Positions 1 through 64,000 of a DNA stretch of 64,000 nucleotides are shown here, one piece after another (positions within the stretch are counted from its first letter, which is position 1; each line of letters begins with the position of its first letter). The stretch covers positions 3,472,001-3,536,000 of the forward strand of contig OX337236.1 in the NCBI GenBank assembly GCA_946965045.2, read 5' to 3'. Made by a program: the position numbers and the translations under genes. The notes below the pieces were generated by a model. The model saw nothing but the letters and a program-made list of their open reading frames with translations, made no database searches and had not been told where the DNA came from. The DNA is from Epithemia pelagica (taxonomy: Eukaryota; Protista; Bacillariophyta).

Positions 1-427
1 TCATTCTAATATGGTGCTTTCCAATGCACGAAGTTCTTGTGCAGTGGTTACCGTGGGATCCTGTTTGGTAGTGGCCGGAGGACTAAGCAATTCAACCGTG
101 GACGTCTTGGATACGCACCGCAACCGTGTGTGGAATCTCCCACCATTCGGAAATCGCCGCGATCACTTCAGTATGGCGATTGTTGCCAATCATGTTGCCG
201 TGATAAGTGGTTTTGGCAGTTCTGCCTGTGCGACATTACCACTACTGGACAAGCATACGTGGTGTTTTCGACGACTCTTTGAGCATCAGATCGACAGATG
301 TTGTCTATTTCGGGAAGGAAGGAATATCCAACTTGCTGATAATTCACCCTTCTCCGCCTCGACATCAGCTCATAAACGAGCAAGGCCCGATACACGCCGT
401 GGTGATGAAGGAAAGGATGAAACTTGA
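1..427 (+). CDS. Kelch-repeat protein, copy 1 (3' part only; 5' end outside window)
   Basis: Blades 5-6 (GSCLVVAGG, NHVAVISG) and KRARP tail match the other array copies. Confidence 0.85.
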   Translation, partial: HSNMVLSNARSSCAVVTVGSCLVVAGGLSNSTVDVLDTHRNRVWNLPPFGNRRDHFSMAIVANHVAVISGFGSSACATLPLLDKHTWCFRRLFEHQIDRCCLFREGRNIQLADNSPFSASTSAHKRARPDTRRGDEGKDET

Positions 428-3108
428 AATTTGCAACGTATTGCATGTATGTCCTAACAATAGCGGAACTGTAGCATTATCATTTTACTCTCAAACAGTT
501 GGTGTACTGTATTCTTCATGGCATTGCGACCTCTTGAGATATCACATACACCTTTGTACTAGTAGAAAACGAAGGTTACACCATCCGGCATGACACCGCA
601 AACAGGAGTGGAACCAGGCCTCGGGTAGATGTCCATGGTACCATGCCTCTCTGAAGTTAACTAGGTCGACTTATCATGCTGTGGAAAATTATGGTTGCGT
701 GCCTGCAACACTTGGCGCAGCGACTCGTTTGGACGGTCGACCATGCGTTCAATTGTGGAGTCCGGGCTTTCTATGGCTAACGCCTACGTGAGAGGACAGT
801 ACCCCGTCTCTCGATGCTTGTGGTTTCGGGTGAGAGAACCCTTTGGAATTTTTGCCACCGAAGTGTTCGATATTTCCTCCACTACAGCAACTAGTCTTTG
901 TGAAGTCTTTATGATGAGGTCAGCAATTTGCTTGCGTCAATCCAGCAATCAGTCTCTCCGTAGTGGCTCGTTGACAGCCCATTGGTATCGGTCCATGGAT
1001 ATCAACAAGAACAATCGCAGTGCGCAAAGTTATGTCTCGCCCCTCAATGCCAGTTCCGCCGAAACCTTGTTGCACGATTGCAACACTGTCGAACAGCATT
1101 AGTGTTGGACATTGCCCACTACAACCTTTGTGCCTCGTACAGTACCAACAACAAAACCACGACCACGAATGGCGCCGATCATGTCTTGGCTGTAGTCTAC
1201 TAGAACTTGTTTTGTTGTTGTTCTTCTTCTTCGTTGGATTCTGGTTGGTGTTGCTGCCTTGTCGTTCCACATCAACACCCAGCTTGAATCTTCGTATGCA
1301 GGCTTGAAGGGGCGATGCCACCCTTTCCCATGATCAATTCTTCACTACTCCAATCGGACGCGTCGGGAGGGAGTTGAATAGCGTTCCATACTTCAATCCA
1401 TAGTACTGCGCTCCTCGTCACCGGCGCAACTACCTCCAATGGGGCGACTTTGTGATCGATTCAGCAGGTCCTCATGGTGTCATGTCGAGAAAGGGTCCTC
1501 AATAATTGGCGACCAGACTGCCATGCAGTGCCACAACACAAAACACAAAGGGATTTGCGTGGTCTTGTTGTTGATTCTCGTTCCACGAAAGACATGTGGA
1601 TGAGGAAGCATACCATCGCCCTAGTGCTATTCTTTTTGTTGTTCTGTTCTTTGCTGCACTTCGAAAGCCAAGGTACGATTTCTAGCTTGTTGCGATGAAA
1701 GTTGTCGTTGAGTATGTTCATCTTGCTAGAGTCTTCTTTAGAGTCTTTCTCCACGGGAGACATGAGAGCAAATCATAGCAGAAAACGCTGCCAGAAGGCG
1801 CGAAAAGGTCAATCTCCGAAACCAAAGACGGCGACGACGGCGACAGACACATTGTTGTGCTGATGGTATCTTTTTTCGTTCGTTTCAATGGATATTCCCC
1901 CAAACTGTGATGTGGAGTCCCCCTCCCCCAAAATCTGGAGTCTCTTCCAAATCTTGGTCGCGGAATGAGGACAGGAATGGCTCGCAGGCGCGCCGACCAA
2001 GACGAACCCTGTCACTCTATCTCACAGGCGCGCCGACCGAGACGAGCAGTTCCACTCTTTCCTCTATTCGAAAAAGGAGAGGACAATTGACAATTGCTCT
2101 CGTCGCCAAGACGACCACTCTACAATAGAACCTACTGCCATACTCCATGGGAAACCATGGAATCGTTCGTTACGAGCAATTTATGAGACTTTGCCAGTGA
2201 CGAGGCATGTACGTCTCTTCTTCCTTTTCTTGGTGAAAGACTACGAAGATTGTCGCAAGGAAAAATACCAACCATATAAAGGCGCTTTGAATGAAATGGA
2301 ACAAGGGAGAACAACATCGACCATTCCACAAAAGCGGTAGCACCGAGGATGCAGAAGCGTTGACGATGCGTCATTCCTCATCCACAAAACTCCCTCTGCA
2401 AGCTTGTCTGCCTCCCCAAGACCCCACATTGATGCTGGTGGTGTACAATCGTTGTTGGTGAGACTCTCTCGATCAACCAAGTGGTCCCTCCAGTTTGTCT
2501 TCTTCGCAACAAAATCCTAACGCTACATGAGCAACAAGAAAAGAAACCGAGCGATCCACCATGGACCAATGCAAACAGGGTGATATCGAGTACTCTTCTG
2601 ATTTACCGCATTCATCCTCAAAAAGATCAGCAATGATTGGTACATGGGATCTCGTGTTTCGTGTAAACAACATCACCATCCCATGGGTCCCTCTGTAAGA
2701 AGAGAAGTTGTGGTTATTGAAAGCAGAGGCTCGACAAGTAGGATTGCAAAGAGATCCTCTCGTCATGAGCGCCCACGAAGAACGAAAAACCTATGGATAT
2801 GAGAAAGAACTGGATAGGAGCCATACATATCAGTGGTCGTCTGTCTCGCCATGAGGTTTCTTTCGGTATCCAAAAACTTTTATGGAACTCGAAACAAGAA
2901 TGCGTGATCATCTTCATTGCGTGGCTACGGTCACGATTTGTCTCGTGACGAAAGCTCCTACCCCTCTTTGGTCCATCCATTTCGTCAAGTCAGTAGTGCT
3001 TCCAGTCCGCACCCATCAGAATCACAGGAGCAGAGCAAACCCTCTAACCACTAACACAATACAGTGTCGCGGTCCTCATAAATTTGCTGCTATTAATATT
3101 TTGGAGCA

Positions 3109-4344
3109 ATGAGCACGACACTGAAAGAACAAGCATGGCAGTCGGGCCTTTTCTTATCGAAAGAGACAGCACAATGGAATGAAAATGATTGGCCTCCTCT
3201 CGAGGGTGGATGGCGCGACGAACATGCTACAGTCGTACTAGATCATCCCGATACGGACAACGACAACGACAACAACAACAAGAGACAAACCGTCGTCGTG
3301 TTGGGTGGATATCAAGCAGGTCAGGGCAGTCTCGATTCCATTCTTGTATTGAACGTGGCAGCGCCGGACAAGAACTGGCAAGAAGGGCCATCAATGAACA
3401 AGAGTCGTCGAGGACATGCCGCTGTTGGGTGCAACGGAGGCGTCTATGTGATAGGAGGAAACAATGGAAGATCACATTTAGATTGTATCGAACGAATTGA
3501 CATAAAGAATTTGCTGCATTCACCTTTAACAACAAGCAACAAACGTGAGAGGCATTGGACGAGATTGACATGTTGCTTATCAACGAGACGATCGGGATGT
3601 TGTGCTGTTGCGGTTCACAACCGATACATTGTTGTAATGGGTGGATGGGATGGAAGGCAAAGGTTGTCGTCAGTGGATATTATTGATACCAGGAACCACA
3701 CCGTCACTGTGGGACCAAGCATGACTGTTCCACGACGATTTTGTACCAGCGCGGTTATTGGTCACCGCATCTTTGTCGTTGGAAGCCATGGTGAGCATGG
3801 CAATGTTGACTCGGTGGAGTACTTGGACTATGCAACACCCTGGGACAATCATGAGACAAAGGAGCAGACTGGCTCGACATTCATTTCTTTCTCACCCACC
3901 TGGACCACTCAGTCGGAGTTGAGGCTTTCCAATGCACGAAGTTGTTATGCAATGGTTGCCGTGGGATCTTGTCTAGTGGTGACTGGAGGATACGAATCAT
4001 CCGTGGAGGTCTTGGATACGCATCACAACTGCATGTGGAATCTCCCACCATTCGGAAATCACCGTGTTGGCTGCAATATGGTGACTGTTTCCAATCAAGT
4101 TGCCGTGATTGGTGGATGGGGCAATCCTTCCTGTGCGACATTACCACTACTGGATAGGAATTCGTGGTGTTTTCGTCGACTCTGTGAGCAGCAGCCCAAT
4201 CGATGGTATCATTCTCTTGAAAGTTTGGGTATCCGAGATGATGATATCTCACCCTTCTCCACATCGACATTAGCTTGTAAACGCGCAAGGTCCGATACTC
4301 ACCGTGGTGATGATGGGACGGATGAAAACCTAGACGTTTTGTAA
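3109..4344 (+). CDS. Kelch-repeat beta-propeller protein, copy 2 (411 aa)
   Basis: Six Kelch blades (VVLGG...W.EGP.M..R, VYVIGG, IVVMGG, IFVVG, LVVTGG, VAVIGG); leader MSTTLKEQAWQSG; intronless ORF. Confidence 0.93.
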   Translation: MSTTLKEQAWQSGLFLSKETAQWNENDWPPLEGGWRDEHATVVLDHPDTDNDNDNNNKRQTVVVLGGYQAGQGSLDSILVLNVAAPDKNWQEGPSMNKSRRGHAAVGCNGGVYVIGGNNGRSHLDCIERIDIKNLLHSPLTTSNKRERHWTRLTCCLSTRRSGCCAVAVHNRYIVVMGGWDGRQRLSSVDIIDTRNHTVTVGPSMTVPRRFCTSAVIGHRIFVVGSHGEHGNVDSVEYLDYATPWDNHETKEQTGSTFISFSPTWTTQSELRLSNARSCYAMVAVGSCLVVTGGYESSVEVLDTHHNCMWNLPPFGNHRVGCNMVTVSNQVAVIGGWGNPSCATLPLLDRNSWCFRRLCEQQPNRWYHSLESLGIRDDDISPFSTSTLACKRARSDTHRGDDGTDENLDVL

Positions 4345-5564
4345 TAAGTCATTGACTTGTTTTCTATGTTCGATTGCAATCCTAGAACCTAGTTAGTGTT
4401 TACTCAAAAGTAGAAAGAACATGTTGCAAGATAGAATGTGCTTGTTTGTTGTCAAAGGCATGGAAGGAACGATCCGACTTGTGTGTGTCTACGAGTGGTA
4501 CTACGCCTTGGCCATGACCTTGTGGTGGTATCATGGCACTTCTTTACACGGCACAACGTCATCGATTGGTAACTGTGGTAGCTAGGGCAAGAACCGACTG
4601 TGCTATATTCCAAAAAAGTTCTCAAATTGGCTTTGTTTCAATTTTCTTGAGTTTGATGAATCCGACAAAAATACGAAACAGGTGGATCCAAAAGTCCGAT
4701 GATGAGAGGATCAGGAGCAGAAGCACGACAAGGCAACACTTTGTTGGACTGGATGAGGCCCGCTTCTGATGGTTCGAGTTTTGGATGGAAGTAAGGAGGG
4801 AGGACCGTGTCATGTCCAATCCCGACACGATAACCAAGAACAGTGTCCCTTTCGGAGGAGTCACCATGCGACCGAATGTGTTCGATTCTTCACCATCAAG
4901 TTTCCTGCTTCCATGGTGGATCGGCGGAACCCTACGTCCAGAGACGTATACCGCAACCTTTTTTGCAAGACCCTCTTGGCTACGATCGAACAGCCCACGT
5001 TGTCTCCTGCGAATGGAATTTCGTCTCGTCAGGAGGACAGTTGCAACAAGGACAGTGAAGTCCAAGATGAACCCACCAAATCGGATCGGTCGTGCCAGTT
5101 GTCACAATGGACCAGCACGACTACAAGGAATCGAGTCTTGTCGTTGCCACACCACAACCTCCCGAACTACCAACGCAGCAACAAAGAAGAAGGCCCTCAT
5201 TGTTTTTCCTCCAAATGAACGAAACTGATGGTATCATTGTCGTGGAACCAACTGTGTTGAACTCCGTCTTGGAAGTTGGACTTTGTGGGCACTTTCGTGC
5301 CATGGACGACGACGAGTCAGGAAACATCCACCACCACTATTTCCTGTTGCAGCATGGCTCGTTCGATCGATCATGCCTGGAAACAAGCTCCTCCTCATCG
5401 CGATGTCGTGCCCCTCAATGCCAGATCCGCCGAAACCTTCTTGCACGATTACAACACTGTCGCACAAGAGTACTCTACCTCCACTTTTTGCCTCGCACTG
5501 ACCTATTCATCATACAAAAGGACATCTTCATCATCACAAATAATGCTGTCGCTCTCTCTCTCGT

Positions 5565-5801
5565 TGTGAGTAGTGGAAAAGAAGGGCGGTCTCTTTCCCA
5601 TTGAGCAATCCGTAAAAGGATACTTATTCTGATAATCACTATTATGTTAGTCCTAAATTCTCACTAAATTCACTTGGATCTTTTCTTCAATATCTTTTGG
5701 ATGAGTCATTCCATCCACTCGTTCACATCTACGTCGCTCATCATTCGTGATTGATGAGTCTTGTTGCCAGGTATAAGCTTGCTACCCCAGCTATACTCGC
5801 A
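5565..5801 (-). repeat. 3' LTR of copia element
   Basis: Direct repeat of 12493-12729; preceded on the minus strand by the purine tract GAGAGGGAG. Confidence 0.97.
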
Positions 5802-5815
5802 CTCCCTCTCAAGCG
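5802..5815 (-). other. Polypurine tract of copia element
   Basis: Minus strand CGCTTGAGAGGGAG abuts the TG start of the 3' LTR. Confidence 0.8.
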
Positions 5816-5826
5816 CAATATCTTGG

Positions 5827-7701
5827 CTACCATCCACACAGTAGCTTCCGAATTGTTTCAAATGTATCTTTCGTCAGACCCTTTGTCATGATGTCTGCAC
5901 GTTGTTTCGATGTCTCGATCTTTTCAACCGTGACTCGATTCGGCTTTAAGTGCGATCGAAACCAGTGCATTCGTATCGCATAGAACTTTGATCTTGGTGT
6001 AAACCTGCCCGGCTCCATATTCGCGAGCGTCAGGGCACCATTGTAATCTTCCCACACTGTGGTTCTGAATTTCGTGCTCTGATCTTCTGTCATGCCGACA
6101 CCTCGTGCCACAGTTTTCAGAAGTTCCAGAAGAGGCAACACAGATTTCATCGCCACACTGAGCGCTGAGTATTCCGCCTCCATTGTTGATGTTGCAATAT
6201 CCGATTGCAACTTGCTTTGCCAGATGACTGGACAGTTTGCGATGCAAATGGCAAACCCAGTTCGGCTTTTGACACATGACGGATCCATCTTGTCCTCATG
6301 TGGCCACAGACCCGCGAAGTCTGCATCAACGTAACAATCAACGTTGAGATTGTCGTAAGTTGGACGGAGAATGAGCCCTTTCTCCATTGTCCCTTTCAAG
6401 TATTGTCCGATCCTTTCTAACGCCTCTTCGTGTGTTGTCTTAGGATCATGGGTGTATCGTGCACACTGACTGACGGCATATGTGATGTCGGGTCTTGAAT
6501 GTGCTTGCAAGTATTGCAGCATTCCAATGACACTTGGATAGCTGAATTTGCACTGTGCTGGAGTCCCATTTTTGTTTGCCACCAGAGGATCCTTCGATGC
6601 TGGTGTCCGTTTCATGGGTTTGTCTCCGATGTAAAGAGCCTCTACAATTCGCTTGATAAGGCCCTTCTGCGTCAACGTGATAGTACCATCACTATCGTTG
6701 CGTTCAATGTGTACGCCGAGAAATCCGGCTACACTGTCTTCGATCTCGAGTGTCACGTTCTGTTGATTCTGGAGTTTCCCAAGAAACTCATCAATCCACT
6801 CGCGTTTGGGGCTGTAAATCAATGTGTCGTCCACATAGACCAGCACGATGATTTTTTCGGACATGAACAGGCACGGATCGATGTGTTCCTGCGACTTGAG
6901 TCCGACTTGTTCCAATTTGCTTTTCAGATGAAGGAAGAAGTTGCGTGGTGCCTGCTTTAGGCCATACAACGATCGAGTAAGTTTCAAGACTTTCCCTGGT
7001 TGTGCAAACCCTCTCGGCATCTCAACATACACGCCACTTTTCTTTTGTTCTTCTTCTGTCATCTTGTTCCAATTGGGATCCTTGTCAATCGGCGCATGTA
7101 CAAATGCTGCCGTGTAATCAACCTGTACCGTGGACAGATTCAAAATGATGGAAAGAATCATCATCAGGCGCACAGTCGTCCAATTCACAACGGGTGCAAA
7201 CGTGTCGAAGAAATCGACTCCTTCGACTTGTTTGTCCCCCCGTGCACAAAACCGTGCTTTCAATTTGCGTACGGATCCATCGGGATACCGTTTGCACTTG
7301 AACGCCCACGTGCCAGGTAAGACATTCATCCATGTCTCTCTTGCCACGACTTCCCATGCTTTCATCTTCTCATGAAGCGTGTTGTATTCTTTCTTGCAAG
7401 CCTCCCAGTACCCGTCTTTGTCGGGACCGTTCATGGCTTGTTCCCATGAGGGATTGTCTGCAGCGTCGGCCTTGGTTGCCAATGCCATAGGATGCATCTC
7501 TTCAATCCAGCGTGTGTCCGGATCCGTATGACGATCCAGCCACAGGTCCATTGCCAATAGGTCTTTGGATTTGGACGCGATTGCGCTGGTCAGAGTGTCC
7601 CAGGTAAGGGATTGGAGGAACTGTGCATTCAACAGCTCTTGTCTCACTTTTTGCTTTGGCCTTGTTGACCCACGAGGAAAGTAAGCAGTCGATGCCCACA
7701 A
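5827..7701 (-). CDS. pol: Copia reverse transcriptase + RNase H (in frame with upstream INT ORF after a single TGA)
   Basis: RT motifs KARFCARG, QVDYTAAF, LYGLKQAPR, YVDD; RNase H motifs YVDADFAG, STMEAEY, ADIMTK. Confidence 0.95.
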   Translation of the reverse strand: MWASTAYFPRGSTRPKQKVRQELLNAQFLQSLTWDTLTSAIASKSKDLLAMDLWLDRHTDPDTRWIEEMHPMALATKADAADNPSWEQAMNGPDKDGYWEACKKEYNTLHEKMKAWEVVARETWMNVLPGTWAFKCKRYPDGSVRKLKARFCARGDKQVEGVDFFDTFAPVVNWTTVRLMMILSIILNLSTVQVDYTAAFVHAPIDKDPNWNKMTEEEQKKSGVYVEMPRGFAQPGKVLKLTRSLYGLKQAPRNFFLHLKSKLEQVGLKSQEHIDPCLFMSEKIIVLVYVDDTLIYSPKREWIDEFLGKLQNQQNVTLEIEDSVAGFLGVHIERNDSDGTITLTQKGLIKRIVEALYIGDKPMKRTPASKDPLVANKNGTPAQCKFSYPSVIGMLQYLQAHSRPDITYAVSQCARYTHDPKTTHEEALERIGQYLKGTMEKGLILRPTYDNLNVDCYVDADFAGLWPHEDKMDPSCVKSRTGFAICIANCPVIWQSKLQSDIATSTMEAEYSALSVAMKSVLPLLELLKTVARGVGMTEDQSTKFRTTVWEDYNGALTLANMEPGRFTPRSKFYAIRMHWFRSHLKPNRVTVEKIETSKQRADIMTKGLTKDTFETIRKLLCGW

Positions 7702-10632
7702 TCACTCATCGAACAAGTGACGATTGGGACGACGTTCTCTTTTGCCTCTCCCATGTGATTCTGGATCGGGTTCGGCAAAATGCCTATTACGGCGTTCAAT
7801 CTCTTCTTGTCTTGTCATGCTGTCATCGTCTGAGTCGTCTTCAAAAACGATCTCATGTTCTTCTTCGTCGGCTTCTCCCTCTGGAGGCAACAATTCACCA
7901 TTTGGAGCTCCCTCTGGAGGCAACAATCCACCTGTTTGATCTTGACTTGGCAATTCACCGGGTTCTGCAGGTGGTTCTGGTCCTTGCCCTCGCGCTGTTG
8001 GCTGTTCCAGTGGAGGTTGGAATCGAACATGGTTCCTTGTAGCTCGGCCTCTCCCCCCGTCAACAGACGTTGGAACAGGAACAATGGGTAAAGGTGGAGT
8101 GGGCAAGGGACGAGGAGGACGTGACTGACGTCGGGCATGCCGTTCCGCAATCTCGGAATCGGTCATCCACTCGTCTCCAAGCTCCAAATTACCATCATCA
8201 TCATCTTCGTCAGGCAGGTTAGATTCAGTGCCCGCCGCTAGCAGGCGTTGCCAAAAGTCACCGTTCAAATTTGGCTCATCTAAGAGCCCGCCAGAATTGG
8301 CATTAGGGACCGCAGAAAATAAATCATCGTAGACCACATGATACTGTGAGCTGATGAATCCCAAACGAAGATTGAGTATACGACCAACAGTAGTAGAATG
8401 GTCGGGCGAAATCCCAAGAAACTGACCACGTCGTGCCTTGGCTTGCCATTTAGGCAACTTCTTTCCGTCTTGAAGCTTGGGGTCCAGGACATACACAGGA
8501 CATCCCCATACGTGACTCCGCTGAAGGTGGTGAAAATCGAAGAATGTGATGCCAGAGAAGATTTCGAGTGGAGCGATGTTCGTCCGGCGATTCGGAAGGT
8601 GGTTCCAGAGCCAGACGGCGTGCTCAACGGCAAAGGGCCAAAGATGCAAATGCATTTGCTCGGGCCAGTGAATGGTCGCGTGTAGTAACATAGTACGGGC
8701 CCAAGACATCGTGGTCTTTACTGCCCTTTCCGCGACTCCATTCTGGTGATGTGCCCCAACGCCTGAGAAGCTGATACGTTGACCACTTCCGTGTACATGG
8801 TTCAGAAATTCTTCTCGGCCAAACGGAGCATTATCGGCGCGGTACTCTCGTATCTTGACACCATATTCATCCGCGAACCGCTCAAACTTCTTCTTTGAAC
8901 TAATCGTCTCACCAACTCTAAGGGACACTTGGTTCGCCAAGAAGATCATGCCAGAGGCATGATCGACAAACAGAGTTCCCCCTCTATACTGTTCTTCGGT
9001 CCTCCCCTTTCCATACGTGTGAGGAAGACGGCCACGAATCGTTGATTCGTATTGATCAATCGAAACACAATCTCCTGGTTGAAGGTGCTCCCTCTTGAGC
9101 ATACTGTCTTTCCCATCCACCAATCCACCGTGATTTGAATGAGGCGTCCGGCGATGTTGCTTCCCAAGCATACAAGCTGCGCACAAAGGTATGACGCAAC
9201 TTGTTGTCTTCGCTTCTTTTGTCTCCAGCACTAACCGTCGACTGTTTGCTTTTGGGTCTCGACAGAGCGTCTGAATCCATTGCATGTTGGCATGGCCAAG
9301 CTTCCAGTGCCACAGCAAGAGCTCCCTTTGCGATACCGTCAAGTTCTGGTTAGTTTCGTCGGCCACATTCATCAAGCCACTGTGTTTTGCCGTGGACAAG
9401 GCCGACTTGACGGAATATCCATCACCCAGCATCGTTGCATCTTCGAAGGTAAGTCCCATTTGATTCACATTCCCTGTGAGCATAAAGGGAAGATTACTAC
9501 CGGAGTTATATGGAAATTCTATCCATGTCCCATCCGGGATTTGCAACTGCGTTTTCTTGTGGTCGAGTACCAGTTTTCCAGCTTGCTGTTCTTGGAAGAA
9601 CGTTTGCGGGCTGAACAATCGAATCGAGGCTTCTGGTACGTAGTATGCTTTCGTCTTGATCGTTCGAGCTACCCCCATCACATCTCTAACCATCCATTGG
9701 ACCGTGCCAAAACCTCGGACTGCTGTTGTTCCAGACAATCCATTCAACGATGAGATTTCAGCCGGTTGAATTGGTCCGACGAAGTCTTGAAGATTTGGCG
9801 TCAACGATTTGGATGCTCCAGAATCGATCACAATGGGAAGCACATCTTGTTCTCGTTGACTCATGTACACCGTCATGCGACGTGACAATTCGCCAATAGT
9901 CTCACTATTCAAACCAGAACAATCGACCTGGTTCAACGGGACAGTGACGGCCTGAAAACTTTTCAGTTGTCCAAAATTGGCTGCTGCAACCATGCTTTGT
10001 CGCAACATCAGTTTCCAAGGAGTCTTTCGTCTTGTAAGGTCAGCTCCAAGCCACGCCCCATGACTCAACAATTTGATTGTCTGCCACTGACGAACTGGAT
10101 CGACTTGTGGTAGCAAGGAATCGTCCTTCAGGGCCAAACTCCAAAGCGACAATCCACCAAAGATTTGGTCTCGAGGAGTCTTCGTCATGTCGTTTGTCGC
10201 TCCCTCTGGAGACGACGTTCTCGGGTTGGTCCAGTTGTCCCAGTCGTCCGTGTTGTACCAAAGACAAGGACGGTTGTTTCGCCAGATCACACGATGGACT
10301 CGACGTCTTGCTTTCATTTTGAGGCCATAGGAACGTACCGATTGTCTCAAACGAGGTTTCGGTGGTCTTGGTGGAGTGCTCACAGCATGAGCAGCTGTGG
10401 CTCCGGACTTGGAGTCTTGCTCGACCAAGCTCATGGCACAACAAATGCCTGTGAACAAGGCGAGATACAGTAGAAATAGCCACGGCAGATAAAGCCAAAA
10501 TAGGTCCCCCATCCCCCTCATGAGCGCACAGTCGAGTAAGGATGAGAAGATAGAGGTCGCCCAGGTTTCCCTCCTGGGACCATAGCGACGATAGGGTCGG
10601 CCTACACCAGATGGACCGTCCAAAGACGCCAC
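7702..10632 (-). CDS. pol: Copia protease + integrase ORF with a long N-terminal extension
   Basis: Protease IVIDSGAS; HHCC (WHWKLGH...CAAC); integrase core SIDQ, RADN, QNGVAER; GKKLPKW; ends at TGA 7704-7702. Confidence 0.93.
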   Translation of the reverse strand: MASLDGPSGVGRPYRRYGPRRETWATSIFSSLLDCALMRGMGDLFWLYLPWLFLLYLALFTGICCAMSLVEQDSKSGATAAHAVSTPPRPPKPRLRQSVRSYGLKMKARRRVHRVIWRNNRPCLWYNTDDWDNWTNPRTSSPEGATNDMTKTPRDQIFGGLSLWSLALKDDSLLPQVDPVRQWQTIKLLSHGAWLGADLTRRKTPWKLMLRQSMVAAANFGQLKSFQAVTVPLNQVDCSGLNSETIGELSRRMTVYMSQREQDVLPIVIDSGASKSLTPNLQDFVGPIQPAEISSLNGLSGTTAVRGFGTVQWMVRDVMGVARTIKTKAYYVPEASIRLFSPQTFFQEQQAGKLVLDHKKTQLQIPDGTWIEFPYNSGSNLPFMLTGNVNQMGLTFEDATMLGDGYSVKSALSTAKHSGLMNVADETNQNLTVSQRELLLWHWKLGHANMQWIQTLCRDPKANSRRLVLETKEAKTTSCVIPLCAACMLGKQHRRTPHSNHGGLVDGKDSMLKREHLQPGDCVSIDQYESTIRGRLPHTYGKGRTEEQYRGGTLFVDHASGMIFLANQVSLRVGETISSKKKFERFADEYGVKIREYRADNAPFGREEFLNHVHGSGQRISFSGVGAHHQNGVAERAVKTTMSWARTMLLHATIHWPEQMHLHLWPFAVEHAVWLWNHLPNRRTNIAPLEIFSGITFFDFHHLQRSHVWGCPVYVLDPKLQDGKKLPKWQAKARRGQFLGISPDHSTTVGRILNLRLGFISSQYHVVYDDLFSAVPNANSGGLLDEPNLNGDFWQRLLAAGTESNLPDEDDDDGNLELGDEWMTDSEIAERHARRQSRPPRPLPTPPLPIVPVPTSVDGGRGRATRNHVRFQPPLEQPTARGQGPEPPAEPGELPSQDQTGGLLPPEGAPNGELLPPEGEADEEEHEIVFEDDSDDDSMTRQEEIERRNRHFAEPDPESHGRGKRERRPNRHLFDE

Positions 10633-10647
10633 CCAGCGGCCACCCTA

Positions 10648-12390
10648 TCAGGAGAAATGCTCCACGAGACTGCGGAGCGACTGATCGACGGAGCGTGCCA
10701 CGTTTGCGACTGCAGCATCGAGCTCAGCGCGATTGACAGTAGAACCAGCCACAGTACCAGTCGCTCCGGTGAGCGTGCTGGTCGTGCTGGCGCCGTCGGC
10801 TCGCGCGGCATGAGCACTCGCATCTTGGTTGGAAGAATGCGTCCGATCCGGAACCCAGCGATGCGTGCGATGGTTGTAGAACATATGTTTTCCATCAATC
10901 ACGCGTCGATTTCGCTCGTCCGACTTTGGAGGCGCCCACTTTCCGGATGCACCACCTGCTCCAGAATTTGAGGAACTCGTCCCATTGGCTGCCTTCTTAG
11001 AACCAAACTTCTCTCTGTTCGCAGCAATCTTTTGTTCGTTGCGGGGTTCCGTGCACTTCGGTGCCGTATGTCCCGGCTTTCCACAATTCCAACAAATTGG
11101 TTGGGGCTTGCCATTGCCCGAAGAGGCAGTATTGGCAGCTTTCTTGGCATCTTCTTGGGCATTGAACACGGAGTTCTTTCCTTTCGTTTTAGAACCGTGC
11201 CAGTCATTACTGCTGCATAATTCATTATACTTAGTTTCGGCTAAGCGAAGTAAAGCATCAACTTCCAAACCACCAGTGTCATCGGGATCACCTTGAAGTT
11301 TACCAATGTCCCGTGCCATTGTGTAAGTTTGCTCGATATAGCGGAAATAGGAGTTAAATTTGCCAACGGATGAAGTTTGCATGACCTTTAGCACTTGCTG
11401 ATTAAAACGCTCTGGAACTTTCTTGACCCATTTCAAGCGCTTATGTGCACCACGGATTAAACTTACAACACGAAGAACATTTTCACCTTGAAACTCATTG
11501 ATCTTCAAGTTCTTAACCAAGTCTTTCAAGTGATCGATAGCGGCTTCCGAACTTGAAACCAGAATGTTCATCATAATGACGAAGAGCAGCGGACCCCCTT
11601 GTTGAATGGTAGGGTAAGTCTCAAACTGTTCGTAGCATTTTTCAAACAGGCTTTGAGTCATGTTATTTTCCAGATGCTTGTAGGTCAGTACCAAATTCTC
11701 CCGGTACCAATCCTTCTTTGTCCAGCGGCGATACCATTCACAACTGGCTGCAACTTCATCGGGAGTAACTTCCTCATAATTTAAATATAGATCTACAGTA
11801 CGAGACTCAATACTCCGGGATCCCTTTGACTTGGGGAACACAATCGTGAACACGTCATGCATATCGTAAACCATATGCGTGTCCTTGGTCTTGGAAATCA
11901 TGATGGCAGTGTTATAACACTCATCCAACTTCTTTTCATCGGTCAAACTCATACTCGTAAAAGTATATTTTGTTTGCGATGTCTTCACGGCTTCCTTGAA
12001 GAGATCTTGTTTCTTCTCCGAGGACATCTTCTCCCTGTTCTCTTTCCGATATAAAGGTCCTTGATCTGCGACACCATATCCCCTTGAACCTGGTTCCACC
12101 AGCTCAACTGCCAGTCCCCCAACCATGAATTGGGTATCTGTATCTAACGGGTAGTCATCGCTCTTTGAACTCTTATCCGAGTTGTTTTCATCGCTTGTTC
12201 TTCTTTGTCTTCTCTCATTAAGACCCTGAAGCGTTTCGTCGAGTGTTCGGAATCCAAAGTCGGATTCCCGATTTTCGGTTCCAGTCTGGTCTTCCGCTGA
12301 GGCGTCTTGATAGTCCTCATCGTCTCCCGTGTTAGCCGGTGCTGCACCTGAAGCGGGTGAAACATTTGCCGAGTCTTCTGCTCGCGCCAT
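10648..12390 (-). CDS. gag: Copia Gag (likely ATG at 12390; ORF track starts at GTG 12399)
   Basis: CCHC zinc knuckle CWNCGKPGHTAPKC; first ORF after the 5' LTR/PBS. Confidence 0.9.
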   Translation of the reverse strand: MARAEDSANVSPASGAAPANTGDDEDYQDASAEDQTGTENRESDFGFRTLDETLQGLNERRQRRTSDENNSDKSSKSDDYPLDTDTQFMVGGLAVELVEPGSRGYGVADQGPLYRKENREKMSSEKKQDLFKEAVKTSQTKYTFTSMSLTDEKKLDECYNTAIMISKTKDTHMVYDMHDVFTIVFPKSKGSRSIESRTVDLYLNYEEVTPDEVAASCEWYRRWTKKDWYRENLVLTYKHLENNMTQSLFEKCYEQFETYPTIQQGGPLLFVIMMNILVSSSEAAIDHLKDLVKNLKINEFQGENVLRVVSLIRGAHKRLKWVKKVPERFNQQVLKVMQTSSVGKFNSYFRYIEQTYTMARDIGKLQGDPDDTGGLEVDALLRLAETKYNELCSSNDWHGSKTKGKNSVFNAQEDAKKAANTASSGNGKPQPICWNCGKPGHTAPKCTEPRNEQKIAANREKFGSKKAANGTSSSNSGAGGASGKWAPPKSDERNRRVIDGKHMFYNHRTHRWVPDRTHSSNQDASAHAARADGASTTSTLTGATGTVAGSTVNRAELDAAVANVARSVDQSLRSLVEHFS

Positions 12391-12478
12391 TGTTCTCACC
12401 TTCTCTCTGTCCTATCTTGCCAGAGCACTCACTTTCTTGACACCGTACGACCTTGGGAAACCTTCTACAGCGTAATAC

Positions 12479-12492
12479 TTGGGCTCAGAACC
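12479..12492 (-). other. Primer-binding site, half-tRNA type
   Basis: GGTTCTGAGCCCAA directly follows the 5' LTR; resembles the GGTTATG(A/G)GCCC anticodon-loop PBS of Ty5 and Drosophila copia; no TGG start. Confidence 0.65.
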
Positions 12493-12729
12493 TGTGAGTA
12501 GTGGAAAAGAAGGGCGGTCTCTTTCCCATTGAGCAATCCGTAAAAGGATACTTATTCTGATAATCACTATTATGTTAGTCCTAAATTCTCACTAAATTCA
12601 CTTGGATCTTTTCTTCAATATCTTTTGGATGAGTCATTCCATCCACTCGTTCACATCTACGTCGCTCATCATTCGTGATTGATGAGTCTTGTTGCCAGGT
12701 ATAAGCTTGCTACCCCAGCTATACTCGCA
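12493..12729 (-). repeat. 5' LTR of copia element
   Basis: Direct repeat of 5565-5801. Confidence 0.97.
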
Positions 12730-12750
12730 CTCGTCGTCGACCAAAAGATA

Positions 12751-13354
12751 AGGGCTGGGTAAGCCGATCCATGTTCGGCTAGGTAGGCTCAGTACATTAA
12801 TCTACGTAGAGTACATAAAATCAGATAGTACACGTCACGCCGGAAATGGTCGGAATTTCAAAAAAATGCAAAAACGCTCGACAATGATGGCGAGATCCGG
12901 TGACGCCGTATGCATTCACCCATGCATTGCATAAACATCCAACCACCGTAAGTCCTTTGCCTTTACCTTTGAAATGGTTGTCTGAAATTACAGAAGATTT
13001 GCCAAGTTGGCTGAAAAGGTACGCTCATTTTTCTGCAGTGATGAAATCGAACGACCGCCCTAACTCACTCATTTTTCAATGCTGACTCGACCGAATTGAA
13101 AGCATAGTCACTCTAGTAGTAAATAATCTTATTGTCAAAGCGGTCGAGTCAAGCTCTATTATTGAGGAAGTTATGGCCATGGGGGTGACGGCTTCCACTT
13201 GTCGAGTGATGGCTTCCAATTTGCATTGTTTCTCGTGGCAGCAAGTTTTCAATTTGAGACCATCCGCCCCACTTGTTACACTGATGAAAATAGTACTACG
13301 TAGATTAATGTACTGAGCCTACTTAGCCGAACATGGATCGGCTTACCCAGCCCT
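12751..13354. mobile_element. MITE, 604 bp, ~59-bp TIRs, TA target duplication
   Basis: AGGGCTGGGTAAGCCGATCCATGTTCGGCTA... at 12751 is inverted at 13296-13354 (1 mismatch). TA on both sides. The paralogous empty site AAAAGATACTTTT is at ~41987. Confidence 0.9.
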
Positions 13355-13549
13355 TACTTTTCTTGGGGCTTGTCATGAAATCTATGTGCGATTGATTGTC
13401 CTTCACTTTCGTACGCAGGACAGGCACACCTTTTCTGTCTCCATAAAAAACACACCGCGGTCTCCACGCAAAGCTTCCACGCGTTGCTCTATTATTACAA
13501 AAATACCCTCTGCCATTTCTTGTCAACGTATTAGTAAAGCGCCGTGACC

Positions 13550-14650
13550 ATGACAACGACGCTGCAAAAGCAAGCATGGCAGTCGGGCCTTGTCCTGTTA
13601 GACGAGACACCTGAGTGGAATTTCGAGGACTGGCCTTCTCTTGAGGGAGAAGGGCGTTATCGTCATGCTTCGGTCGTACTGAATCATCCCGATAACAACC
13701 AAGAACAAACCGTCGTCGTGTCGGGTGGATGGCAACAAGGCCAAGGCGAGCTCGATTCCATTCTTGTAATGAATTTGGAGGACCAGAACAAGCAGTGGCG
13801 CGAAGGACCACCCATGAACAAGAGTCGTCGAGGACATGCCGCTGTTGTGTGCAATGGCGCTGTCTTTGTAATGGGAGGATTGAATCAAGGTTCATGTTTG
13901 AATTGTATCGAAAGAATTGACGTAAAGAATTTGCTGCGATCATCTTCGACAATCAGCACCACACATACGATTAATTGGACGACATTGACATGTCGATTAT
14001 CGACGAGAAGAAATGGATGTTGTGCTGTTGCGGTGCATGATCGATACATTGTTGTAATGGGTGGCTGTTACAACCATCGCTGTTTTTCGTTGGTGGATAT
14101 TATTGATACCAGCAATCACATTGTCACTGCTGGACCATCCATGACTGTTCCACGAGCATCCTGTGCCAGTGCGGTCATTGGCCACCGCATCTTTGTTGTT
14201 GGAGGCGAAAACGATCTTAACTCGGTGGAGTATTTGGAATTTTCAAAGCCTGGTGACAATGAAGAGACAAAGAAGCAGACTGGCTTGACATTGAGTTCTT
14301 TCTCGTCCCCTTGGATTACTCACCCTGATTTGGTCCTTTCCAATGCACGAAGTCCTTGTGCAGTGGCTGCCGTGGGATCTTGTCTGGTGGTGGCGGGAGG
14401 ATGGGGTTCAACCGTGGAAGTCTTGGATATTCACCGCAACCGCGTATGGAACCTCCCACCACCATTCGGAAATGACCGCACTGGCTACAATATGGTGACT
14501 GTTGCCAATCAAGTTGCCGTGATTGGTAGATGGGAAAATCCTTCCTGTGCGACATTACCACTTATCGACAAGAATACATGGTGCTTTCGTCGACTCTGTG
14601 AGCACCAATCGAACGAATGGTATCATTCTCTTGAAGGTATGGGTATCTGA
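13550..14650 (+). CDS. Kelch-repeat protein, copy 3 (C-tail truncated by CGA>TGA)
   Basis: Six blades; stop at GI* where paralogs read GIRD. Confidence 0.88.
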   Translation: MTTTLQKQAWQSGLVLLDETPEWNFEDWPSLEGEGRYRHASVVLNHPDNNQEQTVVVSGGWQQGQGELDSILVMNLEDQNKQWREGPPMNKSRRGHAAVVCNGAVFVMGGLNQGSCLNCIERIDVKNLLRSSSTISTTHTINWTTLTCRLSTRRNGCCAVAVHDRYIVVMGGCYNHRCFSLVDIIDTSNHIVTAGPSMTVPRASCASAVIGHRIFVVGGENDLNSVEYLEFSKPGDNEETKKQTGLTLSSFSSPWITHPDLVLSNARSPCAVAAVGSCLVVAGGWGSTVEVLDIHRNRVWNLPPPFGNDRTGYNMVTVANQVAVIGRWENPSCATLPLIDKNTWCFRRLCEHQSNEWYHSLEGMGI

Positions 14651-15379
14651 GATGCTGATATCTCACCCTTCTCCACATCGACATAAGCTCGTAAACGACC
14701 AAGGACCAATACATGCCAAAAAGATAGAGGGCATGATGAAACCTAGCCATTTATTTCTCGATTGGTTGACTTGTTTTCTACATTCGATTGCAATCCTAGA
14801 ACCTAGTAAGTAGTAACTCAAAGGTAGACAGAACATGTTGCAAGATAGAATGTGATTGTTTGTTGTCACTGCAGGTTTTGGGACAGTGCTTCCACCGTGA
14901 CTGTGCAGTTGTGAGACCAGAATCGGGCACTTTGTGGTGGCATCATGGCTCTCTTTATAACACAGAGTCGTCGTCCATGGATTGGTAGCTGTGGCAGGGA
15001 GGCCACCAACCGATGAGAGGAGCAAGAACAGAAGCACACCAAGGCGAAACCTTGTTGGACCTGATGTTGTCCGCTTTGAAGTGTTCTTCCTCGAAAGATG
15101 AAATGGGTCAAGTTTGGATGGAAGTAGGAGGGAGGACCGTGTCATATCCAATTCCGACATTTTGGCCAAGAACAGTTTTTCCCTTTCGGAGGAGTCACCG
15201 CTCCAATCGCAATGCCTTCTTCTAGCTGCTGTTGCATGTGAATCACAATACGTTGCTGCACTTTGCCATGTGATGTCAAGCCGGAATGGCCCAAACAAAT
15301 CCACAAGTGCGGCTGTCCAACCACCAACCACGGAGGAGACGGCCGATAATGACGATGTCTCCTCGTCGTTGGAAGCGGC

Positions 15380-15552
15380 TAGGAATGTTGGTGGAACTGG
15401 CCCCTGAATTGCCACAGCAGCGCAATACTCTTGAGATTTTGCCGATTCACTTGGCCTGTCAAGCCCATGTGACCGAATGTGTTCAATTCTTGACCAAGTT
15501 TCCTGCGGTCATGACGGGACCCGATGACCAGGGACGTACACCTTGCAAGTAG
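15380..15552 (+). pseudogene. Ankyrin-repeat-like fragment
   Basis: LVELAPE...RNTLEILPIHLACQ...VQFL..FP.....DDQGRTP resembles ankyrin consensus (LPLHLAC, D..GRTP); no full gene around it. Confidence 0.55.
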
Positions 15553-16178
15553 AACAGCCCACGATCCAAATGCCTGCAACATAGTAATCGTCGTGGCTGT
15601 CTCCTCTGAATGAGATTTCATCTCGTCAGGAGGACAGTTGAAGCAAGGGCTGTGAAGTTCCTCCAGAACAAAGCCAAGAAAAACCCACCAAATCAAATCG
15701 AGGATCGTGCCAATTGTCGCAATGGACCAGAACGACAACAAGGAATCGAGTCTTGTCGTTGCCACAACACAACCTCCCGAACAACCAGCACAGCCACAAA
15801 ACAAGAAGGCCGTCATCTTTCCTCCTCCTAGCATAACTCAATTGGACGAAACTGACGGCGGCATTGCCGTGGAACCGACTGTGTGCCAATTCCATCTTGG
15901 AAGTCGGAGCATTGACCACGACGACAACGTCCATCACCAGTACTTCCTTTTCGCAGCATTGGTCGCTTGATTGCTCATGCCTGGAAACAAGCTGCTCCTC
16001 ATCGCAATGTCTTGCTCCTCAATGCCAGTTCCGCTCAAACCTTGTTGCACGATTATAACACTGTCGAGCAGCAGTGTTGGACTTCGATCACTACCGCATT
16101 TAAGCCTCGTACCTAACTCAGCAGTATCAACAACAAAACCACGACCATGAATGGCGGCGATCATGTCTTGGCTGTCGT

Positions 16179-16620
16179 CTAATAGAACTTGTTCTTGTTC
16201 TTCTTCGTTGGATTCTGGTTCTTGGTGGTGCGAATCTTCGTCTGGTCGATGTGGAAGGGCGATGGGACCCTTTCCCATAATCGATTCTTCACCTGTTGAT
16301 TCTCCCGTGTCGGGTGCATGACGTAACCGTGTCGATTCAAACGACGATTTCCTCGATGACCCTTGTACATGAATTCCTCGACAATGCCCACATTGCTCCA
16401 AACATCGGATCGAGCCGAGTAAAAGGCCACATAGACCACCAAGGCAATCTCAGTGGCACGGAGCAGCCACCATTGGGTGTCATTTGTAACCATCGAGAGT
16501 TGTCGCATCTTTATGTGGAGATTTGCTCTCAGTAGATTGGAGCGATGCGAACTTGAGGGTCCATGCAAACTCTCTTGCGCTCCTCGATCTATTATGTTGG
16601 CAACCGCCATTGTTTCCCAA
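16179..16620 (-). pseudogene. Decayed protein-kinase C-lobe relic
   Basis: TQWWLLRATEI...FYSARSDVWSNVGIVEE resembles kinase subdomains VIII-IX (APE, SDVWSxG); frameshifted DLK..SNLL-like DNA upstream. Confidence 0.5.
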
Positions 16621-17607
16621 TGTTGGGACTGATCCTGGGCCTCGCAATTCAATTGTCACGGATTGAAGGAGGCCACTTCATGGTTGTTGTCCTCAATCAT
16701 CGCTTCTTGAAGAGACATGTTGGTGAAATTGATTGATAAGGTCAAGTCGTCGTCGCCTTCATCGTGGTCGATGCGATGGAGTAGTCCCCAGCGGGGGTAA
16801 GGAGTCGGGTCGCATATGTGTCGTGCTTTTGGTCTTCTAACTACTCATTCACGAATTCTCATGACTACCTCCCGCTGGGAGTTAGTCATGGACGTGCACT
16901 ATAGCCTGTACCTACAATCTTGATGACAGTAAAAGATACTAGGTAGAAACGCTAGGAATGTTTTGTGGCGTGGAGAACAACGGGGTCGACGACAATGGAC
17001 GATGTGGGCCATACCAAGTTCCACCCCACCACCATCACAACATGCACTGCGCAACCTTACAGCAATCGTACCGCCGCATCATGGATCACATCATGAATTC
17101 GAGATGACTTTTGATGCTTGTCCGTCTCAACCTGCAATGATCAGCCGTAGAACAAGATCAGTGTCCACTGTGCTTCTCGTCGACTCGGTATGCGTAAGGA
17201 ACCAACAACCAGACAAACTGTGGAGCCTTCATCGAGAGGGACCACGAAACACTGTGTACTACTAGGACGACGCGTCCCGAAAATTATATGGCGACGAAAC
17301 TGACCTGTGCCAGTACCACCACGACAACGACAGGCACCCGTTATTCTGGACTCCGACCATTGACCAGCAGTACTTGCAGGATGAAACAACAAGAGCACAG
17401 TGTCAACCACAACAGCTCGGTCGAAGCAACTGTCACGATTTGTTTCGTGACAAAAGCTCCTACCCCTCTTTGGTCCATCGATTTCGTGCAGTCAGTCGTG
17501 CTTCCAGTCCGCACCCATCAGCATCACAACAGCAGAGCAGCCCTACGTGCCTCTTACAAGACAGTGTCTTGATCCCCATAAATTCTGAAGTCGAAAGGTT
17601 TGCAACC

Positions 17608-18771
17608 ATGACAACCACACTGAAAGAACAAGCATGGTAGTCGGGACTTGTCTTATCGGACGACACAGCAGAATGGAATGAAAACGATTGGCCTCCTCTC
17701 GAGGGTGGATGGCGTTGGTTTCATACATCGGTCGTACTAAATCATCCCGCTAAGACCAACTATAACAACGACAAGGCACAAACAGTCGTGGTGATGGGAG
17801 GATGCGACAAAGGCTGGAATACTACCAATTCCGTTCTTGCATTGAATCTAGCAGAACCGAACAAACAGTGGCGAGAAGGAACACCCTTGAACCAGAAACG
17901 TTCTGGACATGCTGCTGTTGTGTCCAACGGAGGCGTCTACGTGATGGGAGGATACTTTGAACATGTATGTTTAAATTGTATCGAACGAATTGACGTAAAG
18001 GATTTGATGCAATCACCTTTACCAGCAAGCAACAAATATGAGAGGCATTGGACGACATTGAACTGTCGACTATCATCTGGACGACATGGATGTTGTGCTC
18101 TCTCGGTGCACAACCGATATATTGTTGTGATGGGTGGCTATTGCAACCATCGTTATTGGTCGTCGGTGGATATTGTTGATACCAAGAATCACATTGTCAC
18201 TGCTGGACCATCCATGACTGTTCCTCGATCTTTTTGTTCCAGTGCGGTCGTTGGCCACCGCATCTTTGTCGTTGGGGGTCATAACGATGAGCATGTCAAT
18301 CTTGCCTCGGTGGAGTACGTGGACTTTGCAGAGCCCTGTGACAGTGATCAGATAAAAGAGGAGACTGGTTCAACATTCATTCCCCTCTCGTCCGCTTGGA
18401 TCACTCATTCTGATTTGGTGCTTTCCAACCCTAGAGATTCTTGTGCAATGGTTCCCGTGGGATCTTGTCTGGTGGTGGCCGGAGGATGGCGCATTTCAAC
18501 CGTGGAAGTCTTGGATACGCGCCGCAACCGTGTGTGGAATCTCCCACCATTGACTAATAACTGCCGCAGTGGTTGCAGTATGTTGACTGCTGCCAATCAA
18601 GTTGCCGTGATCGGTGGTTTGTACAATCCTACCTGTGCGACATTGCCACTAATGGATAGGAATTCGTGGTGTTTTCGCCGTCTCTGTGAGCAGCAACTTA
18701 GCGGATGGTACCATTTACGGGAAGGAATGGGCATTTCGTCCTTCTCCACCTCGACATCAAAATCTGAATGA
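17608..18771 (+). pseudogene. Kelch copy 4 with a nonsense codon at codon 11 (CAG>TAG, 17638-17640)
   Basis: MTTTLKEQAW* then the same frame stays open through all six blades to 18771. Confidence 0.85.
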
Positions 18772-19083
18772 ACAATGACCAGTACGTACTAGTGATAAAG
18801 GCAAGGATGAAACTTGAAATGGGCAACATATTGCATTGATGTCCTGCACAGCGGAACTATAAAATAATGATTTTGTTCTCAAACACTTTCTTGTTTCCTG
18901 CATTGATGTCCTGCAAAAGGGGATATATTATATAGTGTAATCTTTTTAGTTCTTAAACTACTGCTCTGTTGTTTGCATGGCATTGCAAACTATTGAGACA
19001 TTCATGTACATTGGTGTAGTAGAAATGAGATTATGTGATACAGCATACGGCAGGGAACGTGATTTCTCGAAACGACGAAAGCC

Positions 19084-19356
19084 ATGGATTATCGAGAGCT
19101 TTGCTTTGTGTTGAGTGTTTTTGTCGTCGTGGCCCTTGTTTTGCCAGCCACTTCGGATTATGCACATGAAGCGGTCGCTTCTTTTGGTTGGACTCCAAGG
19201 TTCGATAAGAGTCACAAACTAATCACTGTGACTGTAGGAATGGAATTTGTTCTATTCTCTGATGAAGCGACGATTATCCCCGCATGTGCCTGGACTGGAA
19301 AAGGACGTCGGGATTTGCCATATGTCCGACCAAAGTCAAGAGCCATCACAGGATAA
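19084..19356 (+). CDS. Hypothetical small protein with signal-peptide-like N-terminus (90 aa)
   Basis: MDYRELCFVLSVFVVVALVLPATS hydrophobic leader; a disrupted paralog lies at ~30967-31300 (shared SHKL motif). Confidence 0.3.
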   Translation: MDYRELCFVLSVFVVVALVLPATSDYAHEAVASFGWTPRFDKSHKLITVTVGMEFVLFSDEATIIPACAWTGKGRRDLPYVRPKSRAITG

Positions 19357-20049
19357 TCTTCGTACACCCCTTCAATCACGGTATGGGGATCAAAACGACC
19401 CACTCTCTCCACTTCATGTTTGCTAAAATCTTGTTTCAAATCTTTTGGAATCAATCCCAAGTACCAATAGTGACCTTCGCAAACTTGAGCAATCGAACCC
19501 GATACTGACTACTTGGCACTTCTCGTGAAGGTTCTTGGATATTACGTGTCTACCAAGAATTGCACATGCCAGCGATAATGGAAAATTGGAGGCGATGCAC
19601 GACGACATTCCACAGCGATGCCTTGCACTGTTACCAACGGGAGGACAAACCTTGGTTGTCCAACCATCCAAGTGACATTTCGAGCAGTCGATGATGGCTC
19701 ATCGTCAATCATTTCTAAGGCCGAACTCTCTTCTAGAGTTGATTGAAGACGACTCGACAGAGGACGAGCAATGGGCAAAGATGCGGACAACATTGAGAAA
19801 AGAGAGATTCGTCGTTTCCCAATGAGAGAATGAGTCGAGGCCTGTCCTGCGGCTTCCTTGGCTACCGTCAAAAGCCGTTGTTGCAGTTGCAGTTGAAGCA
19901 AGGTAAGGTTGGAACAGCATGTCGATCGGCCAGTACACACCAACCATTCCGACAACAACAACAACAGTTCCATCGCTTCGCGAAGCAACTGATGCAGCAT
20001 GGAGTAAATGGCGTAACCGATCAGACAACAATTGCATGGCTTGTCTATG

Positions 20050-20300
20050 ATTCATGAGAAACGTCTTGCACTGTGGTTCTCCAGGTTACGAGCCCAAATT
20101 GAGTTGCCCATTGCCAGTGCCACGGCTCCAGAATTCAGAACGGCAACCGCACGTAGCAGTCACCATTGGGTGTCAATGGTAAGAATGACTCGTCCCCATC
20201 GAGACTTGTCGTATCTCTTTGCGGATCTATGCTCTCAGTAGATTGGAAGGATTCGAACTTGAGGGTCCATGCAACCTCTCGCGAATGACTTGCGCTCTTC
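20050..20300 (-). pseudogene. Second decayed kinase relic
   Basis: DNA paralogous to 16440-16570 (catcgagacttgtcg..ctcagtagattgga..aacttgagggtccatgc). Confidence 0.4.
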
Positions 20301-20698
20301 TTGATCTGTGACTTGAGTGCTCCACCACCATTCGTTGTTTCAAGTTGGGGCTGATCCTGGTGCCTCGCCATTCAATTGCACGGATTGGTTGATAAGGACA
20401 AGACGTCGTCGTTCGTCCGTCGTCGATGTCCCCAGCGGGGGTGAGGAACCGGGTCGCATGTGTGTCGTGCTTTTGGTGTTCAAACTACTCATTCACTAAT
20501 ACTCATGACTCACTCCCGCTGAGGGCTAATTCTGGATGTGCATGAAAAAGTGTGTAAGTACAATCTTTTGCACAGTAAAAGATATTAGAAACGCTAGGAA
20601 TGTTTCGTGGAGAACAATGGATCAACCGACATGATGCGACGAATCACTCTATGATGTGTACGATACGAAACAGAAATAAATGCTCCTTTCCTCCGATG

Positions 20699-23600
20699 CA
20701 AGGTTGCTACTACGTCACGTCACGGGCCACAACCGTGACGTGACGCCGTCAAATAGTGACGGGAATATGTTCCCGTCTGGTTTTTCCCGTCACTCCCGTC
20801 ACCTTTGGGAAATTGATAAAGACAACATGGATGTATGATGGAAATAACATGTATTGACTAACTTGGTGCATAAATATAATATAGAATGGTCTCTGGTGTC
20901 TGCTAATGGTGTTTGAATGCTCCCATAATGGACGGAAGCTTCATTCCGTCTCTCCCGAGGATAAATTCTGCAAGCAAATACTTATCCCGCCTCACATAGT
21001 CTTTCCGACTAAAGTATCGCTTGTCCTCCTGAGCAAAGTTCTTAAGATTTTCACTGGGCAAAGGCTCCAATGTATCTGAGCGTGTCTCTGGTGGGTCTTC
21101 GTCGTATCCAGGCTGTAGTTGTTCTGTTGCAGCTGCAGCTGCCCGTTGCGCAGCACGACCAGCCCGAGTCGGAGAATGTTCCGTTCGTAGACGAGCTGCG
21201 TTCTCACGGGCCATTGCAGCAAAATCAACAACACTTCCAGCATCACTGTCACCATCCAATTCTTCTATGTCGATGGGATCATGCATTTCATTTTCATAGC
21301 CCGTACCGTCATTAGGATCCTCATCGTACAGGGATTCATCATCAGGAAACGACGACTGGATTGCATCTAACAATTGTTGCATCTCTGGTCCCAATTGTGT
21401 ATCGCTTGTATTGGCATTCCCACTGGCATTATTGTTGTCATCCATATCTGTCACTGTCTCTGTAGTTTCTGTTGTAGTTCCAGTTCCAGTTCTAGTGTCT
21501 TGTTGTTGCGACGTTCTTGCCATGTTGATGGGCAGAAACTCGTCGTTGCTGTCATATTCTTCTTCATCATTATGCTGGCCGCCTGTGCTTCTCTCTACAC
21601 GCTGCTCACTGCGTAGCTGTTCATTTGTTATTTCCTGGACATCCTCTTCTTCATTGTTGTTTGCTGCGCCTGCTGTTTCGTCACGATTCCCAGCAGCCTC
21701 TCCAGTACTCTCCTCTGTTGTCTTTGGGTACTCCGTCGCGGATACAATGCGATTACGATGTTGGTTAGTTGTTTTGAATCGCTTTTTCTTCTTTCCACCT
21801 CCATGGCCAGTAGTATCTGTGTCATCACTGCCATACACAACTTGCATGTCGTGCTTTATCAGCGTCGACTTCTCCATTTTAGCCTGTGAAAGTCGATTTC
21901 TGGACTTGGTATTGAAAAGAGCAAAGTCTTTGAAAAGACGCTCACATGAAGCACTCTGAACGGGAGCGCCCAAGATCCATGCGGCAAACCTGCAGAAAGC
22001 TTCGCCACAGGCTCTGTTCTCAAGATACCAGTCCACAATGCTCGGGAACATCTCCGGATCATATGGTAGAGTAAATTTAATACGCAAAGGGTGGTTTGTG
22101 AGGTACCTGTGCACTGCAACGACCAGGTTGTTTCGTTCGATGCGCAGCTTGCGAACACTGGTCGGGTCACTCTTACCACTGTATGCGCTGAGCTCGTGCT
22201 TCTCCCAATAGAAACCTGCTGCCCACGCCAATCGCATACTCGACAGCACTGCTATTCGGTTTGCAGGCCATGAGCCCCTGGAATACTCGTTGAACGTAAT
22301 GACGTGAACGGCATACTCCTTGTAAGCTGGGTGAAGCGCAAAGGCAAGAACATAAAGTGGCTGTTCACATTGCGCCCATCGTTCTCCCAAATCCAGGGTA
22401 AGATGCCCAATTTGATCCCCACTTCCAACAAAGTCAAGTACATGCAAATACAAGTTTAGAAGCATCAGGAAAACGTCGGCAAGGGTGTTGCATTCACGTT
22501 GCATCAGGAATGATGCATCACAAAATGGGCGCACGAGGTACTCTGCTTCCTCAAGAGAGTGGAAGAAATCTGTTGTTTCCCATGCCTTGCAAGCCTTGGG
22601 GAATTCATCATCATCTCCATACTCTGCCACGAAGAGTTTGCAAGCCTTGCGAACGCGAAGCTGTGATGCAAAACACCCCTGAATGGTGTTCCAACGGGTG
22701 TCGCCAACTGTCATGATGGTTGTTGCGACTTTGCTTCCATATGTTTGACGACAGATTTGTTGGAGCCGCACCAACCATTTGGACGACGACTTAGAAACCT
22801 TTGCTGCTGCGGTTATGGCCTTGTTCGCCACATCCTTGAATTGAGGAGTCTGAACAAGATGGCCCACCATCAGATTCACTTGGTGAGCCCAGCATTTGTG
22901 GAAGAGAATATATGGGTGGCGCAAAGATAGGATGCGGCGCGCTCTGGCACACTGTCCTGCGTTGTCGGACACAAAGTATTTCACCTTGTGGGCATAAGGT
23001 CGTAGAGTATCCGTTCGCAGGATATCTTCCTCCCATACCTTAGCGATTGCCAATGCATGGTGAGTGTCGCCTTCTTTGTAGGTTGATAGCAAGAATGACT
23101 TTGGTCCTGCCTTGACCATTACACCTTGTATGTGTACCTTGTTTATCATTTCCCAGCCATCGACCACGATGCCGAAGTGGTGGCCTTGCATAGAGGCTTC
23201 AAGGATGGACTTGTTGCGATTCTCCAAGGCCTTGTTGTATCGATCATTTAATATCTTTTCCGACAGCCACCATCGCCCTTTCAGAGCTCGTGATGACTGT
23301 GGACGAAGAAAATCAAGAAGACGATGGAAAGACGGTCGTTCAACTACGGAAAAGCCAGTTGACAAGTCGATAACAAGTTCCAGGACCAACTTGTTGAGTT
23401 CTTTCTGCTCGGCTTCTGAAAGAGGCGGAGAAGCATTGAAGTATTCTTCCATCCTGCTCCTGAGAGCAGGCTTTTTCATGCCCAGTGACAACGATGAAGA
23501 AGATGGGTGGGGTGGTGGTCGCTTGAGATTCGATGTGGCCTCTGCTTCTGCTGGACTTGTAGTGAGGTAGCTACTGATGGAACCTCCCTGTACACTTCTC

Positions 23601-24370
23601 CTTGCAATAGTATCAATAGGTGGCTGTGGTTGTGCTTGCACTTCTGTACTTCGCGATGCCTTGATGTGGTTTTGAAAGGCTCGACACTTGTTGAGGTGCT
23701 GTTTGCACTTATCGGGGCGCTTGCGCATCTCTTTTGGTTTTGGTGGCATACCAATGGATTGATGGCTCTTGAACTTTTCAAGTTCTCTTTCGTAGTGCAA
23801 CTTGCAATGGCAGCAGACTACGTACAAGTTGCCGCCACTTCGTCGCCCAACTTCTACGAAGTTTTTGTAAATTTCTTCGTTGGCCTTGTGGGCTCGGCTT
23901 TTGCCTCCTCTTGAACCCCCCTTCCTTTTCCCGTTGTTAGGATTCTGCTCTGTTGTTGTCTCTGTCGCTTCTTCTTCCCCCGTAGCTTCATTGTTGTTGT
24001 CGTCGTCGTCGTCATCTCCTCCTCCTGATTCCGGCACGAACTCGTAGGGCTCGTCGTCATCGTCCGAATCCGAAGGCATCTTGGTCGTGGTCTCCTTCCT
24101 GCTCTCTTATTCTTGGCTTCTGAGGGAATGATCATTCATGATCATCAATGGTTGATTGTTGTGTATTCCTTGGATCATGTTTTTATGCCATTTTTGTGCG
24201 TTTCTCGCCATTTCTGTTTGACGACAAGATCCAAAAAAGATTTTTTGTTTCCCGTCACATTTTTTATTCCCGTCATTTGTCACCGCCTGATGGCCGGACG
24301 TGACGTCGTCAATTTTACGTCTCGTCACGTGACGTGCGTCAATCGTGACGTCGTCACAGTAGCATCCTTG
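20699..24370 (-). mobile_element. hAT-superfamily DNA transposon, 3672 bp, apparently autonomous
   Basis: 13-bp TIRs CAAGG(T/A)TGCTACT; TSD TCCGATG at 20692-20698 and 24371-24377; clustered CGTCAC/GTGACG subterminal motifs; intact transposase. Confidence 0.93.
20903..24079 (-). CDS. hAT-type transposase (1058 aa)
   Basis: Zinc-finger-like CCHC...C..HL..C; DUF659-like GIVVDGWE; SDNAG; CWAH (CxxH); TRWN; C-terminal SASCERLF; acidic low-complexity ends. Confidence 0.9.
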   Translation of the reverse strand: MPSDSDDDDEPYEFVPESGGGDDDDDDNNNEATGEEEATETTTEQNPNNGKRKGGSRGGKSRAHKANEEIYKNFVEVGRRSGGNLYVVCCHCKLHYERELEKFKSHQSIGMPPKPKEMRKRPDKCKQHLNKCRAFQNHIKASRSTEVQAQPQPPIDTIARRSVQGGSISSYLTTSPAEAEATSNLKRPPPHPSSSSLSLGMKKPALRSRMEEYFNASPPLSEAEQKELNKLVLELVIDLSTGFSVVERPSFHRLLDFLRPQSSRALKGRWWLSEKILNDRYNKALENRNKSILEASMQGHHFGIVVDGWEMINKVHIQGVMVKAGPKSFLLSTYKEGDTHHALAIAKVWEEDILRTDTLRPYAHKVKYFVSDNAGQCARARRILSLRHPYILFHKCWAHQVNLMVGHLVQTPQFKDVANKAITAAAKVSKSSSKWLVRLQQICRQTYGSKVATTIMTVGDTRWNTIQGCFASQLRVRKACKLFVAEYGDDDEFPKACKAWETTDFFHSLEEAEYLVRPFCDASFLMQRECNTLADVFLMLLNLYLHVLDFVGSGDQIGHLTLDLGERWAQCEQPLYVLAFALHPAYKEYAVHVITFNEYSRGSWPANRIAVLSSMRLAWAAGFYWEKHELSAYSGKSDPTSVRKLRIERNNLVVAVHRYLTNHPLRIKFTLPYDPEMFPSIVDWYLENRACGEAFCRFAAWILGAPVQSASCERLFKDFALFNTKSRNRLSQAKMEKSTLIKHDMQVVYGSDDTDTTGHGGGKKKKRFKTTNQHRNRIVSATEYPKTTEESTGEAAGNRDETAGAANNNEEEDVQEITNEQLRSEQRVERSTGGQHNDEEEYDSNDEFLPINMARTSQQQDTRTGTGTTTETTETVTDMDDNNNASGNANTSDTQLGPEMQQLLDAIQSSFPDDESLYDEDPNDGTGYENEMHDPIDIEELDGDSDAGSVVDFAAMARENAARLRTEHSPTRAGRAAQRAAAAATEQLQPGYDEDPPETRSDTLEPLPSENLKNFAQEDKRYFSRKDYVRRDKYLLAEFILGRDGMKLPSIMGAFKHH

Positions 24371-25962
24371 TCCGATGGTCCTGCAAATCGCAACCCATCA
24401 CCACCAACGCTACAGACTCCAGCATATAATTGAGTGCTACTTCAACAGCAATGGCCGCCTGCAGAGAACCCCTCAAGCCTCAAGTGCCACCAATGGCTCG
24501 TCAGGGACGCTATTACTGACTGTCGAATCCAAGCAGGGTGAATCAAGAAACTCCCCTTGTCATGAAATGTATCCATTACAGGAGTCACATTGCATAGATT
24601 CCTTGCAACAATACTCATGTCTCCGTCCGTCCATGGCCAGTGCATTGTCGTCGTTATTCTCACCAACAAGGTGCTGACACGGTCATCGACGGACCCACCG
24701 CGAGCGTCTCTACCCACCACTTGGCATTTGTTGGGAAGCAACAAGACTTGAGCCTCACTTGCTTGGCATTGTTGTGATGGATGCTGCCAATGCCAAGCAG
24801 ATCATGACGATATAATGTACTCCATCACCCATTGCAAGTGGCAACAGGAGCAACAACCACAACGAGACTGACACAAATGGCAAGGACAATCCGGAACCTT
24901 CATTGCTGTTCCGGGCATTCTCCTTTCATGCTTCAAGGCCAGTAACGTGGTGGTCCTTTTTGACACCCTTCTTGTTCTTTCAAAAGAATGCTATAGCAAC
25001 GACGCTTCTCTCGAACGTTTTGTGGTGTCGTCACAACGACGCCACTAGCTCCACAACGTCATGGTGGCCAGGCCAACTTGGTTCGAACCCACCAACACAA
25101 CCTTGTTGCTTGGGTCGTGGCTATGAGAAAATGGTGCCATTGTCCTACAGAGTTGTGAGTATGGCCGAGGAGGAGTCACATGCTCGATCGGTATGTAGTT
25201 CCCAAGGGCGTTTGGCAAAGCTTGAGTACGGGGAGAAAATAGACGAGGGAATGACGACAGTGACAGCTATCAGTGTAGTTGCACTGATGAGAGCAACAGT
25301 CGGGGCAGTGAGGATGACCACCAAGTGCTTTAGGATCCATCTTCCAGAACAGCACGAACAAGGTCTCTGCAGAGAAGTCGACCGACAACCAGAGAGCAAC
25401 ATCAGGAACCAGAAAGGAACACAAGCGATCCACCAGGCCAAAACAATCATGATGGAAGGGTATCCTCTTTTGGTTTACAGGCCGAGGCTGCAATGATTGA
25501 AAGTCTTGTTTCGTGGAATCCCCTTCGCCATCCCGATGGTCCTCTAGATGAAGGGTAGTTGTGGTTATCCAAAGTAAAGGCTCAAAAAAGTAGAATTGCA
25601 GAGAGATCCTCTAGTCATGAGAGCTCACGAAGAGCCTATGGATATGACACAGGGAAAGAGAGAAATAGATGGAAGCCATACTTATATCAGGGGTTGTCTG
25701 TCTCGCCATGAAGTTTATTTCGATATCCAAAAACTTTTCCACGATATTCCAAACAAGAATGCGTGGTCTTCTTCATTGCGTGTCTACGGTCACGATTTGT
25801 CTCGTGGCGAAAGCTATACCCATCTTTGTTCCATCCATTTCGTCAAGTCAGTCGTGCTTCCAGTCTGCACCCATCAGAATCACAGGAGCAAAGCAAAACC
25901 ACTAACCACTTACAATGCAGTGTCTCGATCCTCATAAATTCTGCAGGTAATATTTTGGAACC

Positions 25963-27183
25963 ATGAGCATGACACTGAAAGAACAAGCATGGCAGTCGGG
26001 CCTTTTCTTATCGAAAGAGACATCACAATGGAATGAAAACAATTGGCCTTCTCTCGAGGGTGGATGGCGTTACGAACATGCTACGGTCGTACTTGATCAC
26101 CCCGATGAAGACGACAATAACAAGAACAACAACATGCGACAAACGGTCGTCGTCTTGGGAGGATGGCAACAATACAAAGGCTATGTCAATTCCGTTCTGC
26201 AATTGAATCTATCAGACCCAAACATGCAGTGGCGAGAAGGGCCACCCATGAACAAGAGACGTAATAGACATGCCGCTGTTGTGTGCAACGGGGGTGTCTA
26301 CGTAATGGGAGGATGCAATCAAGGTTCGATGGATTTTATCGAACGAATTGACGTAAAGAATTTGCTCCGATCATCTTTGACAACAACCAGGACGCAGGAG
26401 AGCCCTTGGAAAACATTGACATGTCGCTTATCAACAAGACGATCAGGATTTTGTGCTGTCGCGGTCCTCAATCGATACATTGTTGTAATGGGTGGCTACA
26501 ACGGTCAATATTTGTCATCGGTGGATATTATTGATACCAACAATCACATTGTCACTGCTGGACCATCCATGAACGTTGCACGATCATTTTTTGCCAGTGC
26601 GGTTATTGGTCACCGCATTTTTGTCGTTGGAGGCTATAACGAGAGTGGCTATCTTGACTCGGTGGAGTATTTGGAGGACGCAACACCCTGTGACAGTGAT
26701 GAGACAAAAAAGGAAACTGGCTCGACATTCATATCTTCGTCGTCTGCTTGGATCACTCATTCTGAGTTGGTGGCTTCCAATGCACGAAGGTTTTGTGCAA
26801 TGGTTGCCGTGGGATCTTGTCTGGTAATGGCGGGAGGAGAATACGATCCTACCGTGAAAGTCTTGGATACGCACCACAACCGAGTGTGGAATCTCCCACC
26901 ATTGGATTATCACTGCTTAGACTGCAGTCTAGTGACTGTTGCCAATCAAATTGCCGTGATTGGTGGACTCCGCAATCCTTCCTGTGCAACATTACCACTT
27001 CTGGATAGAAATTCATGGTGTTTTCGTCGACTCTGTGAGCAGCAACCGAACGGATGGCATCATTCTCTTGAAGGTGTGGGTATCCGAGATGCTGATATCT
27101 CACCCTTCTTGACATTGGCATCAGCACGTAAACGCGCAAGGTCCAATTCTCAAAGTGGTGATGAAGGGAAGGATGAAGCCTAG
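25963..27183 (+). CDS. Kelch-repeat protein, copy 5 (406 aa)
   Basis: Six blades, conserved leader, RKRAR tail. Confidence 0.93.
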   Translation: MSMTLKEQAWQSGLFLSKETSQWNENNWPSLEGGWRYEHATVVLDHPDEDDNNKNNNMRQTVVVLGGWQQYKGYVNSVLQLNLSDPNMQWREGPPMNKRRNRHAAVVCNGGVYVMGGCNQGSMDFIERIDVKNLLRSSLTTTRTQESPWKTLTCRLSTRRSGFCAVAVLNRYIVVMGGYNGQYLSSVDIIDTNNHIVTAGPSMNVARSFFASAVIGHRIFVVGGYNESGYLDSVEYLEDATPCDSDETKKETGSTFISSSSAWITHSELVASNARRFCAMVAVGSCLVMAGGEYDPTVKVLDTHHNRVWNLPPLDYHCLDCSLVTVANQIAVIGGLRNPSCATLPLLDRNSWCFRRLCEQQPNGWHHSLEGVGIRDADISPFLTLASARKRARSNSQSGDEGKDEA

Positions 27184-29574
27184 ATGTTTGTTTTCAAGTC
27201 ATTGACTTGTTTTCTTCATTCGATTTTAATACTAGAACCTTGTAGGTAGTTACTCAAAAGTAGAAAGAACATGTTGCAAGATAGAAGGTGCTTGCTTGAT
27301 TTCAAAGCTGTGGAAAGAAGGACCAAATTTTTTTGTCTCTACAAGTGGTAGTGCCACCACCGTGCTTGTGCGGTCGTGAGACTAGAATCTGGGGCTTTGT
27401 GGTGGCATCAGGGCACTTTGTAGGACACAGAGTCACCGTCCATGGATCGGTAGGTATATGGCAGGGACACCGAAATCCGACAGTGGTGCATTCCAGAGAG
27501 GACGAGTTTCGCATCGATCTCGTAGCCAAGGGCAATACGGTTTGTCGCCATTTTGTGTCCACTACGATTGAGTAGTGAAGAGTACTTTTAGTGTTCGTGA
27601 CCGGGCAAATTCAGGCATGTTTTTTTGACATTGTGGTTGCCGTGACTGTCAAGGGTGCTCCATCCTGTCTTTCTTGGCTTGGGATGCTGTTGCTACGACA
27701 CAATTTTGCTGTGGACCACGACCATTGGTGGATCATTTGTTACCATCCAAACAATACTTGAAGAACACCGAGGGAGAGTCTCGGCAGTAATTGGTTGTGA
27801 TATTGGTGGACTTCTTGTCTGGTTTGAGTAAATAAGCATGTGTAGTCCTGGCGGTTCTTGCCGCATCGGCTTGTTCCTCTTGTGGTTGGTTCCTCCTTGT
27901 TGGAGCGACAAATCACTCGACGCGGTAAAGGTAGTGGTGGTGCTACTGTGTCAGTCGTTTCAGTCTGGGGTGCTGGTGGACGCTGTTCCAAAATAACCAA
28001 CTTGTCGTGGAAGTCGTTATTTGGTCCACACCAATTGTCGATGATCGATCGAAACCAATCATTCAGTACTATTGGATATTGCGAGAAGGAGGACAAAACG
28101 GTATGCCTGTTGTGCATCCGACGATTGTTGTTGTTGTTGTTTCGGTCCTGTTGGTGGATCGGGAATCATGATTTTTCTTTTCTTGTCATGCTCCTTGATG
28201 AAAGGACAGGATGGTTGTTCTTGCTGTTGTTGTTTGGGTGTAATTGGTGTTATCGTCAACAAATCGTAGTACAATCAAGTGACTGCATTCTCTTTGCTCC
28301 TTTCCTCCATGAACCACATCTGGTCGTGCTCCATATGTTTTGGCTTGGTTCATGGTCGTGGTCGATGAATCCGACAAAAAGGACGAGACGGAGGAGAAAA
28401 GCACGAATGGCGAAACCTTGTGGACCCTGTAGTCCGCTTCTCTGATAGTTCTTTTTGGAAATCGAGCATGGTTGGTTGCTGCTTCTCTACATTCCTCGTC
28501 GTCATGTGAAGAACGAATCATTGTTGATCGAGCAAAGACGGAATGGAACTGTCGTTGAGAAGCAAGGGGAAGGAACCAGTCTCTCGACTGGCACTACCAG
28601 GTCGACAGTTGTTCAATGGAACTTGTCGTCTGTTGTTGGTTCAAAAATGCATCCCGGTACCTTATTCTCGCCTTTGGAGGAACGGGAAGCAACACTGCAA
28701 GAAGCGCCAGAAATGTTCTGGCAATTGGACTGTCAATCTTGTTCATCCGTTCGTCGGAGCTACTATCTTCATTTTTGTCAGTGTCCTTCTCTTCGTCCTG
28801 TTTGCCGTGTTCTGACTGGCTAGCATGTATGATGGTACTGCATCGTTTGTTTTCGGGGATCTGATGTCTAGTCATTCGAGATCTGAGTTCTGCAATGGGA
28901 ACCGCCAATTTGCTCATTCTTGAGAATTTGCGATTCTTGTCGCCGTCTTGTCCTATGAGCTCAGTCACTCTATCTTGTCAATGAACGGTCTTCTCTTCAG
29001 GCTCGATACTAACATATACTCTTGTTTGTGCTCCTACTGCCTTGTCTCCTCGAATGCAGGCTTCTGCTGCGAGCTAATGCAACACCTGATGCGAGTCATA
29101 ATGGGATGAATGACATGTTCCTTCTGGTCCATCTGGTCGTCAGATTCTCGTTTTGGCGTAGTTGTGCTTGTGGCCTTGGTTCCGTCACAAAGCGATGCCC
29201 ATTCGAATCATTTTGGATCAAGAAGTCAAGAAGACCACTCTCTGTTGTTGTTGTTGTTGTCATTGTGCACAGTCCGCATGACCACGGGAATTATGGCGCT
29301 CCATAAAAGGCTTTGGACGAGAGATGACTTGGAAACTAGGGATATCGACTCAGTGGATGTTGGATGTTGGATTGGCCATCTGTGGACCTCTTCATCATAC
29401 GAGGACTCGTCGTATCCTAAAAAACACAGCAAAAGAAACTTCTTGGTACTTCTTGGGGCTTGTCATGTAATCTATGAGCGATTGACTTCCCTTCACCATC
29501 GTACGCATGACAGGCACAGCTCGCGTTGCTTAAAGCTGTCATTGCTCGTCCACGTTGTAGAGCGCCCCGTGACC

Positions 29575-30780
29575 ATGACAACGCCACTGAACGAACAAGC
29601 ATGGCAGTCGGGCCTTGTCCTGTTAGACGAGACACCTGAATGGAATTTCGAGGACTGGCCTCCTCTTGTGGGTGGATGGCGTGCAGGTCATAGTTCGGTC
29701 GTACTGAATCATCTCGATACGGAAAACGAGACCAACGACAGGGGGCAGACGGTCGTCGTGTTGGGAGGATATCAACAAGGCCAAGGCGATGTCAACTCCG
29801 TTCTGCTATTGAATCTGGCAGACCCAAACAAGCAGTGGCGAGAAGGGCCACCCATGAACAAGAAACGTGCTGGACATGCCACTGTTGCGTGCAACGGTGG
29901 CGTCTACGTGATGGGAGGTCGCAATACAACATCTTTGGATTGTCTGGAACGAATTGACTTGAATGATTTGTTTCAATCATCTTTGACAACAAGTAGCACA
30001 CGTGCGAGCCATTGGACGACATTGACATGTCGATTATCAACGGGACGAGTGGGATGTTGTGCTGTCGCGGTTCACAACCGATACATCGTTGTAATTGGTG
30101 GCTACAATAATCGTTATTTGTCGTCGGTGGATATTATAGATACAAACAGCCACACTGTCATTGCCGGACCAATCATGATTGTTCCACGACAATGGTTTGC
30201 CAGTGCGGTCATTGGTCACCGCATCTTTGTCGTTGGAGGTCATAACGATGAGCATGGCTGTCTTTACACGGTGGAGTATTTGGACTATGCAACACCCTGT
30301 GACAATGATGAGACAAAGAAGGAGACTGCTTCTACATTCATTTCTTTCTCACCCACCTGGACCACTCATTCGGAGTTGAGGCTTTCCAATGCACGAAGTC
30401 CTTGTGCAATGGTTCCCGTGGGATCTTGTCTGGTGGTGGCGGGAGGATGGAGAAATTCAACCGTGGAAGTTTTGGATACGCACCGCAACCGTGTGTGGAA
30501 TCTCCCTGGACTGCAAGAAGATCGTTGGGGCTGCAGTATGGTGTCTGTTGCCAATCAAGTTGCCGTGATTGGTGGATGGCGCACTACTTCGTGTGCGACA
30601 TTGCCACTTCTGGATAGAAATTCATGGTGTTTTCATCGACTCTGTGAGCAGCAACCGAACGGATGGTATCATTCTCTTGAAGGTATTTGTATCCGAGATG
30701 CTGATGTCTCACCCTCCTGCACATTGACATCAGCTCGTAAACGGGCAAGGCCCAATACACGCCGTTGTGATAAAGGCTAG
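29575..30780 (+). CDS. Kelch-repeat protein, copy 6 (start set at ATG 29575 by paralogy)
   Basis: MTTPLNEQAWQSG leader matches paralogs; six blades; RKRARP tail. Confidence 0.92.
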   Translation: MTTPLNEQAWQSGLVLLDETPEWNFEDWPPLVGGWRAGHSSVVLNHLDTENETNDRGQTVVVLGGYQQGQGDVNSVLLLNLADPNKQWREGPPMNKKRAGHATVACNGGVYVMGGRNTTSLDCLERIDLNDLFQSSLTTSSTRASHWTTLTCRLSTGRVGCCAVAVHNRYIVVIGGYNNRYLSSVDIIDTNSHTVIAGPIMIVPRQWFASAVIGHRIFVVGGHNDEHGCLYTVEYLDYATPCDNDETKKETASTFISFSPTWTTHSELRLSNARSPCAMVPVGSCLVVAGGWRNSTVEVLDTHRNRVWNLPGLQEDRWGCSMVSVANQVAVIGGWRTTSCATLPLLDRNSWCFHRLCEQQPNGWYHSLEGICIRDADVSPSCTLTSARKRARPNTRRCDKG

Positions 30781-31947
30781 GAAAACTTGAAGTGGGCATC
30801 ACGTTGCGTTAATGTCCTACAATGGCAAAACTTGCGAATAATCATTTTGATCTCGAACAGTTTTCTTATTGTCTATCAGCTGTGGAGTTCTCATGTGAAT
30901 CCTTATAGCATAAACGAAATCATGTATCCGGTAGACCGCGACTGTTCCAAAACGAGAAAACAATACCATGCATTATGCAGAATTTTGCCTTGTATTAAGT
31001 TTTATTGTCGTTGTGTTGAGTGCTTTGGCAGTCCCTGCGGTATTTCTCCGTGGAGGAAAATAATCGAATGCAAGAAATGGTTTGGCAACAGCCGCTTCTT
31101 TTGCTGGACTCCAATCTTCTCACAAACTAGTCAATGCGATGACTGCAGAGGATGGAAATCTCGTTCTATCATATGAGAGAGCAACGGAGATCACCAAGCT
31201 CAATCTTGTTCCAAATCTCACCGTCTTCAAACTCTACGGTATACAACCATGTACCAGGACTGTAAAAGGGGCGTCGTGATTTGCCATGTGTCCGACTACA
31301 CTCGACCGCAATCACACGGGAATCTTCATTCGCCCACGTAGCTGTTTCGGTCTCTTGCTGTCGTCCGTATTATTGTCATCGAAGACTCGTACCTGATTCA
31401 TTTCTCCAATCACGGTAGGGGGATCAAAGTCTGTGACATTGCGAGCAGTCGAGGATGATACCTTGTCAATCGTTTCCAAAGCCCAACCCCCTCCAGAGTT
31501 GAATGAAGACGATTTGACTGAGGACGAGCCAAGGACAAAGATGCGGACGACATTGAGAAAAGAGAGATTTGTGCTATCGCAATGAGAGATTGAATCGAGA
31601 CTTGGTCCACGCGTTCATTGGCCGTCATCAACAGCCGTTGTTGCAGTTGAAGCAAGGTAAGGTTGGTACGACATGTGGATAGGCCGGTACACACCAAACC
31701 GCCGTTCCGACAAGAACAGTTCCATGGTTGCGCGAAGCAACCGATGCAGCACAGAGTATATGGCTTTCCCTTGTCTATGACTGATGAGAAACCATTGTCC
31801 GCCATCTCCTTGTTGTTGCAAAAAATCGAGCGGGCTCCCCTGTTTGTTGTGCATGCCGTAATGCCTGGTAAATCGAGTGAGCCACTGCACCATGTGCCGT
31901 TCACAGGAGCGTTATGGGTGTTGACAAAGGCTTTAGACTGTGTCGAT

Positions 31948-32290
31948 TCAAATGACATGACAAAATTGCCACAATGACCCTTGTGCATCAAATCCTTGAC
32001 AAGGCCCGAAATAGTGCGATTCACTCAACCGGTTCGCAATGTTGAGTTGCCCACATACACTGATGCACCGCGAGTAAAATCCCACATCGACCAACGAGGC
32101 TATCGCAGTGGCACGGATCCAGAAATCAGAACGACAACGGCACGGAGCAGCCACCATCCACCACAGTGTCCCATCGGAATGATTTCCCATCAAGAGTTGT
32201 CGCATCTTTTTGCGCATCTTTGCTGTCAGTAGATTGGAGCGATTCGAACTTGAGGGTCCATACAAAACCTCTAGCGAATGACTTGCGCTG
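31948..32290 (-). pseudogene. Third decayed kinase relic
   Basis: SNLL...GTLWWMVAAP...FYSRCISV; paralogous to 16179-16620. Confidence 0.45.
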
Positions 32291-32437
32291 TCCTGGATTT
32301 GTGACTTGAGTGTTGGTCAATCTTGGCAACCACAATTCAATTGCCACGGATTGGACGAGGCCACTTGATGGTTGTTGTCATCTTCCATCGTTTCCGGATA
32401 AGACATGTTGGTGAAATTGCTCGATGAGAGAGGTCAA

Positions 32438-32491
<54 letters not shown>
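32438..32491. repeat. (GTC)18 microsatellite
   Basis: 18 perfect GTC units; paralogous sites at ~16746 and ~20403 have about 3 units. Confidence 0.95.
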
Positions 32492-32493
<2 letters not shown>

Positions 32494-32503
32494 TGTCATC
32501 TTC

Positions 32504-32640
32504 AAAAAAAAAAAAAAAGGTATAGTCTATTTTAACGCTGCCGCGCGGACCCGCTAAGGGTACCGTCGACCGACGCGCCCGAGGACTAACAGTACTTTGG
32601 GGTGTAAGAAATCACGGGGAAGAAGCAGACCGAAGTATAC
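32504..32640. mobile_element. 137-bp insertion (A15 + 122 bp) flanked by a 15-bp direct repeat
   Basis: GTCGTTGTCATCTTC at 32489-32503 and 32641-32655; insert absent from paralogous spacers. Confidence 0.75.
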
Positions 32641-32915
32641 GTCGTTGTCATCTTCGTCGATGTACGTAGTAGAGTCGGGTCGCATCTGTGTCGTACTTTT
32701 GGTGTTCAAACTACACAGTCACTAATCCTCGTGACTCACCCCCGATGGGGGATACGATGGATTTGCACCAAAAAGCCTGCAACTTCCGGTAAATACACGT
32801 GAGTCGCATATTCTGTACCAATACCCAACGGACGAAACCAAAAACTAGGATCGATATTACGTATTATGATTCCATAGAATATGGTTTCCCATTCACTAGT
32901 ATGGAACAAGCGGGA

Positions 32916-33226
32916 ATGTCGAAAGGTATGTTGTTTGATGTCGAAAGGTATGTCGTTTGATGTCGTTTGATGTCGTTTGATGTTGTTTGATGTCGTTTCG
33001 GGCTCGCGCGGAAACATGGTTTGTTTCAAAATCCAGCGGTGCTCCGTAAGTAGATGGGCCTACTGTCCATCGTTGACTTGTGACCGTGTGATTTCTCTTG
33101 AAGAATTCCAACTGCTGGAGAGCAAAGATTCTTTTGGCGATAAAAACATCCGACATCCTCCGACATCATCCGACATCATCCGACATCCTCCGACATCATC
33201 CGACATCTCCCCAATCCTCCGACATC
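32916..33226. repeat. Inverted pair of 10-bp-period CGACAT arrays
   Basis: 8 ATGT(C/T)G units at 32916-32998; 6 tandem CGACATC(A/C/T)NC units at 33151-33210 plus one at 33220. Confidence 0.9.
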
Positions 33227-34159
33227 CGTGACTCAGAATGTTTACCTCATATCTAAAGAATCTGAATGTAGTATGGTCGTATCAGAGGTACTACTGTATG
33301 ATAATGAAGAAGTTATATCGTGACGATACTCTGAGTAGTAGAAAGATTACCCACGTTTTGAGTCCATTACCGGAAGTTGCTGAACCTAGAATGTTTTGAA
33401 TTCGGGGTGAGTCTCTCCGTACAAGTCCGCAGTTCCCCGAAGAAATCATGCGCCCCGGAAGTATGTGCTTAGAATCCATCAGTATATCTTCTCTTAGAAA
33501 GCCAGCAACATATCTATCATTTGTGTTTGTTTACATTGACAGAGAACCTGGCTTATCTTACGACTAATAGAATTTTATAGCCACTCCCCATCGCTATCAT
33601 TCATTATTTTTGCCGTCTTTTCTTCTTCCGCAATCTCCTTATCGTATGGAATTAGTCGAATGGAATATCTACGTCATACAACCGCTAGATAATCAAAAAA
33701 TCCGGGTAATCCTTGTTTTCAAGGATTTCAGTGGAAACCCGGAGAACTGCGACACGAACCGCTAGAAATGTTTCGTGGAGTGGAGAACAACGGGCCGACG
33801 ACAATGGACGACGATATGGAATGTGGACGGCCATATCTCAAGTTCCAAGTTCCAACCCACCATCGTACCGCCGCATCATGAATTCCAGATGACTTTTGAT
33901 GCTTAAAAGACGCCGAACGAGGATGCAATGGTCAACCGTGGAACAAGAGTAGTGTCAGCCACAACAGCTCGATCGAAGCAACTGTCACGATTTGTCTCGT
34001 GACGAACGCTCCTACCCCTCTTTGGTCCATCCATTTCGTGTAGTCAGTCGTGCTTCCAGTCCGCACCCATCAGAATCACAACAACAGAGCAAACCTACGT
34101 GCCTCTTTCAAGACAGGGTCTCGATCCCCATAAATCCGCTGCAGTCATTGTTTGGAACC

Positions 34160-35377
34160 ATGCCCACGACGTTGAAAGAACAAGCATGGCAGTCCGGCCT
34201 CGTCCTGTTGAACGAGACACCAGAATGGAATGAAAACGATTGGCCTCCTCTTCAGGGTGGATGGCGCAATCGTCATGCTTCGGTCGTACTTGATCATCCC
34301 GATAAGGAAAACGATAACTATCACGACAGACAAACGGTCGTCGTGATGGGAGGTCGCAGACTAGGTCAAGGCGAGCTCGATTCGGTTCTTACATTGAATC
34401 TATCACACCCCAGCAAGCAGTGGCGAGAAGGACCACCCATGAACAGGGGACGTTCTGGACATGCCGCTGTTGTTTGCAATGGCGGCGTGTACGTGATGGG
34501 AGGATACAGTCGAGGACTTTTGGCTTGTATTGAACGAATCGATGCCAATGATTTGCTTCGATCATCCTTAACAACCACCACCACGCAGGATAGTCATTGG
34601 ACAACATTGAATTGTCGCTTATCAACGCCACGATGGGGATGTGGTGCTGTTGCCGTGCACAACCGATACATTGTTGTAATGGGTGGACGCAGCAATCGTT
34701 GTTTGTCGTCAGTGGATATTATAGATACAAACAACCACACTGTCACTGCGGGACCAAGCATGACTGTTCCACGACAATGGTGTGCCAGTGCGGTCATTGG
34801 CCACTGCATCTATGTCGTTGGAGGCGAAAAAGAGCATGGCCATCATCTTGACTCCCTGGAGTACGCGGACTTTGCAAAGTCTTGTTACAATGACGAGACA
34901 AAAAAGGAGATTGGTTCGACATTCATTTCTTTCTCATCCACCTGGATCACTCATTCTCATTTGGTGCTTTCCAACCCTAGAGATTCTTGTGCAATGGTTG
35001 CCGTGGGATCTTGTCTGGTGGTGGTGGGTGGACAAGGCCATTCAACCGTGGAAGTCTTGGATACGCGCCGCAACCGCGTTTGGAATCTGCCACCATTGGA
35101 TAATCACCGCGACGACTGCAGTACGGTGACTGTTGCCAATCAAGTTGCCGTGATAAGTGGCTGGGGAAGTCCTACCTGTGCGACATTACCACTACTGGAT
35201 AAGCATACGTGGTGTTTTCAACGACTCTTTGACCAGCAGATCGACAGATGGTGTCTATTTCGGGAAGGAAGGAATATCCAACATGCTGATAACTCGCCTT
35301 TCCCCACCTGGACATCAGATCGTAAACGAGCAAGGCCCCACACGCACCGTGGTGATGAAGGGAAGGATGGAACTTGA
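34160..35377 (+). CDS. Kelch-repeat protein, copy 7 (start set at ATG 34160)
   Basis: MPTTLKEQAWQSG; six blades; RKRARP tail. Confidence 0.92.
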   Translation: MPTTLKEQAWQSGLVLLNETPEWNENDWPPLQGGWRNRHASVVLDHPDKENDNYHDRQTVVVMGGRRLGQGELDSVLTLNLSHPSKQWREGPPMNRGRSGHAAVVCNGGVYVMGGYSRGLLACIERIDANDLLRSSLTTTTTQDSHWTTLNCRLSTPRWGCGAVAVHNRYIVVMGGRSNRCLSSVDIIDTNNHTVTAGPSMTVPRQWCASAVIGHCIYVVGGEKEHGHHLDSLEYADFAKSCYNDETKKEIGSTFISFSSTWITHSHLVLSNPRDSCAMVAVGSCLVVVGGQGHSTVEVLDTRRNRVWNLPPLDNHRDDCSTVTVANQVAVISGWGSPTCATLPLLDKHTWCFQRLFDQQIDRWCLFREGRNIQHADNSPFPTWTSDRKRARPHTHRGDEGKDGT

Positions 35378-36332
35378 AATTTGCAACGTACTGCATGTAT
35401 GTCCTAACATTCGCGGAACTATATAGCACTCAAACAGTAGTTGGATTGTTTTTTTATGGCATTGCGAACTATAGAGATATCATGTACACCGTTGTACTAG
35501 TAGAAAATGAAAGTTACACCATCCGGCATGAAACCGCAAACAGGAGTGGAGCCAGGCCTCGGGTAGATGTTCATGGTACCATGCCTCTCAGCTGTTGAAT
35601 GGGTCGAGTTATCATGCTGTGGAAGATTATATGGCTACGTGCCCGAAACAACATGGCGCAGCGACTTATTTGGACGGTCATCTTCGTTCCGACCATGCGT
35701 TTAATTGTGTGGAGTCCGGTCCTTCTATGGCTAATGCCTGCGTAAGAGGGCAGTGCCCCGTCTTTCGATGCTCGTGGCGGTTTTGGGTGACAGGACAATT
35801 GCGAATCCTTTGGAATTTTTCGCACCGACGTGTTCGATATTTCCTCCAATACAGCAACTATTCTATATCATGAGGTCGGTAATTTGCTCGCAATGGACCG
35901 AACGGCAACACGGAATCGAGTCTCGTCGTTGCCACACCACAACCTTCCGAACTACGAACGCAGCCACAAATGAAGAAGTACCTAAATTGGACGAAACTGT
36001 TGACGGCGCTATTGCCGTGGAACTGACTGTGTTCAATTCCATCTTGGAAGTCGGAGCATTGACGGCGGCGACGACAACGACAACGAATCAGGAAACCTCC
36101 ACCACCGCTATTCCCTGTCGCACTATTGCTCGTTCGAATGCTAATGCCTGGAAACAAGCTGCTCCCCATCGCGATGTCTTGCCCCTCAATGACAGTTCCA
36201 CCAAACCTTGTTGCACGATTATAACACTGTCGAACAGCAGTGTTGGACTTCGATCACTACCGCATTTGAGCCTCGTACCGAACTCAGCAGCAGCAGCACC
36301 AACAACACAACCACGACAACGAACGCCGCCGA

Positions 36333-37562
36333 TCATGTCTTGGCTATAGTCTTATAGAACTTGTTGTTGTTGTTCTTCTTCGTTGGATTCTGGTTCTTGG
36401 TGGTGCGAATCTTCGTCTGGTCGATGTGGAAGGGCGATGGGACCCTTTCCCATGATCGATTCTTCACCTGTTGATTCTCCCGTGTCGGGTGCATGACGTA
36501 ACCGTGTCGATTCAAATGACGATTTCCCCGATGACCCTTGTACATGAAATCCTCGACAAGGCCCACATAGCTCCAAACATCGGATCGAGCCGAGTAAAAG
36601 GCTTCGCACAAGGCTTTGGCTCCATCCACAGAAGAAAACCGTACATCCCAGAGCTCGAGGGTGGTCCATTGGGTATTTTGCTGCAGTACTTCTGCCAATG
36701 CTTCAACTCCGTCATCTCCAAGGTTTGTACGAAGAAGCACCAACTCCTGCCATATATGATTGTTGCTCAAAGCGCTTGCCAGTGCCTCCAATGTCACATA
36801 TCCAAAATTGCATTGCTGAATCCACAAGTTCTTCCAGGACGGATTTGTATTGAGGGCATTTGCCAACCCAACCGCCGTTTCGTCGTCCAGGGCTTTTAGG
36901 CCAGGCAGCCATAGACGTGGATCTGGTTTGGTGGTTTTGACATATGCACGAGCAAGCGCTTTAATGCCCACGTCACCGATATTAGTAGAGGAGAGCACCA
37001 GAGAGGGCCAATTCACATCAGCACGTCTTTCGTCCCAGACGTCTCTATCGATATCCAAAAGAGCTTGCGCTCCTTGACCTGTCACTTGTGTATTGGTCAA
37101 TATTGGCAACGATCGTTTTCCCAAGTTTTCCACCATTTGTCGTTTCATTTTGGGGCTGATCCGTGTGCCTCTCAACTCCCACGGATTGCATTCGTTCATT
37201 TTGGTGCCTTCCTTTCGTCGTTCGGCGCCTTTGCAAGCTGCCCGGGCAAGTGCTTGTATGCCCTTTTCTCCAATTTTCCTATCCGCTACATTCAGCTCGG
37301 CCCAAAACGAGATAGTCTCTCTTCTTCTTCTACAATATGCCCAATCAATTTGGTCGTCCAAATCTAGAATGGCTTGTGCAGTGCGGTCGGTGGCTTTGGT
37401 GTTGGTCAAGATTGGCAACTTTCGTTCCCCAAAGTGCTCCACCATTTGTTGCTTCATTTCGGGGCTGATTTTGGTGCCTTGCAATTCAAAAGGATCGTAT
37501 TCGTCCATTTCAGGGTTGGTTGTCTCCATTGTCGTTTCTGGAAGAGACATGGTGCGGTCCAT
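36333..37562 (-). CDS. Leucine-rich-repeat protein (RI-like) fused to a kinase-relic C-terminus (409 aa)
   Basis: LSSTNIGDVGIKALA, LLRTNLGDDGVEALA; N-terminal ~100-aa tandem duplication; the last ~90 aa match the 16179-16430 relic. Confidence 0.75.
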   Translation of the reverse strand: MDRTMSLPETTMETTNPEMDEYDPFELQGTKISPEMKQQMVEHFGERKLPILTNTKATDRTAQAILDLDDQIDWAYCRRRRETISFWAELNVADRKIGEKGIQALARAACKGAERRKEGTKMNECNPWELRGTRISPKMKRQMVENLGKRSLPILTNTQVTGQGAQALLDIDRDVWDERRADVNWPSLVLSSTNIGDVGIKALARAYVKTTKPDPRLWLPGLKALDDETAVGLANALNTNPSWKNLWIQQCNFGYVTLEALASALSNNHIWQELVLLRTNLGDDGVEALAEVLQQNTQWTTLELWDVRFSSVDGAKALCEAFYSARSDVWSYVGLVEDFMYKGHRGNRHLNRHGYVMHPTRENQQVKNRSWERVPSPFHIDQTKIRTTKNQNPTKKNNNNKFYKTIAKT

Positions 37563-37652
37563 TGGTTCGTTGAGGTCGAACGTCGTGGTCGGGTCGTTTT
37601 ATAAAGGGTTTGATTATCTGCACAGAGCGAGAGCAAAGTTGTGCCGCAGTTC

Positions 37653-37802
37653 CACCTCGGCGTAGATCATGTGAGTGCGTACAATCTTTTCTAGTCTGAA
37701 GTGTATCCGAAGCGCGAGGAAACGAAACATCACACCTCGGCGGGAAACATGTGAGTGCGTACAATCTTCTCTATCCTAAAGTGTATGCGAAGCGCGAGGA
37801 AA
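37653..37802. repeat. Tandem 80-bp direct repeat upstream of the LRR gene
   Basis: CACCTCGGCG...CATGTGAGTGCGTACAATCTT...GTGTAT.CGAAGCGCGAGGAAA starts at 37653 and 37733. Confidence 0.9.
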
Positions 37803-38489
37803 TCAATCGCAAGTCGCAACAAAAGTCGCAACCTCCTGTAAGGGGGTTCGGATTCTCAATTCTCAGACAGACAGTGTCAGTTCTGTGTGTCGTCATCTAC
37901 AGCATCGCATAGAGTGATCCTTACATGTGACATGTGACACAACACGAGACGAAAAGAAGAGAAAGAAAGACGAACTAAGGTGACTGCTCGACGGCCAGAC
38001 GACGTCTCCTCTCTCGTGTCGTTGTCATGACACATCGTCATGACAATGGACGAGATGGACCGACTGTCGGTGTGTTCCACAGTTGGAAGCTTTTCATCCC
38101 CATCAGATGATGAATTGCGCAACTCTATACAGCAATGGTCCCGCCATCCTTACCTACAGCATGCTCGTTTGTCTTTACTTGTCGGTGTTTTTCGTTAAAG
38201 ACGCCGAACTCAACTGTTCACTGTTTGTCTGTACCGCACCAAGCCATGTCAGCAGCACATGGTCTTGGTCTTTTGGTCCTTTGTATTGCTGCGGTTCTTC
38301 GCAAGAGGCACCACGAAGATGTATTCCGAAAGTTATACATGGCGATGAAACTGACCTGAGCCAGTAATAGCAGTATGGAACAACAAGATAAAGTTTCTTC
38401 CGGTATCAAAAACACTTCCACGGTACTCCGAACAAGAATGCGTGATCTTCGTCATTGCGTGGCTACGGTCACGATTTGTCTTGTGACGA

Positions 38490-38645
38490 AAACTCCTATA
38501 CCCCTCTTTGGTCCATCCATGTCATCAAGTCAGTCGTGCTTCCAGTCCGCACCCATCAACATCACAACTGTAGAGCAAACCTCCGTGCCTCTTACAAGAC
38601 AGTGCCTCGATCCTCATAAATTCTGCAGTGGAAACGTTTGCAACC
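38490..38645 (+). promoter_or_regulatory. Kelch 5' module A (representative copy)
   Basis: TTTGGTCCATC...CAGTCGTGCTTCCAGTCCGCACCCATCA...CATAAAT ~25-30 bp before the ATG. Also precedes 3109, 17608, 25963, 34160, 46140, 48725, 63386, and the non-Kelch ATG at 52770. Promoter role is inferred from position. Confidence 0.6.
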
Positions 38646-39815
38646 ATGGCCACCACACTGAAAGAACAAGCATGGCAGTCGGGCCTTGTCCTGTATGACG
38701 AGACACCTGAATGGAATTTCGAGGACTGGCCTCCTCTCGAGGGTGGATGGCGTTATCGTCATGCTACGGTTGTACTAGATCATCCCGATACGGACGGCAA
38801 CGACGACAACCCGAAGAGACAAACGGTCGTCGTGATGGGAGGACGTCAACAAGGCGAATATGTCACCAATTCCGTTCTTGTATTGAACTTGGCAAACCCA
38901 AACAAACAGTGGCGAGAAGGGCCACCTATGAACAAGAGTCGTCGAGGACATGCCGCTGTTGTGTGCAACAGAGCCGTCTACGTGATGGGAGGATATGCTG
39001 ACAATTCAATGTTCGATTGCATGGAACGCATTGATGCCAATGATTTGCTGCAATCATCTTCGACATCAAGCAGTTCAAAGAAGAGCCATTGGACGACATT
39101 GAATTGTCGATTATCAACGGGTCGATGTGGATGTTGTGCTGTTGCGGTTCACAACCGATACATCGTTGTAATTGGTGGTTATGACGGTAGTCGAACGTTG
39201 CCGTCGGTGGATATTATTGATACCAGGCACCACACTGTCACTCCGGGGCCAAGCATGACTGTTCCACGACGATTTTGTACCAGCGCGGTTATTGGTCACC
39301 GCATCTTTGTCGTTGGAAGCCATGGTGAGCATGGCAATGTTGACTCGGTGGAGTACTTGGACTATGCAACACCCTGGGACAATCATGAGACAAAGGAGCA
39401 AACTGGCTCGACATTCATTTCTTTCTCACCCACCTGGACCACTCAGTCGGAGTTGAGGCTTTCCAATGCACGAAGTTGTTATGCAATGGTTGCCGTGGGA
39501 TCTTGTCTAGTGGTGACTGGAGGATACGAATCATCCGTGGAGGTCTTGGATACGCATCACAACTGCATGTGGAATCTCCCACCATTCGGAAATGACCGCA
39601 TTGGCTGCAGTATGGTGACTGTTGCCAATCAAGTTGCCGTGATTGGTGGATGGATAAATCCTTCATGTGCAACATTACCACTAATGGATAGGAATTCGTG
39701 GTGTTTTCGTCGACTCTTTAAGCAGCCTCGGAACGAATGGTATTACTATCTAGAAATATCGGGTAACGGAGATGTCAATGTAACATCCAGGACCATCTCG
39801 ACATCCACTCTATAA
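38646..39815 (+). CDS. Kelch-repeat protein, copy 8 (divergent tail, no KRAR)
   Basis: MATTLKEQAWQSG; six blades. Confidence 0.92.
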   Translation: MATTLKEQAWQSGLVLYDETPEWNFEDWPPLEGGWRYRHATVVLDHPDTDGNDDNPKRQTVVVMGGRQQGEYVTNSVLVLNLANPNKQWREGPPMNKSRRGHAAVVCNRAVYVMGGYADNSMFDCMERIDANDLLQSSSTSSSSKKSHWTTLNCRLSTGRCGCCAVAVHNRYIVVIGGYDGSRTLPSVDIIDTRHHTVTPGPSMTVPRRFCTSAVIGHRIFVVGSHGEHGNVDSVEYLDYATPWDNHETKEQTGSTFISFSPTWTTQSELRLSNARSCYAMVAVGSCLVVTGGYESSVEVLDTHHNCMWNLPPFGNDRIGCSMVTVANQVAVIGGWINPSCATLPLMDRNSWCFRRLFKQPRNEWYYYLEISGNGDVNVTSRTISTSTL

Positions 39816-41984
39816 TGATTGAAGACCAATACATGATGGAGGATGGCACTTGAGAAATGTGCAACAAGTTGAACGGCCATGAGCTTGGCACGATATAATG
39901 GTCATTATACTCTCGTACAAAACAGGAGATCGTGTCCATCCTAAGTTACGTTGTGAATCATACAAGTTAATGAAAAGCTCTATATCACTATAACCATACA
40001 CAAGTGGCTTGCTCTGTCGAAAAAGACATTACCCTAGACTGCTTTCAAAGAGCAACTCCTAGTATGGTTTGAAGACACTCACCTTGTATAGAAGATGACC
40101 GCACATGAATTTCCTTCTGAAGTCATGGCGTTTGTGGCAGTCGGATCCATGCACCACCATGGTCAGTTATCCGTGTGGTAGATAATGAGATGTTACAGCG
40201 TCCGCCATGGCACTGCTGTCCTCTGCAAACCTGTGGATATCTGGCAACCACTCTTGGGTGGATGGCCATGGTTCCGTTCCCTCTCTGTACTGTTGAAAAC
40301 TTTCTGGTCTTGATCAGAATGAATCTTCTTTGAATGGAAGATGACTGTCTTTCATGGTCTCGTTGAATTTTTTAGACAAAGAAGGAGCGGCCTAAACAGT
40401 GTCTCTTCAAGTGATGGCACATGACGAACAAGTGACGTTTCGACCATGACCTGATACTTGTGGGACAGTCGGTGGGGCCATGGACTGGTAGCAACGGCTG
40501 GATCCGACAGCAGCCAACACAGTTTGTCTTTGTTTGGTTTCCGTTGCAATGGCAAAAGTGCAAAGTATACTTCCCCTGTTGCAGGCAGGACAGGTTTATC
40601 GTGGGTCGTCGTCGATTCCTGTTTCTTGGTGTCAATGTCGTTGTGGAACAACCAATCTGTCGACACGGTACAAATATTGGTGGTGCTACGATTCCCAAGA
40701 CTATGCTTCTGGTGGACCTTGTTCCGACAAGGCAACTGTGTTTTGGAAGTCGTCATTTGATGGTGATGCATCGATCGACCTGTTGTGCAAGAGACGATTG
40801 TTCTTGTTGTTGGTGTTTGGCTGCTGTTGGTGGATCAGGGATTGTGATTTTTCACTTCTTGTCGTCATCCTTGATGAAAGAGATAGACGATTCGTATAGT
40901 TGGTGTTGTTTGGATGGATCAAGGCGATTCTTGTTGTCACTGTTGTCCACTTCTGATGGTTCTTCGTGGTGGAAATCGAGCATGGATGGTTTCTGCTTCT
41001 ATACTTTGGTTTTGTTATTGGTTACACCACTCCACCACGACAATCTTTGTACCTCGAGCTAATCGGCAGAATCAGCAAGAAGCGACAACAAGCACAAGAG
41101 GGGCTATATGACAAACTCCCCGAACAAAACCTTGCCACGAGCAGGACAGGAATGTTGATTGATTGTCAAGTCTGGCTTCTCTTATTGGTCGTGAAATCCT
41201 CATCAAGTTTGGCTCTATTTTGGCTGTAGGTCCTTTTGCCGGAACCTCCGACACATAAAACTCTTGTACGTTCTCGACCCCAGGTGGATCCAAACGACGA
41301 CTCCGCTGGTCTACCTTTTGTTCCTTGAACTCTTGTGGTTTTCAATCGAGACGACAAGTTCACCCATTGGCAAATGTAGCACCGGTCCTGACTCCCACCG
41401 TCGCGAACGGAGGCCATTGAGCCAGTGCGATATGCGGCCGTCTGCACAATCATTGAACCGCATTCGCGAGCATTGCTGACAACCGGCGCAGACGGCACGA
41501 GACGGATTTGGCTCTCCCAAAAAGACCATGATTGATGGAGTCGGTATCAATACTGACATAGGAGACCAACCTTTGCGGTCCAACCACATCCACGTGACAT
41601 TCTCGAAAGCGATCCAAAGAAGACGACTGCAGGCGTCTGCTGCTAATGCAACACGAGAAGCAAGTCAGAATGGGATGGATGACATCATTTTCCTTCTGGT
41701 CCATCATGTCGTCGGATTCTCGTCTCTGTGTGATTGTACTTGTGGCCTTGCTTCTTTCACTATACCCGATGAGTGATGCCCATTCGAATCATTGGATCAA
41801 GAAGGCAAGAAGACCACTCTCTTGCAACATCTCTCTGTTGAAGTTGTTGTCGTTGTGAACAGACTGTATAGGACCAAGGGAAGAATTGTGTGGAAATTAG
41901 GGATTGTCAATCTGTGGACCTATTCATCATACAAAAGGACCTCTTCATCACAAATGCTGTCACTCTCTCCCTTTCGTCGTCGAC

Positions 41985-42162
41985 CAAAAGATACTTTTTG
42001 GGGCTTGTCATGAAATCTATGTGCGATTGATTTCCCTTCACCATCGTACGCAGGACAGGCACACCTTACGGTCTCCACGCAAAGCGCTTCCACGCGTTGC
42101 TCTCAAAAATACTTTCTCTCGTGCTGCCATTTCTTGTCAACGTATTAGTAAAGCGCTGTACC
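41985..42162 (+). promoter_or_regulatory. Kelch 5' module B (representative copy)
   Basis: GGGGCTTGTCATGAAATCTATGTGCGATTGA...CGTACGCAGGACAGGCACA...GTAAAGCGC..GACCATG. Also precedes 13550, 29575 and 54382. Confidence 0.6.
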
Positions 42163-43419
42163 ATGACAACGTTACTGAAAGAACAAGCATGGCAGTCGGG
42201 CCTTGTCTTATCGGACGAGACACCAGAGTGGAATCAAAATGACTGGCCTCCACTTGTGGGTGGATGGCGTGCAGGTCATACTTCGGTCGTACTTGATCAC
42301 CCCGATACGGACGGCAACGACAACAACAACAACAACAAGAGACAAACCGTCGTCGTGTTGGGCGGATTTCAAGCAGGTCAGGGCAGTCTCGATTCCATTC
42401 TTGTATTGAACGTGGCAGCGCCGGACAAGCACTGGCGAGAAGGGCCATCAATGAACAAGAGTCGTCGAGGACATGCCGCTGTTGGGTGCAACGGAGGCGT
42501 CTATGTGATGGGAGGCTACAATGGAAGCTCAGTATTTGATGAACCAGAATCTTTCAATTGTATCGAACGAATCGATGCCGATGAAATCCTACAATCATCT
42601 TCGACATCAAGCATCACACATGCAAGCAATTGGACGACATTGAATTGTCGATTATCAACGGGTCGATGTGGATGTTGTGCTGTTGCGGTTCACAACCGAT
42701 ACATCGCTGTAATGGGTGGCTACAACGATCGTTATTTGCCGTCGGTGGATATTATTGATACAAACAACCACATAGTCACTGCGGGACCATCCATGACTGT
42801 TCCACGAGCATGGTGTGCCAGTGCGGTCATTGGTCACCGCATCTTTGTCGTTGGAGGTTGTAATGATAAGGGCAATCTTGACTCGTTGGAGTATTTGGAC
42901 TATGCAACACCCTGTGACAATGATGCGACAAAGAAGGAGATAGGTTCGACGTTCATTTCTTTCTCTTCCACCTGGACCACTCATTCGGAGTTGAGGCTTT
43001 CCAATACACGAAGTGCTTGTGCAATGGTTGCCGTGGGATCTTGTCTGGTTGTGGCCGGAGGAAACCGTGATACCGTGGAAGTCTTGGATACGTACCGCAA
43101 CTACGTGTGGAATCTCCCACCATTGAGTAATTCCCGCAGGTGCTGCAGTATGGTGACTGTTGCCAATCAAGTTGCCGTGATTGGTGGAGGGCGAAATTCT
43201 ACCTGTGCGACATTGCCACTAATTATCTGTGCGACATTGCCACTAATGGACAAGAATACGTGGTGTTTTCGCCGACTTTGTGAGCAGCACCTTAACAGAT
43301 GGTATCATTTTCGGGAAGGAATCGGTATCGGAGATGATCATATTTCCCCCTTCTCCTCAGCTCATAAACGAGCAAGGCCCAATACGCACCGTGGTGATGA
43401 AGGGAAGGATGGAACTTGA
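42163..43419 (+). CDS. Kelch-repeat protein, copy 9 (start set at ATG 42163)
   Basis: Six blades; loop insertion SSVFDEPES; 8-aa duplication CATLPLII; HKRARP tail. Confidence 0.92.
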   Translation: MTTLLKEQAWQSGLVLSDETPEWNQNDWPPLVGGWRAGHTSVVLDHPDTDGNDNNNNNKRQTVVVLGGFQAGQGSLDSILVLNVAAPDKHWREGPSMNKSRRGHAAVGCNGGVYVMGGYNGSSVFDEPESFNCIERIDADEILQSSSTSSITHASNWTTLNCRLSTGRCGCCAVAVHNRYIAVMGGYNDRYLPSVDIIDTNNHIVTAGPSMTVPRAWCASAVIGHRIFVVGGCNDKGNLDSLEYLDYATPCDNDATKKEIGSTFISFSSTWTTHSELRLSNTRSACAMVAVGSCLVVAGGNRDTVEVLDTYRNYVWNLPPLSNSRRCCSMVTVANQVAVIGGGRNSTCATLPLIICATLPLMDKNTWCFRRLCEQHLNRWYHFREGIGIGDDHISPFSSAHKRARPNTHRGDEGKDGT

Positions 43420-46120
43420 AATTTGCAACGTATTGCATGTATGTCCTAACATTCGCGGAACTATAGCATTATCATTTTACTCTCAAACAGTAGTTGGATT
43501 GTTTTCTTCATGGCATTGCGACCTATAGAGATATCATGTACACCGTTGTACTACCTAGTTGAAAACGAAAGTTACACCATCCGGCATGACACTGCAAACA
43601 GGAGTGGAGCCAGGCCTTGGGTAGATGTCCATGGTACCATGCCTTTATGCTGTTGATGGGGTCGAGAAATCATGCTGTGGAAGATTATGGTTTCGTGCTT
43701 GAAACACTTGGGCGCAGCGACTCGTTTGGACGGTCGTCTTCGTTCCGACCATGCGTTCAATTGTGTGGGGATTGTCCTTCTATGGCTAATGCCTGCGTGA
43801 GAGGACAGTACGCCGTCTCTCGACGCTTGTGGTTTTTGGTGACAGGGCATTTGCGAATCCTTTGGATTTTTTGCCAATGACGTGTTCGATTTTTCCTCCA
43901 ATACAGCAACTATTCTTGATCATGAGGTCAGCAATTTGCATGCGTCGATCCAGCAATCAGTCTCTCCGTAGTGGCTCGTTGACAGTCCATGGTTATCGGT
44001 CCATGGGGATCCACAAGAACAATCGCAGTGTGCAAAGCTATGTCTTGCCCCTCAATGCCAGTTCCGCCGAAACCTTGTTGCACGACCCAGTTCCGCCGAA
44101 ACCTTGTTGCACGACTACAGCACTGTCAAACAGCAGTGTTGGACCTCGATCACTACCACAGTTGAGCCTCGTAGCGAACTCTGCAGTACTAACCACAAAA
44201 CCACGACCACGAATGGCGCCAATCATGTCTTGGCTGTAGTCTACTAGAACTTGTTTTTGTTGTTCTTCTTCTTCGTTGGATTCTGGTTGGTGTTGCTGCC
44301 TTGTCGTTCCACACCAACACACAGCTTGAATCTTCCTTTGTAGACTTGAAACGGCGATGCGACCCTTTCCCATAATCAATTCTTCACTAGGGAGTTGAAT
44401 TGCGTTCCGTACTTCGACCCGTAGTACTGGAGAAGAATTCTGGTTCCCGTCCTAGTGTTCTTCTTTTTGTTCTTGTTTGTTGCGTACGATTTCTAGCTTG
44501 TTGCGATCAAAGTTGTCGTTGAGTATGGTGTTCTTCTTTCGTCCAGTGTGACAACAACAAATGCGGTTTGGTTTTTATAATTGCTATGGGGATCCGTCGT
44601 GGTTTCTTTCGTGGCTTGCGCTGTTGCGGCGACACTTGATGCAGTGTTTCATCCAATGCACAGTTGGTGATTGGCTGCAACGACCAAGACTTGGTAGTCG
44701 ACGATATTGGGCTGTAGGAGCACTTCCCACATACAAGTCCAACGCCAAGAGAGACAAATCTCCGCACTGTCCGCAAAGTTCTCGTCAGGGTTGACGAACA
44801 TGATGCACTTCCATTTCGTCATACTAAGAGGGATCCATGTCATGTTGCGAGACACAACCAAACGTGACACCCCACTCCAAGGGAACGCAAATTTCCATTT
44901 GCACGGATTGTGGCAGTGTTTCCAGTGGTGGAAGATTGTTGTTTGGGTGGTCCGTATGTACGAATCATCGATTTGGTTGGCATGACAACTTTGCGCAAAC
45001 GGTTGTCTCGAACGGTACAAATGACATCTTGTCGTTGGTGCAATTCTGCGGTAGACGCAGTAGTATTGTGGAATCCTGTCTAGTGATAGACACTGGTATC
45101 CTCGTCGGGTTGCCACACATGATAGTGTGCTTCTGCTGCTTCGGGTGGATCTGGTGGTTGTGGTTGCTCCTCAGTGTTGTCGTCCCACGAAGATCGAATG
45201 CTGACACCTCGACGAATAGTGGTGGGCGGTGGACAGTGTTAAGGGGCACACGAGATCCATTCTTCCTTGTCGTTTCCAGCAAACAATTGAATCGACAAGT
45301 GTGTTTTCAATCGGTACGACACGAATTGGTGCCGTGACCTGTAAGCCAAGATGACGGATGCGAAAGGCCTGAAATTGTTCCGCAAAGGACTTGTCGGCGG
45401 TGTCGGTGGCCTGTGCACAGGTGGAGGCCAAGTGCAACCAGAACAAGAACGACCCGAACCAGGAGTACCCACGAATCGTGGCAACGGGCTTGGGACAATG
45501 CTTCATCACAACCATTCTATGCTGCGTTCCCTTGTCTTTCTTGGTTGGAACGAGACTGCCACGCCCCCACAGTCAATTCGAAACAACAACCACAAGAAGA
45601 AGACAATTATGGTGATAATGACGATGATGCCAGACAGTGTTTGGCTGCATCACTTGGTTCCATTTCATTCCAGGTTTGGTTTCTTTCTCTGGTTCGTGGT
45701 AAGCCCATCGAGAAACGAGACGACATCCTCCCCAACCTTTGCTATTGCCCTTACAATTGCCTGAGAGGAAGATGACTGAGTTTTCACAAGATCACTTGTC
45801 CGTGACTGGTTGGGAAAGGTGCCAGAGATTCGGAAGAAGACAAATTATAGGTAGTGAGTGCTCACAACTGAACCCTGGATCTTCACCGCTGGGGATAAGT
45901 CCGAACCCATCAGCAATCACAGGTTCCAAAAACGCCCACGATACTCCCAAGAAGGATGCGTGGTCTTCTTCATCGCGTTGATACGGTCACGATTTGTCTC
46001 GTAACCCATCCATTTCGTCAAGTCAGTCGAGCTTCCAGTCCGCACCTATCAGAATCAAAGGAGCAAAGCAAAACCAGTAACCACTTACAATACAGTGTCT
46101 CATTCCCCATAAATTCGCTG
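43420..46120 (+). repeat. Segmental duplication of spacer (partner 60575-63370)
   Basis: Near-identical sequence by eye, e.g. 44410-45760 vs 61640-63000. Confidence 0.9.
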
Positions 46121-46139
46121 CAGTTAATATTTTGGAGCA

Positions 46140-47330
46140 ATGAGCATGACACTGAAAGAACAAGCATGGCAGTCGGGCCTTGTCATATCGGACGAAACAC
46201 CAGAGTGGAATGAAAACGACTGGTCTCCTCTTGTGGGTGGATGGCGTTACCGTCATACTTCGGTCATATTGAATCATACCGATAACAACAAGAGACAAAC
46301 GGTCGTCGTGATGGGCGGATATCAGCAAGGCAAAGGTACCACGGATTTCGTTCTTGTAATGAATCTATCAGACCCAGACAAACAGTGGCGCGAAGGACCA
46401 TCCATGAACCAGAAGCGTGATGGACATGCCGCTGTTGTTTGCAATGGCGGCGTGTACGTGATGGGAGGATACAATCGAGTAACTTTGGATTGTATTGAAC
46501 GAATCGATGCCAATGATTTGCTACAATCATCCTTAACAACAACCACCACGCATGAGAGTCATTGGACGACATTGACATGTCGATTATCGACGAGAAGAAA
46601 TGGATGTTGTGCTGTTGCGGTGCATGATCGATACATTGTTGTAATGGGTGGCTGTTACAACCATCGCTGTTTTTCGTCGGTGGATATTATTGATACCAGC
46701 AATCACATTGCCACTGCTGGACCATCCATGACTGTTCCACGAGCATCCTGTGCCAGTGCGGTCATTGGCCACCGCATCTTTGTCGTTGGAGGCGAAAACG
46801 ATCTTAACTCGGTGGAGTATTTGGAATTTTCAAAGCCTGGTGACAATGAAGAGACAAAGAAGCAGCCTGGCTTGACATTGAGTTCTTTCTTTTCCACCTG
46901 GATCACTCATTCTGATTTAGTGCTTTCCAATGCACGAAGTTGTTATGCAATGGTTGCCGTGGGATCTTGTCTAGTGGTGACTGGAGGATACGAATCATCC
47001 GTGGAGGTCTTGGATACGAACCGCAACTGCGTGTGGAATCTTCCACCATTCGCATATCACCGCGATGGCTGCAGTATGGTGACTGTTGCCAATCAAGTTG
47101 CCGTGATTGGTGGTTTGTACAATCCTACCTGTGCGACATTACCACTAATGGATAGGAATTCGTGGTGTTTTCGTCAACTCTGTGAGCAGCAATCGAACGG
47201 ATGGTATCATTCTCTTGAAGGTATGGGTCTCCGAGATGATGATATCTCACCCTCCTCCACGTCGACATCAGCTCGTAAACGAGCAAGGCAGAATACGCGC
47301 CAAAATAAGAAAGGGTCTGATGAAACATAA
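46140..47330 (+). CDS. Kelch-repeat protein, copy 10 (396 aa)
   Basis: Six blades; RKRAR tail. Confidence 0.93.
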   Translation: MSMTLKEQAWQSGLVISDETPEWNENDWSPLVGGWRYRHTSVILNHTDNNKRQTVVVMGGYQQGKGTTDFVLVMNLSDPDKQWREGPSMNQKRDGHAAVVCNGGVYVMGGYNRVTLDCIERIDANDLLQSSLTTTTTHESHWTTLTCRLSTRRNGCCAVAVHDRYIVVMGGCYNHRCFSSVDIIDTSNHIATAGPSMTVPRASCASAVIGHRIFVVGGENDLNSVEYLEFSKPGDNEETKKQPGLTLSSFFSTWITHSDLVLSNARSCYAMVAVGSCLVVTGGYESSVEVLDTNRNCVWNLPPFAYHRDGCSMVTVANQVAVIGGLYNPTCATLPLMDRNSWCFRQLCEQQSNGWYHSLEGMGLRDDDISPSSTSTSARKRARQNTRQNKKGSDET

Positions 47331-47402
47331 CGATTTTGTTCTCGAGTGGTTGACTTGTTTTCTACATTCAATTGTAATCCTAAGACCTAGTAAGTAGTAT
47401 AA

Positions 47403-47860
47403 GGCTGTTCCTCGAGCACGACAAAACCAATCTGAAAACGTGACACGTCATCAATTTACATCATCTTGACGTCATATTTCACCTCACAGTTTTTGTCGGG
47501 CCTCCATTCCGACAAATCCAGAGCTCAGGATTTGTCGGCCGACAAATCCTGAAATAGCATTAGGGATTGTGTTATCATTATTCTAGTGTACATATGGTAT
47601 ACAGAAACTTCCAGCGCGCGTTCTGGACTTCAGCGGCGCGCGTTCGACTCCAACGGTCCCCCAATCCCTAATGAAGTAGCCCGACTTGCGAATAGTATTG
47701 GTATTCAATTCCACAGAGTACTTGTGGGGAGTGTTGGGGACCCAGGCGCGGGCTCTCGTTTTGGTTTTGGTTTTGCTCGAGGATAGAAAAACGGGCCAAT
47801 GTGAAATTTCTCCAAGACGTCACGTTTTCAAATTGGTTTTGTCGTGCTCGAGGAACAGCC
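47403..47860. mobile_element. MITE, 458 bp, PIF/Harbinger (Tourist)-like
   Basis: ~42-bp TIRs GGCTGTTCCTCGAGCACGACAAAACCAAT(C/T)TGAAAACGTGAC; TAA at 47400-47402 and 47861-47863. Confidence 0.88.
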
Positions 47861-48724
47861 TAATTACTTCCCGGTGTCGAGTCCTTTCAAGGAGGGACCG
47901 CACGGCGCGAAGGGTAGAATGACTCGACGGGCAATTGTCTTGTCGGGCATTTTGTCATTCACAAGATTCGTGGTGGTGGCCGTCACGAAAACGTCAGTTG
48001 GTCCACAACGCCATGATGGCCAGGCCAACTTGGTTCGAACCCACCATCATTGCCGTCTTAAGATCAAGGTCCTCCGTTTGCGACAGAAGATCCTCCATAG
48101 AATCCGCCCAAGGCGCAGACGTGACCTGTGCGAAATGGTCGAGTCATTGTTTGTTACTCTGAAACGACCAAGCGTTCCCTCCCGTTTGTCGTTTTACCAA
48201 CAAGATTCTAACATCATATCAGCAACCAGAAACGAACACGAGCGATCCACCTGGCCAAAACAATCATGATGGAAGGGTATCCTCTGTTGGTTTACAGGCC
48301 GAGGAAAAATGTTCCGCAGTGATTGAAATTCTTGTTTCGTGGAATCCACTTCGCCATCTGGAAAAGCTCAAAAAAGTAGAATTCCAGAGAGATCCTCTGT
48401 AGTCATGAGAGCTTACGAAGAACCTATGAATGCAACACAGGGAAAGAGAGAGGCCATACATATCAGTGTTTGTCTGTCTGCCATGGTATCCAAAAACTTT
48501 TCCACGATACTCCCAAGAAGAATGCGTGGTCTTGTTCATTGCGTGGCTACGGTCACGATTTGTCTCGTGACGAAAGCGACCCATCTTTGGTCCATCCATT
48601 TCGTGAAGTCAGTCGTGCTTCCAGTCCGCACCCATCAGCATCACAACAGCAGAGCAACCCTACGTGCCTGTTACAATACGGTGTCTCGATCCTCATAAAA
48701 TCCGCAGTCGAAACGTTTGCAACA

Positions 48725-49918
48725 ATGACCACCACGCTGAAAGAACAAGCATGGCAGTCGGGGCTTGTCCTTATGGACGAGATAGCGCAATGGAATGAAA
48801 ACGATTGGCCTTCTCTTGAGGGTGGATGGCGAGATTATCATACATCGGTCGTACTTGATCATCCGGGGAAGACGGTCGTCGTGTTGGGAGGATATCAACA
48901 AGGCCAAGGCGGTGTCAATTCCGTTCTGTTATTGAATCTGTCAGACCCAGACAGGCACTGGCGAGAAGGGCCGCCCATGAACAAGAGATGTTATGGACAT
49001 GCCGCTGTTGTGTGCAACGGAGTCGCCTACGTAATGGGAGGATACAATGGAAATGGAGAAGCTTTGGATTGTATTGAACGAATCGATGCCAATGATTTGC
49101 TTCGATCATCCTTTACAACCACCACCACACAGCATAGTTATTGGACAACATTGACATGTCGATTATCAACGGGACGAGTGGGATGTTGTGCTGTTGCCGT
49201 GCACAACCGATACATCGTTGTAATGGGTGGCTACAGCAATCGTTATTGGTCGTCGGTGGATATTGTTGATACCAGGAACCACACTGTCTCTGTGGGACCA
49301 TCCATGAATGTTCCTCGATTTTGTTGTGCCAGTGCGGTCATTGGACACCGCATCTTTGTCGTTGGAGGTCATAACGATAATGGCCATCTTGACTCGGTGG
49401 AGTATTTGGACCATGCAACACCCCTTGACAGTGATGAGACAAAAAAGGAGACTGGCTCGACATTCCTTTCTTTCTCGTCCACCTGGATCACTCATCCTGA
49501 TTTGGTGCTTTCCAACCCTAGAGATTCTTGTGCAATGGTTGCCGTGGGATCTTGTCTGGTGGTGGCGGGTGGACAAGGCCATTCAACCGTGGAAGTCTTG
49601 GATACGCGCCGCAACCGCGTTTGGAATCTCCCACCATTGGATAATCACCGCGACGACTGCAGTACGGTGACTGTTGCCAATCAAGTTGCCGTGATAAGTG
49701 GCTGGGGAAGTCGTACCTGTGCGACATTACCACTACTGGACAAGCATACGTGGTGTTTTCGACGACTCTATGAGCAGCAGATCGACAGATGGTGTCTATT
49801 TCGGGAAGGAAGGAATATCCAACATGCTGATAATTCGCCTTTCCCCACCTGGACATCAGATCGTAAACGAGCAAGGCCCCACACGCACCGTGGTGATATA
49901 TGGAAGGATGGAACTTGA
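48725..49918 (+). CDS. Kelch-repeat protein, copy 11 (start set at ATG 48725)
   Basis: Six blades; shortest blade-1 loop (HPGK); RKRARP tail. Confidence 0.92.
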   Translation: MTTTLKEQAWQSGLVLMDEIAQWNENDWPSLEGGWRDYHTSVVLDHPGKTVVVLGGYQQGQGGVNSVLLLNLSDPDRHWREGPPMNKRCYGHAAVVCNGVAYVMGGYNGNGEALDCIERIDANDLLRSSFTTTTTQHSYWTTLTCRLSTGRVGCCAVAVHNRYIVVMGGYSNRYWSSVDIVDTRNHTVSVGPSMNVPRFCCASAVIGHRIFVVGGHNDNGHLDSVEYLDHATPLDSDETKKETGSTFLSFSSTWITHPDLVLSNPRDSCAMVAVGSCLVVAGGQGHSTVEVLDTRRNRVWNLPPLDNHRDDCSTVTVANQVAVISGWGSRTCATLPLLDKHTWCFRRLYEQQIDRWCLFREGRNIQHADNSPFPTWTSDRKRARPHTHRGDIWKDGT

Positions 49919-49919
49919 A

Positions 49920-52760
49920 ATTTGCAACACATTGCATATATGTGCTATTAACATTAGCGGAACTAAAACATTATCATTTTATTCTCAAACAGTTGTTGTA
50001 TTGTTTTCTTCATGGCATTGCGAACTTTAGAGATATCATGTACACCCTTGTACTAGTAGAAAACGAAAGTTACACCATCCGGCATGACACCGCAAACAGG
50101 AGTGGAGCAAGGCCTTGGGTAAAGATGCCCATGGTACCATGCCTCTCTGAAGTTAACTAGGTCGACTTATCATGCTGTGGAAAATTATGGTTGCGTGCCT
50201 GCAACACTTGGCGCAGCGACTCGTTTGGACGGTCGACCATGCGTTCAATTGTGGAGTCCGGGCTTTCTATGGCTAACGCCTACGTGAGAGGACAGTACCC
50301 CGTCTCTCGATGCTTGTGGTTTCGGGTGAGAGAACCCTTTGGAATTTTTGCCACCGAAGTGTTCGATATTTCCTCCACTACAGCAACTAGTCTTTGTGAA
50401 GTCTTTATGATGAGGTCAGCAATTTGCTTGCGTCGATCCAGCAATCAGTCTCTCCGTAGTGGCTCGTTGACAGCCCATGGGTATCGGTCCATTGGTATCA
50501 ACAAGAACAATCTCAATGCCAGTTCCGCCGAAACCTTGTTGCACGACTACAGCACTGTCAAACAGCACTGTTGGACATCAACCACTACAATCTCTGTGCC
50601 TCGTACAGCACCAACAAAACCACGACCCTCGCCGATCATGTCTTGGCTGTCGTCCAACAGCAGTGTTGGACCTCGATGACTACCACAGTTGAGTCTCGTA
50701 CCGAACTCAGCAGTACCAACAACAAAACCACGACGCCGATCATGTCTTGGCTGTAGTCTACTAGAGCTTGTTGTTGTTGTTTTGTTCTTCTTCTTCGTTG
50801 GATTCTGGTTGGTGTTGCTGCCTTGTCGTTCCACACCAACACCCAGCTTGAATCTTTGTATGTATGAGACTTGAAGGGCCTTTCCCATGATCAATTCTTC
50901 ACTACTCCAATCGGACGCGTCGGGAGGGAGTTGAATAGCGTTCCATACTTCAATCCAAAGTACTACGCTGGTCGTCATCGGTGTAACTATCCTCTTGGTC
51001 CGACTTTGAGCATTCGTCGCAACCATGATGTTTCCATTCATAGCTGTCGTCATATCCACTAGCCATGGTTTGGCACAGGGGAATGCTCCTCCTCTCTTTT
51101 GTCTTCCACATTTGTATGTACCTCCAATGGGGCGACTTTGTTCTCGATTCAGGTCTTCATGGTGTCATGTCGAGAAAGGGTCCACATATCATTGGCGACC
51201 AGACCATGCGGTGCCACAACATAAAGAGATTTGATCAATACGGGAGGAGGATTTTCGTTCCGAGAAAGACATAAGCATACCATCGTCATCGTGCTCTTCT
51301 TCTTCTTCTTGTTGTTGTTGTTGTTGTTGTTGTTTGTTACACCAGACCTCCTGTTGCGAATCGAAAACCAAGGTGCGAATTCTAGCTTGTTGCGATCACA
51401 GTTGTCGTTGAGTATGGTGTTCTTCTTTCGTCCAGTGTTTTATTCATCTTGTTAGAGTCTTCTTCCACGGGAGACATGAGAGCGAGTCACAGCAGAAAAC
51501 GCTGCCAGAGGGCGCAACAGGTCAATCTCCGAAACCAAAGACGGCGACGACGACGACGGCGGCAGACACATTGTTGTGCTCATGGTATCTTTTTTCGTTC
51601 GTTTCAATGGATATTCCCCCAAACTGTGATGTGGAGTCCCCCTCCCCCAAAATCTGGAGTCCCTTCCAGATCTTGGTCGCGGAATGAGGACAGGAATGGC
51701 TCGCAGGCGCGCCGACCAAGACGAACCCTGTCACTCTATCTCACAGGCGCGCCGACCGAGACGAGCAGTTCCACTCTTTCCTCTATTCGAAAAAGGAGAG
51801 GACAATTGACAATTGCTCTCGTCGCCAAGACGACCACTCTACAATAGAACCTACTGCCACACTCCATGGGAAACCATGGAATCGTTCGTTACGAGCAATT
51901 TATGAGACTTTGCCAGTGACGAGGCATGTACGTCTCTTCTTCCTTTTCTTGGTGAAAGACTACGAAGATTGTCGCAAGGAAAAAGACCAACCATATAAAG
52001 GCGCTTCGAATGAAATGGAACAAGGGAGAACAACAACGACCATTCCACAAAAGCGGTAGCACCGAGGATGCAGAAGCGTTGACGATGCGTCATTCCTCAT
52101 CCACAAAACTCCCTCTGCAAGCTTGTCTGCCTCCCCAAGACCCCACATTGATGCTGGTGGTGTACAATCGTTGTTGGTGAGACTCTCTCGATCAACCAAG
52201 TGACCCCTCCAGTTTGTCATCTTCGCAACAAAATCCTAACGCTACATGAGCAACAAGAAAAGAAACCGAGCGATCCACCATGGACCAATGCAAACAGGGT
52301 GATATCGAGTACTCTTCTGATTTACCGCATTCATCCTCAAAAAGATCAGCAATGATTGGTACATGGGATCTCGTGTTTCGTGTAAACAACATCACCATCC
52401 CATGGGTCCCTCTGGAAGAAGAGTCGTTGTGGTTATCGAAAGCAGAGGCTCGACAAGTAAGATTGCAAAGAGATCCTCTAGTCACGAGCGCCCACGAAGA
52501 ACGAAGAATCTATGGATGCAAAACACATGGATAGAGAGAAATAGATCGGAGCCATATACATACCAGTGGTTCTGTGTCGTTAATTTCGGTATCCAAAAAC
52601 TTCTCCGAAAAGAATGCGTGATCTGTGACAAGAACAGTCACGATATTTCTCTATCCATCGATTTCGGCAAGTCAGTCGTGCTTCCAGTCCGCACCTATCA
52701 GAATCACAGGAGCAAAGCAAAACCTGTCCCGATCCTCATAAATTCTGCAGTTAATATTTT
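49920..52760 (+). repeat. Segmental duplication of spacer (partner 430-3100)
   Basis: 49920-50570 matches 430-1100; 51450-52560 matches 1730-2830. Confidence 0.9.
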
Positions 52761-53599
52761 GGAACAACCATGAATGACTCGAATTTGGAACTAAACACCT
52801 CTCACTGGGAATACAACGCTCAGTACGAATGTCAAGGACAGAGCGGAACGGTGTGGGCAGGAGACGACCATTTTGTGGATCAGTCATGGCTGCTAGGCGA
52901 CGGCAAACAGAGTGGTGAGACCCAAAGGTTGGACGAGTAAGACTTGTTTCCAAGAGAGACTGCGCGGATTCGGACCAAGGCTTGGTGTAATCGTGAAGCT
53001 GAAAGCACACTTGAGTCACGTTGGCTGAAGAGATGCATTCTGGTTGCCGTCGTTGCATAGACAAGGAGATTGCTTAGATCTTGTCGGGTGCTGTCAAACT
53101 ATGGACCAAGCTCCAGGCCAATAAACACCAGAGAATCGATCGAGCCACGCTCAAACTGCAATGTTGCCGCCGCTGCAGCTGCTACCAGGCTTGGATTCAC
53201 AGTCGATATCCATGTTCGCGATCGGTGTTTCATGTCACAGAACACACTGGCATTGGACAAGGCCACTCTGTGATTGTCTTGTTCCTGTTCTTGCCGTTGT
53301 ACTACCACCTCTGTTTCAGAAATTGCGGAACTGGATGTTTTTGGAATAGACCCACAGGAATGCAACTCCCGAATCTGTCAGTCACATCCTGCAATTTCCA
53401 ACGGCCTCTTTTGTTGCAACGGTGTATTTTCGTCATTAGTGGTTTGACACCGGCAATTTGACATATCCTGACACACAAAACTCTTGTACGTTCTCGACGC
53501 CAGGTGCATCGAAGCGACGACTCCTCTGGTTCACCTTTTGCTTCTTGAACTCTTGTGGTTTTCAATCGAGATGACAACATCACCCATTGACAAATGTAG

Positions 53600-53750
53600 C
53601 ACCGGTCCTGACACCCACCATTGGCGAACGGAGGCCCTTGAGCCCGTGCGATATGCGTCTGCCACAATCATTGGACGACATGCGCGAGCATTACTGACAA
53701 CCGGCGAAGACGGCACGACACGGATTTGGCTCTCCCATAAAGATGATGAT
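53600..53750 (+). pseudogene. WD40-like fragment (paralog ~41400-41525)
   Basis: ALLTTGEDGTTRIW and ALLTTGADGTRRIW resemble the WD40 core lvTgseDgtvrlW. Confidence 0.4.
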
Positions 53751-54381
53751 TGATGGAGTCGGTATCAATAATGACATAAGGGACCAACCTTTGCGGTCCA
53801 ACCACAGCCACGTGACATTCTCGAAAGCGGTCCAAAGAAGACGAATGCAGGCATCTGCTGTTAATGCAACACGGGAAGCGCGTCACAATGGGTTCCTTCT
53901 GGTCCATCATGTCGTGGCCTTGCTTCCTTCACAATATGCCCGATGCATTCAAATCATTGGATCAAGAGTCAAGAGAGGACCACTCTCTCTGTTGTTGCTG
54001 TCGTTGTGAACAGACTGTATAGGACCAAGGAAAGAATGGTGTTCCACGAATGGCGTGGGACGAGATGACTTGGAAATTAGGGATTGTCGATCTGTGGATG
54101 TTGAATTACCAATCTGTGGACCAATGTATCATTCAAAAGGACCTCTTCATCACTATATTTGGGATCTCTCGCTCTCCCTTGTTTTGTGTCGTATCATATT
54201 AATGCAGCACAAAAGATACTTTTGGGGGCTTGTCATGAAATCTATGTGCGATTGATTGCCCTTCACCATCGTACGCAGGACAGGCACAACTTTCCTCCTC
54301 TCTCTCTCCTCTACACGCAACAAAGCTCGCTGTCATTTCTCTTCGACGTTGTAACAGACGTCGTTGTAAAGCGCCGTGACC

Positions 54382-55416
54382 ATGACAACGACACTGCAAA
54401 AGCAAGCATGGCTGTCGGGCCTTGTCCTGTTAGACGATGAGACACCTGAATGGAATTTCGAGGACTGGCCTCCTCTTGAGCGTGGATGGCGCTGGCATCA
54501 TGCTACGGTCATAATTGATCATCCCGATAACAACAAGGAACAAACGGTCGTCGTGTTGGGAGGTTACAGACAAGCCCCAGGTGCCACGGGTTCCGTTCTT
54601 GTATTGAATCTATCGGACCCAGACAAGCAGTGGCGAGAAGGACCATCCATGGACAAGACACGTGGTGGACATGCCGCTGCTTTGTGCAATGGCGGCGTTT
54701 ACGTAATGGGCGGATTCAATCGAGTTTGGGTGGATTCTATTGAACGAATCGATGCCAATGATTTGCTTCGATCATCTTTGACAACCACCACCACGCATGA
54801 GAGCAGTTGGACGGCATTGACATGTCGATTATCAACGGGCCGAGATGGATGTTGTGCTGTTGCGGTGCATGATCGATACATTGTTGTAATGGGTGGCTAC
54901 AGCGATCGTCATTTGTCGTCGGTGGATATTATAGATACAAACAACCACACTGTCACTGCGGGACCATCCATGAATGTTCCTCGATTTTGTTGTGCCAGTG
55001 CGGTCATTGGTCACCGCATCTTTGTCGTTGGAGGTCATAACGATGAGCATGGCTGTCTTTACACGGTGGAGTATTTGGACTATGCAACACCCTGTGACAA
55101 TGATGAGACAAAAAAGGAGACTGGCTCGACATTCCTTTCTTTCTCGTCCACCTGGATCACTCATTCGGAGTTGAGGCTTTCCAATTCACGAGGTTCTTGT
55201 GCAATGGTTGCCGTGGGATCTTGTCTAGTGGTGGCGGGAGGAGGATGGGGCAATTCAACCGTGGAAGTGTTGGATACGAACCGCAACCGCGTTTGGAATC
55301 TCCCATCACTCGGAAATGACCGCTTTGACTGCACTATGGTGGCTGTTGCCAATCAAGTTGCCGTGATTGGTGGATGGGAGAATCCTTCCTGTTCAACATT
55401 ACCACTCCTGGATTGA
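54382..55416 (+). CDS. Kelch-repeat protein, copy 12 (tail removed by AGA/AGG>TGA; propeller complete)
   Basis: Six blades; stop at LLD* where paralogs read LLDRNSW; the tail DNA persists downstream. Confidence 0.85.
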   Translation: MTTTLQKQAWLSGLVLLDDETPEWNFEDWPPLERGWRWHHATVIIDHPDNNKEQTVVVLGGYRQAPGATGSVLVLNLSDPDKQWREGPSMDKTRGGHAAALCNGGVYVMGGFNRVWVDSIERIDANDLLRSSLTTTTTHESSWTALTCRLSTGRDGCCAVAVHDRYIVVMGGYSDRHLSSVDIIDTNNHTVTAGPSMNVPRFCCASAVIGHRIFVVGGHNDEHGCLYTVEYLDYATPCDNDETKKETGSTFLSFSSTWITHSELRLSNSRGSCAMVAVGSCLVVAGGGWGNSTVEVLDTNRNRVWNLPSLGNDRFDCTMVAVANQVAVIGGWENPSCSTLPLLD

Positions 55417-58400
55417 AATTCGTGGTGTTTTCGCCGTCTCTGTGAGCAGCAATCGAACGGATGGTATCATTCTCTTGAAGGTGTGGGTATCCGAGATGCT
55501 GATATCTCACACTTCTTCACATCGACATGAGCTCGTAAACGCGCAAGGTCCAATACTCAAAGTGGTGATGAAGGGACGGATGAAGCCTAGACGTTTATTT
55601 CTCGAGTGGTTGACTTCTTTTCTACATTCGATTGCAATCCTAGAACCTAGTAAGTGGTTACTCAAAAGTAGAAAGAACATGTTGCAAGATAGAAGGTGCT
55701 TGCTTGTTGTCAAAGACGTGGAAGGAACGACCAAATTTTGTGTCTCTACAAGTGGTAGTGCGACCACTGTGGTTGTGAGACCGTAAGACAAGAATCTAGG
55801 GCTTTGTGGTGGCATCTTGACACTTTGTAGGACACAGAGACATTGTCCATGGATCGGTAGCTAATGGTAGGGACACTCACACTCCAGGAAGGGAGAGTTG
55901 CGCATCGATGTCGTAGTCAAGGGCAATCCGGTTTGTTCACGCCATTTTGTGTTCATTACGATGGAATAGTGCAGAGTAGTTTTCCTGTTGGTGACAGGGC
56001 AAATCCATATATGTTTCATGACATGGTGGTTGCCGTGACTGTCAAGGGTGTTCCATCTTGTCGTTTCTTGGCATGGGATGCTGTTGCTACGACACAATTT
56101 TGCCGTGGACCACGACCATTGCCGGATCATTTGTTACCATCTAAACAATACTTGAACAGCGCCGAGGGAGACTCTCCGTAGTAATCGGTTGCGGTATTGG
56201 TGGACTTCTTGTCTGGATTGAGTAAAGAAGTATGTGTAGTCCTTGCGTTCCTTGTTGCATCGGCATCGTACTCGTCTGTATATGCACCTGGATGATGTTC
56301 TTGCTGTTCTGCTTCTGATTAGGTGCTGGTGTAAACAACGACTCCATGGTGTGGTTGTGGTATTATATAGTAGAGGAATCCGCATTGGCCTTGCATGATT
56401 CCTCGCTTCGTTCGTTGGATTGTGATAAGTCTGGAAAACCCCAAACTTGCAACACTCTGGTTCTTGTGGTGGTAGCTGGAGTTTGTGCTTGTGGTGGTCA
56501 TTGTCGCTGTTGACTTGTGTTGTTGATGAGATGGGTCGTGGTTGGTTCCTCCTTCTTGGAGCCACAAATCACTCGACGAATTTGAAGTATTGGTGATCAT
56601 GATGCTACTGTGTCATTTGTTTCGGTTGGTAGTTCTGTGGTGCTTTTCGTTTCCCCTTGTTCCAAAAAATGAACAGGTCGTGATAGTCGTCAGTTGGTCC
56701 GCCTGTTGGCAATGCATCGATGGAAACCATTCATTCGTTGCTATTGGCAATTACGCGAAGGAGGACAAAACCTGGATGCCTGCTGCGCATGCGACAATTG
56801 TTGTTGTTGCTGTTGTTTGGGTCCTGTTGGTAGATCGGGAATCCTGATTTTTCTCTTCTTGTCGTGCTCTTCAACGAACGTGCAGGGCGGTAGTTCTTGT
56901 TGATGTTTGGGTGTAACTGGTTGTAGTTGTTTTTGTGTTGTCGGCATCATCGTAGTACAATAGAATGACTGTGTTGTTGAACATTTGCTCCTTTCCGCCA
57001 CGATTTATGATTTTCGACATCTGTTGGTCGTGCTCCTTGTGTGGCTTGGTTCATGGTCTCGTGGTCGATGAATCCGACAAAGGACAAAACGGGTGGATCG
57101 AAAGGTCCGATCATGAGAGGAGCAGTAAAAGGACGAAAAGCACGACAAGCCAAAACCTTGTGGACCCCATAGTCCGCTTCTCTGATGCTTCTTTTTGGAA
57201 ATCGAGCATGGTTGGTTGCTGATTCTATACATTCCTCTTCGTCTTGTGAAGAAGGAATCATCGTTGATCGAGCAAAGATGGAATGGAACCGTCCTTGACA
57301 ATCAAGGGGAAGGAAGCTCCACATGAGACTAGGGCGGAGTCGTGATTGCCATTGTGGTGATTTCGAGCAAGACACATGGCTCCAGAAATGGTTGTTGCTT
57401 TTGGAAAATTGGGCAAAGACTGGTGGTAGTTGGTGCTGTTGATGTTGCTGCAGACTCACACCGCTTGTGTTTTTTTGTCGTTTCTGGCGTCGTCAGTCGG
57501 TTGGTGACGTCGTCCTTCTCGTTGTCTAGTAAAAAAGGTTTTCTTACTTGACGTCCCGACTGAAATGCGGTAGCACAATCCTCATGCTGGGCGTTGTGCC
57601 ACGACGATACCGCTCTTCTGTTTGTTGTTGCATCAAGGATTTCTTATCGTCACAACCAAATGTTTTCCATGCACAATAAGATGTCATGTTTCGACTCGGG
57701 ACCTGGATGTTGTTCTTGGTGATGGAACCATGCATTGATACGGATTCCGAATCACAACGACAAGAAAATCAAAAAGAAGCGTGACACTGTGGTAATGTGA
57801 ATGGCCCCTGTGACTTGGACCAACTACTTGGTCAACAACCGTCTGGACGACACGACGGACCAAAACAACCACACGACAGAGAGATGAAAAGGAGGAGGAT
57901 TTTTCCTAGCCCATGTGGTGGTCCTTTTGTTTGTTTCCACTAGAATTGGGCATGATTGATGTTGGAGCCGGTGGGGACTGTTTGGACGTTGGGCCTGACA
58001 GTTTTTACCATGGATTTTGAGCGCATGGCACCCATGCAACTCATGGCATGCTTCACGCTCGTGTGTTGGAATTGGTGGCGTCCTTTTGCCATTTTGACTT
58101 TGCGCTGTCGTCCCCGCTCTCGCAATGGAAGTCACCTTGAATATACCCACACGTGTTTGAAGCCTTGACCATAGTGGGAAACCATTTCCCATTTGCATTG
58201 AGACGCAATGCCTCGTTCAGTCCGGGTCCCCAAAGTTGCATCCGATCCATGTCTTCTTGACACTCGAGGCTTTCATCAAGGCTAGAGAACTGCACCACTC
58301 CCAGAGCTCGAATTCGGTTTGAAGAAAATATTATGATGATCATGCGCCGCCTTGTCCATCTTTCTTGTTGTTGGATCTATGAATTCGAATCTTTTTGGCC

Positions 58401-59321
58401 CAAAGATATCCTGTGGCTGTGGTTGTGTCATGCATTATTTGTGCGACCCACTCTTGCCCAAGATTGCGTACCTATAAGACAAACACTCCCCTGCGCAGGG
58501 ACATGTGTCCCTCGTGTCCCTGGGCAAAAACTTTTCTTCGCAAAGGTTAAAGGGCGTCTGCCCAAACAGGAATGTGGTGAGTGTTAGGTTTTAGAGGCTG
58601 TACCAAAGCCTCAGCAGACAGAGAGCAAAGAGGACAATCAGGAGTCACCAACTACGTAGCCAGTTCCCCACGGGTCAAGGAAAAGGCCAACAACTACTAG
58701 GAGAGTAGGTAGGACACAAAGAGAAATGATGAATGGTGAGATTTTAGATTGTGAGCTTTATTCTAGATTTGTATGTCTTTCCCCATGGCTGTCTTTGCTG
58801 CCACATAAGGTTATTATCCCCAGTACTGGGTACAGAGATCCTACGTGCATTTCTTCCCAAATGTACTAAGGCTACGAGGATCTACTGGGTCATATCTCTA
58901 ATGTACCGTGGCTACGTATCCTGTACGTATCCTTGGATGATTGTCCATTTCCCAATGACCACAGGTTCTCACATGTCTCTTTGATTCTCACATGTAAGCC
59001 AATGTTGGTAGTCCCGTCATGGTCAATGGCGCCAATCTCGTCTTCTATAGCATACCTAGAGAACTAGTTATGATAGTTCGAGTCTTGTCTACGGTGTGTT
59101 AAGTGAATCAACCACAAGAAGGTGTACTCCTTATCGAGACGACTCGATCGGATAACTATAACTTGTGCGATTTCTGATGGCTCAAATGCTTCAAGGCGTA
59201 CGAGTTCCGAAAATTTGGATCGTGTTGTTAATGTTCCACATCAGTCCGCAGCCATCAGCATCTCAAAACTGCCTTTCGATGATATCTCTTCATATATTCG
59301 TTGCAGTCATTGTGTGAAACC

Positions 59322-60557
59322 ATGCCCACGACGTTGAAAGAACAAGCATGGCAGTTGGGCCTAGTCCTTTTGGACGAGACACCTGAATGGAATTTCGAGG
59401 ACTGGCCTCCTCTTGTGGGTGGATGGCGAGAGCGTCATGCTTCGGTCGTACTTGATCATCCCGATACGGAGAACGACAACAACAACAAGAAACAAACGGT
59501 CGTCGTGTTGGGAGGATATCAACAAGGCCAAGGCGATGTCAATTCCGTTCTGCTATTGAATCTATCAGACCCAGACAAGCAATGGCAAGAAGGACCACCT
59601 ATGAACAAGAGTCGTCGTGGACATGCCGCTGTTGTGTGTAATGGAGCCATCTACGTGATTAGAGGATACAATGGAAACTCACGTCTGGATTGCATAGAAT
59701 GCATTGATGAAAACGACATACTACAATCATCCTTAACAACCACCACCACCCATGAGCCTCAATGGACGACATTGAACTGTCGATTATCAACGAAACGAGG
59801 AGGATGCTGTGCTGTCGCAGTTCTCAATCGATTCATTGTTTTAATGGGAGGACGCAACGGTAGGCAACACTTGTCGTCGGTGGACATTATGGATACCAGC
59901 AACCACATTGTCACTGCAGGACCATCCATGAATGTCCCTCGACAATTTTGTGCCAGTGCGGTCATTGGTCACCGCATCTTTGTCGTTGGAGGTCATAACT
60001 ATAATGGCCATTTTGACTCAGTTGAGTACGTGGACTATGCAACACCCTGTGACAATGATGAGACAAAAAAGAAGACTGGTTCAACATTCATTTCCTTATC
60101 GTCCACCTGGACCACTCATTCTGATTTAGTGCTTTCCAATGCACGAAGTTCTTGTGCAATGGTTGCCGTGGGATCTTGTCTGGTTGTTGCAGGAGGATGG
60201 GGCAATTCAACCGTGGAAGTCTTGGATACGAACCGCAACCGCGTGTGGAATCTTCCACCATTCGGAAATCACCGTGCTGGATGCAATATGGTGACTGTTG
60301 CCAATCAAGTTGCCGTTATAAGTGGCTTTGGCAATCCTTCCTGTGCAACATTTGGAATAATCGACAAGAATACGTGGTGTTTTCGTCGTCTCTGTGAACA
60401 GCAATCGAACGGATGGTATCATTCTCTTGAAGGTACGGGTATCCATGATACTGATATGTCACCCTTTTCTTCCTCGACATCCGGGTGTCTTTTGGGTGAA
60501 GGAATGAATATCCAACATGCTGATATTTCGAGCAAGGCCGGAGACATGCCGTGGTGA
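59322..60557 (+). CDS. Kelch-repeat protein, copy 13 (chimeric tail)
   Basis: MPTTLKEQAWQLG; six blades. Confidence 0.9.
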   Translation: MPTTLKEQAWQLGLVLLDETPEWNFEDWPPLVGGWRERHASVVLDHPDTENDNNNKKQTVVVLGGYQQGQGDVNSVLLLNLSDPDKQWQEGPPMNKSRRGHAAVVCNGAIYVIRGYNGNSRLDCIECIDENDILQSSLTTTTTHEPQWTTLNCRLSTKRGGCCAVAVLNRFIVLMGGRNGRQHLSSVDIMDTSNHIVTAGPSMNVPRQFCASAVIGHRIFVVGGHNYNGHFDSVEYVDYATPCDNDETKKKTGSTFISLSSTWTTHSDLVLSNARSSCAMVAVGSCLVVAGGWGNSTVEVLDTNRNRVWNLPPFGNHRAGCNMVTVANQVAVISGFGNPSCATFGIIDKNTWCFRRLCEQQSNGWYHSLEGTGIHDTDMSPFSSSTSGCLLGEGMNIQHADISSKAGDMPW

Positions 60558-63385
60558 TGAAGGGAAGAATGGAACTTGAAATTTGCAACGTACTGCATGT
60601 ATGTCCTACCATTAGCGGAACTAAAGCATTATCATTTTACTCTCAAACAGTAGTTGTATTGTTTTCTTCATGGCATTGCAACCTATAGAGATATCATGTA
60701 CACCGTTGTACTAGTAGAAAATGAAAGTTACACCATCCGGCATGAAACCGCAAACAGGAGTAAAGCCAGGCCTCGGGTAGATGTTCATGGTACCATGCCT
60801 CTCTGCTGTTGAATGGGTCGAGTAATCATGCTGTGGAAGATAATGGTTGCGTGCCTGAAACACTTGGGCTCAGTGACTCGTTTGGACGGTCGTCTTCTTC
60901 CCGACCATGCGTTGAATTGTGGGGTCCGGTCCTTCTACTAGTATGGCACATGACATTACCCCATCTCTCGATGCTTGTGGTTTCGGGTGACAGGACATTT
61001 GCGAACCCTTTGGAATTTTTGTGACACCATCGTGTTCGATATTTTCTCCAATACAGCAACTATACTTGATCATGAGGTCGGCAATTTGCATGCGTCGATC
61101 CAGCAATCAGTCTCTCCGTAGTGGCTCGTTGACAGTCCATGGGTATCGGTACATGGACATCAACAAGAACAATCGCAATACGCAAAGTTATGCCTTGCTC
61201 CTCAATGCCACTTCCGCCGAAACCTTGTTGCACGATTGCAACACTGTGGAACAGCATCAGTGTTGGATGTCGACCACTATACAACATTTGTGCCTCGTAC
61301 AGCGCCAACAAAACCACGACCCGCGCCGATCATTTCTTGGCTGTCGTCAAACAGCAGTGTTGGACCTCGATCACTACCAGAGTTGAGTCTCGTACCGACC
61401 TCAGCAGTACCAACAACAAAACCACAACCACGAATGGCGTCGATCATGTCTTGGCTGAAGTCTAGTAGAACTTGTTGTTGTTGCTATTTTTATTCTTCTT
61501 CTTCGTTGGATTCTGGTTGGTGTTGCTGCCTTGTCGTTCCACACCAACACCCAGCTTGAATCTTTGTATGTAGACTTGAAACGGCGATGCGACCTTTTCC
61601 CATAATTAATTCTTCACTAGGGAGTTGAATTGCGTTCCGTACTTCGACCCGTATTGTAGTACTGGAGAAGAATTCTGGTTCCCGTCCTAGTGTTCTTCTT
61701 TTTGTTCTTGTTTGTTGCGTACGATTTCTAGCTTGTTGCGATCAAAGTTGTCGTTGAGTATGGTGTTCTTCTTTCGTCCAGTGTGACAACAACAAATGCG
61801 GTTTGGTTGTTATAATTGCTATGGGGATCCGTCGTGGTTTCTTTCGTGGCTTGCGCTGCTGCTGCGACACTTGACGGTGTGTTTCATCCAATGCACAGTT
61901 GGTGATTGGCTGCAACGACCAAGACTTGGTAGTCGACGATATTGGGCTGTAGGAGCACTTCCCACATACAAGTCCAACGCCAAGAGAGACAAATCTCCGC
62001 ACTGTCCGCAAAGTTCTCGTCAGGGTTGACGAACATGATGCACTTCCATTTCGTCATACTAAGAGGGATCCATGTCATGTTGCGAGACACAACCAAACGT
62101 GACACCCCACTCCTAGGGAACGCAAATTTCCATTTGCACGGATTGTGGCAGTGTTTCCAGTGGTGGAAGATTGTTGTTTGGGTGGTCCGTATGTACGAAT
62201 CATCGATTTGGTTGGCACGACAACTTTGCGCAAACGGTTGTCTCGAACGGTACAAATGACATCTTGTCGTTGGTGCAACTCTGCGGTAGACGCAGTAGTA
62301 TTGTGGAATCCTGTCTAGTGATAGACACCGGTATCCTCGTCGGGTTGCCACACAAGATAGTGTGCTTCTGCTGCTTCGGGTGGATCTGGTGGTTGTGGTT
62401 GCTCCTCAGTGTTGTCGTCCCACGAAGATCGAATGCTGACACCTGGACGAATACTGGTGGGCGGTGGACAGTGTTAAGGGGCACACGAGATCCATTCTTC
62501 CTTGTCGTTTCCAGCAAACAATTGAATCGACAAGTGTGTTTTCAATCGGTACGACACGAATTGGTGCCGTGACCTGTAAGCCTGGATGACGGATGCGAAA
62601 GGCCTGAAATTGTTCCGCAAAGGACTTGTCGGCGGTGTCGGTGGCCTGTGCACAGGTGGAGGCCAAGCGCAACCAGAACAAGAACGACCCGAACCAGGAG
62701 TACCCACGAATCGTGGCAACGGGCTTGGGACAATGCTTCATCACCACCATTCTATGCTGCGTTCCCTTGTCTTTCTTGGTTGGAACGAGACTGCCACGCC
62801 CCCACAGTCAATTCGAAACAACAACCACAAGAAGAAGACAATGATGGTGATAATGACGATGATGCCAGACAGTGTTTGGCTGCATCACTTGGTTCCATTT
62901 CATTCCAGGTTTGGTTTCTTTCTCTGGTTCGTGGTAAGCCCATCGAGAAACGAGACGACATCCTCCCCAACCTTTGCTATTGCCCTTACAATTGCCTGTT
63001 TCAATGACTGGTGGGGAGAGGAAGATGACTGAGTTTTCACAAGATCACTTGTCCGTGACTGGTTGGGAAAGGTGCCAGAGATTCGGAAGAAGACAAATTA
63101 CAGATAGTGAGTGCTCACAACTGAACCGTGGATCTTCACCGCTGGGGATAAGTCCGAACCCATCAGCAATCACAAACGCCCACGATACTCCCAAGAAGGA
63201 TGCATGGTCTTCTTCATCGCGTTGCTACGGTCACGATTTGTCTCGTAACCCATCCATTTCGTCAAGATAGTCGTCGTGCTTCCAGTCCACACCCATCAAC
63301 ATCACAACGAAAGGAGCAGAGCAAACCTACGTGCGTCAAGACAGTGTCTCGATCCCCATAAATTCTGCAGTCATTGTTTAGAACC

Positions 63386-64000
63386 ATGACCACGACACTG
63401 AAAGAACAAGCACGACAGTCGGGCCTTGTCTTATCGGACGAGCCACCTGAATGGAATTTCGAGGACTGGCCTCCTCTTGAGGGTGGATGGCGTGTAGAGC
63501 ATAGTTCGGTCGTACTGAGTCATCCCGATAACAACCAAGAACAAACCGTCGTCGTGTTGGGTGGATATCGAACAGGTCAAGGCGAGCTAGATTCCATTCT
63601 TGTATTAAACTTGGCAGAATCGAACAAGCAGTGGCGAGAAGGGCCACGCATGAACCAGAAGCGTGATAGACATGCCGCTGTTGTGTGCAATGGAGGCATT
63701 TACGTGCTGGGAGGAGACAATGGAGGTTCAGATTTGAATTGCATGGAACGAATCGACGCCAATGATTTGCTTCGATCATCTTTGACAACCACCACCACGC
63801 ATGAGAGCAGTTGGACGGCATTGACATGTCGCTTATCAACGCATCGATTTGGATGTTGTGCTGTTGCGGTTCACAACCGATACATCGTTGTAATGGGTGG
63901 CCATAACAACGATGGTTATTTGTCGTCGGTGGATATTATAGATACAAACAACCACACTGTCACTGCGGGACCATCCATGACTGTTCCACGACAATTTTGT
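63386..64000 (+). CDS. Kelch-repeat protein, copy 14 (runs off window end)
   Basis: ATG ACC ACG ACA CTG AAA GAA CAA GCA CGA CAG at 63386; open through blades 1-3. Confidence 0.88.
   Translation, partial: MTTTLKEQARQSGLVLSDEPPEWNFEDWPPLEGGWRVEHSSVVLSHPDNNQEQTVVVLGGYRTGQGELDSILVLNLAESNKQWREGPRMNQKRDRHAAVVCNGGIYVLGGDNGGSDLNCMERIDANDLLRSSLTTTTTHESSWTALTCRLSTHRFGCCAVAVHNRYIVVMGGHNNDGYLSSVDIIDTNNHTVTAGPSMTVPRQFC

Follow-up and report, generated by a model that had tools for sequence, protein, structure and literature searches.

We found that a 64,000-nucleotide stretch of the genome of the diatom Epithemia pelagica (contig OX337236.1, positions 3,472,001 to 3,536,000; hereafter the window) carries a tandem array of Kelch propeller genes that exchange sequence with one another by recombination. 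On balance, we favor the view that the array is a diversifying family of binding proteins, in which loops are re-assorted by generic gene conversion and the variety is kept by selection.

A tandem array of stand-alone Kelch propellers

By tblastn and frame translation, we identified 14 Kelch copies in the window, all on the forward strand and arranged head to tail, as a sequence-only reading of this DNA had described. Twelve are complete (c2 to c13), and the outer two are truncated at the window ends: c1 is the 3' part of a gene (2-421) whose 5' part was found on the same contig (L003), and c14 is a 5' part (63386-64000). The array genes are intronless, about 400 codons long, and 76-87% identical to one another overall, so that the units are 13-24% apart. 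Intact genes lie at 3109-4344 (c2; 411 aa, Pfam Kelch_1 E 8.7e-33), 25963-27183 (c5; 406 aa), 29575-30780 (c6), 34160-35377 (c7), 38646-39815 (c8, with a divergent tail), 42163-43419 (c9, whose blade 6 contains an internal 8-residue duplication), 46140-47330 (c10), 48725-49918 (c11), and 59322-60557 (c13, also with a divergent tail). Stop codons are present in 3 out of 12 complete copies, suggesting that a portion of the array may be decaying. In c3 (13550-14749) the stops are confined to the C-terminal tail, past residue 367; in c12 (54382-55590) an in-frame stop directly follows strand C of blade 6; and c4 (17608-18738), in which codon 11 is a stop, is likely a pseudogene.

The product of every array gene is a six-blade Kelch propeller that stands alone. 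The proteins match Pfam Kelch_1 with E values of 9e-24 to 9e-33, and the AF2 model of c5 is a six-blade propeller (pTM 0.72). Designed SAKe Kelch propellers head the Foldseek list for this model, and the best natural matches are the Kelch domains of NS1-BP, KLHL12, KLHL3, KLHL20, and KEAP1, with E values of 1e-15 to 1e-18 against KLHL/KEAP1 and the stand-alone KLHDC8 and KLHDC2 Kelch folds. The N-terminal peptide is conserved and contributes the strand that closes blade 6. Also conserved is a Cys/Trp-rich C-terminal segment of about 30 residues (dN/dS 0.39; low model confidence), which had no match in Pfam and no BC-box pattern when read by eye. The Pfam search of the array proteins detected neither BTB nor F-box, in agreement with the earlier claim that both are absent, nor BACK, NACHT, or any second domain; merely about 39 residues precede blade 1. 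We also rejected the idea that a coding exon further upstream conceals a BTB or F-box: from a CAG-like acceptor to the conserved ATG, the copies differ in length by 15-17 nt and no frame is maintained, so this DNA is non-coding. Spacer open reading frames were likewise rejected as genes, as none of the 10 examined matched a Pfam family.

The array appears to be one part of a very large family that is restricted to its lineage and has hundreds of members. Clustering at 90% identity gave 508 family clusters, and clustering at 50% identity gave 155 with E < 1e-30. All 20 clusters among the matches listed are ENA-only, and the two relatives for which a contig was identified, at 44% and 56% identity, both belong to the same assembly as the window. 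Counterpart contigs (ctg1252l, ctg1237l, and ctg1084l), which may be haplotigs or paralogous arrays, carry different gene bodies at equal positions, and their gene content differs. No public run could be recognized as RNA; expression of the array is hinted at by RNA-like coverage in one run of unstated kind. As a separate observation, joints in unitigs are explicable by paralogues.

Sequence exchange in genes and spacers

The array copies exchange sequence by recombination, and this exchange is real and recent, as the sequence-only reading had proposed. Between non-adjacent copies, in-register tracts spanning 57-390 nt reach 97-100% identity. One of these links c2 and c8 (3715-4059 and 39249-39593; 345 nt with one mismatch, the end coordinate given earlier being off by one), and another links c3 and c10 (13974-14300 and 46561-46887; 322 of 327 nt identical). 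c10 is a mosaic of c3-, c2/c8-, and c4-like tracts: it switches to blade 5 of c2 and c8 (46922-47018, an exact match over 97 nt to 3924-4020 in c2 and 39458-39554 in c8) and shares a blade 6 motif with c4 (56 of 57 nt, with flanks just 83% identical). c7 and c11 share their ends from strand D of blade 4 to the stop codon (34887-35377 and about 49428-49918; residue 257 to the tail, 94-99% identical), and tract comparison also confirmed that blade 1 is shared by c2 and c9 and blade 4 by c6 and c12. The earlier description of each gene as a mosaic goes too far, as c4 and c5 have no globally significant tract in the window.

Chance is excluded as the source of these tracts. In a site permutation, runs of identical polymorphic sites were longer than the global 5% limit in ten pairs, eight tracts passed a mismatch-tolerant scan, the PHI test gave z = -21.6 with 0 out of 1000 permutations as extreme, and the per-blade trees conflicted with support of 0.95-1.0. 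The c2/c8 tract is 99.7% identical, compared to 95.6% between c2 and its counterpart c2' within the tract, which indicates that the tract arose after the array and contig ctg1252l had split. From this comparison, c2 represents the donor lineage and c8 the recipient.

The form of the exchange differs from what had first been suggested. Shuffling at the level of blades was rejected, because most of the 13 breakpoints (c5 residues 46, 114, 148, 199, 201, 210, 252, 257, 259, 266, 270, 303, and 316) fall inside blades and not at their borders, and in the tract comparison of copies we saw no out-of-register exchange between blades. The proposed likeness to VLR or VSG conversion found no support either, since near-identical tracts in the spacers are as long as those in genes or longer, and nothing points to a coding-targeted or programmed process. 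Such non-coding tracts connect 44400-45763 with 61631-62998 (97-100% identical), 1876-2700 with 51595-52419 (98-100% identical), and 633-980 with 50129-50471 (including 306 nt exact), and fresh tracts in spacers reach 1.4 kb. The process is thus an ordinary form of ectopic gene conversion or unequal crossover, without a blade-specific device.

Binding-face variation and competing explanations

In the Kelch domains of KLHL proteins, the BC and DA loops form the substrate pocket (PMC3597819). Variation in the array falls on these binding-face loops: of 15 hypervariable sites that were picked on the basis of 64 relatives located beyond the window, 14 map to BC or DA loops (Fisher p 1.5e-6), and near-allelic pairs differ mostly by non-synonymous changes placed in the same loops. 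Strands, AB loops, and termini are under strong purifying selection (dN/dS of 0.33 for strands and 0.12 for AB loops), which argues that the proteins are in use. At the hypervariable sites, dN/dS is above 1: dN is 1.17, compared to a dS of 0.92 locally and of 0.36 across the gene, the latter being about threefold lower than dN. The excess over the local dS has a bootstrap lower bound of 1.08, as estimated by a counting method from 14 saturated codons. These values lend real but indirect support to an adaptive reading of the diversification of the binding face.

A neutral explanation has a minor but appreciable chance of being correct. It would combine birth-and-death with concerted evolution, with a family that grew for reasons other than recognition, such as dosage or drift in a genome full of repeats, with loops that vary only for lack of constraint, and the mosaics a by-product of tandem homology. 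In its favor, mean dN/dS is below 1 even in the loops (0.86 for BC and 0.82 for DA), conversion is not specific to coding DNA, stops are found in a quarter of the complete copies, and the array is receiving transposon insertions. However, neutrality accounts poorly for the dN excess at independently chosen sites and for the constraint on strands, AB loops, and termini. It is also at odds with the finding that neutral spacers are more alike than gene bodies: spacers are 94.1% identical, compared to 78.6% and 80.4% for the genes that they separate, and the 2.7-kb spacer that holds the tract at 44400-45763 is 94% identical to its counterpart.

We regard it as quite improbable that the Kelch genes belong to a mobile or retro-copied unit, either as its cargo or as a component, with the mosaics arising from recombination between elements. 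This could explain why the reading frames lack introns, why they are preceded by conserved modules of about 230 nt in two classes (I and II) and followed by conserved module classes too, and why relatives are spread over many contigs, one of them as a singleton amid ordinary genes. Yet all copies in the array are arranged head to tail, the spacers between them are unlike one another in length and content, and the units have no linked terminal repeats, target-site duplications, poly-A tails, or transposase. The two transposons in the window (Copia and hAT) are insertions in their own right, which can be dated and which the counterpart contig lacks. The upstream modules alternate in the order I-II-I, yet a three-gene higher-order repeat was rejected, as no such period is seen in the homologies between spacers. 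Finally, it is very hard to believe that the near-identical tracts are chimeras created when similar repeats were assembled: although public DNA runs give unitigs of just 100-300 nt here that bridge no tract, and one assembly supplied all the contigs that were compared, the units are diverged enough to be readily separable, the tracts stay in register and preserve their reading frames, their sequences recur at 95.6-99% identity on separately assembled contigs (c2' on L004, c9' on L005, and c6' on L006), and tracts occur in spacers as well, with borders that are graded and not abrupt.

The reading that we favor is a binding-protein family diversified by conversion and selection. The copies exchange sequence through ectopic gene conversion and unequal crossover, both driven by ordinary homology. 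Each exchange carries approximately 60-400 nt, between half a blade and two and a half blades, from one paralogue to another in register, and spacers are affected too. In the proposed scenario, selection acts on what these exchanges produce. Gene bodies would have hundreds of diverged genomic donors and spacers only few, so that conversion would re-assort loop sets in the genes and homogenize the spacers. Because conversion homogenizes as well, its net diversifying effect is something we can only infer. With the variety retained by selection, the array would constitute a germline repertoire of binding modules. The propellers may be cytosolic or nuclear modules with many specificities, possibly docked to a common partner by their conserved termini, and candidate roles include defense, non-self or mate recognition, and degradation targeting. 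A more specific proposal, which we consider speculative and rather doubtful, is that the several hundred Kelch propellers form a germline, recombination-fueled repertoire for intracellular non-self recognition, in which the N- and C-terminal peptides couple the variants to one effector; what is read might be viral or bacterial effectors, or the signals of allorecognition or mating. If true, this would be an immune-like system on a Kelch scaffold, unrelated to NLR, LRR, and Ig systems.

Comparison with known systems

To our knowledge, the means by which diatoms and other microalgae recognize viruses, bacteria, or conspecifics are poorly understood. In the literature, we found nothing relevant on Kelch expansions in diatoms and no described system that uses the Kelch scaffold as a recognition repertoire. 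As a candidate for such a repertoire, the array stands out by its family of hundreds of propellers with variation limited to the predicted ligand-binding face, by genes that are diverse while the adjoining non-coding DNA is homogenized, and by the differing gene content of its counterparts. Whatever its function, it would provide a natural example of conversion that diversifies with many donors and homogenizes with few.

The array proteins have the same six-blade Kelch fold as KLHL/KEAP1, KLHDC8, and KLHDC2, but lack the BTB, BACK, and F-box domains and, as judged by eye, a recognizable elongin-binding box. KLHL-type proteins are CUL3 substrate adaptors with N-terminal BTB and BACK domains, F-box-Kelch proteins carry their F-box at the N terminus, and in KLHDC2-type CUL2 receptors an elongin BC-box and a Cul2-box follow the propeller. 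Moreover, the KLHL and KLHDC families are small and conserved, whereas the array family is hypervariable and massively expanded. With lamprey VLRs, trypanosome VSGs, and chicken Ig pseudo-V genes, the array shares segmental copying of cassettes into new combinations, in which pseudogenes join in (here c3 and c12). In those systems, however, silent donors feed one expression site in a somatic or clonal process, whereas every array copy has its own upstream module and start codon, the exchange appears to be germline and evolutionary, and non-coding DNA is affected as well. In plant NLR (R-gene) clusters, tandem paralogues often exchange sequence, giving rise to chimeric genes with hypervariable solvent-exposed residues, and their immune function is proven. 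The array resembles these clusters in its tandem arrangement, in the exchange between paralogues, and in gene-content differences between what may be haplotypes, but has neither their LRR and NB-ARC scaffold nor a proven immune function.

Another relevant system is the HNWD family of Podospora anserina (het-d/het-e), in which a propeller is the variable module, repeats are exchanged between paralogues, and residues of the interaction face are under diversifying selection (PMC1805685, PMC2873952). The likeness lies in a variable beta-propeller, exchange between paralogues, and diversification of a few interaction-face residues. HNWD proteins differ in that they are NACHT-WD40 (NLR-like) proteins encoded by about 10 genes, with out-of-register exchange within and between genes and changes in repeat number, whereas the array consists of stand-alone Kelch propellers with a fixed number of six blades, in-register exchange, no signaling domain, and a family of hundreds of genes. 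Judged from its sequence, the array fits the general kind of system in which ectopic conversion is combined with a raised dN/dS that is limited to the binding surface.

The Kelch array, its setting, and its relatives

The window is a stretch of contig ctg1276l (451 kb) in ENA assembly ERZ21939226. Using tblastn with one copy as query, we found 14 Kelch units within it, all on the + strand: 12 are complete (c2 3109-4344, c3 13550-14749, c4 17608-18738, c5 25963-27183, c6 29575-30780, c7 34160-35377, c8 38646-39815, c9 42163-43419, c10 46140-47330, c11 48725-49918, c12 54382-55590, and c13 59322-60557) and two (c1 and c14) are truncated at the window ends. Each unit consists of one ORF of ~400 codons, and the complete copies share 76-87% pairwise nucleotide identity. 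Kelch-type models are the sole Pfam matches of these units (Kelch_1, E 9e-24 to 9e-33), with none to BTB, BACK, or F-box, in agreement with an earlier sequence-only reading that had described proteins free of BTB and F-box. We observed a stop at codon 11 of c4, a stop directly past strand C of blade 6 in c12, stops confined to the C-terminal tail in c3, and an internal duplication of 8 residues in c9. The latter is a 24-nt in-frame duplication (CATLPLI-ICATLPLM; 43180-43230) in the blade-6 strand C region, and may be absent from the c9 counterpart protein on contig ctg1084l (P0064; 411 aa vs. 419 aa).

Upstream of the Kelch ATG, whose context is common to all copies, lies a conserved module of ~230 nt of one of two classes: class I precedes c2, c4, c5, c7, c8, c10, c11, c13, and c14, and class II precedes c3, c6, c9, and c12. 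The class I module closes, 15-17 nt before the ATG, with a pyrimidine-rich stretch (...CTGCAG) that resembles a splice acceptor, possibly that of a 5′-UTR intron. Because the distance from this CAG-like acceptor to the ATG is not constant among copies (15-17 nt), an upstream coding exon seems unlikely. On direct reading, the N-terminus contains no hydrophobic stretch, suggesting a cytosolic or nuclear location. No public run was identified as RNA. We also compared window positions 38000-43999 with X4, a public run of unspecified kind (40 Mb of contigs). Its depth was 0-12 across the 40.0-41.8 kb spacer, rose to 195-380 on near-unique unitigs within c8 and c9, and was about 220-250 in the ~500 nt directly after c9. 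Near-zero spacer depth against hundreds-fold gene depth is as expected of RNA, and hints at transcription of the c8/c9 region.

A Copia element, a hAT-like element, and an opposite-strand LRR gene break up the array. The full-length Copia-type retrotransposon (5565-12732; - strand ORFs 5827-12399, with gag including a zinc knuckle, an integrase region, and RVT_2) has 240-nt LTRs that are 100% identical, and CTCGT is an apparent 5-bp duplication of its target. Contig ctg1252l (L004), a counterpart from the same assembly, lacks the element precisely at its border, so that the insertion is recent. The hAT-like element (20698-24371; ORF 20903-24079, - strand), also absent from ctg1252l, encodes a 1058-aa protein with weak DUF659 and hAT dimerisation matches; its terminal inverted repeats are imperfect (CAAGGTTGCTACT / CAAGGATGCTACT), and its target duplication is TCCGATG. 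The LRR_6-type gene (36333-37562, - strand; 409 aa) and c8 are arranged head to head. After c3 lies a truncated relic of the 3′ end of this LRR gene (15977-16763), with identity of up to 98.7%. The relic form is found at other positions in the counterpart contigs and marks unequal crossovers.

The family extends well beyond the window, which is one good example of a genome-wide set. In a word-indexed search, 508 clusters (90% identity) were retrieved; the top 120 were all 60-99% identical to c5 and spread over many large contigs, and an exhaustive search of 50% representatives returned 155 clusters at E < 1e-30. All 20 clusters inspected were ENA-only. Two relatives (56% and 44% identity) were located in the same assembly, one as a tandem pair and one as a singleton among ordinary genes. 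Literature searches turned up no account of a Kelch expansion in diatoms. Biofilm metagenomes contained 5-9% of the sampled words, and the best match of the Copia RT has a Bacillariophyta-rich cluster next to it, both of them weak hints of a diatom source. Also among the 50% representatives are giant proteins (2000-7600 aa; P0122, P0131, P0137, P0172, and P0178) in which 7-27 separate Kelch-like stretches show 30-35% identity to c5; one of these proteins is on an ENA contig of 12 kb.

Shared tracts and recombination among copies

Near-identical tracts between copies, as noted in the sequence-only reading, stand out clearly from the background identity of the array. Copies c2 and c8 differ by 1 mismatch in 345 nt (3715-4059 vs. 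39249-39593), c3 and c10 are identical at 322/327 positions (13974-14300 vs. 46561-46887), and c10 then matches both c2 and c8 exactly over 97 nt (46922-47018 vs. 3924-4020 and 39458-39554) and c4 at 56/57 nt (18613-18669 vs. 47109-47165). Exact tracts are further shared by c6 and c12 (120 nt; 30198-30317 vs. 54993-55112) and by c2 and c9 in blade 1 (61 + 72 nt), and c7 and c11 are 94-99% identical from residue 257 through the stop. A GENECONV-style permutation of 576 polymorphic sites placed 10 pairs past the global 5% limit, a mismatch-tolerant scan found 8 tracts of 103-389 nt, and the PHI statistic lay 21.6 standard deviations under the permutation mean. Blade-by-blade trees were in conflict with high support: c2 groups with c5 in the N-terminus (0.99), with c9 in blade 1 (0.99), and with c8 in blades 4-5 (1.0), while c3 and c10 are grouped in blades 3-4 (1.0) and c7 and c11 in blades 5-6 (0.91 and 1.0). 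The claim that each gene is a mosaic thus holds with high significance for the array, except that c4 and c5 have no globally significant tract within the window. Assembly chimeras could in principle produce such mosaics; against this, units are 13-24% different from one another, the tracts preserve register and reading frame, their borders are graded, and their sequences are found again on separately assembled contigs. The four public runs of the organism yielded short unitigs only, none of which bridges a tract.

That the shuffling operates at the level of whole blades was not borne out. The 13 breakpoints (c5 residues 46, 114, 148, 199, 201, 210, 252, 257, 259, 266, 270, 303, and 316) fall in the majority inside blades, which start at 40, 104, 165, 211, 278, and 322 in the c5 model, and all tracts are in register, with no exchange between unlike blade positions seen among them. 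Exchange specific to coding sequence was rejected as well, given that tracts as fresh as, or fresher than, the genic ones occur in non-coding spacers (633-980 vs. 50129-50471, 306 nt exact; 1876-2700 vs. 51595-52419, 98-100%; 44400-45763 vs. 61631-62998, 97-100%). The mechanism is ordinary recombination among tandem paralogues, by generic ectopic gene conversion and unequal crossover, and the pattern of breakpoints and tracts gives no indication of a dedicated shuffling device.

Spacers, genes, and turnover between contigs

Spacers and genes differ in their history. The whole 2.7-kb spacer between c9 and c10 is 94.1% identical to that between c13 and c14, whereas identity in the flanking gene pairs is only 78.6% and 80.4%; likewise, the c1-c2 spacer and the one that follows c11 share 92.8% identity, against 85% and 80% for the genes beside them. 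The mean synonymous divergence of the Kelch genes is 0.36, and the gene bodies therefore have a genealogy other than, and deeper than, that of the spacers. This contrast calls for more than neutral concerted evolution. In the simplest reading, block duplication would be followed by overwriting of gene bodies from diverged paralogues, which are numerous in the genome, spacers would be homogenized, their homologues being few, and selection would then tolerate or favor the resulting gene variety.

Diverged versions of the locus are present on other contigs of the assembly. These contigs may be haplotigs or paralogous arrays. In many family clusters a pair of members comes from two similarly sized contigs, suggesting assembly of both haplotypes. 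Contig ctg1252l matches the window patchily (93-100%), carries two quite different Kelch genes at the positions of c3 and c4, and jumps from the c5 spacer to sequence resembling that after c7. On ctg1084l (L005), a near-identical c9′ and c8-c9 spacer adjoin another gene at the c8 position, which matches window c6 at 99% over its first 394 nt, and on ctg1237l (L006) unrelated Kelch bodies come after c6′ (94-100%). After c5′ on ctg1252l (L004 14695-20676) and before c6′ on ctg1237l (L006 565-5955) lies a LINE-like ORF of 1796-1993 aa, absent there in the window, with a faint Exo_endo_phos match and, on ctg1237l, a weak RVT_1 match; a break at this element may have split one haplotype into these two contigs. 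In the c2/c8 tract region, c2′ is 95.6% identical to c2 (96.4% in the remainder of the gene) and c2 is 99.7% identical to c8; the tract is therefore native to the c2 lineage and was copied into c8 after the split of the two contigs. Near-allelic differences are mostly non-synonymous (6:2 for c5/c5′ and 20:7 for c6/c6′), with BC and DA loops as the sites where they concentrate.

Variation on the binding face and comparison with known propellers

Modelled with AlphaFold2 on the basis of 73 family members, c5 is a six-blade propeller (pTM 0.72) in which N-terminal strand 24-28 closes blade 6. Designed SAKe Kelch propellers top its Foldseek list, followed by the Kelch domains of NS1-BP, KLHL12, KLHL3, KLHL20, and KEAP1, and by stand-alone KLHDC8. 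Across 66 pairs (Nei-Gojobori), dN/dS was 0.86 in BC loops and 0.82 in DA loops, vs. 0.47 in CD loops, 0.39 in the C-terminal segment, 0.33 in strands, 0.24 in the N-terminal 23 residues, and 0.12 in AB loops. Hypervariable columns, chosen from 64 relatives outside the window to avoid circularity, lie in BC or DA loops in 14 out of 15 cases (Fisher p 1.5e-6). At these codons, counting estimates on saturated sites gave for the window copies a dN of 1.17 vs. a local dS of 0.92 (gene-wide 0.36), and an omega of 1.27 (bootstrap range 1.08-1.89).

The idea of a reshuffled binding repertoire is supported in part, by variation focused on the loops of the binding face, an estimated omega above 1 at hypervariable sites, and fast turnover of gene content, but not in its blade-level mechanism. 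Together with the greater divergence of genes relative to spacers, these features lend real support to the inference that the array may well be adaptive. The substrate pocket of KLHL proteins takes its shape, on the upper face, from the DA loops between blades and from variable BC loops (PMC3597819), the same loop classes that are hypervariable here. The window family, a member of neither group, has its closest analogue in way of working in the fungal HNWD WD40 propeller family (PMC1805685) and its closest in fold in the KLHL and KLHDC Kelch domains.
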